IMG/VR virus record: IMGVR_UViG_3300037067_005176
Coordinates: 125,081 to 189,080 of that record
DNA: 64,000 bases
Source of the DNA: a virus
Taxonomy: Duplodnaviria; Heunggongvirae; Uroviricota; Caudoviricetes
Reading direction: 5' to 3' (one strand)
Position numbers and translations under genes: made by a program
Notes under the pieces: model-generated
The model's input: the letters and a program-made list of their open reading frames with translations, nothing else
What the model was told of the DNA's origin: nothing
Databases searched by the model: none
Part shown: positions 1 to 64,000 of the stretch, in pieces
How positions within the stretch are numbered: position 1 is the first letter of the stretch
Layout of the letters: each line of letters starts with the position of its first letter

Positions 1-1
1 T

Positions 2-208
2 TTATATTATTCTCAAGAACATGTTTATCATCAACCACATGGTGATGACTTAAGAGTAAAATATACAAAAGAAAAAAATAAGTGGGTTTCGAATGCTAAG
101 AACTTGAGTGCTTCAAGATTGCGTTTTAAAGACGTTTTAATTGAAGAGTATAAAAACCCATATAAAATTTACTATCATGATGGAACTGTGAGGTCTTATA
201 ATGAATGA
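2..208 (+). CDS. 3' end of an upstream gene (partial, hypothetical; ...KNPYKIYYHDGTVRSYNE*)
   Basis: Open frame from window start to TGA at 206-208, overlapping the next start (ATGA). Confidence 0.4.
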   Translation, partial: LYYSQEHVYHQPHGDDLRVKYTKEKNKWVSNAKNLSASRLRFKDVLIEEYKNPYKIYYHDGTVRSYNE

Positions 209-935
209 AGAGATGCGTTATGTTGAGTTAAGTTTAAAAGTTGGTTGTAAAAACGCATGTAAGTATTGTCCTCAAGATGTTTATTTAAAAGCATATAAAG
301 GTGATACTAAGGAAATGTCTTTAGATGATTTTAAAAGAATGCTAAAAAACATTCCAAACAAATATGCATTGCAAATTGCAGGAAAGGCTGAACCATTTTT
401 GAATAAAGATTTTCCTGATATGTTAATTTATGCAAGTGAACAAGGATATAAAATAAACTTGTTCACAACGCTTGTTGGATTCAATGAAGAGATTGCGAAA
501 AAGTTAAACGCAGCAAAAGTAAAAATCGATCATACGATATTACATATCTTCAATAGCCCGTCTTTTAAACCAATTGAATTCGCAAAGAATAAATCACTGT
601 TTTTGAGAAATGTATGTTCAGTTTTCACAAACACAACAGTAGTGTCAAATCCTGTTAGTATTGCTGGGAACTTGTTTAAGATTGAACCACAAACAGGTAC
701 AATGAAAAGCATATGTTCAAGAGCTTATAACAATAGCATCGATGTTGATGGAAGTATATACTTCTGTTGTATGGACTGGGCTTTAAAATATAAGCTTGGA
801 AATATATATGAGCACGCAATTGATTCTGAAGAAATAAATTTCAAGAGAATGGAGTTTATTGAAAAGATGAAATCTGATGATATGAATTTTATTTGTAGAC
901 ATTGTGAATGGTTTGATGAAAGCAAACGTCCATAA
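201..935 (+). CDS. Radical SAM domain protein (CX3CX2C: CKNACKYC near N-terminus; Cys-rich C-terminus CRHCEW)
   Basis: Canonical CX3CX2C motif at aa 16-23 and GxxEP-like segment QIAGKAEP. Start preceded by gtgagg. Confidence 0.55.
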   Translation: MNEEMRYVELSLKVGCKNACKYCPQDVYLKAYKGDTKEMSLDDFKRMLKNIPNKYALQIAGKAEPFLNKDFPDMLIYASEQGYKINLFTTLVGFNEEIAKKLNAAKVKIDHTILHIFNSPSFKPIEFAKNKSLFLRNVCSVFTNTTVVSNPVSIAGNLFKIEPQTGTMKSICSRAYNNSIDVDGSIYFCCMDWALKYKLGNIYEHAIDSEEINFKRMEFIEKMKSDDMNFICRHCEWFDESKRP

Positions 936-958
936 AGACTGATAACCTCAGTCTTTTT
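936..958 (+). terminator. Rho-independent terminator (agactgaTAACCtcagtct + TTTTT)
   Basis: Perfect 7-bp stem followed by T-run directly after the stop of 201..935. Confidence 0.6.
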
Positions 959-1082
959 CAGTATGATTTTTATAGAACTTTAGTTGACAGACTTTCATAG
1001 AAGAATTATATTTAAATACATAGAAATTTAGAAACGAAATAATTAACTTCTTCCGTTAGGAAGAAAACGATGGAGAATATAA

Positions 1083-1931
1083 ATGGCATATTTAGTTGCA
1101 ACAGCATGGATTAAAGATGAAGCACCATATTTAGCACAATGGATCGAATTTCATTTGCTTCAAGGGTTTGAGAAGTTTTACTTTTTCGATAATGGGTCCA
1201 CTGATGGAACTGCTGAAGTATTAGCTCCATACATAAAAGAAGGAATTGTTGAGTTCAATACATATCCTGCTGAAGTAACTCAACGCAAAAACTTTTGGGT
1301 TATTCGTCATTCATTAGACTCATTTAAGAATGTTCATAAATGGTTATTTCATCATTCAATTGATGAATATATGTTTTGTCCAAATGGCGAGAAAGTTTCA
1401 AACTTCTTGAAGCGATTTGAAAATAATGCAGGCGTATGTATCCCTTGGATGAATTTTAATTCTTCGGGAAAAGACATGATGGAAGATGGATTAGTGATTG
1501 AGAGATTTGATACTTGGGTTGATGATCCTAATAGACATATCAAGACTGTAGTTCAACCAGATAAAACATATGATTCGGTTGGAAACCCTCACTGTTTTAT
1601 TTATCTTAAGGATTATGCTGTATATGCAAATGGACAACAGCACAATGTAATGAAAATTCATGGTGGAGCAATGCATAACGATCCATATCTTTTAAATGAT
1701 ATTCGCATTCACCATTATTGCACAATGAGTCGTGAAGAATATGATACGAAAATGAATAAAGGTTTATTGGATATTTCTCAAGAGAAACAACGCAGAGCCG
1801 ATGCAGAAAATTTTTGGACTGCAATGCATCCAAATCAATCGCTTCAAAATAAAGATACATCACTATTTAAATATATCGAAATAGTCAAGGAAAATATGAG
1901 GAAACGATATGAGCAAGCTGGTGATATTTGA
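1083..1931 (+). CDS. Glycosyltransferase (GT-A fold, FDNGSTDGT motif)
   Basis: DNGSTDGT signature typical of family-2-like glycosyltransferases. Confidence 0.5.
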   Translation: MAYLVATAWIKDEAPYLAQWIEFHLLQGFEKFYFFDNGSTDGTAEVLAPYIKEGIVEFNTYPAEVTQRKNFWVIRHSLDSFKNVHKWLFHHSIDEYMFCPNGEKVSNFLKRFENNAGVCIPWMNFNSSGKDMMEDGLVIERFDTWVDDPNRHIKTVVQPDKTYDSVGNPHCFIYLKDYAVYANGQQHNVMKIHGGAMHNDPYLLNDIRIHHYCTMSREEYDTKMNKGLLDISQEKQRRADAENFWTAMHPNQSLQNKDTSLFKYIEIVKENMRKRYEQAGDI

Positions 1932-3291
1932 TTTGGATGGAGTTTTGATTGATTCAAGAGATTTACATTTTGAATGTTTGAATAAGGCCTTGGGTGAAAT
2001 ATCTCAAGACTTTGTTATTTCTATGAAAGAACACTTAACAAAGTATGATGGTTTATCAACTAATCAAAAGTTAAAAAAACTTAACACAAATAAAGGATTA
2101 TCTGAAAAGTATTTTGAACAAGTTTGGAAAAACAAACAGGAATATACATTTAAAATGCTACATAAAACAATGGATCATGATATTAAATTGGTTGAAATGT
2201 TTTCTTATATCAAGTCTAAAGGTTATAAAATTTGTGTTGCATCAAATTCTATTCGTAAGACTATTGATATTGTTTTAAAAAGAAAGGACATTGATAGATT
2301 TGTCGATTTGATTGTATCGAATGAAGATGTCGAATTTCCAAAACCAAATCCTCAGATTTATTTAACTTGTATGAGGCAATTCGGTATTGGACCAAAAAAC
2401 ACATACATTTTTGAAGATAGTCATATTGGAAGGTTATCAGCGTTTGCTTCTGGAGCAAACGTTTGTACTGTAAATAATTCAAAAGATTTAACATGGGCTT
2501 ATGTGACGGAATCAATTAATAAAAAGGATAATATGAATATGAAATGGGTTAATAAAAAAATGAATGTTTTGATTCCTATGGCAGGAGAAGGCTCACGATT
2601 TGCAAAGGCTGGGTTTACGTTTCCAAAGCCTTTAATTGAAGTTAATGGAAAACCAATGATTCAAGTGGTTATTGAAAATTTGAATATTGATGCAAACTTT
2701 ATTTTCCTTGTAAGAAAGGAACATGATGATAAGTTTAATATTGCATCAATGCTTAAAGCTATAATTCCTGATTGTAAAGTAGTTTTAGTTGACAAGTTGA
2801 CGGAAGGGGCTGCTTGTACAACATTGCTTGCTAAAGATTTCATTGATGATGATAATTCGTTGCTTATTGCAAACTCTGACCAATTTCTTGAATGGGAATC
2901 ATGTGAATTTTATCATTCAGTAAATACATCTGTAGATGGTAGCATTCTTACTTTTGAGAATTATCATCCTAAATGGTCCTATGTAAAACTTGACGAAGAT
3001 GGCAATGTGTTACATGTTGCTGAAAAGGAAGTTATTTCAAATAAAGCAACAGTCGGAATTTATTACTTTGCGAAAGGCTCGGATTATGTTAAATATGCAG
3101 AACAAATGATAGAAAAAGATATTCGATACGGTCAATCATTCAATGGAACTGGTGAATTTTATGTTGCTCCTGTTTATAACGAGGCTATTGCTGATGGAAA
3201 GATTATTAAGACCTTTGATATTAAGAAGATGCATGGACTAGGTACACCTGAAGATCTTCAAACATTTAAGGATAACAATTATGGAAATTAA
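1909..3291 (+). CDS. Bifunctional HAD-superfamily phosphatase (IFDLDGVLIDS) plus sugar-phosphate nucleotidyltransferase (IPMAGEGSRF); possibly two genes with an internal start near 2533
   Basis: HAD motif I DxDGV at N-terminus. NTP-transferase G-rich loop LIPMAGEGSRF mid-protein. The ORF overlaps the upstream gene by 23 nt. Confidence 0.55.
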   Translation: MSKLVIFDLDGVLIDSRDLHFECLNKALGEISQDFVISMKEHLTKYDGLSTNQKLKKLNTNKGLSEKYFEQVWKNKQEYTFKMLHKTMDHDIKLVEMFSYIKSKGYKICVASNSIRKTIDIVLKRKDIDRFVDLIVSNEDVEFPKPNPQIYLTCMRQFGIGPKNTYIFEDSHIGRLSAFASGANVCTVNNSKDLTWAYVTESINKKDNMNMKWVNKKMNVLIPMAGEGSRFAKAGFTFPKPLIEVNGKPMIQVVIENLNIDANFIFLVRKEHDDKFNIASMLKAIIPDCKVVLVDKLTEGAACTTLLAKDFIDDDNSLLIANSDQFLEWESCEFYHSVNTSVDGSILTFENYHPKWSYVKLDEDGNVLHVAEKEVISNKATVGIYYFAKGSDYVKYAEQMIEKDIRYGQSFNGTGEFYVAPVYNEAIADGKIIKTFDIKKMHGLGTPEDLQTFKDNNYGN

Positions 3292-3357
3292 CACTTATAC
3301 AAAGATGCAAGAAAAACAATATGAGAATTGGATATTCTTTAGCGCGGAGAAATAAAA

Positions 3358-3669
3358 ATGAATGTTGATAATTTTGTGAAAGGCTGGCTTGTAGGTGACT
3401 TTGACCCAGTATTGATTAAGTCGAAAGATATTGAAGTTGGTCTTAAATATTACAATGCTGGTGCAACAGAATGTCGTCATGTTCATAACATTGTTAAGGA
3501 ATACACCATAGTCGTTTCTGGTCTCATTTCGATGAATAACCAGACTTATGGACCTGGACGTATTGTGGAAATATTGCCTGGAGTTTCTACCGACTTTAAA
3601 GCCCTGGAAATGACGACAACGCTAGTAATAAAAACACCAAGCATTCCAAGCGATAAGGAGTTTGTATGA
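3358..3669 (+). CDS. Small cupin-fold protein
   Basis: 103-aa beta-rich protein with cupin-like G(x)5HxH-type segments. Start overlaps the context of the next gene. Confidence 0.3.
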   Translation: MNVDNFVKGWLVGDFDPVLIKSKDIEVGLKYYNAGATECRHVHNIVKEYTIVVSGLISMNNQTYGPGRIVEILPGVSTDFKALEMTTTLVIKTPSIPSDKEFV

Positions 3670-4100
3670 TATTGATTTCCCATCGCGGTAATTTGAAAGG
3701 AAGCAATAAAGAACGAGAAAATACGCCTGATTATATCGATGAGGCTATTAACGGTTTGAACTTTGTTGAAGTTGACATACGAATGATAAAAGGAGATTTT
3801 TATTTAGGGCATGACGAACCTAAATATAAAGTATCCCGTTCATGGTTGAATACAAGAAATCACTTCTTAATTCTTCATTGCAAAAATGTTGAAGCGTTAA
3901 AAGAACTAAAGGCTGATTTTAAATGTTTCTCGCATGATAAAGACGATTGTGTTTTGATGTCAAATTGTTTTTGGATTTGGACATATCCGGGTTCTGAACT
4001 TACTGAAGATTCGATTGCTGTAATGCCAGAAGATGCCTTCGGTTGGAATATAAGCAAATGTTACGGAATTTGTTCTGATTTTATTGAAAACTATAAGTGA
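3666..4100 (+). CDS. Glycerophosphodiester phosphodiesterase (GDPD)-like protein
   Basis: N-terminal ISHRG...ENTP...EVDIRM...HDEP matches the GDPD HRG/ENT/E-D/HD motif order. Confidence 0.45.
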   Translation: MILISHRGNLKGSNKERENTPDYIDEAINGLNFVEVDIRMIKGDFYLGHDEPKYKVSRSWLNTRNHFLILHCKNVEALKELKADFKCFSHDKDDCVLMSNCFWIWTYPGSELTEDSIAVMPEDAFGWNISKCYGICSDFIENYK

Positions 4101-4106
4101 GGGTTT

Positions 4107-4850
4107 ATGAAAGATTTGAGTTTAATCACATGTTCGTTTGAAACACCTTTAATTACTGAAACAATGTTAAAGTCGTTTAAATCTATACACAACGAATTTG
4201 ATTCAATGAATATAGTTATTATGGAGAATTCAAGAGACGAAGAAACTCGTAATATGCTTGATTCTTACGGAATTCCATATGTAAAGAATTCAGGAGGAAC
4301 TCATTCTAAGTCAATGGATATTGCGTTTGAAAAGTGCAAGACTAAATACGCTTTAGTTGTTGACACTGATATCATTTTCAAGAAGAATATCGTTCCTGTT
4401 TTTGGGATGATTCAAAATAATAAAATTGATTTATGCGGTCTTGAATGTGGCGATCGCGGTGGATATAAGTTGATGACTCGCATTCATCCTTGGTTTATGT
4501 TTGTTAATGTTGAAAAGATTAATAAGTTAGGAATAAAGTTTCACGATGAAGACAGAATTAATAAAACACAGTCTCAAGGCTTTTATCAAAATGTGCCAAT
4601 CAATAACATCAAGCTTGATGAACCAATGTATGATGTCGGATCAACTTTTTATGAAGATGTAAAGAATCATGGTTTAAAAATTGCAAACACTCCAGTAATT
4701 CAAAATTGGTTCCAACATTATGAAGGATCGTCTTGGCAAAGAAAGTCTGGCCATGCCGGATTTGAACAACTTGGAAATTATGTTTGGGATTTGTATCAAA
4801 AAGAAATTTCAGCTGTGAAGGATATTGATATAAAAGGATACTACATATAA
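4107..4850 (+). CDS. Hypothetical protein (possible glycosyltransferase; DTD motif)
   Basis: 247-aa ORF with RBS gtgagggtttATG. LVVDTDIIF resembles a GT DxD motif. Confidence 0.3.
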   Translation: MKDLSLITCSFETPLITETMLKSFKSIHNEFDSMNIVIMENSRDEETRNMLDSYGIPYVKNSGGTHSKSMDIAFEKCKTKYALVVDTDIIFKKNIVPVFGMIQNNKIDLCGLECGDRGGYKLMTRIHPWFMFVNVEKINKLGIKFHDEDRINKTQSQGFYQNVPINNIKLDEPMYDVGSTFYEDVKNHGLKIANTPVIQNWFQHYEGSSWQRKSGHAGFEQLGNYVWDLYQKEISAVKDIDIKGYYI

Positions 4851-4858
4851 ATATTCGT

Positions 4859-6013
4859 ATGAAATACATAAAACAAATTATTCTTATATTGTTGCTTTCT
4901 GTTGCAACAATAAATGCGGCGATATATAGTTCAAAATGTCCAGATTGGAGCAGCGCAATACCTTATGCTGTTGGTTCATGCGTATCAGATGAAGGAAATA
5001 ATTACATTGCACATGTACCAATTGGCGCATATCAAAGACCTATTTATGGAAATCAATGGGATGCTTGTTCACCTGGAGAATGTGAAGATCAATTTTTAAC
5101 TTGTGCAGATAATTCTTCTGTAGTTAATGATACTATTCACGTTGTTGAATATGACACTACGAATGTTGCTGTAAGTATATTTGATACTACACATTTCGCT
5201 GTGAACTTGTTTGATACAACACGAACTGCAGTTTCAATTTTTGATACGACACGATTTGCTGTAAGTTTATATGACACTACAAGATTTGCTGTTAGCATAT
5301 ATGATACGACTAAGTTCGTTATTAATAAATATGACACTGTAAATAATATCATTAATGTATATGATACTACAAGATTTGCTGTAAGTATTTTTGACACAAC
5401 TAGGTTTGCTGTTAATATGTACGATACAACAAACATATACGATACAAATTATGTAAGTATCACAGACACCGTTCGCGATACAACAAACATATACGATACA
5501 ACGCATCAGCAAGTTGTTATTTATGATATTACATATGAAGATGTTTATTCATATGATACTATCACATTAACTGATACATTGTTTTATTTAGATACTAATA
5601 AGTTCAGTATATTGGATAGTGTTTATATAAACAATAAAATGTTTACCGTTTCAACTATCGTTAAAGACGACTTAGAATCAGCTCCTATATTGGTCACATT
5701 AATTGACACCAACATATTTAATGTTGGTGTCGGAGATACTGTTACTTTTCATTTCGATCTTAATGTATATGATAATGCAGGACAATTTGTTAATAGAATT
5801 AAAGGTGTTGAAATATTATTTGATGGTTATGAGTTTCACGTTAGTAAAATACAGCTTATAAGTATTGATAGCGATGGGTATTTAATATCAAAAGCTGGAA
5901 AAAAACTTGGAAATGGCGTTTATATTTTAAAAGGTATTGGTTTAATAAAAGTAAATGGTAATAACCAAAAAACATACTTTTATAATAGTACTGAAGGATA
6001 TAGGAGAAAATAA
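4859..6013 (+). CDS. Secreted protein with N-terminal signal peptide and about 8 tandem 13-aa repeats (FDTTRFAVSIYDTT)
   Basis: Signal-peptide-like MKYIKQIILILLLSVATINAA. Tandem 39-bp coding repeats at about 5141-5445. Confidence 0.6.
   Translation: MKYIKQIILILLLSVATINAAIYSSKCPDWSSAIPYAVGSCVSDEGNNYIAHVPIGAYQRPIYGNQWDACSPGECEDQFLTCADNSSVVNDTIHVVEYDTTNVAVSIFDTTHFAVNLFDTTRTAVSIFDTTRFAVSLYDTTRFAVSIYDTTKFVINKYDTVNNIINVYDTTRFAVSIFDTTRFAVNMYDTTNIYDTNYVSITDTVRDTTNIYDTTHQQVVIYDITYEDVYSYDTITLTDTLFYLDTNKFSILDSVYINNKMFTVSTIVKDDLESAPILVTLIDTNIFNVGVGDTVTFHFDLNVYDNAGQFVNRIKGVEILFDGYEFHVSKIQLISIDSDGYLISKAGKKLGNGVYILKGIGLIKVNGNNQKTYFYNSTEGYRRK
5141..5445 (+). repeat. 39-bp tandem coding repeats (about 8 units) inside 4859..6013
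   Basis: Repeated tttgatacNacacgatttgctgtaagtata-type units giving the peptide repeats. Confidence 0.6.
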
Positions 6014-6540
6014 TGGGTATTCCTAATACATTTCAAAACGATTCGTGGTCGTTAATATTTTCTAATATTCCAAATGCTGATCCTAGTGAAGCGATTGATA
6101 ATAAATTATTTGACTTATATGTAAAAAGCTTTGCTTTACCAGATTTACAACTTGATACCGCAAACACGGATTTTAAAGAAGGATCAATTAGACAAGTAAT
6201 GTCAAGAGCAAATGATAATCTTCAACAATTATCTATTGAGTTTAAAGTTTCTGAAGATATGAGAAACTATTTTATCCTATATCAATACTTAATGGCAACA
6301 CGATATGGTAAGATTTTAGATAAACAACAATGGCTTAGAAACAATGTTATAAAAAACATTAAGCTTGTTTGTTTAGATAATCAAAGACGCGAAATTGGCG
6401 GCATGATTTTTACAAATGCGATTATAACAAGCGTTGGCTCTTTGAGTTTACAAATGGGTGTTGCGGACCAGGTAACATTTTCCGTCACATTCTTTTACGA
6501 AGAATCTAAACTTTACACTAAGGAAATATTTGGAACGTAA
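6013..6540 (+). CDS. Hypothetical protein
   Basis: 175-aa ORF, start overlaps previous stop (TAATG). RBS taggag. Confidence 0.5.
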   Translation: MGIPNTFQNDSWSLIFSNIPNADPSEAIDNKLFDLYVKSFALPDLQLDTANTDFKEGSIRQVMSRANDNLQQLSIEFKVSEDMRNYFILYQYLMATRYGKILDKQQWLRNNVIKNIKLVCLDNQRREIGGMIFTNAIITSVGSLSLQMGVADQVTFSVTFFYEESKLYTKEIFGT

Positions 6541-7358
6541 TGTATCAATATCACTACTTGTATAAAATAACCAATCTTATTAACAATAAGATTTATATAG
6601 GAGTACATTCCACTGATAAATTGGATGACGGTTATTTTGGTTCTGGTAGTGCAATAATTTATTCTTTAAAGAAGCACGGTAAAGAAAACTTCAAGAAAGA
6701 AATCCTCGAATGGTTTGATTGGCGTTGTGAAGCTTTAAATCGTGAAGCTGAAATTGTTAATTTTGAATTTGTTAAACAAAGAGATACATATAATCTTCAA
6801 ACCGGTGGATTCAATCCTATTTTGGTATCCAATGAAAGTAAATTAAAAATGCGAAATGCAAAACTTGGAACGCATTCATGGTTGTATGGAAAAAAAGGGA
6901 TGGGATTTGTAAAATCTTGGAACAAAGGTTTAAAATTGAAGCCACTTTCCGTTGAACATAAACAAAAGATTTCAATTAAAGGGCTCGGAATTAAGCGAAG
7001 CGAAACATTTAAACAAAAGTTAAAGGCTGCAGACAAATCTCATCTTTTTGTCGGATGCGAAATTGATAATATAAAATTTCAGTCTATAAAAGAAGCAAAC
7101 GTATATGCTAAGTTTAAATATAATATGGATCCTCATCATGTTATTATTGCTATGAATGATGAAAGTAATAATAAATTTAAGAGATTAAGAAATTTTAAAT
7201 CTTCACAATGCGTAAAGGTTTCAATTGATGGTATAATTTTTGATTCAAAACGATTAGCTGAAGTATATGTTAAAGGAAAATATGGTATAGGACGTTTACA
7301 AATGGAAAACCGATTGACGTCTAACAAGTTTGAAAATTGGGTTACTATAGGAGAATAA
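6540..7358 (+). CDS. GIY-YIG homing endonuclease (Seg-like) with NUMOD3-type repeats
   Basis: YLYKITN...IYIGVHS (GIY-YIG) and repeated G..H..E.K.KIS motifs. Confidence 0.75.
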   Translation: MYQYHYLYKITNLINNKIYIGVHSTDKLDDGYFGSGSAIIYSLKKHGKENFKKEILEWFDWRCEALNREAEIVNFEFVKQRDTYNLQTGGFNPILVSNESKLKMRNAKLGTHSWLYGKKGMGFVKSWNKGLKLKPLSVEHKQKISIKGLGIKRSETFKQKLKAADKSHLFVGCEIDNIKFQSIKEANVYAKFKYNMDPHHVIIAMNDESNNKFKRLRNFKSSQCVKVSIDGIIFDSKRLAEVYVKGKYGIGRLQMENRLTSNKFENWVTIGE

Positions 7359-7505
7359 ATGACAAAGAAAGAAATACTTGAAAGAGATTTGAATCGTTAT
7401 TATAGTGAATACGAAGTTGCTGTTTTGTTAGATAGCGATCGTTTAAAGAAATCTACGTTAGATAAGATTGAGTTTGTCGAGAGAGAACTCAAGTCAATAG
7501 TTTAA
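7359..7505 (+). CDS. Small hypothetical protein (48 aa)
   Basis: ORF starting at TAAATG overlap with the 6540..7358 stop. Below the 60-aa ORF-track cutoff. Confidence 0.3.
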   Translation: MTKKEILERDLNRYYSEYEVAVLLDSDRLKKSTLDKIEFVERELKSIV

Positions 7506-7553
7506 CATAGCGAAGTGCTTATAATAAATAATAAAAAGTAAATGAGGTTTATT

Positions 7554-7946
7554 ATGAGTACATTCGATAAATTGATTGAAATAAAGCCAATGGTTGACAT
7601 TGCGGTGATAAATGAAACATTATCGCGATGCGGAATTGCAAATAAAAAGAAAAAAATCCTTTATCCTTCATGCTATTTGTATGAAGCTTTTGGTGTTTAT
7701 TATATTGCTCATTTTAAGCAATTATTTCTTTTGACGCGCCAAGACGGATATGGAAATTTATCTGACGATGATATAAAGAGAAGAAATGCAATAATATTTT
7801 GTCTTAAAAATTGGGGATTGATAAATGTGAATGATGATGATATAAAAGAACATGATACTTTTATATTTGTATTACCATTTAAAGAAAAAAAATTATGGAC
7901 AATATGCAATAAATTTAATATTAATAATATAGAACGGGCTGAATAA
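7554..7946 (+). CDS. regA: RegA-like translational repressor
   Basis: LSRCGIANKKKKILYPSCYLY..GVYYIAHFK matches T4 RegA (LTRMGIAN..VLYQSCHIL..GLYYIVHFK). RBS tgagg 6 nt upstream of ATG 7554 (the ORF track starts at 7542). Confidence 0.65.
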   Translation: MSTFDKLIEIKPMVDIAVINETLSRCGIANKKKKILYPSCYLYEAFGVYYIAHFKQLFLLTRQDGYGNLSDDDIKRRNAIIFCLKNWGLINVNDDDIKEHDTFIFVLPFKEKKLWTICNKFNINNIERAE

Positions 7947-7994
7947 ATCGTCAAAATAATATGATAAACATGTTATTGATATTTGGGAGAGGCA

Positions 7995-8720
7995 ATGAGA
8001 TTTAAGGAATTATATTTGATGGAAACCCCAATTGCTTATGACGATGAAACATCTGAAAAAGTTGGAACCATTGATTCTATTTCAAAAACTAAATGGGGTA
8101 AGGCTCCATCACCAAAGATTGGGTTATATGATTTGAAATATTGGGTTAATAATGCAATACATGAAAATATATTAACCGATATAACATTAGGAACAGGTGC
8201 AACAAAGATATGTAAGTTTAATGAAGATGAAAAGACTGTTTTTAAATATAATTGGAATCTTTCTTCATACGGAAATCAAATTGCAAAAGAAGTTAAAATT
8301 TATAAAAAGTATTCATCTAAATATGAATCAATTCTTCCTAAATTTTATAAATGGGGCGATCATTGGTTAATCCAAGAATATGTTGAGCCTTTGAAATATA
8401 ATGAATCAGTTTTTAAGAAAGTTACTGGCATTGATTGGAATGAATGGGACTCATATTGTTCAGTGTTTCATTTAGCACAATTATCATGGAATGAATTTCA
8501 TCATCCAAAAGATACAATATTAAGTACAATTAAAAGTCAAATGAAAAACGCCTCAGAATCATTGATTATTAAAATTAATAAAATTTTAAATAATAAAAAT
8601 CTTTATAAAATTATTGAGTTTTGTTTTAAAACTAAAGTAAGTATAAATGATATGCATGAAGGAAATTTAGCATTTACTAAAAATCGTAAAACAATAAAAA
8701 TTATCGACTTTGGTATTTAG
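7995..8720 (+). CDS. Hypothetical protein (starts MRFKELYLME)
   Basis: RBS gggagagg upstream of ATG 7995. The ORF track begins 12 nt earlier. Confidence 0.5.
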   Translation: MRFKELYLMETPIAYDDETSEKVGTIDSISKTKWGKAPSPKIGLYDLKYWVNNAIHENILTDITLGTGATKICKFNEDEKTVFKYNWNLSSYGNQIAKEVKIYKKYSSKYESILPKFYKWGDHWLIQEYVEPLKYNESVFKKVTGIDWNEWDSYCSVFHLAQLSWNEFHHPKDTILSTIKSQMKNASESLIIKINKILNNKNLYKIIEFCFKTKVSINDMHEGNLAFTKNRKTIKIIDFGI

Positions 8721-8732
8721 GAGAATTTATTA

Positions 8733-9200
8733 ATGAGATTTAAGGAATTGTATGAATCAAAAAAATTTGGCAAAGATTTGGCACCTTGTAAAAATCATTC
8801 CTATTTTGATATTAACTGTGATGATTGTGTTGACGTTAATGATATCAACATTGACGATTTTGATGATGATTGGGATGATGATTGGGATGATGAATGGAGC
8901 GCAATATCTGAAAATGACATACTTGATGAAAGCGTCAAAAAGAAATATGTCATTAGAAACAACAAGAAAGTTATTAAATATGTAACTAATAGGCCTCTAA
9001 CTAGAATTGAAATGCAAAATGGACGTCCTAAGGAAATCAAGATGATGCCTCAGGAAATATTAAAACGCAAAAGAGCCCAAAAGCGAGCTCAACTTCGTAG
9101 AAAATCCAAAATGCCAAGAATGCAAATAAAGAGAAAACGATCTATTAAAAAGCGCAAAATGATGGGTTTACCTTCAATGTTTAAAACACAAAGGAAGTAA
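8733..9200 (+). CDS. Bipolar charged protein: acidic DDW repeats (DDDWDDDWDDEW) plus Lys/Arg-rich C-terminal tail
   Basis: Composition read from the translation. Starts MRFKELYE. Confidence 0.5.
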   Translation: MRFKELYESKKFGKDLAPCKNHSYFDINCDDCVDVNDINIDDFDDDWDDDWDDEWSAISENDILDESVKKKYVIRNNKKVIKYVTNRPLTRIEMQNGRPKEIKMMPQEILKRKRAQKRAQLRRKSKMPRMQIKRKRSIKKRKMMGLPSMFKTQRK

Positions 9201-9201
9201 T

Positions 9202-9543
9202 ATGAGATTTAAAATGATATATGAAGGTGGTAGGTCGTATGATGTTATATCAGCTGGGTATAAATCATTTGAAGATTTAGCAAAAGATTTAAAAGACTTC
9301 CAATCAAAAGCTTCGATTTTAATTAATAAAATTTCAACTGACATTGGTAATTTAAAAAATAAATTATTAAATTACAACTATCATTCAAAATGGAGCTCTA
9401 AAAATGATAATATCGCTAAATATAAAATACAAAAACTTGAAGAAAAGAAAAAGAATTGGATTGATAAATTGAATAAGTTAAATGATTCAAGCAATTATTC
9501 AAATTTAAAGAAATGGATTAAGGAAGTTGAAATAGAACTTTAA
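9202..9543 (+). CDS. Hypothetical protein (starts MRFKMIYE)
   Basis: 113-aa ORF adjacent to the previous stop with an RBS. Confidence 0.45.
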   Translation: MRFKMIYEGGRSYDVISAGYKSFEDLAKDLKDFQSKASILINKISTDIGNLKNKLLNYNYHSKWSSKNDNIAKYKIQKLEEKKKNWIDKLNKLNDSSNYSNLKKWIKEVEIEL

Positions 9544-9607
9544 TGACTTATATTTAAAAGAGAGTTCCTTTGGTTTAAAAGAGTATCAAGATGCTATTTG
9601 GGCAATT

Positions 9608-10253
9608 ATGAACCAGCTTAATACTGATCTTGAAACAATAAAAAAGAAAGAAGCTGAGTTTCATCCTACTTGGAAACATACTAATGAAAAAAATAAAGAA
9701 AATGAAATGGATTCTGTAAAAAAGAAAATAAAATTTTATAATTACAGATTGAAAAATTCTAAATCCATTGATGAGAAAACTTTAAAGCTTTGGATTGATG
9801 AATTCCACAAAGAATACAACTATAAGTGATTCATATTTAGGTAGTGGATTAATTTTAAATAGAGCTATTAAGAAATATGGAAGAGAAAATTTTAATAGGG
9901 AAATACTTGAAATAGTTTCAAAAGATACTTGGCAAGAACGCGAAAAACATTGGATTAAAGACACTGATGCTATTAATAAAGGCTATAATATTATGTTTGG
10001 TGGCAATGGTGGAAATACGATTACTAATCATCCTGATAAAGCTATAATACTTGAAAAAATAAGTAAAAAATTAAAAGGTAGGATTAGCGAAAAACACGGG
10101 GTTAAAAATACAAAATTAAAAGGGCGTGTTAGTCCAACAAAAGGTATGAAAATGTCACCGCAATTTTTTAAATATATGAGCGTACTTCAAACAGGAATAG
10201 GTAATAGTTTTTTGGAAAACATCATTCTGATAGCTTTATTAAAAATAGAATAG
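9608..10253 (+). pseudogene. GIY-YIG endonuclease relic split across two frames (9608..9829 and 9795..10253)
   Basis: 9795..10253 aligns with 6540..7358 from SYLGSG..KYGRENFNREILE onward but lacks the GIY half-motif. The upstream ORF ends ...KFYNYRLKN (a GIY-like sequence) in another frame. Confidence 0.4.
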
Positions 10254-10395
10254 AAAATAATCCAAATTCTAAATGTGTAAATTATTTCGGTATTGTTTAT
10301 AAATCAAAATCAAAATGCATGAAGGCAAATAATATTACACGACATAAATTTGATAATTTGATTAAAAATGGTGTTATACACTATATTGAGGGTTT

Positions 10396-10884
10396 ATGAA
10401 ATTTAGAGACGTTTATAATAAAAAGTATGAGGTTTGGTGCGATATGGATGGCGTTTTGGTTAACTTTAAAAACGCTATTGAAAAATTAGGATTAACTATA
10501 AAAAAACTTGATGATGAACCGAATAAAGCTTGGCCAATCATTGCAAAGGCTGGTGAAAATTTTTGGTCGCAAGCTCCATGGACGAATGACGGTAAAGAGT
10601 TGTGGGATTATGTAAAGAAATATAATCCAACAATTTTATCAGCGCCTTCTCAAGCTAATTCATCAAAGACAGGTAAACGAATTTGGGTGAAAAATGAACT
10701 GGGCCAAAATGTTAAAGTTATTTTATGTAAAGCCGCAGAGAAACAACAATACGCAAATTATAAATCTATCCTTATTGATGATATGGAAAAGAACATAGAT
10801 CAATGGGTTGCGAATGGCGGTGTTGGAATTTTGCATAAGAGTGCTAAGGAAACTATAAAGAAACTACAAGATCTTGGACTTTGA
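10396..10884 (+). CDS. 5'(3')-deoxyribonucleotidase-like HAD protein (NT5C family; CDMDGVLVNF)
   Basis: N-terminal DMDGVL motif of NT5C-type nucleotidases. Confidence 0.5.
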   Translation: MKFRDVYNKKYEVWCDMDGVLVNFKNAIEKLGLTIKKLDDEPNKAWPIIAKAGENFWSQAPWTNDGKELWDYVKKYNPTILSAPSQANSSKTGKRIWVKNELGQNVKVILCKAAEKQQYANYKSILIDDMEKNIDQWVANGGVGILHKSAKETIKKLQDLGL

Positions 10885-10887
10885 CGC

Positions 10888-10941
10888 ATGAATTACCAAA
10901 GAATACATGCGAAAAACGAAGTCAACTTGGTCGTAATATAA
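10888..10941 (+). pseudogene. Footprint of an HNH homing endonuclease 5' end (MNYQRIHAKNEV...*)
   Basis: atgaattaccaaagaatacatg matches the 5' ends of the HNH genes at 14152 and 30377 (atgaactaYcaaagaatatatgatgc). Confidence 0.4.
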
Positions 10942-10968
10942 ATAATTCAAAATAATTAGAGAGGTTTT

Positions 10969-11256
10969 ATGAAAGGCGATTTTATTAAATATTTAAGAGA
11001 AGGTTCAATGTCCTTTGGATACACTACTGTTGACTGCGGTAGAGATGGCGATAATCATAGGCATCAATTTAAAGTTGATAAACAAGGAAACGGTATAACG
11101 TCCGAAAACGGTGACTCTGTTCACACGCACATGATAGTGATGGGTCAAGTACATTACGCAAATGGTCACCAACATTCGATGGGTCCTGCAATGGAAGACC
11201 AATCTGAATTCAGAACTGGCGATGAATTTGGTAATGATCTTGGCGTACATCACTAA
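10969..11256 (+). CDS. His/Gly/Asp-rich hypothetical protein (possible metal-binding)
   Basis: 95-aa ORF with RBS agagagg. Multiple H clusters (HRHQF, HTHMIVMGQVHYANGHQH). Confidence 0.45.
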   Translation: MKGDFIKYLREGSMSFGYTTVDCGRDGDNHRHQFKVDKQGNGITSENGDSVHTHMIVMGQVHYANGHQHSMGPAMEDQSEFRTGDEFGNDLGVHH

Positions 11257-11265
11257 GAGGTGAAA

Positions 11266-11910
11266 ATGAAACTTAAAGACTATATTAATGAGCATTTCAT
11301 TTTTGAAAAGACTTATAATGTCAAGTCTTTGACAAAGCAATTGACAAATTATTACAAGATACCGCAAAGTTCAAATCCAGGTGAAATTATGCAGCGTGCG
11401 GGTTCAATTGATAATGCATTAAGTATGATTCTTAAATCTGGTGATACATTTACAGCCGATGAAGAAATTCGGAACCCGGAAACTGGCGAAGTTTATTTTG
11501 CAAAAGGATTTCATAAATCAGGTAAAGACATAGCAATTGCAAACAAGAAAACCAAACAAAAGTATAAAAATATTATACGTCAAGCTAATAAAGATGTAAG
11601 TAAAGCTGAGGTTCCTCCTTTGTTTAAAAATGCAAAAGATATTTCGGACTTTGCATCTTTCTATGATATTGAAGAAAAATCATTAAGCAATATTTACGAT
11701 CATTCTGAAGAAGGCACTTCAGATTATGATTTTGATGTTTCAGTTCCTGTAAAAATTACTCGTAATGATAAGTATAAAATGAGTACTGAAGATAAAGCCA
11801 ATATGAAGAGATTGGTGACTCTTTTGAAAAAGTCGCATAACAATATTGATTTCGCTGGTGAAATGGCTCAAGGTGGAAAATTTTATACAATTGATGTGTA
11901 TTTGAAATAG
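11266..11910 (+). CDS. Hypothetical protein (starts MKLKDYINE)
   Basis: RBS aagagg 5 nt upstream of ATG 11266. The ORF track uses GTG 11260. Confidence 0.5.
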   Translation: MKLKDYINEHFIFEKTYNVKSLTKQLTNYYKIPQSSNPGEIMQRAGSIDNALSMILKSGDTFTADEEIRNPETGEVYFAKGFHKSGKDIAIANKKTKQKYKNIIRQANKDVSKAEVPPLFKNAKDISDFASFYDIEEKSLSNIYDHSEEGTSDYDFDVSVPVKITRNDKYKMSTEDKANMKRLVTLLKKSHNNIDFAGEMAQGGKFYTIDVYLK

Positions 11911-11921
11911 GAGATTTTACA

Positions 11922-12335
11922 ATGGCATTTACGAATTATTTAAAAGAAATGGATGAAGCGCGTTTTGGTGAGATTGGTGAATTTGTGTTTGATTTGTTAT
12001 TCTTTTCAGTTCAAGTTCATGCTTGGCATTTGCAGACAGGATCGTATGCAGCTCACATGGCATTGAATGATCTTTATGATGGTTTGCCAGGTTTGGCTGA
12101 TGATATTGCTGAAGCATTAATAGGCATTAATAGAAAGCTAGTTCTTCCTACAAAGCCTTATACTTTTATTCAAGATAATACCGCAGACACCAACGGAATT
12201 GTTGCAGCAATAAATAGTTTCAAAAGTAGAGCGACACAGCTTACAACCAACGATGAAGTTGGAATCGGTAATACTTTAGCTGATGTCGTTTCGTTGCTTG
12301 ATAAAACAATTTATAAATTATCAAATCTTAAGTAA
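11922..12335 (+). CDS. Dps/ferritin-like protein
   Basis: VQVHAWHLQTGSYAAHMALNDLYDGLPGLADDIAEAL matches the Dps HxWNV.G..F..H.....Y.EL...D..AER pattern. Confidence 0.45.
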   Translation: MAFTNYLKEMDEARFGEIGEFVFDLLFFSVQVHAWHLQTGSYAAHMALNDLYDGLPGLADDIAEALIGINRKLVLPTKPYTFIQDNTADTNGIVAAINSFKSRATQLTTNDEVGIGNTLADVVSLLDKTIYKLSNLK

Positions 12336-12344
12336 AAGGATTTT

Positions 12345-13184
12345 ATGAGTTTTAAACAAAATTATTATGATACGTTGATATGCGAAGCAACAAAAAGACC
12401 TGCGTATGTTTATGCGTTTGATCCATCACGTACTCATATTCCATTAACAACGGATATGATTAGGCGTGTAATTGGCACTCCTAGAATAAAAGCATATCAT
12501 ATTACAGATTCAAAAGGATTTCAAAAATTACAGTCTCTGCAAGGAAAGAAATCTCAAATAAGTTGTTTTACTAATATTGAAGATTTAGCCGGTCAAATGT
12601 CTGGAGTTAATACTACAGGAGGTGTTCTTGTAAAATTGGATGCTGATGAAATTTTAAACACTGCGTTTGATTCATATTCGGTTGTTGATACTGGAGGGAG
12701 ACGTTGGGTTTCTACTGAAGAAATGCATGGCGGATTTCACACGAAGATTTCAAACATCAAAGAAAAAATTATAAAGAAGTTTCTTCAAAATAAAAAGAAC
12801 ATTCGTTCGTGGATTGAAAGACATAATGTCAAAATTCATTCGGATATGGAAAAGAAATTATCAAGCGATTTTCTTTTATTTTATGAACAAGTTTTGAATC
12901 ATCACGCTGTTGAGTTTCTGGAATCTTGTGATAAGTCTGATTTGTATAAAGCGTTGATTGATTTTCATAATGAAATTGAACCAATATTTGAAAAACATAA
13001 AGATGATATTATGAATCAAAGAAAATTCAAAAGCGGTTCAAATTACAATGAAGTGATATGCAATAATATAACAATAACTAAAGTATATGTTATGAAAAAC
13101 ATCGTGAAAGAATTTGAGGAAATAAATCCTGGGTGGAATCCTATCCAAGTTGATTCAAAATCGCTAAAGCTAATCAAATTATAG
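12345..13184 (+). CDS. Hypothetical protein
   Basis: 279-aa ORF with RBS aaaagga. Confidence 0.5.
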   Translation: MSFKQNYYDTLICEATKRPAYVYAFDPSRTHIPLTTDMIRRVIGTPRIKAYHITDSKGFQKLQSLQGKKSQISCFTNIEDLAGQMSGVNTTGGVLVKLDADEILNTAFDSYSVVDTGGRRWVSTEEMHGGFHTKISNIKEKIIKKFLQNKKNIRSWIERHNVKIHSDMEKKLSSDFLLFYEQVLNHHAVEFLESCDKSDLYKALIDFHNEIEPIFEKHKDDIMNQRKFKSGSNYNEVICNNITITKVYVMKNIVKEFEEINPGWNPIQVDSKSLKLIKL

Positions 13185-13191
13185 GAGTGTT

Positions 13192-13470
13192 ATGTCATTT
13201 AGTAATTATATAAAAGAAAAAACAGAAGATCATTCAAATAAGAACTTTGTTGCGATAAATATGGAACGTGAAGGTAAACCTGTTATGCTTACTTCAGGTA
13301 AAGAGTTGGAAAATACGACCGTTTTGTCTTGTACAAAAAATGCTTTAACTTATATTCATGTTGAGCACGATATTGCATCAATTGAACAAATAATTTTAAC
13401 ACCGCCAAGAGAAGTAACATTGCGCTTGGATGTTAATAAATTAAAAAATAATGTAAAACATATTAAATAA
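13192..13470 (+). CDS. Hypothetical protein
   Basis: 92-aa ORF with RBS taggag. Confidence 0.45.
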   Translation: MSFSNYIKEKTEDHSNKNFVAINMEREGKPVMLTSGKELENTTVLSCTKNALTYIHVEHDIASIEQIILTPPREVTLRLDVNKLKNNVKHIK

Positions 13471-13510
13471 TTTTTAAAATCTGGTTGACAAACAATCGGA
13501 TTTTTTATTT
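13471..13510 (+). terminator. Putative weak terminator hairpin with embedded TTGACA followed by T-run
   Basis: aaaatctggTTGACAaacaatcggatttttt. Imperfect stem, T7 run. Confidence 0.3.
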
Positions 13511-13622
13511 TTGTAGATGATCTGGACGCTCTAGATGAGTTGTAATATTCTTTATGTATCAATACTTACAGTAAAACAAACGAGATCTAAAAATGATCTA
13601 AATGAAAATAGGATAAACTATA

Positions 13623-14174
13623 ATGATAAAACTAAATCAAGACAAAAAACTGTTCTTTTTATCGGATGCTCATTTGATGCATGCGAATATCATCAAATAT
13701 TGCAATCGCCCATTCGCTGATGCACAGGAGATGACCGAAACAGTTATACGAAATTGGAATAAAGTTGTTACTGATGAAGATCAGATTGTGTTTTTGGGTG
13801 ACTTTATTTGTGGATGTAAAAATGCTAAAGAAACTTCAGAATACTTTTATGAGTGCCTGAATGGCGAAAAGCATTTCATCCGTGGCAACCATGATACCGA
13901 TGATAAGATGTCGGATAAGTTGAATTGGTATAAGAATGATGAGAACCTTTATAGAACTCACTACAAAGGTTATGATTTGGTATTAAGCCACTATCCTTTT
14001 GAGCGAAAACATTTTAAGCCGTTGGCTAATGCGATTTATATTAGTGGTCATACGCATGATACGGATTTGATTTATGATAAATATAATAAATGTGTAAATG
14101 TGTGTTGCGAAGCTGTAAATTATACACCCATTTTATTTGAAAATATTTTAAATGAACTATCAAAGAATATATGA
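13623..14174 (+). CDS. Metallophosphoesterase (calcineurin-like; DAH..GDF..GNHD..GHTH motifs)
   Basis: Ordered MPP motifs read from the translation. Confidence 0.6.
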   Translation: MIKLNQDKKLFFLSDAHLMHANIIKYCNRPFADAQEMTETVIRNWNKVVTDEDQIVFLGDFICGCKNAKETSEYFYECLNGEKHFIRGNHDTDDKMSDKLNWYKNDENLYRTHYKGYDLVLSHYPFERKHFKPLANAIYISGHTHDTDLIYDKYNKCVNVCCEAVNYTPILFENILNELSKNI

Positions 14175-14757
14175 TGCTATAATTGAACGCGCTAAACTAC
14201 GCGGGCTTAACAAGAAGCTTCTTGATGGCTATTTTGAACGTCACCACATCATTCCTAAATGTATGAATGGAACAAATAACAAAGATAATTTAGTTCTTTT
14301 AACAGCTCGTGAACATTATCTTTGTCATTGGCTACTTTGGAAAGCAAATAAAGAAAATTATAAGTTGTTTTATGCATATCATATTATGACAACCGTAAAA
14401 TCGTTTAAGTTATCGTCTAAACAATTTGAAATAATAAAATATGTTCAAAGAAATGTAATGAGCGTTTTAAAGAAAGGCAAAAAATTTAGTGCCACTCATA
14501 AAGAAAACATTAAAAGAAATCATTTCGATTGTTCAAATTGTAATAATTCATTTTTCGGAAAAATTCATTCAGAAGAATCGAGAGATAAAATAAAATTAGC
14601 GTGGGTTGAGAGAAGAAAAACACCGATGACAAAGGATGTTAAATTAAAACATTCCGAACAAAGTTTAGGACGAAAATGGTATCATAATAACAAAGGAAAT
14701 TGTATTTTTACAAAAGATGATGTTGATTGTAATACTTGGTATCCTGGTAGATCATGA
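14152..14757 (+). CDS. HNH homing endonuclease (ERHHIIPK...N...EH..CH)
   Basis: HNH motif. The 5' end overlaps the MPP gene stop. The same 5' sequence is reused at 30377 and 10888. Confidence 0.7.
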   Translation: MNYQRIYDAIIERAKLRGLNKKLLDGYFERHHIIPKCMNGTNNKDNLVLLTAREHYLCHWLLWKANKENYKLFYAYHIMTTVKSFKLSSKQFEIIKYVQRNVMSVLKKGKKFSATHKENIKRNHFDCSNCNNSFFGKIHSEESRDKIKLAWVERRKTPMTKDVKLKHSEQSLGRKWYHNNKGNCIFTKDDVDCNTWYPGRS

Positions 14758-14775
14758 CACAAAATTAATTTCAGA

Positions 14776-14859
14776 TATAAATAATCGTATAATAAACGTA
14801 TCATGTGAAGCGGCGAACTATACGCCGATTTCATTTGAAAAAATTTTGGAGGTGTTTAA
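14776..14859 (+). other. Relic duplicate of the 3' end of the MPP gene (encodes ..NVSCEAANYTPISFEKILEVFK*), left downstream of the HNH insertion
   Basis: Translates to a near-copy of the C-terminus of 13623..14174 (CVNVCCEAVNYTPILFENILNELSKNI) and carries the RBS ggaggtg of the next gene. Confidence 0.5.
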
Positions 14860-15180
14860 ATGAAATTTAAAGATTATGTAAAAGAAAGTCTTTTGCTTGA
14901 GAAGAAAATTACAATCGGCGGAAAGGAGTTCAATTCGGCTAAAGAAGCTGGACTTTATCTTGGATCAATCGGTAAAACTGCAAAAGAGATTATGAAGCTT
15001 ATTGATACAACCGAATCAATGGCCACCTATTATGCAAGAGTTGGATCAAAGATTAAAAGTTCTGCTCCAAAAACTGCTTCGCTTCCAGTTGTTGCGAAGA
15101 CTACAGGAACTTTAACCGGCACAAAAACAATTGCTCCTGGTGCACGGCTTGGGCAAAAACACAAGAATTTAAGTCGGTAA
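14860..15180 (+). CDS. Hypothetical protein, N-terminal-domain paralog of 47333..47830 (GGKEF..DTTE.MA)
   Basis: Strong similarity to 47333 over aa 1-70. RBS ggaggtg. Confidence 0.55.
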   Translation: MKFKDYVKESLLLEKKITIGGKEFNSAKEAGLYLGSIGKTAKEIMKLIDTTESMATYYARVGSKIKSSAPKTASLPVVAKTTGTLTGTKTIAPGARLGQKHKNLSR

Positions 15181-15257
15181 AAGATGTTTCTGATATTCTT
15201 GGACCTCGCGGAAAGTCAAGTGAAGAAGCCGTTATTGCATTCCTTAAAAAGAATAAG

Positions 15258-15491
15258 ATGAGTGATGATCTTATGGCAAATGTTATTGGTTATTACGGTA
15301 TTGATGGTGAAGATTATTTTGATGATAATGGAAATTGGAAAGATACATCAAAGAAAACTGAATCTAAGAAGACTGTACCCAATAAGAAATTCGCTGATAA
15401 GAAAACATTTTCAGAAGATAAACCGTTTATAAAGCATCGTCAGGATAAAAACTTCACACTTGTTGTAAAAAATAAAAAACAACGCCTTTAG
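15258..15491 (+). CDS. Hypothetical protein; possibly the frameshifted C-terminal part of the 14860 gene (frame open from 15057)
   Basis: Frame 0 is open 15057-15491 overlapping the 14860 ORF. GIDGEDYFDDNGN resembles YHDGTGDF..GDEYGN in the single-ORF paralog 47333. Confidence 0.35.
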   Translation: MSDDLMANVIGYYGIDGEDYFDDNGNWKDTSKKTESKKTVPNKKFADKKTFSEDKPFIKHRQDKNFTLVVKNKKQRL

Positions 15492-15747
15492 TATAAATGT
15501 TGGTCCAACTATTGGCGGAGATAAATGACGTACACATTATTCGGGCGAAGCCATTTCAGATAATAACGCTGGTATTATGAAAATTATAAATTCATATTTT
15601 CCAAACACTGTAAAGGAAATGAGTGGTGGCGGATTGTTTGGAAACATTTCCGATGAGAATCCTGATAAAGCTAAAATAGAAAAAATGTATAATGAACTTG
15701 ACACATATTTGGATGAATTGCGAAGCAAAGTAAAGAAATAAATTTGA

Positions 15748-15779
15748 AGACCGGTTGACAAAACAGCCGGTCTTTTTTA
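15748..15779 (+). terminator. Rho-independent terminator (gaccggTTGACAaaacagccggtc + TTTTTT), also containing a TTGACA -35-like hexamer
   Basis: GC stem plus T6. Confidence 0.6.
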
Positions 15780-15808
15780 TTTTTGTTTTTTACTTTGGAG
15801 ACAAAATA

Positions 15809-16444
15809 ATGCTTATTAATATTGAAGTTCCTGATAAGAATGATAACGCTAAAACTATCGCACTTGTTCGTTATGCTATTGATCGAAGAGAAGAACCTAC
15901 AGCAGTTTTATTTGGTTGTTTTTCTCCATTCACAGGTCCAAACGGTCACGGACGAATGCTTCGTTTTGCTTTTGAAAACAACATAAAGAAGTTTGCAGTT
16001 GTGATGCCAACTAAGGATGATTCAAAAGACACTGATAGAAATATGTTTACCCAAGAACAACGACTTAAAATTGCAAAGATTGGCGCAAAAGAATGCGGAT
16101 TTGATGTTGATGTATTCAATGTTGAAACAACAAATCCTCTTGGTATGTTCAGAGAGATCGCAAGTAAGATCGCTAGACCTGTGTTGATTGTTGGGCCTGA
16201 TAGGAAGATTCAGTTTGAAAAGATGTTTTTAACATTCAGTAAAGAAAATAAATATATTACTGATCCTAACGAAAAGAATTTCGGTAAAGGTGAAATGTTA
16301 GGCATGATTGATAGAGGTGATGTTAACACTTCAGCTACCGATGTTAGAAATTCATTGAAAGAAAACAACAAAGCACAATTCATTCGCCTTACAGGCTATT
16401 CAAGTAAGATATATAAATATTTGAAAAGTTTAATAATGCAATGA
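15809..16444 (+). CDS. Cytidylyltransferase-like nucleotidyltransferase (GCFSPFTGPNGHGRML, an (H/T)xGH-type motif)
   Basis: HxGH-like motif of class I nucleotidyltransferases (NMNAT/PPAT/TagD family). RBS tttggagacaaaataATG at 15809; the ORF track starts inside the terminator. Confidence 0.4.
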   Translation: MLINIEVPDKNDNAKTIALVRYAIDRREEPTAVLFGCFSPFTGPNGHGRMLRFAFENNIKKFAVVMPTKDDSKDTDRNMFTQEQRLKIAKIGAKECGFDVDVFNVETTNPLGMFREIASKIARPVLIVGPDRKIQFEKMFLTFSKENKYITDPNEKNFGKGEMLGMIDRGDVNTSATDVRNSLKENNKAQFIRLTGYSSKIYKYLKSLIMQ

Positions 16445-16450
16445 GGCATA

Positions 16451-17380
16451 ATGCGATTTAAACAATTATTTGAAGCTGAAGAAACCGATAGCAACGAAAT
16501 GAATATAAAGGATGTGTTTAAGGTTAAGACAAAACATCCTTTAAACAAATTCGCTAAGCTCACCGTTTATGGTGTACTTAAAAAGTACGTCAAATCTGAG
16601 GATCTTGGAAAAGTTGCTGAAACGCTTGCATCAAGAAAGTTTAATCTTTCTCAAGGAACTCATTCAATTGACGATGCAATTTCTGATATTCCAGTTTCAA
16701 AAGATTTCTTTGAAGAGATTTACAACAAAAAGAAAGACAGGAATATGAATATGATGGGTCCTGGCGAATTGATGCTTTGGGCTATGTATTCAAACGTGAA
16801 TTTCAATCCTACAGCAGGCGATTTAATTATTGATGGAAAGGTTGTTGAAGTCAAAGCCGCAAGAGGACAATTTGGCGGTGATCCTAAGAAAGGATGGAAA
16901 TCTTGGTCTGATGCAAAAGAAAAAGTGAAGAAAGTAGCTGATGATTTGGATATTGATACAAAGGACTTGGATAAAAACAGAAGTTTGGTTCAGGCAAACT
17001 TACCATCATTATTTTCAATCATAAAAGATACTTTTGATTCAAAGAATAGCAAGGAAATATTTGATCTTGCGACTGCGCTTGTCAATAATGAATCCGCAAC
17101 AATCTTTACAACGCAATTGGAAAAATCATTAAAGAAAGCAAAAGATGCTAACGATGCTTGGCTGATGATGCTTGCGGTTCATTCTCAAATTTATCAAGCG
17201 AAGTATAAGTTTGAATATATTATAAAGTTCAATAGCACAAATAGAAAGTTCCCTCATTCTATAACTGTTATAAATCCTAACGCACATTCAATTGAAAGCC
17301 TCGTTGAGTTTTTCAAATCGAATAACATAAGACCTGAAGAATGGGCATCAACTCGCTCAGGTGGAATGGCTGCAAAGTAA
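16451..17380 (+). CDS. Hypothetical protein with possible PD-(D/E)xK nuclease core (GPGEL...GDLIID...VEVKA)
   Basis: E...D...E-V-K order consistent with the restriction-endonuclease-like fold. Starts MRFKQLFE. Confidence 0.3.
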   Translation: MRFKQLFEAEETDSNEMNIKDVFKVKTKHPLNKFAKLTVYGVLKKYVKSEDLGKVAETLASRKFNLSQGTHSIDDAISDIPVSKDFFEEIYNKKKDRNMNMMGPGELMLWAMYSNVNFNPTAGDLIIDGKVVEVKAARGQFGGDPKKGWKSWSDAKEKVKKVADDLDIDTKDLDKNRSLVQANLPSLFSIIKDTFDSKNSKEIFDLATALVNNESATIFTTQLEKSLKKAKDANDAWLMMLAVHSQIYQAKYKFEYIIKFNSTNRKFPHSITVINPNAHSIESLVEFFKSNNIRPEEWASTRSGGMAAK

Positions 17381-17400
17381 AAATAAAATTATTTCTTAAA

Positions 17401-17428
17401 ATCCGGTAAAACCTACCGGATTTTTTTA
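17401..17428 (+). terminator. Rho-independent terminator (atccggtaAAACCtaccggat + T7)
   Basis: Perfect 8-bp stem plus T7. Confidence 0.65.
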
Positions 17429-17459
17429 TTATTGTTGAAACTTTAAAAAGGAATTTTTT

Positions 17460-18575
17460 ATGGGCGGAAATGTAAAACTTCCAACAGGTGAAAGAGCTGA
17501 AAAGATTAACATCGCTCTTATGAATATCGATGCGTTTAACGATTTCAAAAGAGAATTGCGCAATACATTTCATGACTTCAATATTATGTTTGAAAGAACG
17601 TACAATTATCGTTTATGGCCTAAGTATGATATTTTGTTTTCAAATCAAAAGTTATTTTCAGGCTCAACACGATTGATGTTTAAAAAGTCTTTCAGTCAAT
17701 TCGCTTTATATAAACCAAGCGTCGGCGATATTGATATTCAAGTTCCAAACGAATGTATGACAGATCTTAAATCGTTTCTTTTGAATAACCGCAATATGAT
17801 GTTTGGACACTTCAAATATCTTGGCTTTACAAATACTGGGATGCAACTTAATTGCCTTTTTAAAAGCCCTAAAGAATATAAGATGTTCTCTAAGTATGTT
17901 CAGATTGACTTTGAGGGAACTGAATATGTAAATGACGAACCTTCGGAATTTTCAGCTTTTGGACATTACAGTTCTTGGACTGATGTGAAGGCCGGGATTA
18001 AAGGATTTGCAAACAAGTATCTTTTGAGATCGCTCGCTGCAGGTATTGCAAAGGCTGAAGTTGTTATCATCTCAAGCAAGACAGGTAAACCTATTAAATC
18101 AAAGCCGATGGAAAATCTTTTTGGTTTTTCGGTTGATAAAGGATTTAGAGAAAAGATAAAACCAAATTATGATGAGAACGGAAATCATATAATGATTGAT
18201 AATAAGTATTCATATTTTAAGATTGAACCTAAAGATGCAGTTTATGATAAAGATTTGAGTTCAATATTTGAAAAGATCTTTGATGCTTTACCAAGGGATG
18301 GTGAAAAGTATTCTTTATTCTCATTCATTAGAACACTTGATCTTATGAGTACTTATTGTGCAGATTCAATTGTTGAATCGGTGTTTGAAGATTTTGTTGA
18401 ATTACTTTGGGGTAAGGAAGCACAACGGATTGAGCGTGATGATCCGAAGCTTGATGAAGAGATAAAGAACAAGATGTATAAAGCATTTGTTATAAAGTTT
18501 CCAATTCTTAAAGCGAAGAACAAAAGCATTCTTGTTGTGAAAAAATCCTTTTATGAAAATTATAAAATTTCGTAA
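17460..18575 (+). CDS. Hypothetical protein (371 aa)
   Basis: Long ORF. GS...VGDIDIQV is loosely Pol-beta-NTase-like but not convincing. Confidence 0.5.
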   Translation: MGGNVKLPTGERAEKINIALMNIDAFNDFKRELRNTFHDFNIMFERTYNYRLWPKYDILFSNQKLFSGSTRLMFKKSFSQFALYKPSVGDIDIQVPNECMTDLKSFLLNNRNMMFGHFKYLGFTNTGMQLNCLFKSPKEYKMFSKYVQIDFEGTEYVNDEPSEFSAFGHYSSWTDVKAGIKGFANKYLLRSLAAGIAKAEVVIISSKTGKPIKSKPMENLFGFSVDKGFREKIKPNYDENGNHIMIDNKYSYFKIEPKDAVYDKDLSSIFEKIFDALPRDGEKYSLFSFIRTLDLMSTYCADSIVESVFEDFVELLWGKEAQRIERDDPKLDEEIKNKMYKAFVIKFPILKAKNKSILVVKKSFYENYKIS

Positions 18576-18582
18576 AAACCAT

Positions 18583-18611
18583 TGACATTAAAAACAATTT
18601 ACTAAATTTGA
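18583..18611 (+). promoter_or_regulatory. Candidate sigma70-like promoter (ccaTTGACA, weak -10)
   Basis: TTGACA at 18583-18588, poor -10 (atttga/taaatt). Confidence 0.3.
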
Positions 18612-18643
18612 TTCGTCAAACAATTAACAAAAGGTTCTGCTAA

Positions 18644-18973
18644 ATGACAACTCCTGCTACTCTTGCAACAAAGCTCGAAAACATCATCGATCTTCATGCT
18701 GTTCAACATCGTACAACTAAGTTCAGTTATCCTTTTACATCCGACGGTCGTCCTGCTCGTTTCTGGGAAATCTGTTGCTTTGTAGCTGATCGAAAAAACA
18801 CGGCAATCTCCGACATCAATCGCAGCTTTTATGGAAGCATGAAGTCCGATTGGCATAGTGTAATTCTTTATCTTTGCAATGTTGGTTTGCTTTCTCGCCG
18901 TGATGGAGTAATTCGTCCAGGCCATAAACTTGAACAATACCGTCGCACTATTATTGCAGAGATTAATGAATGA
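18644..18973 (+). CDS. Small winged-helix-like protein with C-ending codon bias (probable highly expressed regulator)
   Basis: GC and codon usage differ from neighbours (ctc, atc, cgt, tcc). The antisense ORF 18602..18997 is taken as an artefact. Confidence 0.45.
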   Translation: MTTPATLATKLENIIDLHAVQHRTTKFSYPFTSDGRPARFWEICCFVADRKNTAISDINRSFYGSMKSDWHSVILYLCNVGLLSRRDGVIRPGHKLEQYRRTIIAEINE

Positions 18974-18988
18974 TATAAATATTTTTAT

Positions 18989-19547
18989 GAAATTCAAAAC
19001 ATTGTATGAATCGCTAAATAATATTGAAGCTTTACAAAAGGTGATTTACTCAGGGACGTCACCTGTCTATGTTGCTACTGCAGGTATACAAGGAAGCGGA
19101 AAATCAACATTTGCTAAAGAGAACTTCAAAACTATTGAAATACTTGATCTTGATGAAATCAATAAAGATATTTCAAATGGTGATATGGAAGCGTTTCAAA
19201 GAAATAGATCAAAAGCAATTTCAAAGAAGAATGAGATGCTTAGAGATTTGTTTAAGAAAAGAAAATCATTTATTGATGCAGGTACTGCAGCCAATACTCA
19301 ATCTCTGTTGAAGAAACTTACTTATGCAAAATCTTTAGGATACACAACTGCTGTAGTGTATGTGAATATTCCAATAGAAGTTGCAATTGAAAGAAACTTA
19401 AAACGAATTGAAAGCGGTTCTCATGGAGTTCCCATTGAACGTGTTCAAGAAATTATAAACCGTACAGATATGAATGTTAGACAAACTATTAAAGAAATAA
19501 AAGACAATGCTGATCTTGTTGATTTCTTTATTGAAAAAGGACTATAA
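18989..19547 (+). CDS. P-loop kinase (Walker A GIQGSGKST; AAA_33/polynucleotide-kinase-like)
   Basis: Walker A GxxGSGKST near the N-terminus. Starts MKFKTLYES. Real start likely ATG 18989, downstream of the ORF-track start. Confidence 0.5.
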
Positions 19548-19548
19548 A

Positions 19549-20454
19549 ATGACAATTCAATCAACCGCTCGTAAAGGTATTCCTCACCTTTGGTTCCCAG
19601 GCAATTCAATGGAAATGAAGCCTTTGGATTTTTTGGACTTTATCAAATTACTTAGGCGCAATGCTGGCGTTATAAGTTACAAGAATACAAGTCTTTCTGA
19701 AAAGATTGATGGCGCCGGAATTCGATTCGGATGTGATGTTGATAAAAGATTCTTTATCGAGTCTTCTCGCTCAGGTCCTATCTTTGTACCTAAAGCATTT
19801 TCTAAATTTGCTGAAAACAAATTCGGCTCAACCAACGCAACAGCAAATGGGTATGATGCGATATTCGACGAGTTGGATGCGGATAATGTTTTATACTTTA
19901 TACTCAATAAGTATAACAAAAATGGTATAAAGGTTATAGGCGAAGTTCTTTTAAACCAATTTGGAGTTAAACATGATACTGAACAGAATCTTGTTAAATT
20001 TGTCAATACTTGGTATGATAGTACCAAGTTGGGGTCGTTTGCAACTTTTGTGTTATTTACCGTTCAAGATTCTGAAGGCAATACGCATAGAAGTTCAGAT
20101 GAAATTATAAGCCTACTAAAAGCAATATCAAATGACCGTATAAAATTTGAGACTGCTGAGATCAATGAATTTGAACCTTTAGATTTCTCAAAGCATATTG
20201 AGGGATTTGCAAAGGTTATGAAAACTGCATTTGATAATGACATAGATAACTTTATCTTGAAAAAGAAGAAGGATGCTGATGTTATTCTTTACATAAACAC
20301 TCTCCAAAAAATTCTCAATGCCCATTTATCTGCTTTAATCAATAAAGGAAAGTTTGGGCCAAACTATGAAGGACTTGTATTTGAATTTGATAATAAAATC
20401 AAGTTTAAGATTACAACGGAAACATTTAAAGATGCTAAAAGAAAATCCAAATAA
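19549..20454 (+). CDS. Ligase-like nucleotidyltransferase (motif I KIDGAG, motif IV EGLVFEF, motif V KIKFKI); candidate RNA ligase
   Basis: KxDG lysine-adenylation motif plus EGxV and KxK motifs in the correct order. Lies immediately downstream of the P-loop kinase. Confidence 0.4.
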   Translation: MTIQSTARKGIPHLWFPGNSMEMKPLDFLDFIKLLRRNAGVISYKNTSLSEKIDGAGIRFGCDVDKRFFIESSRSGPIFVPKAFSKFAENKFGSTNATANGYDAIFDELDADNVLYFILNKYNKNGIKVIGEVLLNQFGVKHDTEQNLVKFVNTWYDSTKLGSFATFVLFTVQDSEGNTHRSSDEIISLLKAISNDRIKFETAEINEFEPLDFSKHIEGFAKVMKTAFDNDIDNFILKKKKDADVILYINTLQKILNAHLSALINKGKFGPNYEGLVFEFDNKIKFKITTETFKDAKRKSK

Positions 20455-21481
20455 AATATATTTTAACCTATCAATCACTCCAGATGCAACGACTATAGGT
20501 TGTATTGATAAACATAATCCGCATTGCGAAATTATATTTGATGAAATTTCACGATTGTTAATGAGAACCGAAATTAACAAAGGTTTTCAACACTTCTGGA
20601 AAAAGAAGAAAAATGATAAGCTTTTAAATGAACGAAAACTAATGCATTCGCAATTTATTCAATCCTATACTCTTAAAAACTATTTAAGCGAAATTGATAA
20701 AATTGGACGCGTCTTTGCTAAGCATACATTCGATTGTAAAGATGGAGTGTATCCTTTAAGTGAACTAACAAAAGAAGTTTCAAAATACTTCAATCCCATA
20801 TTCTTTGATAGAATTCTCAATACAAAAATAAAGATCACTCAACCTGTAGAAGGTCCTGGTGAAAACTATTTGTGGTCTTTATTTTCAAATCTTGACTTTG
20901 CTCAAAGCAAGGGAGATTTGGTTGATACGATAAACAACTACAAGATAGAAGTAAAAGGCGATTCAGGTTCATTAGGTTCAAATACTACTGGGCGCGAATG
21001 GAATGAAAAATCTTCTAAAGATTTGTGTTCATTGATTGATACTTCAATAAGTGAAAAAGAAAGAACTTACTTGATGAAGTCTTGTACATTCGGAACTGAA
21101 GTTGCCCGTTGTTTAGAAACCGCTTTAAAATCAAATCCTTCTGATCAGGTGCTTGAAAAGATATGCTATATCATTTCAAATTACAATGACATACCTAAAG
21201 AAGATATTAAAAGCTTTATTCAATTGGTACGCCTTAAACCAGATTATCAAAACATTCTAAAACTTGTTATTGCATTGCATATGAAGCTTTATTCTGAAGA
21301 TGAGAACTTTGATAAATTATTTCTCTTCAACGGAGGATCTGAAAGAAGTATAAATAAATTAATAGTAATGACTGCGAAACAAGACATTTATACTTTGCTT
21401 ACGGATATTGATAAGTATAACATTACTTCAAAGAATTGGGGCGCAGGCAAGAAAGGAATTAGAATAGCAGCAAACATCTGA
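20366..21481 (+). CDS. Hypothetical protein (start uncertain: 20354 TTG, 20366 ATG or about 20429 ATG)
   Basis: Long ORF overlapping the 3' end of the upstream gene. Confidence 0.45.
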   Translation: MKDLYLNLIIKSSLRLQRKHLKMLKENPNKIYFNLSITPDATTIGCIDKHNPHCEIIFDEISRLLMRTEINKGFQHFWKKKKNDKLLNERKLMHSQFIQSYTLKNYLSEIDKIGRVFAKHTFDCKDGVYPLSELTKEVSKYFNPIFFDRILNTKIKITQPVEGPGENYLWSLFSNLDFAQSKGDLVDTINNYKIEVKGDSGSLGSNTTGREWNEKSSKDLCSLIDTSISEKERTYLMKSCTFGTEVARCLETALKSNPSDQVLEKICYIISNYNDIPKEDIKSFIQLVRLKPDYQNILKLVIALHMKLYSEDENFDKLFLFNGGSERSINKLIVMTAKQDIYTLLTDIDKYNITSKNWGAGKKGIRIAANI

Positions 21482-21488
21482 GGTATTG

Positions 21489-22064
21489 ATGAAGTTTAAA
21501 TCTTTATATGAATCAAGCGGAATGCTTTTTGAATATACTCATAGAGAGTTAGTAAAAATGTCAGATGCTGGTCGTAAGCAACGTTCAAAAGGAATGCCTG
21601 CTTATTATAAAGGTTTAACTCAAACCGATGACAAGAAACATCTCAAAACAATTTGGAATGTTAATAGTGCATCAAAACCTGATGTTGTATATGAACAAGT
21701 TGTAGAAGTTATTCCGAAAAAGTCGAATGTATTTAAAATATCAAAAGATAAATGGGATCTTAAACGCTTTGTAGATGTAATGAAAAACTCGGATGTGAAA
21801 GTTTATTGCTCCTGCCCAGATTTCTTGTGGGGTGGCCAAAAGTACAACATTGGACCTCATGGAGATTATGATGATTCTTTAGCACCTGGAAATATTGGTG
21901 ATTTCTTTGATGGAGATAAAGAAGTTGTTGATATTGCTCCAAATGTCAGAGACCCAGAACGTGAACATGTTTTGTGCAAACACTTAATTGCTGTAACAAA
22001 AGTATTCGACGCGAATACAATTGATATTATGAAAGATGCAAAGCGTTTTAAAGTCATTAAGTGA
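21489..22064 (+). CDS. SWIM zinc-finger domain protein (CSCPDF...CKH)
   Basis: CxC-x(n)-CxH arrangement. Starts MKFKSLYES. Confidence 0.4.
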   Translation: MKFKSLYESSGMLFEYTHRELVKMSDAGRKQRSKGMPAYYKGLTQTDDKKHLKTIWNVNSASKPDVVYEQVVEVIPKKSNVFKISKDKWDLKRFVDVMKNSDVKVYCSCPDFLWGGQKYNIGPHGDYDDSLAPGNIGDFFDGDKEVVDIAPNVRDPEREHVLCKHLIAVTKVFDANTIDIMKDAKRFKVIK

Positions 22065-22105
22065 TCATCAATATAAATAATTAAAATTTTAATACGAGGT
22101 TCAAA

Positions 22106-22576
22106 ATGGATAAATATTTAAGCAAAGCTTCTTACTTTATGACTGATTCAGATCAGCTTATTACAGAAGCGAAGAAAGAAGATGCTGCAGCTGCTGTTGT
22201 TATTGCAACAGAAGGCAAGAAAGAAGATGCTGATAAAAAAGTTGTTGCCGCTCTTTCTAAGGACAATTTAACAAAGTTTCCAAACAAGGCTGGGATGTTT
22301 AAAAAGAAGAAAGCGATCAAGGAAGAAGAAGACGAAGAAGATGTCGATGCTGATACTCTTGAAGAGAAGGTTGAAGAGAAGGACGCAGTTCGCGAAGATG
22401 AAGATGACGGTTCCGAAGATGGTGAGAAAGACGAATTGACTGAAGGTGAAGAAGATGATGAAACTGGTGAAGAAGAAGGCGATGAAATTGCTGACGACGA
22501 CCAAGTTGAAGATCCTAAGAAAAAGAAGAATGTTGTTGAAAGCTATTTAGCTCATGCTTCTCGTTGGGTTGACTAA
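22106..22576 (+). CDS. Highly acidic Glu/Asp-rich protein (candidate DNA mimic or scaffold)
   Basis: C-terminal half is more than 50% D/E. Confidence 0.5.
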   Translation: MDKYLSKASYFMTDSDQLITEAKKEDAAAAVVIATEGKKEDADKKVVAALSKDNLTKFPNKAGMFKKKKAIKEEEDEEDVDADTLEEKVEEKDAVREDEDDGSEDGEKDELTEGEEDDETGEEEGDEIADDDQVEDPKKKKNVVESYLAHASRWVD

Positions 22577-22604
22577 TGACTCTAAGTTTTAAATAAACAC
22601 ATAG

Positions 22605-22631
22605 AGCCTGAGACTAGTCTCAGGCTTTTTA
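22605..22631 (+). terminator. Rho-independent terminator (agcctgagac TAG tctcaggct + TTTTT)
   Basis: Perfect palindromic 10-bp stem plus T5. Confidence 0.7.
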
Positions 22632-22693
22632 TCGGATCTCGTGAGAGAAAACCGCTAGGCTAAAGACCTAGCGAATGAATCGAACAAAAATAA

Positions 22694-23614
22694 TTTAACT
22701 TTTTTCGAGGAAATGCTGAATTCCCTAGCTTCAAATCAAGAAAATCAAAGAATTCCTTCCGTGTTCCTCAACACATAACAATTGAAGAAGGTAAAATCCG
22801 AGTTCCAAAATTCAATGACGGTATCAAATTAATAAAACATAGAGAATTCAAAGGCGAGATTCGCCAATGCGCATTCTCAAGAGATTGTAGAAATCAATAT
22901 TTCGTATCTATCTTGGTAGCAACTACCCATGAACAACTACCACACACAGGTAAGCCAGTTGGTATTGATCTAGGTATTAAGGATTTCGCTATAACAAGCG
23001 ATGGTGTTAAGTACAAGAATCATCGTTATACTAAGCGATATGAAAGAGAACTGAAAGTAGCACAACAACATCTATCTCGTAAACAGAAAGGTAGTCGTCA
23101 ATCCGAAAAACAAAGATTGAAGGTTGCTCGTATTCATGAGAAGATATCTAATTCACGAAAAGATACGCTTCACAAAATATCTACCAAAATAGTTGCATCA
23201 TACGATGTGATTTGCTTGGAAGATTTGAATGTGAAAGGTATGGTAAAAAACCATAAGTTAGCTAAACATATTTCGGATTGTGGATGGGGTCTGTTTGTTT
23301 CCATGTTAGAATACAAAGCTAAGTGGAATAATAAACAGATCGTTAGAATCAATAGATTCTTTCCATCATCAAAGACATGCGCTGATTGCGGTTGGATCAA
23401 ATCTAATTTAACGCTGAATGATCGTGAATGGGTATGTGAATCATGTGGATGTGAGCATGATCGAGATGTAAATGCTGCTAAAAACATATTAACAGAAGGT
23501 GTAAGCCTTCTTTCGGTGGGAACCATCGAATACACTGATGGAGACGATGTTAGCCGTAGCAATACGCTGTTGTTTATGAAGTCAGAAGCCCATGAGTCTT
23601 TAGCTCAAGGGTAG
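22694..23614 (+). pseudogene. tnpB: 5'-truncated TnpB (IS200/IS605-family OrfB, RuvC-like; reads ..FRGNAEFPSFKSRK..GIDLGIKDF..CxxC..CxxC..DRDVNAAKNI)
   Basis: Frame open from 22694 (no start codon). RuvC-I GIDLG, zinc finger CADCG..CESCG and RuvC-III DVNAAKNI are present. About 100 N-terminal residues are missing. Confidence 0.6.
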
Positions 23615-23925
23615 TTCACAACATCGATGGAATTGAACAAGCTTTAAGACTTCATCGTGGATACAAATATTTTAAACGCAAATCAATTCACCGACTTGTT
23701 GCAAAGGCATATTGTGAAGAGTGGTTTGATGGTTGTGAGATTCACCACTTGGATCATAACAAGCTTAACAATGACATTTCTAACTTAGTATGTATTTCCA
23801 AATCAGAACATAAAAAATTCCATGCCAACGACATCCAAACGACGATAAAAGAAGTTGGTAAGTCAAGACGCAAGAAGAAAACTCAGAAGCATTGTTTCAA
23901 CAAGAAGTTCGTTATAAACAAATAA
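23596..23925 (+). pseudogene. HNH endonuclease C-terminal fragment (..HRLVAKAY..GCEIHHLDHNKLNNDISNL..SEHKKFHA)
   Basis: Open frame without start codon, beginning where the TnpB frame ends. HNH_3-type motif. Confidence 0.5.
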
Positions 23926-23930
23926 CAAAA

Positions 23931-23963
23931 AAGAGGAATCGTTTTGATTCCTCTTTTCGTTTT
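23931..23963 (+). terminator. Rho-independent terminator (gaggaatcGTTTTgattcctc + TTTTCGTTTT)
   Basis: 8-bp stem plus T-rich tail. Confidence 0.65.
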
Positions 23964-24083
23964 GACGATTGTAAGTTTTCTTTTTGTCTTTACGAATCCT
24001 AGTCATTAAGGTTCGTCCGTTGTTTGACTCACTTATACGATCTTGTCGTAAATAGTGATCAAGATTTTTCTTTTGGTCCTGGA

Positions 24084-24480
24084 TCATATATTTTTCCTTT
24101 TATAGATTCTTCCTAATACCCACCCTAAATTAACATAACTATCAACATCATTTTTATTTATAAATTTTGATGCCTTGTTATTTGTTATCCAAACTTTATT
24201 ACATTGAACTTTTGAAATATTATTTCGCCATTCGCTTGTCAATTTACGTCCTGTCATCGATGCTTTTGACACTTGTGATATAATCTTTTTAGTTTCTTCT
24301 GTATGGTTAAGATGTATTGCTCCATGCCCACCAATACACATGTTATATGTATCGTTTTGATTTATAAAAGCTTTTGTGATTATTGAGTGTTCTCTATTAA
24401 AAGCTTTGCATTTTCAATCAAACCATTCCAAAATCTCTTTCTTGAAATTTTCTTTACGATACTTCTTTATTGATTGTTTA
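24084..24480 (-). pseudogene. GIY-YIG endonuclease pseudogene (copy of 6540..7358 with in-frame stop: ..KENFKKEILEWFD*KCKAFNREHS..)
   Basis: Minus-strand translation aligns with 6540..7358 (KENFKKEILEWFDWRCEALNREAE) but has a stop and lacks the N-terminal domain. NUMOD3-like C-terminus at 24084..24341. Confidence 0.5.
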
Positions 24481-24492
24481 ACTTTATTTTAT

Positions 24493-24519
24493 AGAGGTTA
24501 TTAGTAGTAACCTCTTTTA
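24493..24519. terminator. Stem-loop terminator (agaggttaTTAGTAGtaacctct with T/A-rich flanks), usable in either direction
   Basis: Perfect 8-bp stem. + strand tail tttatatctattt. Confidence 0.4.
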
Positions 24520-24603
24520 TATCTATTTATAATTGCAGTAAGATTATTCCAAGAATAAAAATAATCAAATGACTACTAATCATCCGTCCTGCATCAATAT
24601 TTA

Positions 24604-24885
24604 TTATTTAGTTAATTCGTCAATTTCTTTAGAAATCATTTCGCATTTAGTGTTATAATCATATATAATCATAGCGATTTCACACCAAGAATAGAAGTCA
24701 GTAATATAAATGGATGCATCTTCTTGTGAATTAAGAAGATGCACATACTCTTCCATCATAAACTTGAAGTTCTCAATCCCAATGCGAGAAAGAGCCATTT
24801 TTTCCGAATCAGTCAAACTGATCGCGTGAGCCTCGTACTCTTCTAATGGGCGTGACTTCTTAAGTCTTTTTTCATCATGAAACAT
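24604..24885 (-). CDS. Hypothetical protein (93 aa), second gene of a leftward two-gene unit
   Basis: RBS ggagagaatgaATG. Overlap-coupled to the upstream 58-aa ORF. Confidence 0.45.
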   Translation of the reverse strand: MFHDEKRLKKSRPLEEYEAHAISLTDSEKMALSRIGIENFKFMMEEYVHLLNSQEDASIYITDFYSWCEIAMIIYDYNTKCEMISKEIDELTK

Positions 24886-24896
24886 TCATTCTCTCC

Positions 24897-25073
24897 TTAG
24901 GGACAAGTCCAAGTGTTGTATGCTTTTTCGCTAATCACCTTGTCTGTGCGAAGCGCATCTGTAAAACTGTTCCGAGCTTCACTTCTCATAACAGCATCAC
25001 CTTTCGGTAAATTTTTATGAGATTCCCTAAAGAGAGAAACAACTTCTTTCTTTGTCAATTGTTTTCTGGACAT
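24897..25073 (-). CDS. Small hypothetical protein (58 aa, MSRKQLTKKEVVSLFRESHKNLPKGDAV...)
   Basis: ORF below the track cutoff, read by hand. Divergent from the 25373 gene. Confidence 0.35.
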   Translation of the reverse strand: MSRKQLTKKEVVSLFRESHKNLPKGDAVMRSEARNSFTDALRTDKVISEKAYNTWTCP

Positions 25074-25303
25074 AAAAACTCCGGTTAAAATTGAACTTCA
25101 AATATAATAATAATCTAGAGATCTGTCAATCGAACTTTTTCTCCCGGAATTCGTGAAATTCCTTAAGTTATGAGATTTTAGTGAGAAAAATATGAAAAAC
25201 TATTGACGGCAGAGATTTTTAGTTGTATATTTGATTCATAAGGTTGGTAAACAACTGATTCGTTAAGAAAAAGGTTTATAAGAAAAAAGTTCAAATAAAC
25301 CAT

Positions 25304-25332
25304 TGACAAACGAAAAACAGATTGTTATATTA
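25304..25332 (+). promoter_or_regulatory. Consensus sigma70-like promoter TTGACA-N17-TATATT
   Basis: TTGACA 25304-25309, 17-nt spacer, TATATT 25327-25332, followed by RBS aaaaggag and ATG 25373. Confidence 0.6.
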
Positions 25333-25372
25333 ACCACATAACTGATAACAAACCACTCGAAAAGGAGTCAAC

Positions 25373-25900
25373 ATGACCACTGCAACAAAGTCCACCGCCG
25401 CCAAGTCTTCTTCCAAGTCCAAGAAGGCTGCTGAACCAAAAACCGAAGCTGTTGTGCTGCCTGTTGCTGCACCTGCAGTTGAAGTTGAAGGCTCTGCACC
25501 AATTGCAGAGCCCATTGCCGAAAAGACCAAGAAGGTTTTGACACCTTCCGACAAGATCGCCCTGAAGGTTGTTTCCGCAATCCGTTCCGATCGCTCGCAG
25601 TTCAACAAGGCCTTCGAACTTTCCGAAGACGGCAATACCGCGACCCATACTTTCTCCGCAAAGCTTGGATCCGCAATTGTTACCTTCGGCCGTCATGAAG
25701 TTGCAGGCAAGAAGACCCGCGAGACAATCGCCCGTGCATTCATCCATGTCAAGCCCGAAGGTTCCGAGAAGCATCTCGAAATCACCGGACCAATGGCTGC
25801 CCGTGCATGGTACGCAATGAACCATGCTCCTAAGGGTCACATCAAGTCCGAACCTGATGCAGAAGCTGTTGCCGCAGCTGAAGCCGCTCTCGGCCTGTAA
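25373..25900 (+). CDS. GC-rich (about 50% vs about 35% locally) protein with Lys/Ala/Ser-rich N-terminal tail and a conserved about 115-aa core ending ..EAALGL; paralog of 26023..26373
   Basis: Strong C-ending codon bias. The many overlapping ORFs on both strands here are GC artefacts. The core aligns with 26023..26373 (SDKIALKVV../..EALIALGLE). Confidence 0.6.
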   Translation: MTTATKSTAAKSSSKSKKAAEPKTEAVVLPVAAPAVEVEGSAPIAEPIAEKTKKVLTPSDKIALKVVSAIRSDRSQFNKAFELSEDGNTATHTFSAKLGSAIVTFGRHEVAGKKTRETIARAFIHVKPEGSEKHLEITGPMAARAWYAMNHAPKGHIKSEPDAEAVAAAEAALGL

Positions 25901-26022
25901 TCAAATCGTTACACAGACTGAATGGGTTTAGGGTGTGGGTTTTATCGCCCACGTAATTCCTGGGAGGACTCGATTGCCTCCCTCAGTCCTATCAAATCAA
26001 AACCTCTAAAGGAGAATAGTGT

Positions 26023-26373
26023 ATGTCCGTAAAGTTCACCCTTTCCGATAAGATTGCAGTCGCTGTAATTGAAAGCTTGCGTGCAGGCGTTCAACTTCGG
26101 CCAACGATCGGAAAGACAGCTCATGGAAATATGAATGGGTTTATGTTTACAAATGAAAAGAATGCAACAATTCATATTCAAGCCTTCACAAAGGAAGGCG
26201 GAAAAAATGCAAAGTTTGTTATCGCAATAACTCCAGCTGAAGGTCGCACCACGGAAATTTTTGGTAAACATGCTTCGCTCGCATGGAAGATAATCAATAA
26301 TCCAACGACTTCAAGACGTGAAGTTGATATTGAAACTTTAAACGAAGCACTTATAGCTCTTGGTTTAGAATAA
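26023..26373 (+). CDS. Paralog of the 25373 protein core (116 aa, ends ..EALIALGLE)
   Basis: Shared motifs SDKIA[LV].V[VI]..R and C-terminal A..ALGL. RBS aaaggag. Confidence 0.55.
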   Translation: MSVKFTLSDKIAVAVIESLRAGVQLRPTIGKTAHGNMNGFMFTNEKNATIHIQAFTKEGGKNAKFVIAITPAEGRTTEIFGKHASLAWKIINNPTTSRREVDIETLNEALIALGLE

Positions 26374-26410
26374 TATTATATTCAATCCTAGCAAGAAAAA
26401 AATAAAAATT

Positions 26411-26449
26411 AAAAGTTCTAGATAACTTCAAAAATCCAGAACTTTTTTA
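26411..26449 (+). terminator. Rho-independent terminator (aaaagttctag...ccagaactttt + T6)
   Basis: 7/8-bp stem plus T6. Confidence 0.45.
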
Positions 26450-26490
26450 TATTTAAATTTCCATTAAAACAATAAACAAGGAAGGTTAAA

Positions 26491-26676
26491 ATGGTCACTT
26501 TCACAGTACTCGCATATTCAGTTGATTCTACAGGTCGTATTTATGGTGAGGCAAAGCCGAAGCATGTTTGGACGAAGGAGTTAATGGAATCCTACCGAGG
26601 GATGCGTTATGTGTCAATGATTTTTGAAAATGAGAACGGAAAGTCTAAACTTATTTGGGAAAATCGTCGGGGTTAA
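26491..26676 (+). CDS. Small hypothetical protein (61 aa)
   Basis: RBS aaggaagg. Confidence 0.4.
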   Translation: MVTFTVLAYSVDSTGRIYGEAKPKHVWTKELMESYRGMRYVSMIFENENGKSKLIWENRRG

Positions 26677-26961
26677 TTATGACAAAGAAAACGGTGATTG
26701 TTAATAAGATACCGTTTTCCTAGTCAAGTGTTCATCTCGTGGTTATAATGTACAAAATTTGAACACAAAGATTTGGATGAAAGTTTGTGTTAGAAACGAA
26801 AAGAACTTGAATTACATTTAAGAGGTATATGATGCAATGATTATGAAGGACGTCCTTAGCGCAAAGTAACTTGTCCGCCCAGAGAGCGATGAATCCGTTG
26901 AAACTTTTGGTGAAGCGGAAGAACTTATTAAATGCCTCTTTAACAAACTGGGAATTTGTAA

Positions 26962-27489
26962 ATGATTAAAATTATATCCGATGGTGAAACTGGTGTTGGA
27001 CAAGCTGCCCTAGCTGCGGCTTTTCTATGTGATACTGAATATATTGGCTATGTCAGGGCCGGTTATATAACATGTAACGGCCCATGCGAAAAATTAAAGC
27101 ATTTAAATTGTCAAACTTTAGAAACTGATCGTCTTCGTGACTGTGCTCAAAAGTGCATTGATGAATGTAATGGTGTTCTTATTTTCCGTTCGGGTGAATG
27201 CTCAAAGATTGAAGACAATGTTAAGTCTTTAATAGGTGAGTCTCGCCCTGTTATGGAATTTGATTTTCTAAAGCCAATTGATCCAAGATCAATTACAGTT
27301 TGGCTCCTCACTGAAGGAATCACAAAGCTGTATGTGACTGGACGCAACGATACAATGGGTTTAGATATCTTTTATAATAAAGCGTTACCTTTGATGACTC
27401 ATATTATAAAAGATATTAACAACGAGCTTGAAAGAAAAGAGCTTGACAACAAAAGAAAAGCAAAAGCAAAAGCTGAAGTGAAAAAGTAA
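26962..27489 (+). CDS. SLOG-superfamily protein (YpsA / putative MoCo-carrier-like; ISDGETGVGQAALAAA)
   Basis: N-terminal GxTGVxxAAL motif characteristic of the YpsA/MoCo_carrier SLOG family. Confidence 0.45.
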   Translation: MIKIISDGETGVGQAALAAAFLCDTEYIGYVRAGYITCNGPCEKLKHLNCQTLETDRLRDCAQKCIDECNGVLIFRSGECSKIEDNVKSLIGESRPVMEFDFLKPIDPRSITVWLLTEGITKLYVTGRNDTMGLDIFYNKALPLMTHIIKDINNELERKELDNKRKAKAKAEVKK

Positions 27490-27527
27490 TTCGGCTTGTT
27501 TATAAGTTACGACGCAGGAGTGATAAT

Positions 27528-28328
27528 ATGTTAAAAGGTTTTGTGATTTCGGATATTCACATTGATCATATTGGTAATGGAAGTCCAAGCAGAGACAAGA
27601 TGCTTCGGTATCTTGAACCAAAGTTATGTCCCGCTGATGTAGTTTTTATTGGCGGAGATATTTCAAATAGCGGCTCTGCGTTCTCAAAGCTCGTCGATAC
27701 ACTTAGTGAGTTATATCCTAAGGTTGTATATTGTCTTGGTAATCATGATTACGCAGTGCATCCAAACAAGAATGAAACTTCTTTTCAAAAAGTTGAGCGT
27801 TCTGTTAATGGTGTAAAATCTATCAACTCCGTATTTCTTAATGGTGGGCATCATGATCTTTCAGACTTCACAAGAGTCGGAGGAACTATGGGTGCTTATG
27901 ATATGTCATATTCTGAAAAGCATTTTGGTTTATCATATGATCACATGTTAAGAGAATGGAATAATTGGTATGATGGTCGTTATTGGGATTTGAACGGGAT
28001 GACATACACAGAATTTATGAACCGTGAATTTGATAAGATTGATGATTTGATAAATGATAAGCAGTGCAATATAATGCTTACACATATCGGTCCATTTGCT
28101 TGGGGAATACCACCAAAGTTTCATAACGCACAGACTGGATTCTTTTACTTTGATGGGAAAAGATATCTTGATGCGATGCCAAACGATTCTGTTTGGATTT
28201 TTGGCCATACTCACGATCAAAAAATTCTTGACCTTGGCAACGTTCGTCTTCTTTGCAATCCTCTTGGGTACATTGGAGAAAGCAGAACAACGATTCCAAA
28301 AGAAGAGTTTTTATTTGATATAAAATAA
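27528..28328 (+). CDS. Metallophosphoesterase (calcineurin-like; GDISNSG..GNHDY..GHTHD)
   Basis: Ordered MPP motifs. RBS gcaggag. Confidence 0.55.
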   Translation: MLKGFVISDIHIDHIGNGSPSRDKMLRYLEPKLCPADVVFIGGDISNSGSAFSKLVDTLSELYPKVVYCLGNHDYAVHPNKNETSFQKVERSVNGVKSINSVFLNGGHHDLSDFTRVGGTMGAYDMSYSEKHFGLSYDHMLREWNNWYDGRYWDLNGMTYTEFMNREFDKIDDLINDKQCNIMLTHIGPFAWGIPPKFHNAQTGFFYFDGKRYLDAMPNDSVWIFGHTHDQKILDLGNVRLLCNPLGYIGESRTTIPKEEFLFDIK

Positions 28329-28343
28329 ACAAAGAAGGTATAA

Positions 28344-28802
28344 ATGATAGTATATGTTGATATGGATAATGTGATGTGTGATTTTAATCGCGCAAAGAAA
28401 TTAGCAATTAAAAACACTCCTGATAATGCGTATCCTCATAGTCAAGTAGATTTTTTTAGACAACTTGAAGAAATTGATGGAGCTATTGATGCTTTGATTG
28501 ACTTATGCGAGGCTGGAATTGACGTTTATATTCTTACTGCACCTTCGACATTGAATCCAATGAGTTATATGGAAAAGATGCTTTGGGTCCGTGATCATCT
28601 TGGACAATGGTGGGTTGAGCGGTTAATTATTAGTAAGCATAAACATCTTAATGTTGGCGATTACCTTGTTGATGATATGGCAGGAGGGTGTGGACAAGAA
28701 CAATTTATAGGCACTCTCCTTCAATTCGGAAGTAAGCAATATCCAAATTGGATCACTGTAAAAGAATTTCTTATTCACAAAAAACAAAGTGAGGATGTAT
28801 GA
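28344..28802 (+). CDS. 5'(3')-deoxyribonucleotidase (NT5C-family HAD; VYVDMDNVMCDF)
   Basis: DMDxV motif I and overall size typical of NT5C. Confidence 0.5.
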   Translation: MIVYVDMDNVMCDFNRAKKLAIKNTPDNAYPHSQVDFFRQLEEIDGAIDALIDLCEAGIDVYILTAPSTLNPMSYMEKMLWVRDHLGQWWVERLIISKHKHLNVGDYLVDDMAGGCGQEQFIGTLLQFGSKQYPNWITVKEFLIHKKQSEDV

Positions 28803-29173
28803 GTTTATATAATATGCTATTTGGGGTGAATGCTTTATCCCCTGTGCTTTTGAAAATCATCAATCTTGAAATGGGAATTATACCAAGATTCAGAGATTGC
28901 TATATTGACGGCGAATACATTATTGTTCATACACGGTCGGGTGGTGGAAACAGAGAATGGCTTGAAGAAGAAAATAATATGCTTGAAGCAAATGAAAATT
29001 ATTCGCATGATGAAGACGATGATTTTGATTGTACTTATGCGAATTTTTATTTCAACATTCCAAGTGAATATGCTGAAGATATTAATGCCCTTGTAAATAA
29101 AGATGAAACTTATAAACCTTCAGAGAAGTGGGCAAAACTATTTGAAGGATTGGAAAAGAAAGATGAAAATTGA
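28799..29173 (+). CDS. Acidic hypothetical protein (124 aa)
   Basis: ATGA-overlap start. RBS gtgagg. Confidence 0.45.
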   Translation: MSLYNMLFGVNALSPVLLKIINLEMGIIPRFRDCYIDGEYIIVHTRSGGGNREWLEEENNMLEANENYSHDEDDDFDCTYANFYFNIPSEYAEDINALVNKDETYKPSEKWAKLFEGLEKKDEN

Positions 29174-29242
29174 ATATAAAATTGTTAATGCAAATGATGA
29201 AACTAAAGTACTTTTTGAAGATGGCTTCGGAAAGGAGATTGA

Positions 29243-29395
29243 ATGAAATGCGGAAAATGTAATATTGGTAAACTTAAATATAATGAGAAAGGTATTTATT
29301 TTTGGTATACTTGTAATAATTGTGATTATGAAACACGCAAAGAAGTAAATACAATAAATAAAAGACTTATAAAAGAGAAAACTTATGGGACGTAA
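29243..29395 (+). CDS. Small zinc-ribbon protein (50 aa; CGKC...CNNCDYE)
   Basis: RBS aaaggag 5 nt upstream. Below the ORF-track cutoff. Same architecture as the - strand zinc-ribbon family. Confidence 0.4.
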   Translation: MKCGKCNIGKLKYNEKGIYFWYTCNNCDYETRKEVNTINKRLIKEKTYGT

Positions 29396-30380
29396 ACTTG
29401 CATCAATTCAGCGCATTTGGAAAATTGAACCAATTGAAGGAGCTGACAGAATTGAATTAGTTCGTGTAATGGGCTGGCAGTGTATAGCAAAGAAAGAAGA
29501 GTTCGAAAAGTATGATCTATGTGTATACATCGAAATTGACTCTGTATGCCCAAAAGAAGATGAACGATTTGCTATGCTTGCTTCAACCAATTGGAAGGTT
29601 AAAACAAGAAAGATGAAAAATACTCTCTCGCAAGGTATTGCATTACCACTTTCTTTATTCGGCTGGACTGATGCTGATGTTACACTTGAAGAGGATGTTT
29701 CTGAAAAGCTAGGTATTAAACTTTTTGAAAATTATGAAACATTTAATGCAGTCGAAGCAAAAGGTGGATTTCCAGGATTCATTCGTAAGACTGACCAAGA
29801 AAGATCAGCCAATTTAAGTCAAAAAACTTATGAAAATTATAGCAAAATGAAATTTGAAGTTACTGAAAAATGCGAAGGATCTAGTTCCACTTGGTTTTTA
29901 CGCGATAATGAATTCTTTGCATGTTCTCGCAATCTTGTGATGAGACTTATTGACGGTTCTCGTTGGAAATATTTAAACTACAAATACAATCTTGAAAATA
30001 AGTTAAAAACTTATGGAAAGAATATTGCTATTCAAGCGGAAATATTAGGGCCAGGAATACAGAAAAATTATTATGGTTTAAGTTCTTATGAGATTAAAAT
30101 ATTTGATGTGTTTGATATTGATGCACAAAGATATTTAAATCCTGATGAAAGATATAAAGTTCTTGAAGAGCTAGGTCTTATGCATATTCATGTTCCAATT
30201 GTGCATAAAGAATTTTCGTTTGAAGGAATAACTCATGATGAGTTGATGAAATTAGCCAACGGAAAATCTATGATTTCTTCAAACAAGATTCGTGAAGGTT
30301 TGGTTTATAAGTGCATATCAAATGGAGATTATCACTTTAAAACCGTTGATCCAATTTACTTGCTCAAAGAAGATCAATGA
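29385..30380 (+). CDS. RNA-ligase-family nucleotidyltransferase-like protein (variant motif I EKCEGSS, motif IV EGLVYK, motif V FKTVD) with N-terminal extra domain
   Basis: EGxVxK motif IV and K-x-[DE]-G motif I in appropriate order and spacing. Confidence 0.4.
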   Translation: MGRKLASIQRIWKIEPIEGADRIELVRVMGWQCIAKKEEFEKYDLCVYIEIDSVCPKEDERFAMLASTNWKVKTRKMKNTLSQGIALPLSLFGWTDADVTLEEDVSEKLGIKLFENYETFNAVEAKGGFPGFIRKTDQERSANLSQKTYENYSKMKFEVTEKCEGSSSTWFLRDNEFFACSRNLVMRLIDGSRWKYLNYKYNLENKLKTYGKNIAIQAEILGPGIQKNYYGLSSYEIKIFDVFDIDAQRYLNPDERYKVLEELGLMHIHVPIVHKEFSFEGITHDELMKLANGKSMISSNKIREGLVYKCISNGDYHFKTVDPIYLLKEDQ

Positions 30381-30637
30381 ACTACCAAAGAATATATGAT
30401 GCAATAAAAAGAACTTCTATTGCTAATAAAGGCCGTAAAAATACAATTGAATCGAATAAGCGAATAAGCGACTCTATAATTGGAAAGCACAAAGGCTTAA
30501 AAAATCCAAACTTTGGAAAGTATAATACGGATTCACCAAACTATGGAAGAAGATGGTTTCATAATAAAATCGGTGAACGCGTATACAAAAATCCGGATGA
30601 AGTTGATCATAACATTTGGATTTTTGGTATGAAATGA
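30377..30637 (+). pseudogene. Internally deleted HNH endonuclease relic (MNYQRIYDAI... lacks the HNH catalytic motif)
   Basis: N- and C-termini match 14152..14757 but the middle (ERHHIIPK...EHYLCH) is absent. Confidence 0.45.
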
Positions 30638-30700
30638 CATAAATTTTCACTATAGTTTATTTTTCGTGAAATACCGCGAGAAAAAAAATCATTTTTACCA

Positions 30701-30729
30701 TTGCAAAGTGGTAAAATAGTTTGTATATT
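30701..30729 (+). promoter_or_regulatory. sigma70-like promoter TTGCAA-N17-TATATT within a repeated promoter-leader cassette
   Basis: Near-identical to the cassette at 48069-48192. Confidence 0.5.
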
Positions 30730-30770
30730 GTATCTATCGAAAGGCAACAAACTCCAAAGAGGATACTAAA

Positions 30771-31151
30771 ATGATTAGGTTTTTCTATAATGGTTTTAAA
30801 ATTGATGATGACAAAAAGTTGTATAAAGTATACTTTACACCATGCACCAATGGAACGATTCGTGTTACATCTGAAGATTATATAGCCTTCCCAAAAGCAA
30901 CCCGCGATCAATTTGTAGTCGTTAATAATACTAACATTATGATTGATTATTTTGAGAATGAATATTTTGAAATTTCAACGACCCATGAGTTGTTCAAATT
31001 TGCAAAAATTGCTTTGTTACAAAATTCCCTTAAATATTTTACTAGCCAATATAAGAAATGCCTAAAATATTCTTGGGAAAAGAAAGGTGAGTTTGTCCAA
31101 GCCAAAATAAATGAGTATCAAGAACAAATAAAAGCTTTGGAGAACGCATGA
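30771..31151 (+). CDS. Hypothetical protein (126 aa)
   Basis: RBS aaagagga downstream of the repeated promoter cassette. Confidence 0.5.
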   Translation: MIRFFYNGFKIDDDKKLYKVYFTPCTNGTIRVTSEDYIAFPKATRDQFVVVNNTNIMIDYFENEYFEISTTHELFKFAKIALLQNSLKYFTSQYKKCLKYSWEKKGEFVQAKINEYQEQIKALENA

Positions 31152-31348
31152 AGATAAATGACTTTATGAAAGAACTTGAAATTGAAATCCAAAATGCTAA
31201 AATTGATGAAAATTTATTGTATGTTTTGGTTCGTATCAGTGATCAAAAACATATTTCTCCTGCAATGCCAATGAAAGATTCTGTGATTCAATGGATTAAG
31301 AAAAACACCGAAGAAATTTATTTCAAGCTATTTTATGAGGAGGATTAA
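31148..31348 (+). CDS. Hypothetical protein (66 aa)
   Basis: ATGA overlap with upstream gene. Confidence 0.4.
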   Translation: MKINDFMKELEIEIQNAKIDENLLYVLVRISDQKHISPAMPMKDSVIQWIKKNTEEIYFKLFYEED

Positions 31349-31548
31349 TGAAGCCCATTGGTTTGACTAAGAAAGGCTGCGCGTGGGATTTTATTGATAT
31401 TCGCGCATTTAAAAATTCTAATGATAGACATTCAACGTCGGGAGATCGTTCCGCACGTAAAACATTACGACGAATCGTTCGTTCGTTAAAGAGATCGGAA
31501 AAGCAAAAATTTATAACACAACGTCTTAACGAGGAGATGAATGAATGA
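31348..31548 (+). CDS. Small basic protein (66 aa, Arg/Lys-rich)
   Basis: TAATG overlap. RBS gaggagg. Confidence 0.4.
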   Translation: MKPIGLTKKGCAWDFIDIRAFKNSNDRHSTSGDRSARKTLRRIVRSLKRSEKQKFITQRLNEEMNE

Positions 31549-31661
31549 ACTAAATATTTTAAAACTAAAAATCTGTAAATTCAAGTATTAGCAATGTATG
31601 CTATAATCAAGTTCAAAATTTCAAATCGTAAAACATAATCACTTAAATAGGAGACATAAAT

Positions 31662-32852
31662 ATGTCAATTTATAAATTATTCTCAATTGTAGGAATTACA
31701 ATTTTAATTTTTGCAGTGCTTTTCACTCTTCCAAGAATTATTGAAAACATTGATACAACAGAATATAAAATCAAGCAAGCAGCAATATCTGGTGATATGT
31801 CTTGTCATAATGAATCTGGGTGGTTTTGGCAAAGTTTAGGTAATGTTGTAACATACGACAAAACCGGTACTTTTTATTTTTCTGAAGAAAATATTGATGG
31901 TGGCGAAGGCGAAGACGCTGATCCATTGCATGCTACATTCCAAGGTAATTCCACAGGAAAGATTAGTGGTTATCTTAAATATAGATTGCCTTCAAAATGT
32001 GATAATCAGTTATCACTGAATTCTGAATATAAGAATAAAGAGTCTGTTCGTATGGATTTAATTCGAAATGCAATTTCAACTGCTATTGGTCAAGCAGGGC
32101 CATTGTTCACTGCTGAAGAAGCAAATATTGATCGTCGTCCAGAGTTTACAAAAATTATTCGAGATATTCTTGAAGAAGGCGAATTTTTAACAGTTACATC
32201 CGAAGTTAATAGGATTGAAGATAATGATTCAACTAACATTCAAAGGTTTAAAGTAACAAAGATGTGGTTGGATTCGACAGGCAAACGAATGATCACAAAA
32301 CCATCAGTTTTAAAACGTTATGGAATTGAAGTGATTGCTTTGGATATTAAGAAAATTAATTTTGATATCAAGACAAGAGAATTGATGGATGCAAAGAAGA
32401 ATGCTGAACAACAACGAATTGCTTCTAAAGCTTTAGCGGAAAAATCTAAGCAAGACGCTATTACCGAACGTGAACAAGGTAATGCTCGTGTTGCAAAAGC
32501 AAAAGCTGATGAAGAAGTTATTAAAATTGCTGAAGTGACACAAGCTGAAAAACAATTTGAAGTTGCACGATTAGCTGCGGCAACTGCTTTAGAAGATGCA
32601 AAGAAAGTTAAAGCTCAAGGTGAAGCTGAAGCGTATGCTGCACGTGCTAAGGTATCCGCAGGTTTAACACCACAAGAACGTGCAGAATGGGATTTCAAAA
32701 TCGCTGATGCTGTATCACGAAATCTTGCTCAATCTACAGTTAAATGGGTGCCTGAAATTATAATTAGCGGTGAAGGTAAAGGTGGATCAAATCCGTTGGA
32801 TGCTGTAGGCATGAATATGTTGTTAGATGTTGCAAGTAAAATGAAAAAGTAA
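31662..32852 (+). CDS. SPFH/band-7 (stomatin/flotillin-like) membrane protein
   Basis: N-terminal TM helix, then Ala/Glu/Lys-rich coiled-coil region typical of the SPFH family. Confidence 0.5.
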   Translation: MSIYKLFSIVGITILIFAVLFTLPRIIENIDTTEYKIKQAAISGDMSCHNESGWFWQSLGNVVTYDKTGTFYFSEENIDGGEGEDADPLHATFQGNSTGKISGYLKYRLPSKCDNQLSLNSEYKNKESVRMDLIRNAISTAIGQAGPLFTAEEANIDRRPEFTKIIRDILEEGEFLTVTSEVNRIEDNDSTNIQRFKVTKMWLDSTGKRMITKPSVLKRYGIEVIALDIKKINFDIKTRELMDAKKNAEQQRIASKALAEKSKQDAITEREQGNARVAKAKADEEVIKIAEVTQAEKQFEVARLAAATALEDAKKVKAQGEAEAYAARAKVSAGLTPQERAEWDFKIADAVSRNLAQSTVKWVPEIIISGEGKGGSNPLDAVGMNMLLDVASKMKK

Positions 32853-32874
32853 TATTTAAAACAAAGGAATGATT

Positions 32875-33996
32875 ATGAATAAGAAATACAAATTAACTAA
32901 AGAGACTATAGTCATTAGTTCATCAACTTTATATAGAATAAAGGCTCTAATTGACATTCCTTCTTCTAATGTTAAAAAAGGTGATCCGGGTGGATTCATT
33001 GAAAATGAATCCAATCTAAGTCATGAAGGTTCTTGCTGGGTCGCTGATAATGCAAGAGTCTTTGGTGATGCATGGGTCTTTGGTGATGCATGGGTCTTTG
33101 GTTCTGCAAGAGTTTATGGTAATGCAGGTGTCTTTGGTAATGCATTGGTCTTTGGTAATGCATTGGTCTTTGGTAATGCAAAGGTCTTTGGTTCTGCAAA
33201 GGTCTCTGATAATGCAAGAGTCTATGATAATGCATGGGTCTATGGTAATGCAAGAGTTTATGGTTCTGCATGGGTCTCTGGTAATGCAAAGGTCTTTGGT
33301 AATACATGGGTCTATGATAATGCAAGAGTTTATGGTAATACAAATGTCTATGATAATGCAAAGGCCTATGGTGATGCATCGGTCTATGGTGATGCAAAGG
33401 TCTATGGTGATGCATTGGTCTATGATAATGTAAAGGTCGCTGATAATGCAAGAGTCTTTGGTGATGCATGGGTCTTTGGTGATGCATGGGTCTTTGGTTC
33501 TGCAAAGGTCTCTGATTCTGCAAGAGTTTATGGTTCTGCAAGAGTCTCTGGTGATGCAAGAGTCTATGGTTCTGCAAAGGTCGCTGGCAATGCAAATGTC
33601 TTTAGTAATGCAAAGGTCGCTGATAATGCATGGGTCTATGGTAATGCAAGAGTCTCTGATAATGCAAGAGTCTTTGGTAATGCAAAGGTCTATGATAATG
33701 CATTGGTCTATGATAATGCAATAGTCTCTGGTTCTGCAAAGGTATATGGTGATGCAAAGGTCTATGATACTGCAAGAATCTATGATAATGCATTGGTCTT
33801 TGGTAATACATGGGTCTATGGTAATGCATTGGTCTCTGATAATGCACCTGCGGTAGCGAAGTATTATATTGATGGTGAACAGGTTTTATTTGAAGTATTT
33901 AAAGAGCGGACTAAAGAACCTGAAAATGAAGTTGTTATGACCATAAAAGAAATTGAACAAAAACTTGGAATACCTAATTTAAAAATTACACGGTAA
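32875..33996 (+). CDS. Hexapeptide-repeat (left-handed beta-helix-like) protein, family copy 1: conserved 55-aa N-module plus about 45 tandem x-V-[FYS]-[GD]-[NDS]-A repeats
   Basis: Protein periodicity of 6 aa, DNA periodicity of 18 bp. N-terminus MNKKYKLTKET..TLYRIKAL..KKGD.GGFIENESNLSHEG.CWV shared with 43431 and 47016. Confidence 0.65.
   Translation: MNKKYKLTKETIVISSSTLYRIKALIDIPSSNVKKGDPGGFIENESNLSHEGSCWVADNARVFGDAWVFGDAWVFGSARVYGNAGVFGNALVFGNALVFGNAKVFGSAKVSDNARVYDNAWVYGNARVYGSAWVSGNAKVFGNTWVYDNARVYGNTNVYDNAKAYGDASVYGDAKVYGDALVYDNVKVADNARVFGDAWVFGDAWVFGSAKVSDSARVYGSARVSGDARVYGSAKVAGNANVFSNAKVADNAWVYGNARVSDNARVFGNAKVYDNALVYDNAIVSGSAKVYGDAKVYDTARIYDNALVFGNTWVYGNALVSDNAPAVAKYYIDGEQVLFEVFKERTKEPENEVVMTIKEIEQKLGIPNLKITR
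33041..33850 (+). repeat. 18-bp tandem coding repeat array (hexapeptide repeats)
   Basis: Units of the form ggtaatgcaaaggtcttt repeated about 45 times with variation. Confidence 0.7.
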
Positions 33997-34147
33997 AGGA
34001 ATATTTCAAACGCAAAATGGAACATTAGTAACTTATGGCTTTTAACTTACATTTTACACAAAGGTGCATTTAACTATTGCACCTTAATTAAATAAGTTGT
34101 ATATTATATTTAGACAGGTACAACTAAACATTAAAGAGGATAAGTCA

Positions 34148-35059
34148 ATGAAAAAGATAGCCTTAACAATTCTGCTCTTAGCCTTGATAGGATGCAGTTC
34201 GCCATCATCAATAAATGGTGCAACAGAATATTCGTCTCAAGAAACTATGTTGTCATCCCAAGAAGAATACTCTTCTTCTATTGTTGACTTATCCTCTTCA
34301 TCCTCCTCTGATAGCACTCCACAATATTCCTCTTCGGATATTGTTGCAACCATAAGTTCTTCAATCGTTACAATTCAATCAAGTTCATCTATTGTAAGAA
34401 GCAGTAGTTCGTTGATTGCATTAAGTTCTTCAACTGTGTTACCTTCTTCAAGCAGTAGTTCGTTGATTGCATTAAGTTCTTCAACTGTGTTACCTTCTTC
34501 AAGCAGTATCGCCGTATCATCAAGTTCAATAATTGAACCGTCGTCTTCAAGCATTGCAAGTTCTTCTTCACTTGCACAAAGTAGCTCTTCTTATAAGACT
34601 GCTATTTATATGTTTGATCTTGCCTATGCATCAGGAGTAGAGTTTTATAAGACTCATGGAACAAGCACCTCTCCTGATTATGAAATAATCGGTAATGTTA
34701 TTAAAGGGTACGAACATTATTATGGGCTTGATACATTGGTTGTAGGTGAATTAATCGAATCTCTCAACATTGAACGCAGAAGAATGAATACTGCGTCCTC
34801 TTGGGTTAAAGATTTGACATCAGGTGAAATTATATCCGTTGTGTCGGGTGTTATAAATTTACAAGGAACGCCTTTCGTTGCAAGCGCTGTTCATACAGTA
34901 AATAACAAAAGCGTATTTGTTTTAAAGAGAACTAATTGGGGTGATGAAGTATGTTTTTGGTATGACACTAATTCATTGAAGTGGATAGGATCAGGAACGC
35001 AAGCAAGCGATACTAATTTTCAAAATGTATGTGGTAATATAAACGATTATAGTTTTTAG
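34148..35059 (+). CDS. Lipoprotein (lipobox LIGC) with Ser-rich low-complexity region containing an exact 52-bp tandem duplication
   Basis: MKKIALTILLLALIGCSS. 34409-34460 is duplicated at 34461-34512. Confidence 0.55.
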   Translation: MKKIALTILLLALIGCSSPSSINGATEYSSQETMLSSQEEYSSSIVDLSSSSSSDSTPQYSSSDIVATISSSIVTIQSSSSIVRSSSSLIALSSSTVLPSSSSSSLIALSSSTVLPSSSSIAVSSSSIIEPSSSSIASSSSLAQSSSSYKTAIYMFDLAYASGVEFYKTHGTSTSPDYEIIGNVIKGYEHYYGLDTLVVGELIESLNIERRRMNTASSWVKDLTSGEIISVVSGVINLQGTPFVASAVHTVNNKSVFVLKRTNWGDEVCFWYDTNSLKWIGSGTQASDTNFQNVCGNINDYSF

Positions 35060-35072
35060 TGAGGACTTTTTA

Positions 35073-35465
35073 ATGAATTATGGATTTGATTATCACGGCG
35101 TGTTGAATCTTGAAAGTGATAAATTTAGAAATATTGCGGCACAGTTAGTTTCAGAAGGACATGAAGTCCATGTGATGACTGGGTCCACCGAAAAGTATTG
35201 GTTAGAAGAATCTAAAGATTTGCTTGAAAAAGGAATTCATTATACACACTTCTTTAGTGTTGCGGATTATCTTAAAGATTTAGGAATTCCAAGTGGCGGC
35301 ACATACGATAGTCCTCGTTATGAAGATGATCGTTGGAATTCTGCAAAAGGTGAATATGCTTTTTATATTGGACTTATTGAACATACTGATGATTGTAGTA
35401 AATATCAGGAACATTTTCCAAAGTCCTGCAAATTCAATCTTGTGATTAATGGAGAGATTATATGA
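35073..35465 (+). CDS. Hypothetical protein (130 aa)
   Basis: ORF with RBS gtgagga. Confidence 0.45.
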   Translation: MNYGFDYHGVLNLESDKFRNIAAQLVSEGHEVHVMTGSTEKYWLEESKDLLEKGIHYTHFFSVADYLKDLGIPSGGTYDSPRYEDDRWNSAKGEYAFYIGLIEHTDDCSKYQEHFPKSCKFNLVINGEII

Positions 35466-35959
35466 GTATGAAGTTTTCAGAATATGCAAAAGATGTAATG
35501 GGGAAAATTTCCGCGGCATGTTTATTGTACAGAGAAGATCGCGGCCCAAGAGAATATTTTATTGTTCATCCGGGTGGTCCTTATTATACTAACAAATGGA
35601 AAGGTTATTGGAGCATTCCAAAAGGTATGGCTGAAAACGACGAAGACTTGAAGATCGCTGCTCGTAGAGAGTTGAAAGAAGAAACTGGTTTAGTGCCTGA
35701 TGGATTTTTAACTGATCTTGGCACTACAGTTTTGAACTCTGGGAAAATCATTCATGCGTTTCTTGCTAAAGGCAGTGGTGAATGGCAAGGCTCTAATACT
35801 TTTGAAATGGAATGGCCACCTAAGTCAGGGAAGAAAGAGAAGTTCCCTGAAATTGACTCGGGCGAATGGTACAATGCTGAAGCCTGCAAAGAGATGTTAG
35901 GAATCAATCAAACTATTTTCATAGACCGAGCTGAGAAGATTCTAGACAAGGTCAAATAA
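35462..35959 (+). CDS. Nudix hydrolase
   Basis: Nudix box G(x5)E(x7)REL.EETG (GMAENDEDLKIAARRELKEETGL). Confidence 0.65.
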   Translation: MSMKFSEYAKDVMGKISAACLLYREDRGPREYFIVHPGGPYYTNKWKGYWSIPKGMAENDEDLKIAARRELKEETGLVPDGFLTDLGTTVLNSGKIIHAFLAKGSGEWQGSNTFEMEWPPKSGKKEKFPEIDSGEWYNAEACKEMLGINQTIFIDRAEKILDKVK

Positions 35960-36049
35960 ACTTTTCATATATTCCATCATAAAATTTTTACGATGTTCAA
36001 AACACATTTAAACGACGAAAAAATTATTTCAAAAAAATTGTTTTTGCTA

Positions 36050-36078
36050 TTGTCAATATCGTAAAAAGTTTTTATATT
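36050..36078 (+). promoter_or_regulatory. sigma70-like promoter TTGTCA-N17-TATATT
   Basis: Same architecture as the other ccaTTGaCA promoters. Confidence 0.4.
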
Positions 36079-36236
36079 GATTGCATAAAGAAAACTCAAA
36101 ACAGTGCTTAGGAGATATAATGTATCGCATTGCTTTATTCGTCCAAAAATACCATCGTGATGCAATGACATCAGAGCCGTTCGTCAACCTCATTAGTGCA
36201 TCAATTTGCTTTGCAATTCAAGGATCGGGTATTTAA

Positions 36237-36431
36237 ATGACAAAGGCATTCAAGGCATTTCCAAGTCCTAAGGATTGTATTTTGCCCAATGATGATGAGT
36301 TTGAAGATATCGTTTTATTAGATGAAGAAGATGAGCTTGAAGAGCAATACCTTCCAAATATGAAGAAGGCTCAAAAACGTCAAGCCGCCGCTGCTGATTC
36401 AAAAAAGAATCGTTGGCGCATAAGGGATTAA
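36237..36431 (+). CDS. Small acidic hypothetical protein
   Basis: 64-aa ORF. Confidence 0.35.
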   Translation: MTKAFKAFPSPKDCILPNDDEFEDIVLLDEEDELEEQYLPNMKKAQKRQAAAADSKKNRWRIRD

Positions 36432-36452
36432 CACAAACGGCATGGAGGCTGT

Positions 36453-36638
36453 ATGAATGTTACTGAAGTAAAACTTACAAACGCTTTAGAGTGTGAGACG
36501 AAACTCAAGACTGACCTTCAAAAAGAGAAGGACAGAAACAAAAAACTTGAGGGCACTCTTGCAAAAGTTACTCAGCATAACATTGCCCTTTCATCCGAGC
36601 TTAAAGGAACTGGTGGAAACATTAACTTGATAGGATAA
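36453..36638 (+). CDS. Small hypothetical protein (coiled-coil-like)
   Basis: 61-aa ORF with RBS tggaggc. Confidence 0.35.
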   Translation: MNVTEVKLTNALECETKLKTDLQKEKDRNKKLEGTLAKVTQHNIALSSELKGTGGNINLIG

Positions 36639-36642
36639 GCTT

Positions 36643-36900
36643 ATGCATACTTTACCAAAACATTTTGTGTTTATAAAAAACGCAAATGTTATAAGCGAAG
36701 AATTATTCAATTTGCTTTTGCGGCAGATTGATAAGTATGAACTTCATGAAGCATTGAAAACTATTGATGTGATTCATAAGATTCTAGGTCCTTTACCATC
36801 TCGCATTAGTATAAGCGGATATCGTAATAACACGATTCTTCGATTGAACTCTATTAAGAAGGTACTCAATGCCCATTTGGACACAAGAACAACTTTTTGA
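36643..36900 (+). CDS. Hypothetical protein (85 aa)
   Basis: ORF. Confidence 0.35.
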   Translation: MHTLPKHFVFIKNANVISEELFNLLLRQIDKYELHEALKTIDVIHKILGPLPSRISISGYRNNTILRLNSIKKVLNAHLDTRTTF

Positions 36901-37072
36901 AATTGTTGTAAGCAACTATAAAGGTATCAAAGAAGCTGAAGGAAAGGCTCCTCAAGATCAACTTGATAAGGCGTTACAACAAACACAACTTATGGAATCG
37001 TGGCTTGACGCTCCTTTCCGTGATCAGCTTGATGAAATGTTTGAAAGGACTTATGATGAAGAAACAAACTGA
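36869..37072 (+). CDS. Hypothetical acidic protein (67 aa)
   Basis: ORF overlapping the upstream gene by 32 nt. Confidence 0.35.
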   Translation: MPIWTQEQLFEIVVSNYKGIKEAEGKAPQDQLDKALQQTQLMESWLDAPFRDQLDEMFERTYDEETN

Positions 37073-37334
37073 TACATTTCATTGTACAAAGAAAGACGTA
37101 ATGGAAATTGCGTTGTATCAAGCTGTAAGACATGAAGGTTTTGCAGGTGAAGCGCAAAATGTGATTGAATTTATAAAAGCACAAAATGAAACATTTGGAT
37201 ATGAGTCTTTTATGTGTAAGATCATTCCAAATTTCAAAAGCGGAAAGCTGCATGACAGTGTTGATAGATTCATCAGACCATTTATGATTTGCATGAAGAA
37301 ATACAAACAAGGTAAGGACTGGAAACTAATATGA
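37053..37334 (+). CDS. Hypothetical protein (93 aa; start taken at MMKKQTD with RBS aaagga)
   Basis: The ORF-track start 36963 lies inside the upstream gene. Confidence 0.4.
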   Translation: MMKKQTDTFHCTKKDVMEIALYQAVRHEGFAGEAQNVIEFIKAQNETFGYESFMCKIIPNFKSGKLHDSVDRFIRPFMICMKKYKQGKDWKLI

Positions 37335-37603
37335 TTAGTTTATTAGGAATCTTAGGTGCAATATTCTTTGGCATTTGCGCCTTGCCACAAGTAGTGCAAG
37401 TTTGGAAAACTCAAGACACGTCATCCTTATCAAAATTGTTTTTAATTTTTTGGGGATTAGGTGAAGTTTGCATGTGGATTTATATCATTATGCAAAACGC
37501 ATCAGTTGGAATTATTCAATGGCCATTGCACGCAAACTATTTCTTTAATGGTTTGATGTTGATTTATCTACTTTACAAAAAGTTAACGGAGAAAAAGAAA
37601 TGA
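37331..37603 (+). CDS. PQ-loop / SemiSWEET-like 3-TM membrane protein
   Basis: About 90 aa, three hydrophobic helices, LPQ motif in TM1 (ICALPQVVQ). Confidence 0.4.
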   Translation: MISLLGILGAIFFGICALPQVVQVWKTQDTSSLSKLFLIFWGLGEVCMWIYIIMQNASVGIIQWPLHANYFFNGLMLIYLLYKKLTEKKK

Positions 37604-37881
37604 AATATTATTATTCGGAACCAAATAATACGACAAAATATAAAATTATTGAAACATGGTATCAAGGGGATGTATCTTATACAATACAGTGTATATATTT
37701 TCAACGAAAATTTACTTTTTTTGGAAAAAAAGTTGAAAAGACTTCATTATTGACTCATATAGGTTGTAAAGCTATTGCTAGTTTTTCATCACTTAGTGAA
37801 GCCCAAAAAGAATTAATTAAATTCAACACCAATTCTGTAAAAGTTGTTAAAGAAATTGAAAAGCGTCAAATAAAGGAATGA
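37600..37881 (+). CDS. Hypothetical protein (93 aa)
   Basis: ATGA overlap. Confidence 0.4.
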   Translation: MKYYYSEPNNTTKYKIIETWYQGDVSYTIQCIYFQRKFTFFGKKVEKTSLLTHIGCKAIASFSSLSEAQKELIKFNTNSVKVVKEIEKRQIKE

Positions 37882-37882
37882 T

Positions 37883-38224
37883 ATGATCATAAACATTGTT
37901 GATGAAGAATTAAGAAAGGAAGTGAGACGGGTTTTTACTGAAGAGATTACACGCACAATGCGTTCAGATATTGATACATTGCTTCCTGAAATGATTGTGA
38001 AGAGGTTGGATAACAATTATAAAACTATTGTGAATGATAGAGTTGGAAAAACTCTCGCTGATCACATGGAAATTGCAACTACAATATTCCTTCAGAAAGA
38101 ATTACTGAAGCAAGAATCATTCATGCGTCAACGATTTGATGAATGCATTGAAAAGGTTCTTGCTGGAATTGACTTTGACAATTACTTCAAGACATTACTA
38201 GGAAGAAATATATGCGATCGTTGA
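37883..38224 (+). CDS. Hypothetical protein (113 aa)
   Basis: ORF with RBS. Confidence 0.4.
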   Translation: MIINIVDEELRKEVRRVFTEEITRTMRSDIDTLLPEMIVKRLDNNYKTIVNDRVGKTLADHMEIATTIFLQKELLKQESFMRQRFDECIEKVLAGIDFDNYFKTLLGRNICDR

Positions 38225-38284
38225 TGAACGTATCAAGCAGCAGTTAAAGAAATCGTTTACAGTTGAAATCAAGGAGAACAAATA

Positions 38285-38548
38285 ATGCTAGGACTTGCAT
38301 TGATGATTATTGGTACCGTAGCATGGGCTTGGAAAGGTTATATTGAACTTGGCCTTATTATTTGCGCTTGGCGTCGCCGTGTTGAAATTAAGAACACTGA
38401 AAACAAAACTGTATGTGCGATAAATCATAAAAAGGTTGACGCAATACCATTTAACATTGGTCTCGCTGGTGGACAATACAGTGTTGAAGACGAAAATATT
38501 GAAAACTTTATAAAGGATTCAGAGGCAATGTTTAAATATGTACGATGA
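38285..38548 (+). CDS. Small membrane protein (N-terminal TM)
   Basis: MLGLALMIIGTVAWAW hydrophobic N-terminus. Confidence 0.4.
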   Translation: MLGLALMIIGTVAWAWKGYIELGLIICAWRRRVEIKNTENKTVCAINHKKVDAIPFNIGLAGGQYSVEDENIENFIKDSEAMFKYVR

Positions 38549-39080
38549 AGAAATTAAAAGAAGAAGATTAATAGATAAACAACTTCGGGATTCATTTCCA
38601 TACTACTTACCAAATGACAGCGAAGGAAGCGGCGTATTTTTTAGTGCGCATATTGGAACTTCCGATGAATACTCTATACTTATACGAATAAACTTCGATA
38701 AGTCATCTGTGACATTTGGTATAGTTGATGATCATCATCATCAGTTTCTTTTAAACAATATTGAAGATCTCAAAGCAAAAGCATCTGAGATTATAAAGAA
38801 GCGTATTGATAAAGATAAAGATAGCAAAAAGAATGCTATGAAAGCAGATTTGGAATCAATGAAGCTTTGTGGATTTCTTACACGGAATGATCTTACATAT
38901 TCTCTTGAGAAAAATGTTACGCGTACTGTTGTAAATATCTTCGGAACGGCTTTTGAGAAGTTACCAATTTACATTTACAAGAGTGATCCTAATGTATATG
39001 TTATTGTAACTCCTAGAGCTTCATTTAACCAAAAACAAGTCGAATCGTTTGTTTTAACATGTAAATCATTGAAGGAGTAA
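38538..39080 (+). CDS. Hypothetical protein (180 aa)
   Basis: ORF overlapping upstream stop. Confidence 0.45.
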   Translation: MYDEEIKRRRLIDKQLRDSFPYYLPNDSEGSGVFFSAHIGTSDEYSILIRINFDKSSVTFGIVDDHHHQFLLNNIEDLKAKASEIIKKRIDKDKDSKKNAMKADLESMKLCGFLTRNDLTYSLEKNVTRTVVNIFGTAFEKLPIYIYKSDPNVYVIVTPRASFNQKQVESFVLTCKSLKE

Positions 39081-39084
39081 CACT

Positions 39085-39261
39085 ATGAAGATAGAAATTT
39101 TGAAAGAACTACTTAAAGGCTCAAAGCCATATTCAACGAATCATCAGTTTGCTCCTATACTGGAAGAAATGTTTTGGAATGGAGAAGTTTCATTCCGTGG
39201 AAATTTGGTTGAAATTACCGATTTAGGTAGAAAACATTATGCTGAATTGACCATACAATAA
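39085..39261 (+). CDS. Small hypothetical protein (58 aa)
   Basis: RBS gaaggag 8 nt upstream. Below the ORF-track cutoff. Confidence 0.35.
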   Translation: MKIEILKELLKGSKPYSTNHQFAPILEEMFWNGEVSFRGNLVEITDLGRKHYAELTIQ

Positions 39262-39291
39262 TTTATAAAAATTATTAAGGAGAATACGTAA

Positions 39292-39651
39292 ATGGATTAT
39301 AAAGATTTTCTTTATTATATAGACGAGTCAACAAACGTAATTTATTTTAACCCAATTTCAACTTGGGAATCTGAAGGAAGTTTAGCTGATTCTTATACTG
39401 ATGAAGAGGACTGTTTTATTGAAGAAGTTGCTAAAGAGCTTGGTTTATTTGGTTCTATTAAATCTGGATATGAACCTATTAAAATAAAGAACGTTATTGG
39501 GTATGAATCGAAACTATTAAATCTTGGATTTATTTATGATAAATCATTTGTAAGATTTATGAAATCATGCTTGGGGAAAATCAACGAAGAAGATGCTGAT
39601 TTGTTTGAAGATTCTTTGGATGAACCTGAAGAACTTAATTTTGATGCATAA
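39292..39651 (+). CDS. Acidic hypothetical protein (119 aa)
   Basis: RBS aaggag. Confidence 0.45.
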   Translation: MDYKDFLYYIDESTNVIYFNPISTWESEGSLADSYTDEEDCFIEEVAKELGLFGSIKSGYEPIKIKNVIGYESKLLNLGFIYDKSFVRFMKSCLGKINEEDADLFEDSLDEPEELNFDA

Positions 39652-39716
39652 ATAAAAAAGAAGTATGCTGAAGGTTTAAATTTAATAATTGGCTACTTGG
39701 ATAATAAGGAGATATA

Positions 39717-40022
39717 ATGAAAACGAATAACGATAAAATCTTTGTGCAAGAAATTGAAGTTAAAGACCGTAAATTGGGAGGAATTTATATTCCAAACGCT
39801 ATAGGATTAACAATTAAGAAAGGCGAAGTTGTTGAAGTTGGCCCAGGCCGTCTTAATGCCGACGGCACTCGAACTCCATGTTCATGCAAAGTGGGAGATA
39901 TTATTATGTTTGCAGCCCACGCCGGAATGCCAATCGAGTTTAAAAAGAACGGAGAAACATTAAAGCTTTTAGTGATGCCTGATATTGAAATCATTGGAAC
40001 ATTTGAATCAGACGAAGAATAA
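39717..40022 (+). CDS. groES: GroES-like co-chaperonin (cpn10 family)
   Basis: Typical cpn10 length (101 aa) and mobile-loop/roof pattern (..KLGGIYIPN...GEVVEVGPG...VKVGDIIMF..). Confidence 0.55.
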   Translation: MKTNNDKIFVQEIEVKDRKLGGIYIPNAIGLTIKKGEVVEVGPGRLNADGTRTPCSCKVGDIIMFAAHAGMPIEFKKNGETLKLLVMPDIEIIGTFESDEE

Positions 40023-40166
40023 GCTTATAGGCTTTTAAATTTCAGAAAAAACATTGATTATCAAAAAACCAATGTTTTTATGTAGAAAAAAGTTCATTTT
40101 TGCCATTGCCGAATTGTAAAAATGTTTTTAAATTGAATCAATGATTTTGAAAAATAGAATCGATTT

Positions 40167-40550
40167 ATGAAAATTACTCTTGACTTAAAAGAAATTGAGT
40201 ATATAATCAATTTAGGCGTAAAAGCATTATTTAAAGAGACATCTAATGTCACAGATATCGTCACTCCATTAGGAACATTTCATATTAATAATGCTCGCAT
40301 TAATCGCAAAAATATATGCGATACAATTATTGAAGCAACAGATCGCAAAAATATATTAGAAGCAACAAAATATGTTCGTTTGAATATTGGATGCAGACTT
40401 AAAGACGCAAAATATTTTTGTGAAAAGATTAGAGACGATCAGAATTTTCGTGATTCTTGGGTCAACGGAAGCGATGATTGGATTCATGCCAATTGGGACC
40501 CAACAAGCATAGATTTTTATTTGATTTGGCTAAACAAAACGGAGACTTGA
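40167..40550 (+). CDS. Hypothetical protein (127 aa)
   Basis: ORF. Confidence 0.4.
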   Translation: MKITLDLKEIEYIINLGVKALFKETSNVTDIVTPLGTFHINNARINRKNICDTIIEATDRKNILEATKYVRLNIGCRLKDAKYFCEKIRDDQNFRDSWVNGSDDWIHANWDPTSIDFYLIWLNKTET

Positions 40551-40553
40551 AAT

Positions 40554-40796
40554 ATGGAATATGAACATATAAAATTTCATTATATAACTTTTGGACACAT
40601 CAAGTCTGGGCTTATTTGTAATTGCTGTAAAATGGTAACAATTAAACCGGCATATATACTTCCTTTAATAAACACTAATGAGATTCCTGAAGATGAATCT
40701 TATCAATCTATTGTATGCTTACAAGAAGTCATTGATACAAATAATAAGCATGTACTTTTATATTTTGGTGTTTGGGTTGAACACACAGGAGAATGA
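40554..40796 (+). CDS. Hypothetical protein (80 aa, CNCCK)
   Basis: ORF. Confidence 0.35.
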   Translation: MEYEHIKFHYITFGHIKSGLICNCCKMVTIKPAYILPLINTNEIPEDESYQSIVCLQEVIDTNNKHVLLYFGVWVEHTGE

Positions 40797-40916
40797 TGTG
40801 ATTGTACAATATAGCACGATGATTAATGGATTTCTTGAAGCCAAAATTGGCGGAGTTTGGCATATTCTTAAATATGGACGTTGGGTTGTTAATACCAATC
40901 GCTTAAAGGTTTGATT

Positions 40917-41672
40917 ATGTATGATTTAGTTTATGACATCGAAGAAATGAAAAAATTTCATTCGTTTATGCATCCTCTTAAACCAGGTGAAGCATACTTT
41001 GTTTCAATGTCCGCAAGAGACAAATATTTGACAAAAGAAGAACGCGTCGAGTTCTCCTTAGGCCGTCCAGAAATGTTCGGTCGTAAAATTGTAAAAGGAC
41101 CAACATTTGATGAGTTCCTTCGCGTTGTCCGTTCAATGGAAGTGAATGAAGGTGGATATACAACTCGCAATGGTTTGAATATTCCAAAGAAGTGTATGAT
41201 TATTTATGTAAATATTAACGCGAGCTCAGGTTATAAAGCTCTGAAAGAATTCAATGGAAAGATTAACGAGCTTATGTTTGAAACACTTCACAATGTTGAT
41301 ACTCTCAAGCATTTCGCAAGTCTTGATTCCATGCTTATGAATTGTTTTCAAAGGCAAGCAGGAACAAAGTATCTTATTGATGCAGACTTTGATGTTCCTA
41401 AGAACGAGCGTGGGTTTGAACTTCTTCAGATGTTCCTTTGCCATTTGAGAGGAAACAGAACCACTTATAAGGTTATTGAAACACATGGTGGTTATCATGT
41501 CCTTATGGTTCGTGATACTCTTCGTTTCAATTATGTCGCCGAACTCAATGCGCTTGATGTAATTGCAAAGAAAGAGTTTGGTAAGGCTGAAATCGTCCGT
41601 AATGTGAATGATATGGTTCCTCTTCCTGGGTGTTATCAGGGCCTATTTCCTGTTCATTTTATTGATGTTTAA
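40917..41672 (+). CDS. Hypothetical protein (about 251 aa)
   Basis: Long ORF. ATG 40917 chosen over TTG 40911. Confidence 0.5.
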   Translation: MYDLVYDIEEMKKFHSFMHPLKPGEAYFVSMSARDKYLTKEERVEFSLGRPEMFGRKIVKGPTFDEFLRVVRSMEVNEGGYTTRNGLNIPKKCMIIYVNINASSGYKALKEFNGKINELMFETLHNVDTLKHFASLDSMLMNCFQRQAGTKYLIDADFDVPKNERGFELLQMFLCHLRGNRTTYKVIETHGGYHVLMVRDTLRFNYVAELNALDVIAKKEFGKAEIVRNVNDMVPLPGCYQGLFPVHFIDV

Positions 41673-41729
41673 AATATTTTCTTTGGTATTTTATAAATAA
41701 AAATAATATGATACCAAAGAGAGGTTAAA

Positions 41730-42602
41730 ATGGGAATTATTTATAAGTTAATTTCACCAAGCGGGAAAATTTACATTGGAAAAGCGAATGACTTTGATAC
41801 GCGAATGAAAGGACATCTGTATTGTGCAAATAAAGGTAGAAAGAACGCATTATACGAATCAATAAGAATGCATGGATTTGATTCATTTAAAAAGATTATT
41901 ATTGATTGTGAAGATATTCAAAGCGTTTTAAATGACAAAGAAAAGTTTTGGATAAGCCATTACAAATCAAACGAACGCAAGTTCGGTTATAATATGACTG
42001 TTGGCGGAGATGGTGGCGATACACGAAAAGGATTATCAAATGATAAGTTGAATGAAATTAAACAAAAAGCAAAACAAAGATGTGCTGAAAGAAATCCAAA
42101 TAGAAGTCATTTGATAGAAGTAAAACAAAAAATATCCAAATCGATTTTAAAGCATCTTGAAACATTAAGTGAATCTGAAAAGCAAAGACGATTCAATATG
42201 ACTAAAAGAGGCTTGATTGAATATTATAAATCTGAAAAAGGTAAACTACATGCTTTAAGTACACAAGAAAGAATGAAAGGTGAAAAGAATCCACAATATG
42301 GACTTAAAGGGGAGCTTTCGCCAAATTGGAAAAGACAACAAAGCGAATATTGTAAAAGAAAAGCTTTTGAAACGCATAAAGGAAAACTTGTTTCAGAAAC
42401 TACAAAAAGAAAACAACAATTAAGGTGCGAAGAACGAAACTTGTTAATGAACATAAAGAATAATATTTCAAATGAAATATTTGAAACAAAAAATCTTTTA
42501 AAGTTTTGTGATGAACATAATTTGAATTACAATGTTATGTACAATAAGTTAAAAGGCGCGACATCAAGAACTTTAAAAGAATGGGAATTCATTGAGGTAT
42601 AA
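41730..42602 (+). CDS. GIY-YIG homing endonuclease with NUMOD repeats
   Basis: GIIYKLISPSGKIYIGKAND...R...H. Multiple NPN.S..K.KIS repeats. Confidence 0.75.
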   Translation: MGIIYKLISPSGKIYIGKANDFDTRMKGHLYCANKGRKNALYESIRMHGFDSFKKIIIDCEDIQSVLNDKEKFWISHYKSNERKFGYNMTVGGDGGDTRKGLSNDKLNEIKQKAKQRCAERNPNRSHLIEVKQKISKSILKHLETLSESEKQRRFNMTKRGLIEYYKSEKGKLHALSTQERMKGEKNPQYGLKGELSPNWKRQQSEYCKRKAFETHKGKLVSETTKRKQQLRCEERNLLMNIKNNISNEIFETKNLLKFCDEHNLNYNVMYNKLKGATSRTLKEWEFIEV

Positions 42603-42604
42603 CA

Positions 42605-42754
42605 ATGTTTAAAGTTGTTATTATCAAATCGTATCTTGATCAAAGAGATCTTGAAAATGCATTGAAGGATGGGTATGAAATTTATCATACAACATCCTGT
42701 CATAGTGAGCATGGGTTTATTGTTTACACACTCAAAAAGGAAAAGACGAAATGA
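42605..42754 (+). CDS. Small hypothetical protein (49 aa)
   Basis: Below the ORF-track cutoff. ATGA overlap with downstream gene. Confidence 0.3.
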   Translation: MFKVVIIKSYLDQRDLENALKDGYEIYHTTSCHSEHGFIVYTLKKEKTK

Positions 42755-43428
42755 ATAAGTATCACATCATCAAAGACATCATAATCCTTATATGCATTAT
42801 ACGCGTTGGGTTTGGTGTTAAAATTGGATATGATTCGGTTCAACATAATAAAGAAAAGCTGAATCACTTTGAAAGATCTTTGACCGAAATGGGAACAGGA
42901 ATCTCAATTGATAACCAAAGAAAGGCAAAGATTCAAAAAGGAACAGAGATGATCCTTTTGAGAAACAAAAAGATACCTTATGAAGTTGCAATGAACTATG
43001 CAGAATGGTTTGTTGATGAAGCTGATAAATATCCCAATGTTGACTTCGTATTGCTTATAGCGATTGCATCACAAGAGTCGGCATTCAATTATAAAGCTTT
43101 AAGTCCAACAGGTGCAAAGGGCTTGATGCAACTTATACCGACTACAGCGATGGATGTATGTGAATATTTAAGAATTAGTTATAATGATACACTTCTATAT
43201 GACCCCAAAACTAATATTAGGTTGGGAGCAAGATATGTTAATCATATGATGACATACTTTAACAATGTTGAGCATACCATATCAGCATATAATGCAGGTC
43301 CTGGCGGAGCAATGAAATATAAGTTATACAAAGCAGGAAAATTAGGAAAGGAATTTGTTGCTGAAGAAAACTTAAAGTATATTCCTGCCGTATTAAACTT
43401 CAAAGCACAATTCGAAAAATTATTATAA
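42751..43428 (+). CDS. Lytic transglycosylase (SLT domain) with N-terminal TM anchor
   Basis: SQESAFNYKALSPTGAKGLMQLIPTTA matches the SLT ES..N...S..GA.GLMQ motif. Confidence 0.65.
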   Translation: MNKYHIIKDIIILICIIRVGFGVKIGYDSVQHNKEKLNHFERSLTEMGTGISIDNQRKAKIQKGTEMILLRNKKIPYEVAMNYAEWFVDEADKYPNVDFVLLIAIASQESAFNYKALSPTGAKGLMQLIPTTAMDVCEYLRISYNDTLLYDPKTNIRLGARYVNHMMTYFNNVEHTISAYNAGPGGAMKYKLYKAGKLGKEFVAEENLKYIPAVLNFKAQFEKLL

Positions 43429-43430
43429 TT

Positions 43431-44162
43431 ATGAAAAAGAAATATGAATTAACCAAAGAGACCATTATTGTTGGTTCATCAACTCTATATAAAATCAAAG
43501 CTCTGATTGACATTCCTTCTAAAGATATTAAAAAAGGTGATCTAGGTGGATTCATTGAAAATGAATCCAATCTAAGTCATGAAAATACTTGCTGGGTCTA
43601 TGATAATGCATTGGTCTCTGGTTCTGCAAGAGTCTCTGGTAATGCAGGTGTCTCTGGTGATGCATCGGTCTCTGGTAATGCAAAGGTCTATGGTGATGCA
43701 TGGGTCTCTGGTAATGCAGAGGTCTTTGGTAATGCAAAGGTCTTTGGTAATGCAAAGGTCTATGGTGATGCAAAGGTCTATGATGATGCAAGAGTTTATG
43801 GTAATGCAGAGGTCTTTGGTTATGCAAATGTCTTTGGTAATGCAAATGTCTTTGGTAATGCATGGGTCTTTGGTAATGTATGGGTCTCTGATTCTGCAAG
43901 AGTCTCTGGTGATGCAGTTGTCTTTGATTCTGTAAAGGTCTATGGTAATGCAAAGGTCTATGGTAATGCAAAGGTCTATGGTAATGCAAGAGTTTATGGT
44001 TCTGCAAGAGTCTCTGGTAATACAAATGTCTATGGTGATGCAGGTGTCTTTGGTAATGCATTGGTCTATGGTAATGCAAAGGTCTTTGGTAATGCAAAGG
44101 TCTTTGGTAATGCAAAGGTCTATGATAAATTCACATTAACTGATGATGAAATTTTATGCTGA
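43431..44162 (+). CDS. Hexapeptide-repeat protein, family copy 2 (about 30 repeats; C-terminus ..YDKFTLTDDEILC)
   Basis: Same N-module and repeat type as 32875..33996. Confidence 0.65.
   Translation: MKKKYELTKETIIVGSSTLYKIKALIDIPSKDIKKGDLGGFIENESNLSHENTCWVYDNALVSGSARVSGNAGVSGDASVSGNAKVYGDAWVSGNAEVFGNAKVFGNAKVYGDAKVYDDARVYGNAEVFGYANVFGNANVFGNAWVFGNVWVSDSARVSGDAVVFDSVKVYGNAKVYGNAKVYGNARVYGSARVSGNTNVYGDAGVFGNALVYGNAKVFGNAKVFGNAKVYDKFTLTDDEILC
43600..44130 (+). repeat. 18-bp tandem coding repeat array
   Basis: ggtaatgcaaaggtctat-type units. Confidence 0.7.
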
Positions 44163-44172
44163 AGGATGTATA

Positions 44173-44361
44173 ATGAATGAAAAGTTATTGATAAAGATTC
44201 TTGAGGAAATGCAAAAGACTGGTGATATGTCATTTACATGTCCTGTATGCAAAGATATTATTGCCTTTGATAATCCTAAATGCGATTGTGGATTCTTGAA
44301 TCCAGTGCAGAATGGAGCAATAGAAAAGAAGAATATAAACAATCATAGGTGGTTAACATGA
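44173..44361 (+). CDS. Small zinc-finger protein (CPVC...CDC)
   Basis: RBS gaagg. The ORF track starts earlier at MMKFYAE, which overlaps the hexapeptide gene end exactly as at 63556. Confidence 0.4.
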   Translation: MNEKLLIKILEEMQKTGDMSFTCPVCKDIIAFDNPKCDCGFLNPVQNGAIEKKNINNHRWLT

Positions 44362-44606
44362 AATACTTATTAGTGTTATTGATTTTATCGTTTTTAGTTG
44401 TATGGATCCTTGGTGATGATAAACAATACGCCCATCCTTTAATGAGTTGTCTCCCTGCTGAAGCTCACTTCATTAAGGCTTATAAAGATAATCATAACGA
44501 TAGCTTAAAGAATTCACAATGGATCAAATATGAATTAGAAGGTGAATGCTTTATCTTTTCAAGTTATTATAACAATATGAACACTAAAGTTGATTGTAAT
44601 CCATGA
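44358..44606 (+). CDS. Small secreted protein (signal peptide MKYLLVLLILSFLVVWILG)
   Basis: RBS aggtgg 5 nt upstream of ATG 44358. Confidence 0.45.
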   Translation: MKYLLVLLILSFLVVWILGDDKQYAHPLMSCLPAEAHFIKAYKDNHNDSLKNSQWIKYELEGECFIFSSYYNNMNTKVDCNP

Positions 44607-44745
44607 AATTGATGGACCTGTTCCAAAATTGATGCGTCCAAAAGAAAATGGGTATGGTGATTACATCGTTATGGATATTGACGAAAATGGTCAAATCCAA
44701 AAATGGACATCTAACCTAAAAGATTTTATTGAAGATTAAACGTGT

Positions 44746-44778
44746 TGCCTAACAGTCATTGATCGTGACTGTTAGGCA
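44746..44778 (+). promoter_or_regulatory. Perfect 13-bp stem-loop (tgcctaacagtcaTTGATCGtgactgttaggca) without U-tract
   Basis: Read directly. Sits just upstream of the RBS of 44801. Confidence 0.5.
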
Positions 44779-44800
44779 TACGAAACAAAGCGAGGAAGAT

Positions 44801-44977
44801 ATGAAAAAGCAAATAACAAAGTTCACAAAAGAACAAGAATCAAAAATATTAGCGCTAATTAAATGTTATCTAAATGAACACGAGGCATGGGGAGGCGAAA
44901 TAGTTTCACAAGATGATCAAGCGCAAACAGATGCGACGGAAGCTTGCTTGCGACATAGCCGATACAGTTTCTTTTGA
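44801..44977 (+). CDS. Small hypothetical protein (58 aa)
   Basis: RBS gaggaag upstream of ATG 44801. The ORF-track start 44759 lies inside the hairpin. Confidence 0.35.
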   Translation: MKKQITKFTKEQESKILALIKCYLNEHEAWGGEIVSQDDQAQTDATEACLRHSRYSFF

Positions 44978-45042
44978 ATTTGGGGGATACTCGGACTAAA
45001 ATTCCTGTTGCAAACTTTTTTTCACTTTTTTATAAAAACCTA

Positions 45043-45071
45043 TTGACAACCTAATCTAGATTAGTTATATT
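45043..45071 (+). promoter_or_regulatory. Consensus sigma70-like promoter TTGACA-N17-TATATT
   Basis: TTGACA 45043-45048, TATATT 45066-45071. Confidence 0.55.
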
Positions 45072-45118
45072 ATCTGTATGGACGAAAGCAATACCACAGA
45101 GTCTAAAAGGAATAAAAA

Positions 45119-45322
45119 ATGAAAATCGAAATCGATATGGTGAACGGAATGGATGTAGTAACTGAATTTTCTGCTGAAACAGAAATCGTTACAGGATCTT
45201 TGAAACTCAAAGATTTTTTAAAAGATGAGTTAGATAACTGCCTTGGCTTTGAAGTTACAGAAGATGAGGCGCAAGAAATTTTAGACATGAACTACGGAAT
45301 AAAAGGCTTTACTGGAAAATGA
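45119..45322 (+). CDS. Small acidic protein (67 aa)
   Basis: Downstream of a consensus promoter. RBS aaaagga. Confidence 0.45.
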   Translation: MKIEIDMVNGMDVVTEFSAETEIVTGSLKLKDFLKDELDNCLGFEVTEDEAQEILDMNYGIKGFTGK

Positions 45323-45350
45323 TCTGCCCACACTGCAAAAAACAACGAAA

Positions 45351-45374
45351 AGAGAGCGGTCACCGCTCTCTTTT
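45351..45374 (+). terminator. Rho-independent terminator (gagagcggTCAccgctctc + TTTT)
   Basis: 8-bp GC-rich stem plus T4. Confidence 0.55.
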
Positions 45375-45500
45375 CGGATACGATGCCTAACAAACGGTGA
45401 TGCCGATAGCGCCTTAACTGGGCACAATGTCGCCGTATATCTTGATATATAGCATACAAAATTAAAAAAATTACATTTCTATTTTACAAGGATTAAAAAT

Positions 45501-45962
45501 ATGGCTGGATGTTTTGGCGGATCTGACATTGATCGTTGGATGAAACAAAATCTTGATCGTTATCTTGATGAAGGAAAATCAGGAAATCGTGAATTGCTTC
45601 TCAAGCTGTTCAAAGGAAAGAAGTTAATCAAAGAGTTTTGGAAAGATGTTTCAAATGAAGACGATTGTTATCATGTGATGAAAGAAGCACTTATTGAAAT
45701 TCACACTCGTCAGTTGAAGAAATATCTTTACGAGATGACTTCTGGGCCAACTTTGTTTCACACTCCTTATAAAGGTGCTCACACTTTTTATAACCCCGAA
45801 ACTTGCTGCAGTTATTATTGGTCAATTGACAAATATGCTCAACAAAAGATTCTTGAGAAGTGGGCAATGTTACCAAAGACTTTTCACATTAAGAATAAAG
45901 AATTCAACTTGTTACGAATGGGTAAGTACTCAATCGTATGCTCAGACATATATGAACAATAA
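45501..45962 (+). CDS. Hypothetical protein (153 aa)
   Basis: ORF with RBS aaggatt. Confidence 0.45.
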   Translation: MAGCFGGSDIDRWMKQNLDRYLDEGKSGNRELLLKLFKGKKLIKEFWKDVSNEDDCYHVMKEALIEIHTRQLKKYLYEMTSGPTLFHTPYKGAHTFYNPETCCSYYWSIDKYAQQKILEKWAMLPKTFHIKNKEFNLLRMGKYSIVCSDIYEQ

Positions 45963-45984
45963 ACCAAAAAGGAAGAGACACAAA

Positions 45985-47019
45985 ATGAATGAAAAAAAAG
46001 AAAAGACATATTGTGTTTATGTTGGACGCTTTCAGCCTTGCCACTTGGCACATGTGAAGACAATTCAAAATGCTTTAGCGATCGCTGATGAAGTTTGTAT
46101 TATCATCGGCTCTTATCGCCAAACTCCTACGGTGAAAAACCCATGGACGTTTGATATGCGAGAGAAGATGATTCGCGCTTGCTTCAGCATTCAAGACAAT
46201 GAACGAATCAAAGTGGCTCCTATGCGAGACTATCTTTACAACGATAATACTTGGATCACTTCCATGTATGACATCATTGCAAAGATGACAAACAATTCCG
46301 AGAATGTTCAAATCATTGGACATAAAAAGGATAAGTCCACCGAGTATCTTGAATTCTTTCCATCCTGGACTTGGGTCCCTCAACCAAATTTCGACAACAT
46401 CAATGCAACAGACATCCGCATGGATTTGTTTACTCACTGTATGGTGAAAGAAACATCCGGCACTGTGCATCCTGAAGTTGTAAAACTTATTCACAATTGG
46501 AAAGCAGGCAACGAGCTCTTTACGAATCTTGTTGCTGAATTTGAATTTGTGAAGAAGTATCGTGAATCTTGGAAGGTTGCACCATATCCTCCAACATTTG
46601 TTACATCTGATGCAGTATGTGTCAAGTCTGGGCATGTGTTGGTAATCAAGAGAGGTATGAATCCTGGTAAAGGGCTCTTTGCTCTCCCAGGTGGATTTGT
46701 AAATCAAAATGAAGATGTTCGTACAGCATCTATCCGCGAGCTTCGAGAAGAGACTGGAAAATGGATGAGCGTTGATGATCTTGATGAAAAGATTGTTGCA
46801 GAACATGTCTTTGATCATCCTAAACGCGATCCTCGTGGTCGTTGCATTACACATGCGTTTTTGTTCAAGCTTAATGATAAAGGACCTCTTCCTTTAGTTA
46901 AGGCTGACGATGATGCAAGCGATGCAATTTGGATGCCGTTCTCTGATGTGATTGCAAGTGAAGAAAGCTTCTATGCTGATCATGCGCATATAATTTGTTA
47001 TTTTGTTAATAAGCTATGA
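45985..47019 (+). CDS. Bifunctional NMN adenylyltransferase / Nudix hydrolase (NadM-Nudix, NatV-like)
   Basis: N-terminal GRFQPCHLAH (HxGH-type NMNAT motif) and C-terminal Nudix box SIRELREETGKW. RBS aaaggaagag upstream of ATG 45985; the ORF-track start 45775 overlaps the upstream gene. Confidence 0.65.
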   Translation: MNEKKEKTYCVYVGRFQPCHLAHVKTIQNALAIADEVCIIIGSYRQTPTVKNPWTFDMREKMIRACFSIQDNERIKVAPMRDYLYNDNTWITSMYDIIAKMTNNSENVQIIGHKKDKSTEYLEFFPSWTWVPQPNFDNINATDIRMDLFTHCMVKETSGTVHPEVVKLIHNWKAGNELFTNLVAEFEFVKKYRESWKVAPYPPTFVTSDAVCVKSGHVLVIKRGMNPGKGLFALPGGFVNQNEDVRTASIRELREETGKWMSVDDLDEKIVAEHVFDHPKRDPRGRCITHAFLFKLNDKGPLPLVKADDDASDAIWMPFSDVIASEESFYADHAHIICYFVNKL

Positions 47020-47201
47020 ATAAGAAATACAAATTAACCAAAGAGACCATTATTGTTGATTCATCAACTCTATATAGAATAAAGGCTCTAAACGACATTC
47101 CTTCTTCTAATGTTAAAAAAGGTGATCTAGGTGGATTCATTGAAAATGAATCCAATCTAAGTCATGAAGGTTCTTGCTGGGTCGATCGCGATGTTTATTA
47201 A
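47016..47201 (+). pseudogene. Truncated hexapeptide-repeat gene: conserved N-module only (61 aa), repeat array deleted
   Basis: MNKKYKLTKETIIVDSSTLYRIKALNDIPSSNVKKGDLGGFIENESNLSHEGSCWV then stop. Confidence 0.55.
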
Positions 47202-47218
47202 TCGTCTTTAATTGATTT

Positions 47219-47249
47219 AAGATTCCCACCTTTCAGTGGGAATCTTTTC
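47219..47249 (+). terminator. Rho-independent terminator (gattcccacCTTTCAGgtgggaatc + TTTT)
   Basis: 9-bp stem plus T4. Confidence 0.6.
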
Positions 47250-47332
47250 AGTATATAAATAATCAAAACAATATTTAGTTGGATTTTGATGATATTGTAT
47301 AATGAATACAATAAATTTAGTATGAGGTTATA

Positions 47333-47830
47333 ATGGGATTTAAAGATTATATTTCGGAATCATTGATTATTACTGAAGCCAAAGTAAAAGTTGGCGGTAA
47401 GGAGTTTTCTTCAAAGCGTGAGGCAGCAATTGCGATGGCCAAAGCAGGGGCAACATTTCAAAAAATTATAAAAGCTGTTGATACAACCGAAAGAATGGCG
47501 AAACATTTTGTTTCAAAGTATGGAAATGAAAACAGAAACGGTATCACTCCTGCCACTAAAGGCCAACAGGCTCTTGATAAAGAAAATGCTGATCGTAAGA
47601 AAGAACAATCTTTAAAATTAACTAAGCATTTTAATTTGAAGGGGGCTAATCATATCAAATTAAAAGGTTACACCCATAATCTTCAAGCGATATATCATGA
47701 TGGAACTGGTGATTTTCCTAAAGGTTATGAAATTGGCGATGAATATGGTAACGAAATTTATACTGGTCCAGATAAAGAAAAAGCGATACGCCGCATTTTA
47801 AAACACAAAGAAACTAAAATCAAAAACTAA
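47333..47830 (+). CDS. Hypothetical protein, full-length paralog of 14860..15491
   Basis: MGFKDYISESLIITEAKVKVGGKEFSSK..DTTERMAKHF aligns with 14860. Confidence 0.55.
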   Translation: MGFKDYISESLIITEAKVKVGGKEFSSKREAAIAMAKAGATFQKIIKAVDTTERMAKHFVSKYGNENRNGITPATKGQQALDKENADRKKEQSLKLTKHFNLKGANHIKLKGYTHNLQAIYHDGTGDFPKGYEIGDEYGNEIYTGPDKEKAIRRILKHKETKIKN

Positions 47831-47954
47831 AAAGCACAGGTTTATTTATTGAAGCTGGTGAATTGAACGATAAGTTAAAAGTTGCTGAAGATAAAATGAA
47901 AGTTCTTATAAAGAAGGAACAAGACGCAATCGGTTAAACTTTAAACGTCATATC

Positions 47955-47992
47955 AGACCTCTCAAAAGTGATTTTGAGAGGTCTTTCTGTTT
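47955..47992 (+). terminator. Rho-independent terminator (13-bp stem agacctctcaaaa GTGA ttttgagaggtct + T-rich)
   Basis: Long perfect stem. Confidence 0.65.
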
Positions 47993-48133
47993 CCATTGTA
48001 TCAATACCAAGAAAATTTTGTTCCAAAGCCACAAAGCTTTAAAATGACAAAGAAAGTATAGTGCTTTTTAATGAAATTTTCACTATAGTTCATTTAAAGC
48101 ATAAAACCGGAAGAAAAAAGTTCATTATAACCA

Positions 48134-48162
48134 TTGCAAGCGGATGAAATAGTTTGTATATT
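48134..48162 (+). promoter_or_regulatory. sigma70-like promoter TTGCAA-N17-TATATT in the second copy of the repeated promoter-leader cassette
   Basis: 48069-48192 closely matches 30641-30770. Confidence 0.5.
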
Positions 48163-48192
48163 GTATCTATCAAACGGAACAAAGGATATACA

Positions 48193-48291
48193 ATGAAACA
48201 CATGACCGCAAAAGAGTTGCGTACAAAGCCAAATTTGATTGCAAAATTCATGTTGATTCAAATGAAGAAGAGGATATCTTTCATTAATTAA
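48193..48291 (+). CDS. Very small ORF (32 aa) at the position equivalent to gene 30771 downstream of the repeated cassette
   Basis: RBS aaagga 6 nt upstream. Confidence 0.3.
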   Translation: MKHMTAKELRTKPNLIAKFMLIQMKKRISFIN

Positions 48292-48308
48292 TTTATGATA
48301 AAATTATT

Positions 48309-49574
48309 ATGGCAGATTTAAAATCTAATTGCGACAAATTGAACAATAATGAGTTTAATATGCGAATGCTTGAACTTGGTAAAGAATTGCTTCATGATAT
48401 TGTAAAAGCAAATTATGAAGCATATATCGTTGGCGGTACTGTAAGAGATATCGCAATGGGCCATGATGACATTCATGATGTTGACATTGCAACTAATATG
48501 CCGATTGAAATTATCAAAAATACCTACAAGACTGTTGAATATGGTGGTGGTGAAAAGCACGGTACTATTATTGTAGTTTACAAAGGTTATTCATTTGAGT
48601 TGACACAATTTAGATGTGATGGATTTTATACTGATGGACGACGTCCTGATGATGTAACATTCGTTGAAGACTTCAAGACGGATTGTTCTCGCAGAGATTT
48701 TACAATCAATGCAATGGGAATGAATACTTTTGGAAGCATTGTAGACTTCTTTAATGGAATGTCAGATATTCAATTAGGTATAATCAAAACAGTAGGCAAT
48801 GCTCACGACAGGTTCAATGAAGATGCATTGAGAATGATTCGTGCTTGCAGATTTGCTGGTCGTTTTAACTTTAAGATTGAAGATGATACCATTGAAGCAA
48901 TAAAATCAAATAAACATCTTATATCAAATGTTTCTAAAGAACGTATACTTGATGAAATTAAAAAAGCAAGTTCTTATGGCGGAATCGCCTTTGCGAAGTT
49001 CATTACATACATGTACACAACGGGACTTCTTGATCTTATTATATGCATTAAGTTATCAAGTAAAAATTTTAAAGAAATAATAAGTGCCTTAGAATATAAC
49101 GACTCAAAAGACTTCAACACAAATCTTGTAATTCTTTTATTTGAATGCGATGAAAGTGTTAAAGACGATTTGAAACTTTCAAATGAAAATTTGGAAGTTA
49201 TTAAGTTTGTAAATGATAATTACAGTTCTTATTCTTTACTTAATCAAATGTCAAGAATAAAAGCATATGAAATATGCTCTCATAAGCATTTCAAAGTCTT
49301 AAGAGCGTGTTATATTGCATTTGAAAAACATTGTGAGTTACAAGACACTATGGTTTCTTATGTCTTGGAATACAAAGACGCATATGATCAGCAATCAATC
49401 ATCAGTGACGAGATGCTTAAAACTGTTAAGCCAAGTAAAGCATTTGGATTTATGAAAAGAGAGATGTTAGAATCTCACTTACATGAATTTGAAATGACTA
49501 AAAAGTTGAAAAGCGAAGATAAGATTCGTATATGGGTTGATGAATGGCTACAAGAAGATAAAATTTTTGGATGA
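48309..49574 (+). CDS. cca: CCA-adding enzyme / tRNA nucleotidyltransferase (class II Pol-beta NTase with C-terminal HD-like region)
   Basis: GGTVRD...DVDIAT...RRDFTINAM motifs. Confidence 0.6.
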   Translation: MADLKSNCDKLNNNEFNMRMLELGKELLHDIVKANYEAYIVGGTVRDIAMGHDDIHDVDIATNMPIEIIKNTYKTVEYGGGEKHGTIIVVYKGYSFELTQFRCDGFYTDGRRPDDVTFVEDFKTDCSRRDFTINAMGMNTFGSIVDFFNGMSDIQLGIIKTVGNAHDRFNEDALRMIRACRFAGRFNFKIEDDTIEAIKSNKHLISNVSKERILDEIKKASSYGGIAFAKFITYMYTTGLLDLIICIKLSSKNFKEIISALEYNDSKDFNTNLVILLFECDESVKDDLKLSNENLEVIKFVNDNYSSYSLLNQMSRIKAYEICSHKHFKVLRACYIAFEKHCELQDTMVSYVLEYKDAYDQQSIISDEMLKTVKPSKAFGFMKREMLESHLHEFEMTKKLKSEDKIRIWVDEWLQEDKIFG

Positions 49575-49583
49575 GGAGTTTAT

Positions 49584-49823
49584 GTGTTAGTAAAATTCAA
49601 AAAAGCAAATGTTTCTCAAGCACAGATAAATTGGGGAGGTCATAACGACCCTCGCGGTGTGCTTGAAGTTGGAAAGGAATATGAAATTGCTTATGCTGAT
49701 GTACGATCATCGCATACAAAGATATTCTTGAAGGACTTCCCAATGATAGCGTTCAATTCAGTTTGGTTCACTTGGTCGGAAACTGACGATATTTTTGAAC
49801 TTCCTGGCATAAATCGGTCGTAA
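49584..49823 (+). CDS. Hypothetical protein (79 aa)
   Basis: RBS gaggag. Confidence 0.45.
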   Translation: MLVKFKKANVSQAQINWGGHNDPRGVLEVGKEYEIAYADVRSSHTKIFLKDFPMIAFNSVWFTWSETDDIFELPGINRS

Positions 49824-49912
49824 AGAATTTGAATACAGAAAAAGTAATGTTATTCAAGTTATAGATTTCGTTGATAATTATAAAGATGCACAAGCATATG
49901 TTTAACCGTTAA

Positions 49913-50380
49913 ATGCATATGAAAATAGACACAAACATAAATACAAAACATTGTGATTTACAATCATTAAGAACACCTAAAATTTCTGATGTTCCTGATT
50001 TTATTCATTGTCCTTACTTTGTTACTGGTAGTGTGAAATTTGGATGTGCAAAGCGGAGCAGTGATTTGGATATTGCAATTCCTATTAACTACAAAAGTAG
50101 CATTTTCAAAAGTAAATATTTTCCATCTGAATATAATGCAGGATTCAAATTTATGCACAACGGCATTTGCCTAAATATTATTCCATTACACCCTTTGGAT
50201 TATGTTGCTTGGAATCATGCATCAAAAATTATTTGTACGCTTGGCCTGTTTATTAACCCAATGCCTTTATCAAAATATAAGCGTTATTCTTTACATGAAA
50301 TGTATATAGCAGCATCAAAAATGGCTATTGGCCAATATAATATTGATTTTGAAAATTATGAAGAGTTTTTAAAATTTTAA
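49913..50380 (+). CDS. Minimal nucleotidyltransferase (Pol-beta superfamily; GSVKFGCAKRSSDLDIAI)
   Basis: GS-x9-DxD NTase signature. Confidence 0.45.
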   Translation: MHMKIDTNINTKHCDLQSLRTPKISDVPDFIHCPYFVTGSVKFGCAKRSSDLDIAIPINYKSSIFKSKYFPSEYNAGFKFMHNGICLNIIPLHPLDYVAWNHASKIICTLGLFINPMPLSKYKRYSLHEMYIAASKMAIGQYNIDFENYEEFLKF

Positions 50381-50599
50381 ATCTGAGGAAGTATTCAATT
50401 GAATATAAAATCAAAGCAATAAATTATTAAAGTAAAGGAATACTATGATTGAATTGTTCAAAAGAAATAGATTTGTTCAATGGCCGTTTGTCATTATATG
50501 TCTTTCTTATTCCTGTATGTGTTGTTATAATCGCAGGAGTTGCGATTACATGGTCGTTTCATAAGTTAGGTGATTAAGATTAAAATATGAGGAAAGAAA

Positions 50600-51760
50600 A
50601 TGATTGAATTACAAGGTAAGTATAATACCGCAAAGGTATTTACTGATAATTTGGATGAAGGAAGTACTTCACAAATTATAAAGATGATGAATCATCAAGT
50701 TTTTAAAGATTCGTCTGTTCGTATAATGCCCGATTGCCATTTAGGAAAGGGTTCGGTAATTGGATTTACTGCATCGCTAACAGACAAAGTAATTCCTAAT
50801 GTGATTGGCGTTGATATTGGCTGTTCCATTAGTATTGGAAAAATTGAATCCAAAAAACCATGGACATTTGAAACTCTTGATAAGATTATTCGCGGTCACA
50901 TTCCATTTGGAACTAATACGCATTCAAGCCAAGTAAAAATCTTAAAGAATTCAAATTCAAAGCTTGGGGTGATTTTTAATTCAATTGAAAGCGACGTTGA
51001 AAAAATTTCAAAGAAGATCGGTATTGATGTTGATCGCATAAAGTGTTCAATTGGGTCTCTTGGTTCTGGTAACCACTTTATTGAAATTGATACAAACTCC
51101 AATGATGAAAAATATTTAGCATTACATTCAGGTTCAAGAAACTTTGGATTGCAGGTTGCGAATTATCATCAAAAGAAAGCAATCAATTTTATTGAAAAAT
51201 CCCAAGGAACACTTGACGGTTCAGCAAAAGAACTTGCATGGCTTGAAGGAACTGATGCTGAAGAATATTACAAAGATATGAAGACTGCGCAAATTTATGC
51301 GTCGTTGAATCGTTTAACGATGCAGCATATTATATGTTCCGAAATGAATTGGAATATTGATGAAAGTAATTACATTGAAAGCATTCATAATTATATTGAT
51401 TTTGATGCAAAGATGATTAGAAAAGGCGCAATCTCTGCGCAGAAAGATGAAATGGTTGTTGTTCCAATTTCAATGGGCGATGGAATTATTATCGGACGAG
51501 GTCTTGGAAACAAAGACTGGAATTTCAGTTGTGCGCATGGAGCAGGAAGAATTTATTCAAGATCAAAAGCGAAAGAACTTTTATCAATGGATGAGTTTAA
51601 GCAGCGTATGAATGGAATTTGGTCTTCATGTATTTCAACTTCCACATTGGATGAAAGTCCTATGTCATATAAGTCTTTGGATTATATTGTTGAATATGTA
51701 AAGCCGACCATCGAAGTTGTTGAAATCATTAAACCTGTGTACAACTTTAAGGCTAATTGA
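50600..51760 (+). CDS. rtcB: RtcB-family RNA ligase (3'-phosphate/5'-hydroxyl)
   Basis: MPDCHLGKGSVIG, GVDIGC, GSGNHFIEI, AHGAGR motifs. Confidence 0.7.
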   Translation: MIELQGKYNTAKVFTDNLDEGSTSQIIKMMNHQVFKDSSVRIMPDCHLGKGSVIGFTASLTDKVIPNVIGVDIGCSISIGKIESKKPWTFETLDKIIRGHIPFGTNTHSSQVKILKNSNSKLGVIFNSIESDVEKISKKIGIDVDRIKCSIGSLGSGNHFIEIDTNSNDEKYLALHSGSRNFGLQVANYHQKKAINFIEKSQGTLDGSAKELAWLEGTDAEEYYKDMKTAQIYASLNRLTMQHIICSEMNWNIDESNYIESIHNYIDFDAKMIRKGAISAQKDEMVVVPISMGDGIIIGRGLGNKDWNFSCAHGAGRIYSRSKAKELLSMDEFKQRMNGIWSSCISTSTLDESPMSYKSLDYIVEYVKPTIEVVEIIKPVYNFKAN

Positions 51761-51829
51761 TGAAGCTTTGTTTGAAATGTCAGAAGCCTGTCTTACAATT
51801 TTTAGACAGGCTTCTGTAATTCGTATAGA

Positions 51830-52363
51830 GATAAAAGCGGTGTAAATAATCCTTTCTTTGGTAAGACTCATAGCATTGAAACAATTGATGCAATGAAAAT
51901 AAAATGCAGAATAAAATCAAAAGAACTTTGGTTAAAAGATGATTACAGAAGCAAAGTGATTGAAAGATCTTCAAAGCCAAGACATAAAGATTTTAAAACA
52001 GATCAAAGTAAAAGCACAAAGAAATATTATAATGAACACCAAGAACAAAAAGTCATTCGTTCAATTAAAATGAAAAAACGTTGGCTTTCAGGTGAAATGA
52101 ATGGTATCGTTAAAAAGGAAAGTCTTGCTGAAAAGGAAATGTTCAACGCATTAAAGCTTTTGTTTGTCGATGTTGAAAAGAAACTGATTATTATAAATGA
52201 AAAGGCTTATGTTCCTGATTGTATATGCTTTGGAAATACAATCATAGAATATTATGGTGATTGTTGGCACGCTAATCTAAATAAGTATAAAAAGAATGAT
52301 ATAGTGCATAGTAATAAAACTGCTGAAAAGACTCAAAAGTTACTTGAAGGCAAACAATCGTAA
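51830..52363 (+). pseudogene. Homing-endonuclease-related fragment: NUMOD3 motif (NPFFGKTHS) plus C-terminal nuclease-like domain (PDCI...IEYYGDCWH), no N-terminal catalytic domain
   Basis: Frame open from 51830 without start. The ORF track begins at an internal Met 51893. Confidence 0.4.
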
Positions 52364-52391
52364 CAAAACAAACGAGATTTATAACACATTT

Positions 52392-52418
52392 AAAGGCGAT
52401 CGTATTGACCGCCTTTTT
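52392..52418 (+). terminator. Rho-independent terminator closing the rightward gene block
   Basis: aaaggcg...cgccttt + T5. Confidence 0.55.
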
Positions 52419-52584
52419 AGTCTTTTTTCGTGAAATTTATGATGGTACTTTGATTGTTCTCTAATGTCATTTTAATGCTTTATAAACACTTCCAGTTTTC
52501 TGACATATATTGTATCAAATAATCTATCCGGTAAGTATCCGGATCATTCTGGTGTCCGTTTAAAACACGATTTCTTGTTATAAA

Positions 52585-52617
52585 GACAAAAAACCGCAAG
52601 CTTTTGATCTGCGGTTA
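52585..52617 (-). terminator. Rho-independent terminator closing the leftward gene block
   Basis: On the - strand: aaccgcaGATCAAAAGCTtgcggtt + T6. Confidence 0.55.
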
Positions 52618-52634
52618 ATTTTATGCTTTATATT

Positions 52635-52913
52635 TTAAACGGAATTTACTTCACCGCTTCTTTCAGGAAATGAAAGAGGAACTGATTGACTGTTCTTTGA
52701 ATCGTTTTTTGAATCTTCTCTTGACATTGAAAGATCTTTTAATCTTACTTCAATATCTTTTCCATCGACACTTATCCAAAGATGATTCTTATCATTGGTT
52801 TCTTTATCAATAATTTTTACTTTGTTTCCTTTGTAGTATCTTTGATTGTCAGGCATGTCAGAGAAGTGATTGTTCATGCCTTCAGTTTTATAATAATGTG
52901 TCTTAAATTTCAT
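52635..52913 (-). CDS. Hypothetical protein (92 aa)
   Basis: ORF with RBS. Confidence 0.45.
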   Translation of the reverse strand: MKFKTHYYKTEGMNNHFSDMPDNQRYYKGNKVKIIDKETNDKNHLWISVDGKDIEVRLKDLSMSREDSKNDSKNSQSVPLSFPERSGEVNSV

Positions 52914-53074
52914 TGTGAAACCTCATGAGATTGTTTCAAGTATTTATTGTTTCATTATTGTTATGAAATTATTTTCATATCCGCATTTAGTTCTGTGCTT
53001 ATTAAAACAAAAAGAACAACTATGACCCTTTGTCTTAGTTGTTCTCAATAATTTATTAATATCTTTTTGTATAA

Positions 53075-53257
53075 TCATAAGAGTGTTAGTCTATGAACTT
53101 GTGATGTACAAAACATTCCACTTTTATCAATATGTGTTTTCCATTCGGTGATTATTTTATATCTTAAGCCGCAGACGAAACATTCAATCACATCATCAGA
53201 TTTGTAATCTTTGCCGTCTTTCATTAAAATATCATTACACATTCCACATCGTTTCAT
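53075..53257 (-). CDS. Small Cys4 zinc-ribbon protein (CGMC...CFVCG)
   Basis: Two CxxC pairs. Confidence 0.4.
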   Translation of the reverse strand: MKRCGMCNDILMKDGKDYKSDDVIECFVCGLRYKIITEWKTHIDKSGMFCTSQVHRLTLL

Positions 53258-53276
53258 ATCAACACCTCAATGATAT

Positions 53277-53591
53277 TTATTTAAAGCCTTTCCTTCGTCG
53301 TTCATATTCTTCCAATTCTTTCATAACGTTTTCGTAATAAGGCTCGGGATCATCGGCATAAACCAAATCGCAAAAAGGACAAGCATAAAAAGCATCAAGA
53401 ATTATTAACTTCGTATGTCCTGTCCTAAAGTCAAATCCAATTTTATAAGGAACAGCGTTAACGAATACTTTATCAGCTTGTCCAAAGTATTCGCTCCAAC
53501 CGAAACGAGATACAAACTCTTCATCTACGATCATTTGTATTCGATCAACATAAGGAACGAAATGTTTTCTACAAGATGGGCATTGTTTCAT
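53277..53591 (-). CDS. Zinc-ribbon family protein (CPSC...CPFCD), 104 aa
   Basis: CPxC...CP[FY]CD pattern. Confidence 0.45.
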   Translation of the reverse strand: MKQCPSCRKHFVPYVDRIQMIVDEEFVSRFGWSEYFGQADKVFVNAVPYKIGFDFRTGHTKLIILDAFYACPFCDLVYADDPEPYYENVMKELEEYERRRKGFK

Positions 53592-53633
53592 TTAAGATGT
53601 TCTCTAAAATCAATTGCACTAGGTTCATTACAC

Positions 53634-53861
53634 TTAGGACAACTGATAACTAATGTATATCCTTTTTCTTTCTTTTTCTTTTACACAATTTTCGATATAA
53701 GAAAACAATTCAATAGGATTGCTATTCTCACCAGTCATGAATGATTTGTAAAAGCTTTTACAAGAAGGACAGCGTGTTTCATAGAACTTGTTGCCCTTTT
53801 TATACTTGAAGTTATCTTGAATAAAAGGATGAAGCTTATCAAATGTTATTTCTTCTTTCAT
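53634..53861 (-). CDS. Zinc-ribbon family protein (CPSCKSFY), 75 aa
   Basis: CxxC motif, family N-terminal pattern. Confidence 0.4.
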   Translation of the reverse strand: MKEEITFDKLHPFIQDNFKYKKGNKFYETRCPSCKSFYKSFMTGENSNPIELFSYIENCVKEKERKRIYISYQLS

Positions 53862-53872
53862 AAAATTTCCAA

Positions 53873-54292
53873 TTACCCGTTCAAGATTTCCTTAAGAATA
53901 GTTGAAGCAATCTTCATATCCATTCCTTCATGAGATTTGAATTCACCCATGAACTTTCCAACAGGTGTACCATGACCAAGACGATCAACAGCTTCTTCAA
54001 CGATTGCGCGAATGGCAATCTCATGTAAAGACTTTGGTCTGAAATTGTCAAGCACAGAAATCAAATGAACTGACTCGGAATAATCAACGCCTTTGTCTTT
54101 GCACATTGCGATTGTTTCTTCGGCATTCTTTGCCATCTTTTGAACGACAGTAACAATCACATCATCAGCAGTGCCTTTGATATCTTTGATTCTGTCAACT
54201 TCTCCAAGCAACACAGTAAGAACACCTTTAAGAGCCTCGTCCTTAGCTTTCATTGCAGTCATTCTCATTTCTTTAATCCTTTCGTAAATCAT
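53873..54292 (-). CDS. GatB/YqeY-domain protein
   Basis: MIYERIKEMRMTAMKAKDEALKGVLTVLLGEVDR... matches the YqeY pattern (MKAKD...L..L...I). Confidence 0.5.
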   Translation of the reverse strand: MIYERIKEMRMTAMKAKDEALKGVLTVLLGEVDRIKDIKGTADDVIVTVVQKMAKNAEETIAMCKDKGVDYSESVHLISVLDNFRPKSLHEIAIRAIVEEAVDRLGHGTPVGKFMGEFKSHEGMDMKIASTILKEILNG

Positions 54293-54301
54293 ATAATCTC
54301 C

Positions 54302-54568
54302 TTAATCGTAATACGATTCTCTATATGTGTATGTAGTTGCAAACTTTTTAATATAAACGTAGTGCAGTTGAGTGTTGTTCCATGCATCTAAAGAATTCTT
54401 TCTTAATGTTATAACTACAGGATAACACTTAGGACAACCGAACACATCAATAAGTTGCTTATCAGGTGACTTATCCCATCCGCATTTGTAAACTTTAGCA
54501 ATGAAGGCTTTGAATTCATCAAAGTTGTTTATCAACACGCCGTTTGATTCTTGGTTATCTTTAATCAT
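54302..54568 (-). CDS. Hypothetical protein (88 aa)
   Basis: ATGA-coupled to queC. Confidence 0.4.
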   Translation of the reverse strand: MIKDNQESNGVLINNFDEFKAFIAKVYKCGWDKSPDKQLIDVFGCPKCYPVVITLRKNSLDAWNNTQLHYVYIKKFATTYTYRESYYD

Positions 54569-55287
54569 GAGTGTACCGGATCAAGATCTTTAAGTTGTTC
54601 AACCGGTTCATCAACACATTTCAATACTTCGCATTCATAATCAAACTTACAATCATACACAAGATTTGCAAATTGAAATGAACCATTTCTGTTTCTCTTA
54701 TGGATATCCATCATCGTTAATGCGTCCTCATAAGTTCTACAAGGAACGCATTCACCACATCGTCCTGTTGCGATATTTCTATTAGGATATTCGCAGAAGT
54801 GAGTCAACTTATCCAATCCCCATTCTTGAATCGTTGCAACTATTTGTTCTTTAGTTGAAAATCGTAATGGAAAACTAAATTTGATATTCTTGTCGCCCAT
54901 AACTTTAAGCATGAGATCGGATGCTTTGAGCATATTATGTTGATGAGCAAAGAAGTCATCACCCTTATGATATCCCATGTGATAAGTTGTTTCGTCTTCA
55001 CCAAATATAGAAAGCATGGTGATCATGGCAGGCTGTTGAAACATACCTCCATTATAACCTTTAAGTCCATTTGTTATTGGGAAGTCAAGCTTAACCTTTT
55101 GAACATCAATCTCTTTCTTTAAATAACGCATAATATCAAATCTTGCGCGTTCTTCAAACTCTTTCTTGAGAATTCCAAAGTTATCAGTTTCAAACACAAT
55201 AGCATTCACTTTTACGCCTTTATTTACAAGATCGCAAAGAATCAAAGTTGAATCCATTCCACCTGACCAAACTACAGTATGCTTCAT
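54565..55287 (-). CDS. queC: QueC-like 7-cyano-7-deazaguanine synthase (PP-loop ATP pyrophosphatase)
   Basis: VVWSGGMDST PP-loop and C-terminal CGxCxxCxxR zinc motif (CGECVPCRTY). RBS gaggt upstream of ATG 55287. Confidence 0.6.
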   Translation of the reverse strand: MKHTVVWSGGMDSTLILCDLVNKGVKVNAIVFETDNFGILKKEFEERARFDIMRYLKKEIDVQKVKLDFPITNGLKGYNGGMFQQPAMITMLSIFGEDETTYHMGYHKGDDFFAHQHNMLKASDLMLKVMGDKNIKFSFPLRFSTKEQIVATIQEWGLDKLTHFCEYPNRNIATGRCGECVPCRTYEDALTMMDIHKRNRNGSFQFANLVYDCKFDYECEVLKCVDEPVEQLKDLDPVHS

Positions 55288-55443
55288 ATTACCTCGGGAT
55301 TTATGCAAACTTATAAAAAGTATTATGCATCAGTTTAATAAATATAACAAAAATGTAACGATTATGAATTTAAATTCGAAAAATAATTTTTATGCTTATA
55401 TAAGATCGCAGGATTCAATCACAGCCAAAGCTGGAACTCCATA

Positions 55444-55659
55444 TTACATAGGTAAAGGTTGTGGAATGCGAGCGTTTAAAAAACACAGAAATGGTATAAA
55501 AGTAAACAAAGACAATGCAACGGCGAAATTTATAAAGGGTACAAGGCCGATGATCATATAAAATACACTGCGCATATTATACTTCTTTGCCATATTCTTA
55601 AAGAATATTACACTAAAGACATACATCGTAATAATCGTTACAAGAGCAAATACTATCAT
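55444..55659 (-). CDS. Small 2-TM membrane protein (71 aa)
   Basis: RBS aggaga. The ORF-track start 55728 overlaps the upstream gene. Confidence 0.4.
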   Translation of the reverse strand: MIVFALVTIITMYVFSVIFFKNMAKKYNMRSVFYMIIGLVPFINFAVALSLFTFIPFLCFLNARIPQPLPM

Positions 55660-55669
55660 TGTGATTCTC

Positions 55670-56083
55670 CTATTTTTCGCTGCAAACAACAACAGAAACA
55701 TCGTCCGTTGTCCATGAACCAGTGCCAAATATATTCAACCCTTTGTTATGTATAACACATAGTTGTTCAGGCTTGTATTCTCTAATCAATTCAACTTCAT
55801 TTCTTTTTGATGTTCTATAACTCTCACTACCTTTTAAGTAATAATTAATCTCATAGAATCCGCCTGATTCATTTAATGTGTTTGAAACAATTGCATTCTC
55901 TTGCTTCTTTATTGAAAATTCTGACACTTCAAGATATGCAACAGCTAGGCCTACAAGTATAAGGGAAGAGAATGCTAATGCAACCTTTTTATCTCCATCA
56001 TCTAAAGCTATACTTAATCCTGCAATACCTATAATGAATAAAACAAGCATCACAACTAAAGCAAATAATTCAAGTATGATCAT
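55670..56083 (-). CDS. Membrane-anchored protein (N-terminal TM plus soluble domain)
   Basis: RBS ggag. ATGA overlap with upstream small ORF. Confidence 0.45.
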   Translation of the reverse strand: MIILELFALVVMLVLFIIGIAGLSIALDDGDKKVALAFSSLILVGLAVAYLEVSEFSIKKQENAIVSNTLNESGGFYEINYYLKGSESYRTSKRNEVELIREYKPEQLCVIHNKGLNIFGTGSWTTDDVSVVVCSEK

Positions 56084-56084
56084 T

Positions 56085-56249
56085 TTTTAATCTCCTGTTT
56101 GTTAATTATTGGAATTTGACATTTATCACCGCCACAAAACTGATGAACGTTATCAGAATTTAAAAGTTGTTTAAGTTTCATACATCCATTATATGGAACA
56201 CCATTTAATATCACGCTTTTAAAGTATGGACAGTTTATTTGATATTGCA
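56085..56249 (-). CDS. Small zinc-ribbon-like protein (54 aa; CPYF...C..GGDKC)
   Basis: Below the track cutoff, read by hand. Confidence 0.3.
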
Positions 56250-56283
56250 TTCAGTTGTCTCCTTAATTTCTTGTAAAACAAAT

Positions 56284-56487
56284 TTAATAAATTCTTTGGA
56301 AAATTGTTGATTTGTTTTGAAAAATATTTACTTTTTTATGAAGAAATAAACAATCACAATAAGGACAACATACTAATGAACGCCAAACATCACCATAAAC
56401 TCTTGCATCAAGAAATATATCACCGCCAAATTCGTTTTTGCATTTAATACATTTTATTGATTGAGGGCCGCATTCTAAATACATCAC
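56284..56487 (-). CDS. Zinc-ribbon family protein (CIKCKNEF...CPYCDCLF)
   Basis: Family motif. Confidence 0.45.
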   Translation of the reverse strand: MMYLECGPQSIKCIKCKNEFGGDIFLDARVYGDVWRSLVCCPYCDCLFLHKKVNIFQNKSTIFQRIY

Positions 56488-56675
56488 ATCCTCATCTTGA
56501 AAACAACTTTAATATACTTATCGCATATAGGACAAATAGTCAGCATTGACCTATCGCTTGAGTTTTCTTTATAGTGAGTGAATTGTCTTTTACATTTGTA
56601 ACAATACACATACACAAAGGTTGCATTTGCTCCTTTGTTATCCATATTTTTTTCAAAGATTGTTATATTCATCAT
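56484..56675 (-). CDS. Zinc-ribbon family protein (CYKCKRQF...CPICDKY)
   Basis: Family motif. ATGA-coupled. Confidence 0.45.
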   Translation of the reverse strand: MMNITIFEKNMDNKGANATFVYVYCYKCKRQFTHYKENSSDRSMLTICPICDKYIKVVFKMRM

Positions 56676-56694
56676 TATAATAGTTTTGTAATTT

Positions 56695-56937
56695 TTATAT
56701 CATTTTAATTAGTTTATCACCCGCACGCCTTAAAAATTTTTTATCGCAATAAGGACACATTACAAACTCATAATATTTATCTTTATATGTTATCATCAAT
56801 GAATCACTAAAAATATTTTTTCTTTCTATATCAAAATGTTTCATACACTCAAAGCAATATAATGTTCTATTAACAGGGTGTTCAATCCACCATGATTCAT
56901 TATTTTTATAAGCCCATACAGCATTATGTTTCTTCAT
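56695..56937 (-). CDS. Zinc-ribbon family protein (CFECMKHF...CPYCDKKF)
   Basis: Family motif. Confidence 0.45.
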   Translation of the reverse strand: MKKHNAVWAYKNNESWWIEHPVNRTLYCFECMKHFDIERKNIFSDSLMITYKDKYYEFVMCPYCDKKFLRRAGDKLIKMI

Positions 56938-57103
56938 ATCCAGCCTTCACAACAATTATGTAATCACAGTAAGGGCATTGAGATATTAAAAGGGCATGTG
57001 AAGCAAATTCATTAATTAAATTATTGCTTTTATCAACATACGCTTTTACATTACCATTACAATGTTCGCATTTCCATAAAACTATTTGCTCATTAACAAT
57101 CAT
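56924..57103 (-). CDS. Zinc-ribbon family protein (59 aa; CEHC...CPYCDY), not in the ORF track
   Basis: Hand-translated. Overlaps neighbours by a few codons. Confidence 0.35.
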   Translation of the reverse strand: MIVNEQIVLWKCEHCNGNVKAYVDKSNNLINEFASHALLISQCPYCDYIIVVKAGYEET

Positions 57104-57453
57104 TTAATATACCATTTTGTCCAAAAATGATTTATTGTTTTCTTTAATAATATACTTGCACAATTGCATCTTGGGCAACACGCAATATTGTTCTCATTGA
57201 ATGAATTGAAAACTTTATTACATTGTAGGCAAAGAATATCAACCCACACAAAAATCTTACCAACAAACATTCCTCGTGATTTCAATATTTTATATGACAA
57301 ATTATCATCTATAAATATGATAGAATTTGCTTTTGCTATAAGAAACGTATTTTCGATAAATAGTTTAAAACAAAGAACATCAATGTGACGAATCTCAGTA
57401 TAATATCGTTCAGGTTTTAAATCTTTTCTTGTAAGTATTAATTCATTCATCAT
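57100..57453 (-). CDS. Zinc-ribbon family protein (CLQCNKVF...CPRCNC), 117 aa
   Basis: Family motif at C-terminus. Confidence 0.45.
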   Translation of the reverse strand: MMNELILTRKDLKPERYYTEIRHIDVLCFKLFIENTFLIAKANSIIFIDDNLSYKILKSRGMFVGKIFVWVDILCLQCNKVFNSFNENNIACCPRCNCASILLKKTINHFWTKWYIK

Positions 57454-57812
57454 TTACCTGCAAGCCTTAAAGCAATACGATCAAGAATCAAATTGCGATC
57501 ACTTTCGGTTGGTTCATAATCCCCCATAAACATTGAAGGGATTCCTTCAAATGAATCACTATAATTTGTAACATTAAAGCCACGACGAATACATTCATCA
57601 AAAATTGTTTTATAGCGAGCTTGCAAAAACGCAATGCGAGTATAAAAGAACTTGACATGACCTTGGCCAAGAGTAAATTGTTTAGGCTGACCTGTCAAAT
57701 GGAAACGACCCGACTTGATAACATTAGGAATACGTTTGATCTCTCTATGTTCAGCAATCAACATCTTGGTATTAAGCTCACGAGGATCAACACCAACATT
57801 TATTCTTGTCAT
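57450..57812 (-). CDS. denV: Endonuclease V (DenV, pyrimidine-dimer DNA glycosylase)
   Basis: MTRINVGVDPRELNTKMLIAEHREIKRIP and later GHVKFFY / RGFNV match T4 DenV ([27 protein letters not shown] ... GHVTFFY ... RGFNI). Start moved to Met 57812. Confidence 0.65.
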   Translation of the reverse strand: MTRINVGVDPRELNTKMLIAEHREIKRIPNVIKSGRFHLTGQPKQFTLGQGHVKFFYTRIAFLQARYKTIFDECIRRGFNVTNYSDSFEGIPSMFMGDYEPTESDRNLILDRIALRLAGK

Positions 57813-57897
57813 AAAAATTCCTTTGAAATAATTAAAACAAAAATACAAAAAGATTCCAATTTTGTCAATAGGAATTTAAGTACCAAAAAATGGTTGA

Positions 57898-58139
57898 TTA
57901 GTTTGAATATTCTGTGTGAATAAAAACTTTATCACATCGTAGGCAAGAGTAAATTCTATCTTCAAACTCACCGCCATAATTGCTTTCCAAGTCTGGGCGA
58001 ATGCTTATCAATTCACAATCAGTATGATGAACTAAAAAGTTTCTTTTACATTCATATCAATAAAAACATTATTCTCATCAATATAAAAGTCGTCGGCTAA
58101 CCTGTTGCATCCATTGCATTCAATGTTGTGCGCAGTCAT
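57898..58139 (-). pseudogene. Frameshifted zinc-ribbon family gene (N-terminus MTAHNIECNGCNRL.., C-terminus ..YSCLRCDKVF in another frame)
   Basis: Two halves in different frames. Length is not a multiple of 3. Confidence 0.35.
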
Positions 58140-58265
58140 TCATCAACCTTTACGCATATGTTATAACTTCTGAAACTCTGTAAAAATCGCAAAAGGAACA
58201 TGTGAATAAAGCATTTGATTTTTGATTATCTTTAAACAACTTTCGTTTACTCATAGCATATGCCT

Positions 58266-58544
58266 TCAAAGATAATAAACAATATCAACAACAATCACAT
58301 CACCATTCAAATCAACACCTAAGCTTCTCTTTTGTTGTCCGCCATAATGTTTAACAAAAACACAATCACAATAAGGACAAACAAAGCAATGCTTTAACAA
58401 AAAGGAATTATACACTTCTATTTGAGCACGGAACTCTTGCTTGCAAGAAGTGCAAGCAAGCTTAAAGAACAATAAAGAATCTCGAATAAAGTCGATATCA
58501 TCAATCTTCTCTGTCATCATCACTCCTAGCAAACATCGTTGCAA
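58266..58544 (-). CDS. Zinc-ribbon family protein (CTSCKQEF...CPYCDCVF)
   Basis: Family motif. Confidence 0.45.
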   Translation of the reverse strand: MQRCLLGVMMTEKIDDIDFIRDSLLFFKLACTSCKQEFRAQIEVYNSFLLKHCFVCPYCDCVFVKHYGGQQKRSLGVDLNGDVIVVDIVYYL

Positions 58545-58547
58545 ACT

Positions 58548-58772
58548 CTATGCTATACACCCGTTTCTTTTATGTCCGTACTTCCCAAGAGAAACCTCTT
58601 TAAAACGAACTTTCCTTATCAAAATACTATCACAAAAACAACAAGAGATATCTTTAACAAACTCTCTTTCAAGGAACCCAGAAATATCATTGTAATAATC
58701 GTAATATAACTTAAACTCTCTATTACAATAATCACATAAAATAACACAATCATAAGAGCTCATAAAAACCAT
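58548..58772 (-). CDS. Zinc-ribbon family protein (CDYCNREF...CCFCDS)
   Basis: Family motif. Confidence 0.45.
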   Translation of the reverse strand: MVFMSSYDCVILCDYCNREFKLYYDYYNDISGFLEREFVKDISCCFCDSILIRKVRFKEVSLGKYGHKRNGCIA

Positions 58773-58973
58773 ACAAACATTAAAACTTTGTCAGAAACAA
58801 AATACAACAAAAACAAATATAATTTCATTAACAAAATCTGCAATGGAATCAATAGAAAATAATTATACAATAAACGAAGAAGTGGTTGCATAAAAATAAG
58901 AAAGAAATACAATACAGAAACATACATAAAGAGAGAACAAAACAATAGAGAAAATACTGTTACAACTTTAAAC

Positions 58974-58990
58974 TCTCTCTCTCTCTCTTT
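58974..58990. repeat. (CT)8 dinucleotide microsatellite
   Basis: ctctctctctctctct read directly. Confidence 0.8.
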
Positions 58991-59704
58991 CACCCAATTC
59001 ATTCACCGTAGTATATAAGTACATACATGTCCTCCGCCTTCGCACTGTAGCACTAGATTTAAACAGTGTGTGTCTTCGCACTATCTAACTAAAAATTTTT
59101 TACCAAGTAGCGTACACACTATGTGATCACATGAATCCTATATTCTATATGGCATTCTACTCATTTGATTCTATCATTCTTTTCAAACCGCAAAAGGATC
59201 TGTACTTCCATTTACCACAAACGCTTGAACTAAATTTCTTTAAACGCCATCCTTCGTATATTCTTATAACAAAGTTCTTATGGCGGTGTGTTCCTTGCCA
59301 AGTAAAATTTCTTTTCTTTAATAAGTTATTATTGTATATCATTTGTTCATCATTCCGTACCAACTCCTACAGTGTCCACCTTTTAGTGTTTGAGTTTGTA
59401 TATTCCAATTGGTTGTTGTAAAGATTGCGCACTGTTCTCTTTTATACTTGGGAGTAACAATTATTTGCATATGCATTGTATGGTTTGTATTATATGGAAA
59501 TGAAATATCATTTCCATCTTTGAATATTGTCTACTATTGTATTGTTTGGTTCATTTGAGTTTTATAGCAAGCTTCTTCAAAAGTTATCCTATTAGTGATT
59601 GCATAATATAAACAATCAGTCCAGAGGCGAGAGTGCAGTCTTGTGAATCTTTTGTTTTGATATGGCATTGAGAAGATTGAATTCTTTGACATGTAAGAGG
59701 TATT

Positions 59705-59893
59705 TTATTGTTGTATATCATATATGTGTACCAATACATCTGAACCATTATTCAATATAATGAACTGCACTATACAATTGCAATATGGACAAGGAGAGAT
59801 GAAGGATGCTGCTTTACCTAAAGGTAAAATCGTTTGCTCCATATAGCTGAAATATTGTTTGCAGTGAGGGCATGTAAGAGGTATTTTATTCAT
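59705..59893 (-). CDS. Zinc-ribbon family protein (CPHCKQYF...CPYCNC)
   Basis: Family motif. Confidence 0.45.
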   Translation of the reverse strand: MNKIPLTCPHCKQYFSYMEQTILPLGKAASFISPCPYCNCIVQFIILNNGSDVLVHIYDIQQ

Positions 59894-59899
59894 AATATT

Positions 59900-60085
59900 T
59901 CATCTGACATTTGAACCATATAAGTTCGTGGAGCACGATTCATGATTTTGTCTAGGGATTTCTGTCATTCGTGCCATAAGGACTGTATATTTTTTATAGT
60001 GTGAAAATTGATCATCTATACCATATACATTCGTTACACAAGTATATGGTTCCATCTTATTTGTCATATTGCTCAATATAACCAA
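59900..60085 (-). CDS. Hypothetical protein (61 aa)
   Basis: ORF. Confidence 0.3.
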   Translation of the reverse strand: MVILSNMTNKMEPYTCVTNVYGIDDQFSHYKKYTVLMARMTEIPRQNHESCSTNLYGSNVR

Positions 60086-60241
60086 GCACTTAAATTGTTG
60101 CTCTCTTATCTAAACCTAATTGCGTACCAATTTCAAGTTTCCTAATTGATTTGCAACCATAATAGGATACACGAGCCTTTGAGCATTTTGTTATTCTTTT
60201 GTTTGCGCTACTTGACAAACATAATTTCATTAACTTATAAA

Positions 60242-60430
60242 TCATATATGTTGCATCCTACTTATTGAGCGACGATTAGTTTTTGATCGCATAAAACATT
60301 TTGCTTCAAACCAATTGCTTTTAACATACCTTCGAATATAAGTGCAAATTGAGTTGTGGATTGCAACTGAACCGAAAGCTTTATCAAATCCAAGCTTTAC
60401 CTTACCGCCTTTTATTGATTTGTATATCAT
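60242..60430 (-). CDS. Hypothetical protein (62 aa)
   Basis: ORF. Confidence 0.3.
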   Translation of the reverse strand: MIYKSIKGGKVKLGFDKAFGSVAIHNSICTYIRRYVKSNWFEAKCFMRSKTNRRSISRMQHI

Positions 60431-60758
60431 CCTATTTTACTTGAGAGCATATTGTGCATACCGCAATTTGTTGAATCGTTTTCAGTCCATAGAATATCGT
60501 AATGAGTATTGAAACAAAAGGAGCGCCTTGATTTTGTTGTCTTCTGTTGTTCATCGTTATTCCTATTGCGGAATAACGATAACCTTTCTTGTCAACATTC
60601 CACAAGGAGCGTATGTTTCTTGTTGTATAACGCAGTAGAATAAGTATAAGAAATTCTTTTGTTTATACAACAAAAAACAAGTTCATTGCATTCAAATTTG
60701 TTCAGTGAACTTATTGGTTTTTGATTACATCTTGACTTTTGCAAATAAGTTTTTAATA

Positions 60759-60962
60759 TCATAGTGTGTACTTATCCCTATACCAACAAAGGCTTAGATA
60801 ACCGAACATATGAAAACCACAACGGATATATAAATCGTTTTTAATCACTATTGTATGGCACTTATTATTTGCAAGCGAACATTCTCTTTGCTTACAACAA
60901 GTTTTCCTCAATGCAATTGTCTTTGATAGCGATGCGTTAAATACATTGTATATCATTATCAA
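60759..60962 (-). CDS. Hypothetical Cys-rich protein (67 aa)
   Basis: ORF. Confidence 0.3.
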   Translation of the reverse strand: MIMIYNVFNASLSKTIALRKTCCKQRECSLANNKCHTIVIKNDLYIRCGFHMFGYLSLCWYRDKYTL

Positions 60963-61273
60963 TAATCCTTAGTACAATTCAAATATCAATTAAACTTATA
61001 TTCACAAGTGAGAATAAGGCTATATAAAATAACCTTATAACTTATACACTTATATTCCATAAGTCTTCATAAGGGTAGGTTGATATAAGGCTTATGCAAC
61101 AGGCATCCGAATTGTTGCAACTATATTCTTAATACTACAATGCGCCATTTTGATGAGTCGTTAATTCATCATCTCGTTCAATCAATTATTTTATTTGTTA
61201 GGGTGTTCAAACTAATCTCAAATTCACCCATGACCTAGTGCACTCCTTTGGGCCGATCAAAGGCCGTACTCGG

Positions 61274-61600
61274 TTATACAATCAGGATTTTAATGTCTTT
61301 AATACTTTCTAAAAATACATCAACTTTATTTGATTCAATACAAATACTTTCATTGATATACCCTTTCTTGTTCAATCTTACAATGTCATTTTTCATCATT
61401 ATATACGCACCTGTTAGATACGCATAATCAAATATCTTGGTCAACAAATAATGAGCCATACAGTGCTCAGAATATGTTAAAAGCATTATGTTTGATTCAA
61501 CATCCTTACCTCCAATACAACGAGGTATTATATGATGAATTTCAAGATAACCTCTATGCTTGCATTTGCTAATACCTCTATATTGAGCCTTTGAAATCAA
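61274..61600 (-). CDS. HNH endonuclease domain protein (LEIHHIIPRCIGG...N...EH..AH), probably a fragment (TTG start, no RBS)
   Basis: HNH motif. Short (108 aa). Confidence 0.5.
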   Translation of the reverse strand: MISKAQYRGISKCKHRGYLEIHHIIPRCIGGKDVESNIMLLTYSEHCMAHYLLTKIFDYAYLTGAYIMMKNDIVRLNKKGYINESICIESNKVDVFLESIKDIKILIV

Positions 61601-62198
61601 TTGACAATAAGCATCAATATAGGAGCTTGTAATAGTCGGTTCGATATAGAACGAGGCTTCCTACGCTTGACAATTGATGCAGGCCTTAGCTTCCTATATT
61701 CCTGCAACGTAACACATCGTAAATTGCTTGGAATATTGTTGAAATAATTTCCACCAATATGAACGATATAACAGCCCTTAAACCAACCGTCAATTGAGCG
61801 TTGAGTTTAGCGATCGCAAAATGATCTTGCTTAGGTCGTCCTGATTTATAAAAATTCATAAAACAAATATAACAAAAATTTATCAATAATACAGCAGGCA
61901 TATACAAAAATTTTATCAGCGATCATACTCCTAGCGATCACTAAAAATATCTCACTGACACCAGCACCATATACATGAAAGGAACCAGCGAACTCACTAA
62001 GGAACTATCAGTAAATGGATAGGTGTGTTAAGCCGTGTTAAGTCTCTTACTTTTTTCTGGTGCACCATGGCCACCATGGTGATGGTGCCAATAACTAATA
62101 TGCAAGTGTGTGTGTCGTTCTAGAAGGTTCTTGGTAATTGTTGTATCTCATTTTTTCCATGGAGCGTTTTCTATAATCTCTGACCATTCAAAAAATTT

Positions 62199-62378
62199 CT
62201 AGAAAATTTTAATCTCTACCATAGTCGTCCCATAATTGATCGTATTCTTTTTTTTGAGCTTTTCATATTCCTTATATTCAACCCAGTTGCCATTGTCACT
62301 TGATATCATCATTGCGTATGGAGTTACATTAGGATTGCCAAAAGCAATCGGTTCGTATCTTTGTATTGGTTTGTTCAT
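62199..62378 (-). CDS. Small hypothetical protein (59 aa), not in the ORF track
   Basis: Hand-translated ORF with weak RBS aagg. Confidence 0.25.
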   Translation of the reverse strand: MNKPIQRYEPIAFGNPNVTPYAMMISSDNGNWVEYKEYEKLKKKNTINYGTTMVEIKIF

Positions 62379-62628
62379 AATGTACCTTTTAATATTGGTA
62401 TCTTGCTAACGAATGTTAGCTTTGATGTGTTTCTGATAAAGTCACAATAAGGGCAGGAGTACAAATAAGGACTTGGGTTGATTGTCATCTGTTGGATTAC
62501 TGAAAAATAAGGCTCCCTGCCGTGACTATATTTTTCTTGAGCATTTAGAAATGTATTGAATTGCTTTGAGCAATTCTTGCAGACAATCCGATAGACATAA
62601 TCATAAAGATAGTCAGGATGCGTGATTC

Positions 62629-62916
62629 CTATTCACCTTTATATTGATAAAGTATTGCGTTGCATAATGAATGTACGGCTCCTATTGTCATGCCAGTATT
62701 GTGATCATGATGGAGATGTATTAGATGTCTGAAGAATCCTATTGGGAATAAATCATTATTGATTGGAAGCTTTGTAATGTCTCCTGTGGGTTTTTTGTTT
62801 AATGGTTGACCACAAGCCCAGCATAAACCTTTTTGTTCGTTTGTATATTGCTCCCTTGCTTCCTTTCTTTGTTTGAAGGTTGCGTCATCATATTTTATTG
62901 GGAGATTCAATATCAT
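62629..62916 (-). CDS. Endonuclease VII-family His-Me finger nuclease (CWACG...HLHHDHNTG..GAVHSLCNAIL)
   Basis: Recombination endonuclease VII motif CxxC...HxDHDHxTG...LC..CN. Confidence 0.55.
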   Translation of the reverse strand: MILNLPIKYDDATFKQRKEAREQYTNEQKGLCWACGQPLNKKPTGDITKLPINNDLFPIGFFRHLIHLHHDHNTGMTIGAVHSLCNAILYQYKGE

Positions 62917-63115
62917 TTATGTTTTCCTCGTTATGTATGTCTTTTATAAATCATGGGCAATATGTTAGAGGTAAATGGTTACATGTTGAATTGCAAGCCC
63001 TTTGAACTCCTAATTTCTTAAGGTTTGATTTATCATGATGAATATTTGAATTGATTAATTTTTCATCCCAGACTTTGAAAGCCTATATGAATTTATCCAA
63101 TTCATGAATATCATA

Positions 63116-63556
63116 TTACCAACAATCTCTATAATACATTGTTTTTGATTTACCAAAGAACTCAGCATTCCCTTTTATAGTTTCAAGAGCAGGTCCTTTT
63201 GGTAACTTCTCCCCTTTGATTTTGACATTTCCACAGTCTGTAGAAGCATCACCAGTGAGATCTCCATTGATTGTAATATTTCCACAATCGTTAGTAACAT
63301 TTCCGTATACTGAAGCGTTTATTGTGATGTTACCACTGTCTACAGCTACTAATTCGACATGTTCAGCGTTCACAATCACTTCAGTAACACAAAATTTTGT
63401 ATCTTTATTAAGTGTCAACTCAACGTCATCAACAAAGATCTTTCCATTGCAAATTGATATGTTACTGGAAGTAACATAAATCGACTTATCATTACCTAAT
63501 AGTCGATTTATGAATTTCTTAATATGTTTAACAACTTCAGCATAAAATTTCATCAT
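63116..63556 (-). CDS. Bactofilin-like beta-helical repeat protein (GNITINASVYGNVTNDCGNITINGDLTGDA), translationally coupled to the hexapeptide-repeat gene
   Basis: Starts MMKFYAE overlapping the hexapeptide gene stop exactly as at 44143. Repetitive G-N-[IV]-T-I-N segments. Confidence 0.4.
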   Translation of the reverse strand: MMKFYAEVVKHIKKFINRLLGNDKSIYVTSSNISICNGKIFVDDVELTLNKDTKFCVTEVIVNAEHVELVAVDSGNITINASVYGNVTNDCGNITINGDLTGDASTDCGNVKIKGEKLPKGPALETIKGNAEFFGKSKTMYYRDCW

Positions 63557-64000
63557 CAGTTAATGTAAATTTATCAATCTTTGCAGAACCATAGACTCTT
63601 GCAGAACCATAAACTCTTGCATTACCATAGACCCATGCATTATCATAGATTCTTGCAGTATCATAGACCTTTGCATCACCATATACATTTGCAGAACCAG
63701 AGACTATTGCATTACCAGAGACCTTTGCATCACCATAGACCTTTGCATTATCATAGACCTCTGCATTATCATAGACCGATGCATTGCCAAAGATCCTTGC
63801 ATTACCAGAGACCCATGCATTACCATAGACCCATGTATTATCATAGACTCTTGCATTATCAGAGACCGATGCATCACCAAAGATCCATACAGAACCAGAG
63901 ACCTCTGCATTATCATAAACTCTTGCATAATCAAAGACCTTTGCATCACCAAAGATCCATACAGAACCAGAGACCTCTGCATTATCATAGACCAATGCAT
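63537..64000 (-). CDS. Hexapeptide-repeat protein, family copy 3 (inverted orientation; 3' part only, gene continues beyond window end)
   Basis: C-terminus ..KIDKFTLTDDEILC identical in type to copy 2. 18-bp repeats. Confidence 0.6.
   Translation of the reverse strand, partial: ALVYDNAEVSGSVWIFGDAKVFDYARVYDNAEVSGSVWIFGDASVSDNARVYDNTWVYGNAWVSGNARIFGNASVYDNAEVYDNAKVYGDAKVSGNAIVSGSANVYGDAKVYDTARIYDNAWVYGNARVYGSARVYGSAKIDKFTLTDDEILC
63600..64000 (-). repeat. 18-bp tandem coding repeat array (inverted relative to arrays at 33.0-33.9 kb and 43.6-44.1 kb)
   Basis: accatagacYYttgcattacc-type units. Confidence 0.7.

Follow-up and report, generated by a model that had tools for sequence, protein, structure and literature searches.

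A candidate capsid-targeting leader shared by unrelated genes of a T4-superfamily phage

INTRODUCTION

The capsid targeting sequence (CTS) of the phage T4 internal proteins IPI, IPII, and IPIII was reportedly described by Mullaney and Black in 1996. Its first 10 residues suffice for packaging, with targeting driven by residues 4 and 7 and processing by residues 8 and 10; gp21 cleaves after L/I-X-E (PMC9026906). In the T-even internal proteins, which are otherwise diverse, the CTS is the sole common part (PMC3012670). In the T4 record, IPII and IPIII start with MKTYQEFIAE/A and IPI with MKTFKEF...ITE/A (here and below, a slash marks the leader end), and short N-terminal segments ending in [L/I]-x-E are also found in Inh (MIDKDYIAE), gp24 (MAKINELLRE/S), and gp22 (MLKEQLIAE/A). 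The gp21 proteins of four diverse T4-like phages carry N-terminal [L/I/M]-x-E leaders of their own, and MYNYLKYVE is the start of a small protein from the head module of Campylobacter phage F341. The genes for gp21, gp22, and gp23 belong to the core set of all T4 relatives (PMC2993671).

Two other systems invite comparison. Ejection and inner-body proteins of the giant phages phiKZ, 201phi2-1, and SPN3US have propeptides, mostly longer than 100 residues, that are cut after Glu at A/S/G-x-E sites by a gp21-related protease and are thought to target many different cargoes into the prohead (PMC5694885). The promoter-early stem-loop (PeSL) cassettes of T4-like phages are repeated short elements beside variable genes, namely, intergenic promoter-terminator hairpins conserved as DNA (PMC2839356, PMC4122927).

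RESULTS AND DISCUSSION

Leader genes and their setting

The window, i.e., the whole 64,000-nucleotide stretch of DNA from an uncultured phage that was analyzed, belongs to the T4 superfamily, as indicated by RegA, DenV, and copies of TATAAATA, the T4 late-promoter consensus (PMC1524935). RegA matches were found in 2336 phage records, and the named hosts are all those of T4-type phages. On 14 genes in the window, 13 clear and 1 weak (10396), we found a shared N-terminal peptide of 8 to 14 residues, hereafter the leader. Thirteen of them lie within 7995-22064, just 3′ of regA, and the remaining one is at 47333. In the window as in three related loci (L008, L010, and L016), the island of leader genes follows regA, which forms its upstream edge. 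The features are as follows.

7554 to 7946, plus strand: regA, T4 translational repressor (PF01818, 2e-22)
7995 to 8720, plus strand: leader gene 1, leader 7995-8024 MRFKELYLME/T; 241 aa; weak protein-kinase-like C-terminus (Pkinase/ABC1 match, E about 4e-3, under the Pfam cut-off)
8733 to 9200, plus strand: leader gene 2, leader 8733-8756 MRFKELYE/S; 155 aa; acidic tract, then a very basic tail
9202 to 9543, plus strand: leader gene 3, leader 9202-9225 MRFKMIYE/G; 113 aa
10396 to 10884, plus strand: weak member, MKFRDVYNKK, without Glu at the leader end; 162 aa; 5′(3′)-deoxyribonucleotidase-like HAD protein (phrog_2643, 7e-31)
10969 to 11256, plus strand: leader gene, leader 10969-11001 MKGDFIKYLRE/G; 95 aa; TATAAATA 32 nt upstream; first gene of a tightly packed run reaching 13470
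11266 to 11910, plus strand: leader gene, leader 11266-11292 MKLKDYINE/H; 214 aa
11922 to 12335, plus strand: leader gene, leader 11922-11948 MAFTNYLKE/M; 137 aa; ferritin/Dps-like DUF5856
12345 to 13184, plus strand: variant leader, 12345-12386 MSFKQNYYDTLICE/A; 279 aa
13192 to 13470, plus strand: leader gene, leader 13192-13218 MSFSNYIKE/K; 92 aa
14860 to 15180, plus strand: leader gene, leader 14860-14886 MKFKDYVKE/S; 106 aa; TATAAATA 84 nt upstream
16451 to 17380, plus strand: leader gene, leader 16451-16474 MRFKQLFE/A; 309 aa; TATAAATA 39 nt upstream; no relatives found in PDB or PHROG
18987 to 19547, plus strand: leader gene, leader 18987-19010 MKFKTLYE/S; 186 aa; P-loop kinase (AAA_33/zeta-toxin-like); TATAAATA at 18974-18981
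21489 to 22064, plus strand: leader gene, leader 21489-21512 MKFKSLYE/S; 191 aa; SWIM zinc-finger motif
47333 to 47830, plus strand: leader gene outside the island, leader 47333-47359 MGFKDYISE/S; 165 aa; TATAAATA 79 nt upstream

Ten of these starts had been listed in the initial annotation. Nine of them are exact, with an ATG followed by the motif (7995, 8733, 9202, 10396 in its weak form, 11266, 14860, 16451, 21489, and 47333); the tenth, given as 18989, does carry the motif, but its ATG is two bases away at 18987. The genes at 10969, 11922, 12345, and 13192 are additional members. In this phage the position of the motif is strictly N-terminal. The leader is built of two parts, a head with the consensus M-[KR]-F-[KR]-x-[LYF]-[YIV] and an [L/I/V]-x-E end, the latter corresponding to the cleavage motif of the T4 prohead protease gp21. 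This end is present in 13 of the 14 leaders, the exception being 10396, and in 9 of those 13 the Glu is followed by S, G, A, or T.

The motif is far more frequent than expected by chance, as had been claimed. A degenerate 24-nt pattern allowing up to 3 mismatches gave 6 matches (0.03 expected). In six-frame searches, peptide pattern A gave 5 matches, all right behind a start Met, and pattern B gave 6, five of them so placed, where about 2e-4 to 3e-4 matches per 145 N-termini are expected from proteome composition and about 6e-4 from position-specific N-terminal composition. Of the 145 called genes, 10 fit one of three patterns defined for leaders, compared with a mean of 0.10 and a maximum of 2 in 2000 within-gene, composition-preserving residue shuffles; these patterns were tuned post hoc on the same data, which is offset by the shuffle tests and by independent loci. 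Because the nucleotide, composition, and shuffle expectations all lie far below the observed counts, AT-rich codon usage and a Lys/Phe-rich proteome do not explain the motif.

The leader in related phages

As the initial annotation proposed to check, the motif recurs at orthologous gene starts in relatives, where the peptide is kept and synonymous codons are changed. Orthologues are 79% identical in the leader versus about 60% in the following 20 residues. In L008, the orthologue of 8733 retains MRFKELYES, those of 10969 and 21489 start with MKGDFLKYIKE and MNFKSLYES, the counterpart of 13192 starts with MSFKDYIKE, and the leader of 11266 is identical in 8 of 8 residues with 4 of 8 codons changed. 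The orthologue of the weak member 10396 has a full leader there, MGRFKTVYE/S, and that of 12345 starts with MLISE/ATKRPAY. Among the 15 homologues of 11922 that were read, 13 have MAF[KT]xYL[KR]E or MSFKEYLKE, one (P0049, 56% identity) carries a variant that lacks the final E, and a 40%-identical one has no leader.

A neighboring family includes a leaderless gene in the window:

17460 to 18575, plus strand: leaderless family member, start M/GGNV...; Pol-beta-like nucleotidyltransferase fold

In this family an invariant GGN stands right behind the leader, and leaderless members start M/GGN. Examples of the leader-bearing form are MRFKQIFENRKISDIITE/GGN, MRSFKDFYMTLNE/GGN, MLKGFIKYITE/GGN, and, in Campylobacter phages CP220 and IBB_35, MKLSELMFILE/GGN. 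Glu directly precedes GGN in 11 of the 13 standalone leader-bearing members, 10 of these 11 having L/I three residues before the cut and one (P0031) ending in VDE; the exceptions are P0008 (LTC/GGN) and P0017 (LFE/GGN, followed by a second GGN repeat). In three fusion proteins the leader is internal (..FNKLFE/GGN, ..AQYYLIE/GGN, and ..FYYLINE/GGN). Being present or absent before an otherwise conserved N-terminus, the leader is modular as a peptide tag, and the family offers a natural experiment on its presence, which we count in favor of equivalence with the CTS. The product of IBB_35 gene 1-56, which starts with MKLSELMFILEGGN and is a leader-bearing homologue of 17460, was detected in purified virions by mass spectrometry with 17% coverage, and this phage has gp21, gp22, and gp23 (PMC3322345).

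Comparison with the T4 capsid targeting sequence

Like the CTS, the leader is a segment of about 10 residues right at the start Met of otherwise unrelated proteins, its targeting positions being aromatic or hydrophobic and its end being L/I-x-E, the gp21 site, and both phages belong to the T4 superfamily. A single pattern, ^M.{0,4}[FY].[DENQ][FYL][ILVYFM].?E, matches T4 ipII and ipIII as well as 6 genes of the window, 5 of L008, and 2 annotated ones of phage phiKT1024, with 0 matches in 30 shuffles. The start of Inh is nearly identical to MRDYIAE in L008. There are also differences: in place of MKTYQEFIAE, the consensus here reads M[KR]F[KR]x[LYF][YIV](x)E; at least 13 carriers, mostly in one island after regA, replace the handful in T4; several carriers have enzyme-like domains; leaders in relatives reach 18 residues and are internal in some fusion proteins; and the leader is known here from its sequence. 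Carriers of the Inh, gp24, and gp22 type are conserved structural or core proteins, unlike the variable accessory proteins seen here. Compared with the giant-phage propeptides, leaders in this phage and its relatives are short (8 to 18 residues) and have L/I/V in the third position before the cut.

We consider it likely that the leader is an N-terminal propeptide equivalent to the CTS of T4 internal head proteins, because its sequence logic is that of T4, with one pattern covering the leaders and IPII/IPIII; because of the [L/I/V]-x-E ends and the E-GGN junction of the 17460 family; because a leader-bearing homologue is found in IBB_35 virions; because gp21 proteins of four T4-like phages themselves carry [L/I/M]-x-E leaders; and because of peptide-level conservation, T4-superfamily membership, islands after regA, and association with late-promoter motifs. 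As to the last, TATAAATA lies no more than 100 nt upstream of 5 leader genes, which accounts for 5 of 10 plus-strand sites (P = 1e-6; P = 0.003 counting only the 8 sites upstream of a gene). The leader is probably a label for proteins that enter the head, are trimmed by the head protease, and reach the host along with the DNA.

For this phage we infer core binding, cleavage, packaging, and ejection as follows. The leader genes would be expressed late, at least in part. The head M-[KR]-F-[KR]-x-[aromatic/Leu]-[aliphatic/Tyr] would bind the scaffolding core while the prohead assembles, and any carrier protein would thereby be enclosed. A T4-type prohead protease (a gp21 homologue), presumed from T4-superfamily membership, would cut behind the Glu that closes the [L/I/V]-x-E end, and the mature protein, freed inside the head, would exit with the DNA at infection. 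Several observations speak against equivalence with the CTS. Part of the cargo resembles ordinary enzymes of metabolism or RNA repair (the 5′-nucleotidase; the P-loop kinase adjoining an RNA ligase) rather than obvious capsid passengers, 10396 lacks the terminal Glu, and just 5 of the 14 leader genes (10969, 14860, 16451, 18987, and 47333) have their own TATAAATA. The 64,000-nt window contains none of the head module (gp20-gp24), and a gp21 profile search with 4447 matches returned none from this phage or its 202-kb relative among the 120 listed.

Alternative explanations

The tag might have another shared fate unrelated to the head core and protease, such as an N-terminal degradation or chaperone signal or targeting to a different phage structure. 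Peptide conservation shows that the peptide is important without pointing to a particular binding partner, and several cargo proteins resemble cytoplasmic enzymes. We nevertheless regard this as unlikely, given the close match to the experimentally defined CTS and gp21 motif of T4, the precise junction between Glu and the mature N-terminus, the IBB_35 virion protein, and the late-promoter motifs.

In its interpretation, the initial annotation was right about a selected motif, a functional gene class, and a T4-like frame, but neither of its two nucleic-acid mechanisms is supported. One was a translation-initiation or downstream-box element, considered here more broadly as an mRNA-level element in which the 5′ coding sequence boosts or co-regulates initiation (through an A/U-rich start, a downstream box, or a regulator site, e.g., for RegA). 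The sequence right at the start codon is indeed A/U rich, the island lies directly downstream of regA, and conserved residues share their codon a little more often within the leader (70%) than elsewhere in the gene (57%), as expected with two-codon residues (K, F, Y, and E) in a 32% GC genome. What makes this element very unlikely is that 17 of 57 identical leader residues (30%) have a different codon in orthologues; that the conserved positions are specific residues or classes (aromatic, aliphatic, and the terminal Glu) out to codons 8 to 14; that the leader end always abuts the mature N-terminus although leaders range in length from 8 to 18 residues; that in three relatives the peptide is internal to a fusion protein of ∼600 aa, without a start codon, where no initiation occurs; and that most other window genes with good Shine-Dalgarno sites have no leader. 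Conservation of the leader acts at the peptide level.

The other mechanism, a short DNA homology block serving chiefly as a PeSL-like recombination site for cassette swapping, is highly improbable. It would fit the 14 direct-orientation copies in 40 kb, the 18-nt exact run common to 7995 and 8733, and leader gain and loss in the 17460 family. However, leaders share on average only 14 of 24 nt, with exact runs of at most 13 nt in all pairs but one, too little for a dedicated recombination cassette, and the element is an in-frame part of coding sequence rather than an intergenic one, its conservation following amino acid classes. Recombination may occasionally occur at leaders. PeSLs, by comparison, are promoter-terminator hairpins (PMC2839356, PMC4122927), and two such elements stand separately in the window. 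These PeSL-like hairpins, at 13476-13512 and 15746-15782, are features distinct from the leader.

That the genes form a diverged paralogous family, or that their starts are alike by coincidence, given the N-terminal composition of an AT-rich genome, is extremely unlikely, even though Lys is the most frequent second residue in the proteome and 14860 and 47333 are true paralogues (47% identity over 59 aa, E 7e-17), since the domains and folds differ (HAD, P-loop kinase, Dps-like, SWIM, and kinase-like), expectations are at most 0.1 versus 10 observed, and pairwise similarity is otherwise not significant. All-against-all BLASTP agrees with the earlier statement that the downstream products are unrelated, that pair being the sole exception; the similarity of the two pairs ranking next is marginal (E 3e-4 and 2e-3, identity below 27%).

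A leader peptide shared by 14 genes

Variants of one N-terminal peptide, here termed the leader, open 14 genes in the window, 13 of them within 7995-22064 and one at 47333. They are listed by start coordinate; products are the results of domain searches, which found no family for the remaining leader genes.

7995, product with a weak kinase-like C-terminus
8733
9202
10396, weak member (MKFRDVYNKK), HAD 5'-deoxyribonucleotidase
10969, leader MKGDFIKYLRE
11266
11922, leader MAFTNYLKE, Dps-like DUF5856 protein
12345, leader MSFKQNYYDTLICE
13192, leader MSFSNYIKE
14860
16451
18987, AAA_33/zeta-toxin-like P-loop kinase
21489, SWIM domain protein
47333

The initial annotation had described M-[KR]-F-K-[DE]-L-Y-E at about 10 gene starts. 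Nine of its ten starts are ATG codons followed by a peptide resembling M-[KRG]-[FL]-[KR]-x-[LYV]-[YFIV]-x-E, the tenth was off by two bases (the ATG is at 18987), and four members (10969, 11922, 12345, and 13192), recognized by a simple gene call and inspection of the neighboring starts, had been missed.

All 14 leaders are located at open reading frame starts, with a Shine-Dalgarno-like sequence at most of them, and are 8 to 14 residues long. They consist of a head, M-[KR]-F-[KR]-x-[L/Y/F]-[Y/I/V], which places F or L at position 3 to 5 and Y, F, or L three residues further on, and an end, [L/I/V]-x-E, present in 13 of the 14; head and end overlap in the shortest leaders (MRFKELYE). In 9 of 13 leaders, the Glu is followed by S, G, A, or T. 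The predicted mature proteins range from 9 to 34 kDa, and 11 of 13 are basic.

The proteins that carry the leader are, as initially claimed, mostly unrelated: their domain matches differ, and all-against-all BLASTP finds a single pair of real paralogues, 14860 and 47333 (47% over 59 aa; E value of 7e-17), other pairs being marginal and of low identity. Several of these cargo proteins resemble ordinary enzymes. A tblastn search of phages with 16451-17380 gave no match, sequence searches of the PDB with the 16451, 7995, and 17460 proteins returned nothing useful, and no relatives of the 16451 and 17460 proteins turned up in scans of IMG/VR. Among 15 homologues of the Dps-like protein, 13 keep MAF[KT]xYL[KR]E or MSFKEYLKE ahead of MDE; a homologue with 56% identity (P0049) has a variant leader without the terminal E, and one with 40% identity has no leader.

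Presence, absence, and internal copies of the leader in the 17460 family

The window protein 17460-18575 (371 aa) and its homologues share an invariant mature N-terminus, GGN. A search with this protein recovered relatives and an identical copy on a 189,080-bp JGI contig, the source of the window. GGN comes right after the initiator Met (M/GGN; here and below, a slash marks the presumed cleavage point) in the window protein and its closest relatives, as well as in several distant members, that of Vibrio phage phiKT1024 among them. Thirteen other standalone members have leaders of 9 to 22 residues, of which 11 place E directly before GGN; in 10 of these, the third residue before the cut is L or I (ITE, LNE, LTE, LME, LLE, or ILE), and P0031 has VDE. 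The exceptions are P0008, which ends in LTC/GGN, and P0017, which has LFE/GGN followed by a second GGN repeat. In three fusions of ~600 aa, a cytidylyltransferase-like domain, encoded in the window by a separate gene (15809-16444), precedes the 17460-family part, and the leader is kept as an internal linker (..SFASIYFNKLFE/GGN, ..LRFAQYYLIE/GGN, and ..SFNNFYYLINE/GGN), which in each case ends in E before GGN. Such an internal copy cannot be a translation-start signal and would fit a protease-cut linker.

One leader-bearing homologue, the product of gene 1-56 of Campylobacter phage IBB_35 (MKLSELMFILEGGN...), was detected by mass spectrometry in purified virions with 17% coverage (PMC3322345, Table S2); this phage also has gp21, gp22, and gp23 (PMC3322345). 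The AlphaFold model of the 17460-18575 protein is very confident (pLDDT of 94), and Foldseek searches with it gave only weak matches, to Pol-beta-like nucleotidyltransferases, with E values of 0.01 or weaker.

Similarity to the capsid targeting sequence of T4

The leaders closely resemble the capsid targeting sequence (CTS) of T4 internal proteins. The first 10 residues of IPIII are enough for a foreign protein to be packaged by T4, with residues 4 and 7 involved in targeting and residues 8 and 10 in processing, and the gp21 protease cleaves after L/I-X-E (PMC9026906). Like the CTS, which is roughly 10 to 20 residues long in the T4 type, the window leaders are short and located at the extreme N-terminus after the initiator Met; their aromatic and hydrophobic residues stand at positions equivalent to IPIII residues 4 and 7, and 13 of the 14 end in [L/I/V]-x-E, in line with the gp21 motif L/I-x-E, after which cleavage is predicted. 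Likewise, the carrier proteins are otherwise unrelated to each other, as in the T-even phages, whose diverse internal proteins have only the CTS in common (PMC3012670).

N-terminal peptides in three related loci and in T4
L008: MRFKELYES, MRFKALYLKE, MGRFKTVYES, MKGDFLKYIKE, MKLKDYINE, VSFREYLIE, MAFKQYLKE, MSFKDFMNE, MSFKDYIKE, MRDYIAE (twice), MRFKQLFE, MKFKKIYES, MNFKSLYES
L010 (202-kb contig, 39% GC): MKFRDILDE, MRNFKEFYLQE, MGRFIDTYYE, MADTFKDFVKE, MADTFKEFLGE, MKFKHLLNE
L016: MKNFKEFYFNE, MKWNEYLLE, MGSFKDYYLKE, MQFSDFIKE, MKFIDLLDE, MGWQEYLQE, MKFTDLLNE
T4 internal proteins and Inh: IPII and IPIII, MKTYQEFIAE/A; IPI, MKTFKEFTST..ITE/A; Inh, MIDKDYIAE
T4 head proteins: gp24, MAKINELLRE/S; gp22, MLKEQLIAE/A; gp21, MNEPQLLIE/T

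A single pattern covers ipII and ipIII of T4 along with 6 genes of the window, 5 of L008, and 2 annotated ones of phiKT1024, with no matches in shuffles. In T4 uvsW, the leader pattern has a further match, MLLEFKQFLYE, which begins at an internal Met close to the C-terminus (position 19211 of the T4 record, former uvsW.1 region) and may be due to chance. The gp21 proteins of T4, a cyanophage, a Vibrio phage, and a Campylobacter phage all open with [L/I/M]-x-E leaders, and the head module of Campylobacter phage F341 includes a small protein that starts with MYNYLKYVE.

The leader is thus probably a capsid-targeting propeptide. Its genes would be expressed late, at least in part; the leader head would bind the scaffolding core of the prohead, a gp21-type protease would cut after the terminal Glu, and the mature protein would remain in the head and enter the host together with the DNA. 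That the leader is a peptide tag for a different fate is less likely: its match to both the CTS of T4 and the gp21 site speaks against this, as does the presence of the IBB_35 homologue in virions. Two specific alternatives were rejected: a secretion signal, as the leader has no hydrophobic core, and a long propeptide of the giant-phage type, for which both the length and the residue three before the cut are wrong. The propeptides of phiKZ and SPN3US are often over 100 aa long and are cut at A/S/G-x-E (PMC5694885), whereas the leaders are 8 to 18 aa long and have L, I, or V three residues before the cut.

Selection on the peptide rather than on the nucleic acid

The initial annotation had proposed that the recurrent motif marks either a translation-initiation (downstream-box) element or a homology block for gene shuffling, analogous to PeSL cassettes. 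Both proposals place the constraint on the nucleic acid. We compared nine orthologous pairs between the window and the syntenic locus L008, whose neighboring gene is 63% identical. Leader residues 2 to 9 are 79% identical, as opposed to ~60% for the next 20 residues and 72% for the rest of the proteins, and of the 57 leader residues that are identical, 17 are encoded by a different codon. At identical residues, the codon is also the same in 70% of cases in the leaders versus 57% elsewhere, which is what two-codon residues are expected to give in a genome with 32% GC. Within the window, pairwise comparison of the leaders gives a mean identity of 14 of 24 nt, the longest exact run being 18 nt in one pair and no more than 13 nt in the others. 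Because the residues are retained through synonymous changes while nucleotide identity between leaders is low, selection acts on the leader peptide.

A translation element would explain why the motif lies at gene starts; it is contradicted by the synonymous recoding in the L008 orthologues and by the leader copies inside the three fusion proteins. A DNA shuffling block is contradicted as well, both by the synonymous changes between orthologues and by the low average identity of the copies; moreover, unlike PeSL cassettes, in which an intergenic early promoter and terminator stem-loop are conserved as DNA, the leader is coding and in frame. Descent from a common ancestor or chance recurrence is contradicted by the finding of only one paralogous pair and by within-gene residue shuffling (2,000 times), which gave a mean of 0.10 and a maximum of 2 matching genes against the 10 observed.

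The other enrichment tests agree, with the qualification that the leader patterns were refined after the data were seen. A degenerate 24-nt pattern allowing up to 3 mismatches has 6 matches, versus 0.03 in dinucleotide shuffles, so the motif is above chance as initially asserted. In the six-frame translation, one peptide pattern has 5 matches, all right after a start Met, and another has 6, of which 5 follow a start Met; the expectation per 145 N-termini is 2e-4 to 3e-4 from proteome composition and ~6e-4 from position-specific N-terminal composition. With shuffle and composition expectations this far below the observed counts, the initial concern that an AT-rich, Lys/Phe-rich proteome could produce the motif can be set aside.

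Genomic setting and late-promoter motifs

Megablast of 7900-22100 against the phage collection gave no match, and sequenced phages include no close relative of the window. The window does encode RegA (PF01818; E value of 2e-22), for which tblastn matches 2,336 phage records, the hosts named in them being hosts of T4-type phages, with a best identity of about 45%, to cyanophages. DenV, GIY-YIG homing endonucleases, an RNA ligase, RtcB, a CCA-adding enzyme, and a NadR-like protein are also encoded. regA is present in every T4 relative examined to date, and gp21 (the prohead core protease), gp22, and gp23 are among their core genes (PMC2993671). No gp21-family protease or gp22-type scaffold gene was found within the 64-kb window, and a profile of four gp21 proteases run against a large protein collection retrieved none from the lineages of the 189-kb and 202-kb contigs among the 120 matches listed of 4,447. 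From RegA, DenV, and the core status of these genes in T4 relatives, we infer that the phage would have a gp21 protease and a gp22-type core.

The T4 late-promoter consensus, TATAAATA, lies at -13 to -6 from the transcription start (PMC1524935). It occurs within 100 nt upstream of 5 of the 14 leader genes (10969, 14860, 16451, 18987, and 47333), which account for 5 of its 10 plus-strand sites (P of ~1e-6, or 0.003 with the count limited to the 8 sites that lie upstream of a gene). The motif as such is not enriched in the window (14 sites versus 9 expected); only its placement upstream of leader genes is significant. Genes 11266 to 13192 trail 10969 with ~10-nt gaps, up to a terminator hairpin at 13476, so that four leader genes stand behind one such site. 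At 18987, the motif (18974-18981) ends 6 nt before the ATG, with no Shine-Dalgarno sequence; by the T4 spacing rule, the first nucleotide of a late transcript would be the A of this ATG, and the mRNA would be leaderless. In L008, AATAAATA is present at almost the same place.

Distribution of the leader and a candidate set of injected proteins

In each of the three related loci, L008, L010, and L016, regA is followed by a run of leader genes. Annotated genes of phiKT1024 start with MKFKQFLAE and MKFKEYLNE, and Campylobacter phages have single leader-type gene starts. An exact-pattern scan of IMG/VR for ATGARATTTAARGANTTNTATGAA was uninformative, with 6 contigs, one copy each, and no array, and a literature search found no description of CTS arrays in distant T4-like phages.

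It is about an even call whether these genes form, after regA in a deep-branching uncultured T4-like lineage, an island encoding 13 or more different proteins delivered by the capsid (among them kinase-like, P-loop-kinase, Dps-like, and SWIM proteins), the leader being a portable tag that makes any gene injected cargo, is gained or lost before a fixed mature N-terminus, and even links the parts of fusion polyproteins as an internal cleavage site. In that case, injected proteins could be predicted from the leader straight from metagenomic T4-like genomes; being short and recognizable in several distant T4-like lineages (the window, the three related loci, phiKT1024, and Campylobacter phages), it could serve for a wider cargo search. 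As a capsid-targeting tag, it would provide about 14 candidate injected proteins, most without an assigned function, for a lineage known only from metagenomes, and would suggest that T4-like phages can hold far larger and more enzyme-rich cargo sets than T4. Proteins injected along with the phage DNA act in the cell before any other phage factor; those of T4 include IPI*, an inhibitor of a restriction enzyme, and Alt, which modifies the host RNA polymerase. The CTS on diverse T4-type internal proteins is already established, and the leader extends known biology rather than providing a new mechanism. What is unusual is the number of carriers (13 to 14), their clustering after regA across a metagenome-only lineage, their enzyme-like content, and the evidence of leader gain, loss, and internal use.

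Other features of the window

Several additional features were noted:

13476-13512 and 15746-15782, similar intergenic hairpins, TTGACA inside a stem-loop followed by a T-run (terminator and -35 box)
17398-17424, plain terminator hairpin after gene 16451
22913-23614, TnpB fragment (OrfB_IS605 and Cas12f1-like TNB domain, 233 aa, TTG start)
6540-7358, 41730-42602, 14152-14757, and 30377-30637, free-standing homing endonuclease genes: two GIY-YIG, one HNH/NUMOD3, and a truncated second copy of the latter
13623-14174, 18987-20454, 27528-30380, and 48360-51760, a large set of RNA-repair-type genes: RtcB, CCA-adding enzyme, two RNA ligase-like proteins, PNK-like P-loop kinase, and two metallophosphoesterases
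32869-33996, 43431-44162, and 47016-47201, a second recurrent N-terminus, MNKKYKLTKETI, at the start of three copies of one repeat protein, of which one is truncated to 61 aa
54565-55287 (-) and 57450-57812 (-), QueC-like gene and T4 DenV-like pyrimidine-dimer glycosylase in a minus-strand block of small genes

The two similar hairpins have the architecture described for PeSL cassettes of T4-like phages, with marginal statistics (2 copies versus 0.21 expected). Around the TnpB fragment, the stretch 22600-26000 has a higher GC content (36 to 38%), reversed GC skew, and small minus-strand ORFs, and may be the remnant of an IS200/IS605-type insertion. Both HNH copies start with MNYQRIYDAI, and the position of the HNH gene is occupied in L008 by a leader gene (MRDYIAE). 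The 64-kb window yielded no tRNA gene. The QueC-like gene possibly belongs to a 7-deazaguanine pathway. The MNKKYKLTKETI proteins are beta-solenoid/bactofilin-like repeat proteins (phrog_7964/5070; PF18836, PF04519), with homologues that occur here and there in unrelated phages, including those of Streptococcus, Liberibacter, and Xanthomonas, a distribution that suggests a mobile gene.

Follow-up and report, generated by a model that had tools for sequence, protein, structure and literature searches.

A Mob-type HNH endonuclease gene between a mosaic metallophosphoesterase gene and its apparently displaced 3′ end in a Caudoviricetes genome

Genes at the locus

The window analysed here is a stretch of 64,000 nt (positions 125,081-189,080) of the IMG/VR record IMGVR_UViG_3300037067_005176 (Caudoviricetes). 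It carries a metallophosphoesterase (MPE) gene overlapped at its 3′ end by a freestanding homing endonuclease gene (HEG) of the HNH type, followed by the original MPE 3′ end, referred to here as the relic. The features are listed below.

13476..13504, plus strand: hairpin resembling a terminator, its loop containing TTGACA, upstream of the MPE gene, at the start of the HEG-carrying transcription unit
13623..14174, plus strand: chimeric MPE gene, 183 aa (Pfam Metallophos/Metallophos_2; phrog_547, E=5e-42)
13623..14042, plus strand: codons 1-140 of MPE, the native 5′ part (nearest relative L004/P0002, with identities of 78.6% nt and 82% aa)
14043..14151, plus strand: foreign 3′ segment of the MPE gene, probably transferred together with the HEG (left boundary uncertain, within 14040..14063)
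14152..14757, plus strand: intact freestanding Mob-type HNH homing endonuclease gene, 201 aa (phrog_655, NUMOD3, HNH)
14753..14863, plus strand: relic, the displaced native MPE 3′ end, 36 codons and a stop in an open frame (recognised from orthologue 3′ ends)
14848..14852, plus strand: GGAGG ribosome-binding site of the downstream gene, inside the relic (same arrangement in L004, L007 and L008)
14860..15180, plus strand: downstream gene (MKFKDYVKE..GGKEF..), the natural 3′ neighbour of MPE in HEG-less relatives
15746..15775, plus strand: second copy of the hairpin/TTGACA module, at the end of the HEG-carrying unit

All coordinates in the initial annotation were confirmed, and the HNH gene starts, as stated there, within the final 23 nt of the MPE gene. 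It has its own ATG, out of frame with MPE, and its first 23 nt encode the MPE tail NELSKNI and the stop codon. The HNH protein matches phrog_655 ('homing endonuclease', E=9e-47, residues 1-183) and Pfam NUMOD3 (22.0 bits, cut-off 20.4), scores slightly under the cut-off for Pfam HNH (19.1 bits, cut-off 21.4), and is 33-40% identical by tblastn to mobD and homing endonuclease genes of T4-like phages. The catalytic motif ERHHIIPKCMNGTNNKDNLVLLTAREHYLCH (HH..N..H..H) is present, and H31, H32, N46, H55 and H59 are invariant or nearly so in an alignment of 12 family members. Together, the motif, membership of a curated homing endonuclease family and the NUMOD DNA-binding module point to a homing enzyme. 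The open reading frame is complete, as it ends at the family-typical position W.PG[RM]x followed by a stop; the relic begins 0-5 nt from that stop. In the 5.8-billion-protein collection, no HNH protein more than 60% identical was found besides the window's own. For the beta-beta-alpha-Me fold expected of HNH enzymes, an AlphaFold2 model reached a mean pLDDT of 68, with core residues 27-50 at low confidence, and Foldseek of this low-confidence model against the PDB gave no match at E<1. A PDB sequence search returned marginal HNH matches only (IscB and pyocin AP41, E 0.3-0.4).

The HNH gene lies outside any group I or group II intron or intein, and a group I intron or intein reading was rejected. 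At gathering thresholds, Rfam matched nothing in the whole window; with E<=1, there was no relevant match in 13300..15400. RNA folding of the HNH start region found nothing unusual (z=-1.45). The hairpin/TTGACA module that bounds the unit also lies directly 3′ of MPE in L001, L005 and L009; a pattern search for TTGACA hairpins at fixed spacing found no enrichment.

Eight related metagenomic loci formed the comparison set, and they support the initial annotation's central claim of a freestanding HNH gene at the MPE 3′ end with the original end displaced and kept. Among GenBank phages, megablast with 13192..15500 found no match and every match in protein-mode searches was below 40% identity, so there is no cultured relative. 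Scans of IMG/VR for close relatives, with MPE and gene 14860 as queries, found nothing. A degenerate pattern for the junction of MPE end and HNH start had no match in IMG/VR and a sole match in JGI metagenomes, the already known L003 contig.

A mosaic gene and a duplicated 3′ end

Nucleotide identity between the MPE gene and L004 breaks at MPE nt ~420. Over 14043..14151 it is 65.7%, with 22-26 identities per 45 nt in sliding windows. The nearest protein to the present tail is P0008 (27/36 aa, 75%), the N-terminal part of which is only 63% identical. Fisher tests of the mosaic, made on only 33-36 residues or 96 nt, gave p=0.006 (N-part versus C-part identity of MPE to L004), 0.001 and 0.009. 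These comparisons show that the present gene is a mosaic, in which a native 5′ portion is followed by ~37 codons of foreign origin that adjoin the HEG. With P0008 as the nearest relative of those codons and L004 that of the remainder, the ~37 codons have the appearance of a co-converted host flank. All family-invariant residues of MPE are kept. Mosaic MPE tails occur in other relatives too, as in P0010, which is 63% identical in the N-terminal part and 85% in the tail.

Because the 3′ end now fused to MPE is foreign and apparently arrived with the HEG, the effective insertion point would be MPE codon ~141-147. The initial annotation had placed the insertion at the 3′ end of the gene, but the tail there is P0008-like and not a local copy.

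The duplicate MPE C-terminus described earlier after the HNH stop, at 14776..14859, is real but starts ~23 nt further upstream. Its first codons, CAT GAC ACA (HDT) from 14753, overlap the HNH stop by 5 nt (CATGA), its translation is HDTKLISDINNRIINVSCEAANYTPISFEKILEVFK, and its stop codon (TGA, 14861..14863) overlaps the ATG of the next gene at 14860. The nucleotide alignment of the two tail segments proposed in that annotation gave 64 identities in 96 nt, in register, between the relic and the present 3′ end of the same gene (14058..14153), against a best score of 50 elsewhere on either strand of the window (mean 27.5, sd 4.4). The two copies differ at 32 nt, of which 19 are third codon positions; in 11 codons the difference is synonymous. 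As the differences are mainly synonymous, the copies have apparently been under coding constraint in separate lineages.

The relic matches the 3′ ends of L007, L004 and L008 at 81, 78 and 78 of 96 nt, respectively, and at the protein level is closest to P0010 (85%), L007 (82%) and L004 (76%). It shows no decay, with an open frame and 7/7 invariant residues. Spliced onto 13623..14063, it yields a 180-aa MPE with 83.9% identity to L004, so that the identity lost at nt ~420 is recovered. The GGAGG within it bears out the earlier claim that the relic carries the next gene's ribosome-binding site. Comparison with HEG-less relatives, also proposed at that stage, was equally informative: L004, L007 and L008 have an uninterrupted target in which the MPE-to-next-gene junction is GGAG(G) and then ATGA, as in the relic, and homologues of gene 14860 start overlapping the MPE stop (at 4199, 5543 and 644, respectively). 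The recipient's own 3′ end survives intact right after the HEG stop, still with the ribosome-binding site and start overlap of the next gene.

Two copies of one gene segment 700 nt apart in a metagenome-derived contig might also reflect tandem duplication of the MPE 3′ end in situ, with later divergence, or a chimeric assembly of HEG-carrying and HEG-less strains. We regard either origin as extremely unlikely. The relic is closer to the orthologues of other phages than to the local copy, and tandem duplication was rejected for this reason. A chimera was rejected because an independent Logan assembly (L013) is 100% identical to the window over 5606 nt, all junctions included, and because the longest exact repeat common to the tail copies is 9 nt, well under assembler k-mer sizes. 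In a window-wide search for tail or head duplications near every open reading frame, MPE was the only case; further high scores came from out-of-frame translations of hexapeptide-repeat genes and were discarded.

Polymorphism at the site and possible routes to the present arrangement

The related genomes are polymorphic for the HEG, which is intact in the window, reduced to a 5′ footprint in L001-L003 and P0008, and absent from L004-L009. The footprint consists of the first ~10 HNH codons (ATGAATTATCAAAAGATTTATGATTCTGTT), which supply the MPE stop codon. MPE there ends in NELSKDL and a stop or in NELSKNSK, followed directly by the hairpin and a CTP_transf-like gene. L001-L003 have the same left HEG junction as the window on an MPE tail of a different, native-like type, and therefore the tail would be a variable co-conversion tract and not a fixed part of the element. 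A split MPE in L058 proved to be a frameshift only.

Could the locus have formed by ordinary recombination, with no endonuclease involved? T4-like phages are highly recombinogenic and mosaic (PMC2993671), and several relatives have mosaic MPE tails, so a crossover at short homology, or an illegitimate one, between co-infecting phages might have brought in the HNH gene as a passenger. That passenger, whose HNH activity is predicted, may be inactive; its Pfam HNH score falls a little short of the threshold. We consider this distinctly improbable. The HEG frame is intact and its catalytic residues are conserved, presence and absence alternate exactly at the MPE site with footprints in two lineages, and the breakpoint is within the GHTH-coding stretch, the most conserved motif-coding part of the gene and a typical kind of homing target.

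The explanation that we consider probable is homing with co-conversion of a donor MPE tail, the right side having been joined illegitimately at CATGA. The usual place of this Mob-type HEG would be the extreme 3′ end of MPE, with its ATG in the +1 frame and its first 23 nt supplying the last MPE residues and the stop codon. From such a position in a donor phage, it would have been copied into a relative that lacked a HEG. The predicted endonuclease may have nicked or cut the recipient MPE near the region coding for GHTH(D/S)T, at codons ~141-147, which puts the putative cut site ~100 nt upstream of where the HEG itself sits. The left end would then have invaded the donor homologously and copied the donor MPE tail and the HEG as a co-conversion tract.

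In the donor, MPE and the HEG would have stood directly before the terminator hairpin and CTP-transferase-like gene, as in L001 and P0008, without the small genes of the recipient. Because the downstream DNA of the donor differed, the right side could presumably not be resolved by homology. It would have been joined at the microhomology CATGA, which links the HEG stop (..AGATCATGA) to the MPE codons CAT GAY, and this illegitimate join would have left the recipient 3′ end as a duplicate. Translation of gene 14860 initiates in the last ~15 nt of the relic, which may be one reason, if not the only one, why the relic has been kept, and the HEG is probably co-transcribed with MPE, as T4 mobE is with nrdA. 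As no intact donor was found, the donor structure is deduced from deletion derivatives. A 5-nt microhomology speaks only weakly for an illegitimate join, and for a random illegitimate event it is somewhat coincidental that the join falls precisely on the HEG stop and includes no intergenic DNA of the donor; a pre-formed cassette would fit equally well.

Such a cassette would be a self-propagating mobile unit, comprising a surrogate MPE C-terminus and the HNH gene, inserted inside MPE at codon ~145. Its predicted endonuclease would recognise the native sequence across that codon, and with the surrogate tail MPE would stay functional and escape cutting. The right homology arm would be the displaced native tail, and each homing event would remake a native-looking relic. 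Consistent with this, the left limits of the foreign tract (14043-14063) and of the relic (14753) fall at the same MPE codons, there is zero extra DNA from the HEG stop to the relic, and the relic is undecayed. Furthermore, the surrogate tail differs most from native alleles in DINNRIIN/DKYNKCVN, as expected of an immunity polymorphism, and the architecture is like that of gene hybrids in Allomyces and Glomus (PMC3630166). However, this is a single instance: 7 close relatives have no relic-like duplicate, and 50 more distantly related IMG/VR MPE loci have neither such a duplicate nor an HNH gene next to MPE. The native-like tail behind the same left junction in L001-L003 indicates that the tail is not constant, and the relic of a carrier would itself be cut if the native stretch alone were the target. 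We consider a self-propagating cassette unlikely; in this small sampling, movement of the inserted C-terminus and endonuclease gene as one recurrent element was not seen, which tells weakly against it.

It is correspondingly doubtful that the surrogate tail and HNH gene form a true composite mobile element, a phage counterpart of the mobile endonuclease ORFs (mORFs) of fungal mitochondria. If they do, the element would enter a protein-coding gene internally, with neither intron nor intein, by supplying a cleavage-resistant substitute for its 3′ end, and the displaced native tail would be the homology arm on the right. Phage HEGs would then have, in addition to splicing elements and intergenic residence, a third way to target host-gene DNA coding for conserved catalytic motifs.

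Known homing systems and other HNH remnants in the window

T4 MobE, whose gene lacks a promoter, nicks the adjacent gene and promotes gene conversion (PMC2790892). The window HEG resembles T4 MobA-E (MobE at nrdA/nrdB) and the 'intronless homing' of SegF/SegG, with its HNH and NUMOD3 domains and its similarity to mobD. Like T4 freestanding HEGs, it is wedged against a conserved metabolic gene, has no apparent promoter of its own, is present or absent among relatives, and seems to carry a co-converted flank, which implies cleavage of the neighbour gene away from the HEG (PMC2790892; PMC3984707). Unlike in T4, the recipient gene end is duplicated 3′ of the HEG rather than replaced; as this end was kept downstream, the right-hand side was apparently not resolved by homologous recombination. 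Also unlike T4 freestanding HEGs, the window HEG starts inside the last 23 nt of the host gene and provides its stop codon, and the target is an MPE gene rather than nrd, gene 32 or gene 56.

The closest analogues are fungal mitochondrial endonuclease ORFs with C-terminal duplications, the mORF hybrids of Allomyces macrogynus atp6 and of Glomus atp6, atp9, cox2 and nad3 (PMC3630166). Judged by gene order and similarity, the arrangement in the window is of this type: a host-gene core, an in-frame foreign C-terminus, an endonuclease ORF and a displaced native C-terminus that is nearer to relatives than the inserted one. Nucleotide identities of native and inserted copies to relatives are 91-98% versus 64-81% in Glomus (PMC3630166) and 81-84% versus 63-68% here, and a horizontal origin of the inserted tail is suggested in both. 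In contrast to the fungal cases, the enzyme here is HNH rather than LAGLIDADG or GIY-YIG, the genome belongs to a phage instead of an organelle, the endonuclease ORF is not fused in phase but has an out-of-frame overlap, and there is one instance only. The tail attached to the HEG also varies by lineage (L001 versus the window), which argues for a co-converted flank.

One-sided homing of the T4 td intron, studied by Parker, Belisle and Belfort (1999, Genetics), reportedly involves illegitimate double-strand-break repair with microhomology junctions. There, as proposed here, homology on one side and ectopic microhomology on the other would lead to gain of the element with rearranged or duplicated flanks. 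The td work used an engineered laboratory assay and an intron-encoded GIY-YIG enzyme, whereas the window would hold a natural product of a freestanding HNH gene. To our knowledge, one-sided microhomology-mediated acquisition has been demonstrated in T4 in engineered crosses only, and the window may offer a natural case.

In Aeromonas phage Aeh1, a mobE insertion splits nrdA into two polypeptides that reassemble (PMC3045599). Both loci have a Mob-type HEG within a phage metabolic gene and host function preserved through insertion-associated sequence. Unlike Aeh1 nrdA, MPE here would be one piece with a substituted tail, the old tail being discarded.

If homing with co-conversion is correct, the locus is a well-preserved but fairly ordinary record of HEG spread, in which a donor co-conversion tract, an endonuclease gene and the broken end of the recipient, the three products of one homing event, are preserved together. 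It would suggest that gene-tail duplications at endonuclease ORFs, known in fungal mitochondria, arise in phages too, and would explain the persistence of short HEG 5′ footprints, which now form the stop-bearing end of the upstream gene. It also yields a testable prediction for the HNH enzyme, with the cut site near the GHTH-coding codons 141-147 of HEG-less MPE alleles. Annotators of such loci should allow for a foreign tail on the host gene, and should consider that a small ORF behind a HEG could be a displaced end of a gene.

Two further remnants of the HNH family occur in the window.

10885..10936, plus strand: footprint, 52 nt long, left by a third HEG (inserted by comparison with L004, L001 and L005)
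30377..30637, plus strand: 86-aa HNH pseudo-HEG with an internal deletion (alignable to the two ends of the 226-aa P0180/P0187)

The recurrence of the HNH 5′ sequence after gene stops at 30377 and 10888, reported initially, was confirmed: the 18-mer ATGAAYTAYCAAAGAATA is found at 10888, 14152 and 30377, 3 matches against 0.08 expected, and 0 shuffles reached 3. It codes for the N-terminus MNYQRIYDxII, a conserved feature of the whole HNH family that recurs in many unrelated contigs. The 30377 copy retains the N-terminal 10 aa and the C-terminal DNA-binding tail and has lost the catalytic core. It adjoins the 3′ end of an RNA ligase gene with an ATGA overlap, and in relatives P0180/P0187 are found directly 3′ of the orthologous RNA ligase, with a 4-nt overlap. 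By these comparisons, it is the orthologue, with an internal deletion, of a separate member of the family, one associated with RNA ligase. What is left in the 10885..10936 footprint is 21 nt from the 5′ end (MNYQRIH) and a short 3′ piece with TAA at its end; the footprint sits exactly between the stop of an NT5C-like gene and TATAAATAAT.

Since the 30377 copy is an orthologue of another family member and the 10888 remnant lies at a third site, these are not one element re-homing, and a reading in which the same HEG homed three times was rejected in favour of decayed family members at their own sites. The earlier proposal of repeated homing or a cassette-like 5′ junction stands in so far as the data support three independent insertion events, each by a different paralogous HEG and each now at its own stage of decay; the shared 18-mer itself reflects the family-wide N-terminus. 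Two HNH paralogues, P0122 and P0155, are encoded on the same 189-kb genome.

Gene order at the metallophosphoesterase locus

The metallophosphoesterase (MPE) gene is followed by an HNH homing endonuclease gene (HEG) and, behind it, by a second MPE 3′ end, here called the relic.

Features of the locus
13623..14174, + strand: MPE, 183 aa, with Pfam Metallophos/Metallophos_2 and phrog_547 matches
14152..14757, + strand: HNH ORF, 201 aa, in a different frame, beginning 23 nt ahead of the MPE stop
14753..14863, + strand: relic, from CAT GAC ACA (HDT) to TGA 14861..14863, reading HDTKLISDINNRIINVSCEAANYTPISFEKILEVFK*

The ORF map and sequence agree with the coordinates of the initial annotation, and the third frame past the HNH stop reads ..NVSCEAANYTPISFEKILEVFK*. 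The duplicate of the MPE C-terminus reported there is present: 64 of 96 nt are identical in register between the relic and 14058..14153, whereas the best other 96-nt placement on either strand reaches 50 (mean 27.5, sd 4.4). Its extent had been underestimated, as alignment of the region with MPE homologues sets the left end at 14753, and the overlap with the HNH stop codon is 5 nt. Third codon positions account for 19 of the 32 nt differences between the relic and the current tail (the MPE 3′ segment now fused ahead of HNH), and 11 codon differences are synonymous. Smith-Waterman comparison of every ORF tail and head with its own flanks found no other genuine tail/head duplication in the window.

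The relic frame is open, with 7 of 7 invariant residues present and no decay. Its TGA shares bases with ATG 14860, the start of the next gene; GGAGG is found near the relic's end (14848..14852), and the final ~15 nt serve gene 14860 as RBS, which explains why at least part of the relic would be kept. Two relic-unique changes, GTG to GCG (giving an odd EAANY) and CCA to CCG, make a perfect CGGCG-N7-CGCCG hairpin at 14811..14827, followed by ATTTCATTT; a scan scored it as terminator-like, which may be due to chance. An assembly artefact is unlikely, because an independent Logan assembly (L013, run SRR18595300) is identical to the window across 5606 nt, both junctions included, and the longest exact repeat common to current tail and relic is 9 nt.

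The HNH protein matches phrog_655 ‘homing endonuclease’ (E=9e-47), has a NUMOD3 motif over the Pfam cut-off and an HNH match just under it, and shares 33-40% identity, across 87% or more of its length, with genes annotated as mobD or homing endonuclease in T4-like Klebsiella, Escherichia, Aeromonas and Serratia phages. Aligned with 11 metagenomic homologues, it shows strong conservation in the N-terminal ~65 residues (MNYQRIYDxIIxRAKxRGLNKKLLDGYFExHHIIPKC..N..LVLLT..EH...H) and a highly variable C-terminal DNA-binding part. The ORF stops at the family-typical W.PG[RM]x* position and is therefore complete. The gene is freestanding, as no group I intron or other Rfam family occurs in the region. 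The AlphaFold2 model had low confidence, and no fold matched it. Judged by its sequence, the element appears to be a new Mob-like HNH family member.

A mosaic gene and its relatives

Protein search recovered eleven MPE relatives (48-78% identity), and DNA was compared for eight loci (L handles; P handles are proteins).

Identity of parts of the window MPE to relatives
Codons 1-147 to L004 (protein P0002): 82% aa
MPE nt 1-420 to L004: 78.6% nt
Codons 1-147 to P0008: 63% aa
Current tail to P0008: 27/36 aa
Current tail to L004: 21/35 aa
Current tail to all relatives: 59-65/96 nt
Relic to P0010, L007, L004: 28/33, 27/33, 25/33 aa
Relic to L007, L004, L008: 81/96, 78/96, 78/96 nt

Sliding-window identity to L004 drops from 30-40/45 to 22-26/45 past MPE nt ~420, and splicing the relic in behind codon 147 brings it back to 31-40/45; beyond HDT, identity to L004 is 83.9% with the relic spliced and 67.8% with the current tail. 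Fisher tests gave p=0.006 for the N-terminal part versus the tail against L004, and p=0.001 (against L007) and p=0.009 (against L004) for relic versus current tail. Joining 13623..14063 to 14762..14863 rebuilds a normal MPE of 180 aa. Together, these mosaic identities and the reconstruction show a chimeric MPE in which the tail in use is foreign and the relic native, and with that polarity duplication in situ is excluded. The proposal that the displaced original 3′ end was kept after the HEG fits, the relic being nearer the relatives (78-81/96) than the current tail (59-65/96).

The uninterrupted target could be reconstructed from the HEG-less L004, L007 and L008. In these, the MPE stop overlaps the start of the gene 14860 homologue (MxFKDY..GGKEF..) and GGAG(G) lies inside the last MPE codons, which is exactly the layout of relic plus gene 14860. 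In L005, L006 and L009, a hairpin/TTGACA module and then a CTP-transferase-like gene lie directly 3′ of MPE. The MPE of L001, L002 and L003 (protein P0009) ends in ..FDEILNELSKDL*, and the DNA there, ATGAATTATCAAAAGATTTATGATTCTGTT, equals HNH codons 1-10 (MNYQKIYDSV), with the hairpin region immediately after. The HEG has been deleted in these three loci, its first 30 nt persisting because they now code for the MPE tail and stop. P0008 looks the same (..NELSKNSK, next gene 70 nt downstream).

The downstream gene is highly variable: 350 aa in L004 (4199..5251), 218 aa in L007 and 207 aa in L008 (644..1267). Its window counterpart (14860..15741) is three small ORFs (14860..15180, 15258..15491 and 15577..15741); since 15258..15491 corresponds to an interior stretch of the L008 protein (..VIGHYGIDGEEYFDDNGNWKD..), the gene may be fragmented. 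The native MPE end of L009 (1860..1885, ..ILNKLK*, AATAAATTAAAATAA) resembles the HEG-derived end at 14140..14174 (..ILNELSKNI*, AATGAACTATCAAAG), which could be chance in AT-rich DNA or the context of the HEG's original left junction. A distant MPE homologue, L058 (IMG/VR contig 3300045988_163855, 3001..3580), is broken by a frameshift into ORFs of 79 and 83 aa, which makes it a pseudogene or points to a sequencing error; no HEG is involved. A hairpin with TTGACA in its loop, then TTTTTTATTTTTG, flanks the MPE-HEG-small-genes unit (13476..13514 and 15746..15785) and recurs in L001 (~5560-5600), L004 (~5265-5300), L005 (~5345-5375) and L007 (~6225-6260), being conserved ahead of the CTP-transferase-like gene in relatives. 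The module has the look of a terminator and promoter combined; a fixed-spacing pattern search found no enrichment.

Proposed homing event

The HEG left junction (..IL / N-ATG..) is identical in the window and L001-L003, but the MPE tail upstream of it is P0008-like in the window and native-like in L001. One junction with different tails suggests that the HEG's canonical home is the extreme MPE 3′ end and the tail a co-conversion tract of variable length. Such tracts are typical of intronless homing by T4 freestanding endonucleases, which cut in a neighbouring gene some distance from the HEG (PMC2790892; PMC3984707). The foreign tract and the relic have coincident left limits: 14043..14063 for the one and 14753 for the other both correspond to MPE codons ~141-147, which encode the conserved GHTH motif. 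We infer the cleavage site, donor structure and join mechanism: the recipient MPE would have been nicked or cut at codons ~141-147, and its left end would have copied the donor MPE tail and HEG. Donor-type genomes do not have the recipient's small genes downstream of MPE, so the right side would not have been resolvable by homology; the join there may instead have used the microhomology CATGA, which the HEG's ..AGATCATGA shares with CAT GAY in the MPE. Such a join resembles the one-sided illegitimate double-strand-break repair reportedly described by Parker et al. in 1999 for T4 td intron homing.

Alternatively, surrogate tail and HEG could move as one self-propagating cassette. This would account for the relic abutting the HEG stop exactly and for the coinciding boundaries of foreign tract and relic, but we consider it improbable: the instance is single, with none among 7 close relatives or 50 distant IMG/VR MPE loci, and the HEG-linked tail type is not constant between lineages. 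Insertion of a HEG with retention of the displaced tail, the main reading of the initial annotation, is supported by both the mosaic identities and the related loci.

The architecture is identical to that of fungal mitochondrial gene hybrids made by mobile endonuclease ORFs (Allomyces atp6; Glomus atp6, atp9, cox2 and nad3), in which an inserted foreign C-terminus plus endonuclease ORF displaces the native C-terminus, which stays nearer relatives (PMC3630166). The arrangement is known from fungal mitochondria and experimentally producible in T4; in natural phage we found no description in the searchable literature, whose incomplete coverage does not prove absence. The locus records a natural homing event cleanly and lets a cleavage site be predicted in testable form; it is no new kind of system.

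Other endonuclease genes and repeats in the window

The 18-mer ATGAAYTAYCAAAGAATA occurs 3 times against 0.08 expected. This recurrence had been read as repeated homing or a cassette-like 5′ junction; the excess holds, but it reflects the family-wide N-terminus. Selection on the upstream gene's end also helps to keep the 18-mer where the HEG start overlaps that end.

Further copies sharing the HEG start
30377..30637, + strand: pseudo-HEG, 86 aa, retaining residues 1-10 and the C-terminal ~75 of P0180 and P0187, HNH proteins of 226 aa
10885..10936, + strand: HEG remnant, 52 nt that L004, L001 and L005 lack, inserted exactly where the NT5C-like gene stop would meet TATAAATAAT

The former, initially called an internally deleted copy, is internally deleted but is the orthologue of a different, ligase-site HEG: in relatives, P0180/P0187 sit immediately 3′ of the orthologous RNA ligase and overlap it by the same 4 nt (ATGA). 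What is left of the HEG in the remnant is its first 21 nt plus a short stretch from the 3′ side that closes with TAA. With the HNH gene at 14152, the two make up three paralogous insertions, each at its own site and its own stage of the invasion-decay cycle. Some relatives of the RNA ligase (29385..30380; P0260/P0283, P0262/P0265) are split into ~230-aa halves with an Intein_splicing Pfam domain, so the same gene is intein-targeted elsewhere and HNH HEG-targeted in the window.

Further candidate HEG remnants lie at ~61.3-61.6 kb, ~51.8-52.4 kb and ~23.7 kb. A Mob-like HNH ORF at 61274..61630 (-) (..YRGISKCKHRGYLEIHHIIPRCIGGKD..SNIMLLTYSEH..) is 43% identical to the 14152 HNH over 63 aa; because its conserved N-terminus lacks an ATG and the DNA-binding tail is missing, it is probably a HEG in decay. 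Within 50600..52363 (+), an RtcB-like RNA ligase (50600..51760) precedes a NUMOD3-like motif (51830..) and an ORF whose C-terminus is Vsr/PD-(D/E)xK-like (..YVPDCICFGNTIIEYYGDCWHAN..), possibly another endonuclease-type mobile gene adjoining an RNA-repair gene. More HEG-like sequences are suggested by weak matches at 23686..23990 (+) and 24108..24305 (-), where the motifs are one of a different HNH type (CEIHHLDHNKLNNDISNLVCISKSEH) and a W..NN..GW..GR tail.

The window derives from a 189-kb contig, and no close cultured relative was found among GenBank phages. Relatives' contigs encode RegA, gp23 and gp25 domains, which makes the phage a distant T4-like one. Long hexapeptide-repeat runs (NARVFGDAWVFGDAWVFGSARVYG...) occur in genes at 32869..33996, with similar repeats near 19507..20454, 43431..44162, 45775..47019 and 63537..64000. 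These genes form a paralogous family, probably of beta-helix proteins, and their out-of-frame translations dominated the self-similarity scans.

Follow-up and report, generated by a model that had tools for sequence, protein, structure and literature searches.

A kinase and a minimal RNA-ligase-like protein of a T4-like phage belong to a larger conserved module that may heal and seal broken RNA

The locus studied here raises the question of whether a kinase gene and an adjacent ligase-like gene of a large phage act together in nucleic acid repair, on which substrate, and with which partners. A sequence-only reading of the window, that is, the whole 64-kb stretch of phage DNA analysed here, had placed the two genes at 18989-20454 and proposed that they form a 5'-kinase plus RNA/DNA ligase repair module of the kind T4 uses against anticodon nucleases. 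Phage RNA repair is a classic counter-measure against host anticodon nucleases, and to our knowledge few enzyme sets for it have been defined (T4 Pnkp/Rnl1, Pnkp/Hen1, and RtcB with RlaP). The source phage is T4-like, with a genome of roughly 189 kb, and the genomes that carry homologues of the ligase are T4-like as well, with gp32, UvsX, gp41, gp59, and gp44 present.

The window is AT-rich (GC ~32%), with the + strand carrying almost all coding from position 1 to ~52 kb. A megablast search of 15000..23000 against GenBank phages gave zero matches, no tRNA genes were found across the 64-kb window, and sigma-70 promoter-like sites showed no excess in the sequence relative to shuffled controls. 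The interval is filled by two abutting + strand open reading frames (ORFs), so the proposed pair is real, and the ligase-like ORF lies at 19549..20454 exactly as first described. The kinase ORF is equally real but its start had been misplaced: the ATG is at 18987 (18987..19547, N-terminus MKFKTLYES), whereas 18989 lies 2 nt further on and in another frame. An in-frame ATG at 18966 could provide an earlier start, yet the MKFK start is found in 9 of 10 homologues. A single base separates the kinase TAA from the ligase ATG, and the same 1-nt junction is present in two related loci, L005 and L006, with ligases 50% and 40% identical to that of the window, respectively. The spacing suggests that the kinase and ligase are most likely made from one translationally coupled message.

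Profile matches identify the 186-residue product of 18987..19547 (+) as a P-loop 5'-kinase of the polynucleotide-kinase, bacterial Pnkp type. Pfam returns AAA_33 (E 1.8e-11) and Zeta_toxin (9.2e-8), PHROGs returns family 505 'polynucleotide kinase' (2.2e-12) as well as, over its kinase portion, an 'RNA ligase' family of 737 positions, and NCBIfam returns bacterial Pnkp (TIGR04075, 1.1e-9), a match that covers model positions 11-145 only, with a score of 37 bits where the cut-off is 750. In the PDB, the kinase domain of Clostridium thermocellum Pnkp (CthPnkp) ranks first with the single sequence (1e-4), and a profile built from 11 homologues improves this match (4gp7) to 8.9e-8, ahead of shikimate kinase (6.5e-3), the family that follows. 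The Walker A motif GIQGSGKST (aa 33-41, 19083..19109, +), which the sequence-only reading had quoted correctly together with the ligase strings KIDGAG, EGLVFEF, and KIKFKI, is invariant in the 11 homologues and aligns through K39 and S40 with the CthPnkp P-loop. Asp56 (19152..19154, +) corresponds to CthPnkp Asp38, D97 to Asp78, and the outer arginines of R136-N-L-K-R140 (19392..19406, +) to Arg116 and Arg120. The protein thus has the GxxGxGKS/T P-loop, a catalytic aspartate after strand 2, and the RxxxR motif; we take the roles of these active-site residues, including that of Asp38 as general base, from the CthPnkp literature. The arginine of the DxxR motif is missing: N59, aligned with CthPnkp R41, and the following K60 are, like D56, invariant. 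On this basis, 18987..19547 most likely encodes a 5'-OH polynucleotide kinase, which resembles bacterial Pnkp and not T4 Pnk. With its single kinase domain it has no fused HAD or metallophosphoesterase, and since a second domain is lacking, so is a 3'-phosphatase; nor is one present in the ligase-like protein, so that the 3'-phosphatase domain contemplated earlier is absent from the pair.

The product of 19549..20454 (+) is a minimal covalent nucleotidyltransferase, RNA-ligase-like and 301 residues long, without an OB or C-terminal domain. A word-seeded search retrieved 27 homologues, from metagenome sources only (JGI, ENA, and Logan), and in the resulting alignment of 28 sequences the nucleotidyltransferase motifs I, III, IIIa, IV, and V are collinear and conserved. 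Motif I, EKIDGAG (19699..19719, +; KIDGAG at 19702..19719), contains the predicted AMP acceptor Lys52 and has invariant E51, K52, D54, and G55; motif III, KVIGEVL (19930..19950, +), has invariant K128 and E132; motif IIIa, FVLFTVQD (20047..20070, +), has nearly invariant F167 and D174; and motifs IV, EGLVFE (E274, G275, and V277; EGLVFEF at aa 274-280), and V, KIKFKI (aa 283-288, with K287), together span 20368..20412 (+) with invariant columns. R59/G61 and E71/S75 are invariant as well. Motif III was assigned by order and by its hhalign register with a second, Rnl5-type ligase encoded in the window, a comparison of the two families that places motifs III and IIIa in register but is not significant by itself. 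The model obtained with AlphaFold2 from the ligase alignment (pLDDT 92.5, pTM 0.87) has the nucleotidyltransferase fold and consists of little else: ~45 residues precede motif I, 14 follow motif V (K287), and a helical insert at approximately aa 205-265, between motifs IIIa and IV, is missing from a 264-residue subfamily.

The affiliation of this protein to RNA ligases comes from several sources. Pfam RNA_ligase (PF09414) matches the window ligase with 23.2 bits (E 8.3e-5), below the gathering threshold of 27 bits, and is matched at E <= 0.01 by 19 of the 28 family sequences, the best at 8.4e-10; a member of the 264-residue subfamily matches PHROG 548 'RNA ligase'. PDB searches at the sequence level retrieved no ligase above noise, whether started from the single protein or from the family profile, whereas fold comparison links the protein to known ligases and finds RNA ligases nearer to it than any DNA ligase. 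BFVD contains an 'uncharacterized' 300-residue relative from an uncultured phage (UniProt) at TM 0.78. A further structural match, at the fold level only, is to a 591-residue 'cytidyltransferase-like' protein of Synechococcus phage S-PM2. An exhaustive profile search recovered at least 548 ligase cluster representatives at E <= 1e-3; 204 of these reach <= 1e-30. The objection that neither protein of the pair might resemble a ligase or polynucleotide kinase fails, because both match those families significantly, by profile or by fold.

None of the Rnl1, Rnl2, and Rnl5 subclasses accommodates the protein in full. Searches with PF21189 and TIGR02306, which mark Rnl5, gave no match, the C-terminal helical domain that follows motif V in Rnl2 is absent, and neither an Rnl1-specific family match nor a C-terminal tRNA-specificity domain was found, so that the likeness to the T4 repair pair does not extend to Rnl1. 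We conclude that the ligase is most likely a minimal Rnl2/Rnl5-like nucleotidyltransferase domain and a predicted ATP-dependent sealing enzyme. The replicative DNA ligase was considered as another identity and rejected, because the related phage L007 keeps a separate canonical DNA ligase. T4 Rnl2 cut back to an equivalent extent is not known to perform step 2 of nick sealing. Such a bare domain might instead nucleotidylate ends or small molecules, through RNA 5'-adenylylation, capping, or protein AMPylation, with the kinase and a HIGH-type nucleotidyltransferase encoded nearby preparing the substrate or the nucleotide donor; we regard this as quite improbable.

The family matches of both proteins, together with the 1-nt junction conserved in independent lineages, support the kinase plus ligase module as proposed, but the pair turns out to be only part of a larger conserved one. 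The most constant partner of the ligase is not the kinase but 'p371' (17460..18575, +), a nucleotidyltransferase that belongs to the Pol-beta superfamily, represents a new family within it (PHROG 19290), and carries the motifs MGGN, G68-S69, D90xD92, and D150. p371 adjoins the ligase in L003-L007, L012-L014, and L041, and a shorter homologue, p297 (hhalign E 1.7e-4; GGN, G-S-T, GDIDI, and QxDF motifs common to both), lies directly after the ligase in 26 of 34 IMG/VR loci. A third partner is 'CTPt', a HIGH-type (cytidylyltransferase-like) nucleotidyltransferase at 15809..16444 (+; PF01467, 6.6e-6), the conserved motifs of which (GxFxPxTG..GH, GPDR, and S-x-T-x-V-R) look intact. Local BLASTP among the top 150 ligase representatives revealed at least 17 p371-ligase fusions, six CTPt-ligase fusions (P0108, P0110, P0115, P0119, P0121, and P0158), and three ligase-p297 fusions. 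CTPt is in addition fused to p371 in P0048, P0055, and a 607-residue protein of L004, and to a kinase in L021 and L023, where a protein of 726 residues in L021, encoded two genes after ligase-p297, combines CTP_transf_like, an AAA_33 kinase domain, and DUF5824; by hhalign (94.6%, E 6.8e-8), its AAA_33 part is a homologue of the window kinase. P0115, one of the CTPt-ligase proteins, has a tRNA-nucleotidyltransferase (CCA/poly(A)-polymerase head) domain in addition (PF01743, 1e-12; PHROG 2244, 3e-21). The fusions are known as protein sequences, and for P0157 a read-through artefact is countered indirectly by the normal sizes of the neighbouring genes.

Phosphoesterases frequently complete the set. 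A 183-residue calcineurin-like metallophosphoesterase at 13623..14174 (+; Pfam Metallophos, 1.4e-8), a candidate 3'-end healing enzyme, has homologues that immediately follow the ligase gene in L004, L007, L012, and L014; in L006, the homologue is part of the same block. In L001/L002, L015, L017, and L043, the gene immediately preceding the ligase encodes not the kinase but a 201-residue HAD-type protein with a DIDET (DxDxT) motif, a further class of end-healing enzyme; a PDB sequence search with this HAD-like neighbour returned nothing. The kinase itself adjoins the ligase only in closer relatives and is elsewhere off the flanks or, as a fusion, two genes away. The p371-ligase link is not universal either, since p371 homologues of cultured Campylobacter and Vibrio phages, annotated 'hypothetical', have adjoining genes without a ligase annotation. 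Adjacency alone is weak evidence because T4-like genomes are broadly syntenic, and most weight therefore rests on the fusions. As adjacency and fusion recur across distant clades, ligase, p371, CTPt, and kinase are linked, with a phosphoesterase often alongside, in an enzyme set that is previously undescribed. The literature consulted, which did not cover the census of Burroughs & Aravind 2016, contains no description of a HIGH-type nucleotidyltransferase as an RNA-ligase partner. We also considered that CTPt might be the phage NMNAT, an identity rejected because the phage has a separate NMNAT-Nudix gene, which makes NAD synthesis by CTPt unlikely. tblastn searches with the ligase against 50,697 GenBank phage records, and with CTPt and the CTPt-ligase fusion P0119 against phages, returned zero matches, and therefore no cultured reference is anchored by sequence.

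These linkages also bear on the alternative that the adjacency is incidental and that the kinase, unrelated in function to the ligase, acts on nucleotides or small molecules as an AAA_33 or zeta-toxin relative, or on bases in DNA hypermodification. The breadth of the AAA_33 and Zeta_toxin families, the missing DxxR arginine, the persistence of gene order in T4-like genomes without functional coupling, and the many ligase homologues without a neighbouring kinase would all be expected in that case. However, polynucleotide kinases come first in each of four libraries, several orders of magnitude ahead, the 1-nt coupling is kept at 40-50% ligase identity, a distant clade has a protein, encoded two genes away from the ligase, that joins a homologous kinase domain to the HIGH-type nucleotidyltransferase, and a phosphatase substitutes for the kinase in the same slot, so that we consider an accidental neighbourhood highly improbable.

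Further genes of the block are shared with relatives. Between p371 and the kinase lies a small conserved ORF of 109 codons (18644..18973, +), which matches no family in Pfam or PHROGs; its homologue in L006, 59% identical, occupies the corresponding place. Two further genes encode paralogous proteins (BLASTP E 1e-14): 'p309' (16451..17380, +), conserved in L006, with the tag MRFKQLFE-A and a GPGE..GDL..EVK motif that we would guess to be PD-(D/E)xK-like, and 'p349' (20432..21481, +), which overlaps the stop codon of the ligase gene and is presumably transcribed together with it. No relationship of either to p297 was found. A SWIM zinc-finger protein (21489..22064, +; Pfam SWIM, 2.3e-4), tagged MKFKSLYE-S and conserved in L006, closes the co-oriented block, before a terminator-like hairpin at 22002.

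No Pfam family matches p371 at E <= 1, a PDB profile search with it returned nothing, and PF10127 (RlaP) matches neither p371 nor p297; in fold comparison, the RNA tailing enzymes TENT2 and TUT7 score as high as DNA polymerases of family X. DNA is accordingly a live alternative substrate, because p371 is as like family-X DNA polymerases as it is like RNA tailing enzymes, and the same enzymes could form a kit for break and nick repair on the phage genome, in which ends are cleaned, gaps filled by p371, and the ligase seals, in the manner of PNKP-Pol beta-Lig3, ASFV PolX plus ligase, or bacterial LigD. Kinases of this type do act on DNA ends too. We nevertheless judge a DNA kit fairly unlikely in view of a ligase fold that is nearer to RNA ligases and lacks the OB domain, the tRNA-nucleotidyltransferase domain included in one fusion, the canonical DNA ligase also kept by a related phage, and the RNA tailing enzymes that match p371 as well as the DNA polymerases do.

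Building on the observed folds, families, catalytic motifs, and linkage by adjacency and fusion, we therefore favour RNA and propose that the module probably heals, refills, and seals broken RNA. As trigger, we infer that a host ribonuclease, such as an anticodon nuclease, cuts RNA, most plausibly tRNA, which would then present 2',3'-cyclic or 3'-phosphate and 5'-OH ends. In the order of steps that we envisage, the metallophosphoesterase (13623..14174) would free the 3'-OH, with the HAD phosphatase taking the place of the kinase in other lineages; the kinase would phosphorylate the 5'-OH end; p371 could restore lost 3' nucleotides, as RlaP does; and the ligase would self-adenylylate on Lys52, move AMP to the 5'-phosphate, and seal the break. 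CTPt would belong to the same unit. Such a combination has precedents, as phage RNA ligases cooperate with a kinase, a HAD or calcineurin phosphatase, and a Pol-beta nucleotidyltransferase associated with the ligase (PMC7824862), and RlaP adds 1-2 NMP to damaged RNA 3'-OH ends (PMC12776372). Two features of the pair speak against this reading: the ligase is without an OB or C-terminal domain, and the kinase has N59 in place of the DxxR arginine.

Many proteins of the region share an N-terminal tag. A search at ORF starts for M-[KRSGA]-[FL]-[KRST]-x(1-3)-aromatic/aliphatic-...-E found it in 12 + strand ORFs within 7.9-22 kb, plus one at 47333, with ~0.3 expected by chance; the tagged proteins include the kinase (MKFKTLYE-S), p309, and the SWIM protein. 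In distant clades, a tag of 10-12 residues, in which residues 4 and 7 are aromatic and residues 8-10 read (L/I/M)-x-E, is found on the ligase (MKSFKKFLIE, MLSFSQYMTE), the HAD protein (MKSFKQHIEE), and p297. [quoted passage not shown] In the T4 sequence, targeting depends on residues 4 and 7, and cleavage by the gp21 prohead protease on residues 8 and 10 (PMC9026906). In p297 and ~10 of 23 p371 members, the tag ends in ...L-x-E right before the invariant GGN, whereas the remaining p371 members, that of the window included, start M-GGN; this is suggestive of a removable propeptide, whose expected appearance it has. A possibility is that the module proteins are injected with the phage DNA. The full version of this idea, an undescribed four-enzyme repair or remodelling system (CTPt, kinase, the 'GGN' protein p371, and minimal ligase) packed into the capsid via targeting propeptides and injected with the DNA, seems to us unlikely. 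Were it true, repair capacity would precede any phage gene expression, and repair enzymes would be delivered as internal head proteins, of which we know of no earlier case. As a corollary of this idea, CTPt, fused in turn to kinase and ligase, might adenylylate the 5'-phosphate and so aid the bare ligase domain, supplying a step that this nucleotidyltransferase domain may perform poorly.

The module is not the only repair equipment of this phage. At 29385..30380 the window encodes the Rnl5-type RNA ligase mentioned above (PF21189 and PF09414; TIGR02306, 3.6e-41), whose neighbours are a second metallophosphoesterase and an NT5C-type HAD protein, and it further encodes an RtcB (50600..51760) and a CCA-adding or poly(A)-polymerase-type enzyme (48309..49574). 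The minimal ligase, the Rnl5-type ligase, and RtcB thus give the phage three candidate RNA-sealing enzymes, and it has been argued that multiple RNA ligases in one phage are not redundant (PMC7824862). The locus defines a ligase family of at least 548 cluster representatives that tblastn did not detect in 50,697 GenBank phage records, and the fusions of its members to a new Pol-beta nucleotidyltransferase and to a HIGH-type one outline a concrete, testable multi-enzyme pathway. The minimal ligase is, moreover, a candidate RNA ligase for biochemistry and biotechnology.

Among known systems, T4 Pnkp plus Rnl1 tRNA repair likewise joins a phage 5'-kinase to an ATP-type RNA ligase for 5'-OH breaks, in a genome of the same type (T4-like myovirus). 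Relative to Rnl5 (Naegleria NgrRnl and Deinococcus DraRnl; TIGR02306), the minimal ligase is missing the defining N-terminal OB-like domain PF21189, which the Rnl5-type ligase at 29385..30380 has; relative to Rnl2 (T4 Rnl2 and trypanosome REL1), it lacks the all-helical C-terminal domain, reads EKIDGAG at motif I, and has motifs IIIa and IV separated by a helical insert. Bacterial Pnkp/Hen1, with its Rnl4 ligase domain, contributes the nearest solved relative of the window kinase (4gp7), and a calcineurin-type phosphoesterase is associated with bacterial Pnkp as it is with the module described here. The same logic is found in the RlaP systems (PF10127), in which a Pol-beta-fold nucleotidyltransferase is persistently tied to an RNA ligase, with kinase and phosphatases, and lost 3' nucleotides are restored before sealing; RNA-ligase-associated Pol-beta nucleotidyltransferases were described by Burroughs & Aravind 2016, as cited in PMC7824862. 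In contrast to RlaP, p371 and p297 constitute a separate family (PHROG 19290), in which an N-terminal GGN is invariant, and their link to the ligase reaches direct fusion and extends to a HIGH-type nucleotidyltransferase. Phage end-healing and sealing are known already; what is new here is the minimal ligase and its fusion-supported partners.

Beyond the kinase-ligase module, a probable RNA end-healing and sealing set, the window carries further candidate RNA-repair enzymes. A canonical Rnl5-type RNA ligase (29385..30380; PHA02142 OB domain plus RNA_ligase, with TIGR02306 matched at 3.6e-41) lies shortly downstream of a 266-aa metallophosphoesterase (27528..28328) and an NT5C-type HAD protein (28344..28802), and the three may constitute a second healing and sealing set. 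An RtcB 3'-phosphate RNA ligase (50600..51760; PF01139 at 2.6e-58) and a CCA-adding or poly(A)-polymerase-type enzyme (48309..49574; PF01743, PF12627) are also encoded, and ARAGORN detects no tRNA genes in the 64-kb window.

The module's HIGH-type nucleotidyltransferase at 15809 is separate from a second CTP_transf_like gene (45835..47019), which is fused to a NUDIX domain as in the NMNAT-Nudix proteins of NAD salvage. Among the ligase-family profile-search matches are giant proteins of 1000-2000 aa (P0200, P0205, P0210 and others) that begin with a fusion of the ligase to p371, the module's Pol-beta-fold nucleotidyltransferase, and continue with NTP_transf_2, Amidoligase_2, DUF6934, FAD_syn-like and ParB_N domains, a layout similar to 'polyvalent protein' architectures. 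Structurally, the ligase model matches a 591-aa protein of the cultured cyanophage Synechococcus phage S-PM2 (A0A0M6VVW4; BFVD, E 7e-8, TMq 0.54) annotated as 'cytidyltransferase-like domain-containing protein', which may represent a fusion of the HIGH-type nucleotidyltransferase and the ligase in a cultured phage.

Directly after the module, a TnpB-like ORF of just 233 aa (22913..23614; OrfB_IS605 and Cas12f1-like TNB) lacks the N-terminal half and therefore represents a truncated IS605-family element; the surrounding region (~22.6-26.4 kb) is higher in GC and partly minus-strand, and in the metagenomic phage loci L001/L002 the ligase homologue has full-length TnpB genes in its vicinity. Homing-endonuclease-like genes occur at 6540..7358 (GIY-YIG/SegE with NUMOD3 and an I-TevI DNA-binding domain), 41730..42602 (GIY-YIG) and 14152..14757 (NUMOD3), the last sharing the start MNYQRIYDAI with the ORF at 30377..30637. 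Three paralogous ORFs (32869..33996, 43431..44162 and 47016..47201) likewise have a common start, MNKKYKLTKETI, and YdcK beta-solenoid or bactofilin-like repeats are present in both of the paralogues examined. Finally, Pfam matches identify a radical-SAM/SPASM protein and a HAD-NTP_transferase fusion within 201..4850, where the neighbouring genes look glycosyltransferase-like on sequence alone; related phages (L001, L007) carry NeuB, sialyltransferase-family and methyltransferase genes, and the region may encode a sugar or nonulosonate pathway.

A common N-terminal tag (MRFKELYE, MKFKDYVKE, MKSFKKFLIE and the like) ending in (L/I)xE heads many unrelated proteins, with 12 instances in the window against ~0.3 expected. 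Tagged ORFs start at 7995, 8733, 9202, 11266, 11922, 13192, 14860, 16451 (p309), 18987 (the kinase), 21489 (a SWIM zinc-finger protein) and 47333, and tagged proteins recur in loci L001, L010, L011 and L015-L040 (in L021 at 5636, 5932 and 6867). Within the nucleotidyltransferase family of p371 and its shorter homologue p297, it forms an optional extension, stopping exactly in front of the invariant GGN N-terminus. The tag resembles the T4 capsid-targeting sequence and gp21 cleavage site.

Terminator-like hairpins followed by T runs (13476..13504, 15746..15775 and 17398..17424) bound the gene blocks 13623-15741, 15809-17380 and 17460-22064. TTGACA lies inside or beside the loop in two of the three, so that a -35-like box overlaps the hairpin. 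Promoter-stem-loop cassettes have been reported for T4-type phages, and the overlapping arrangement is reminiscent of these.
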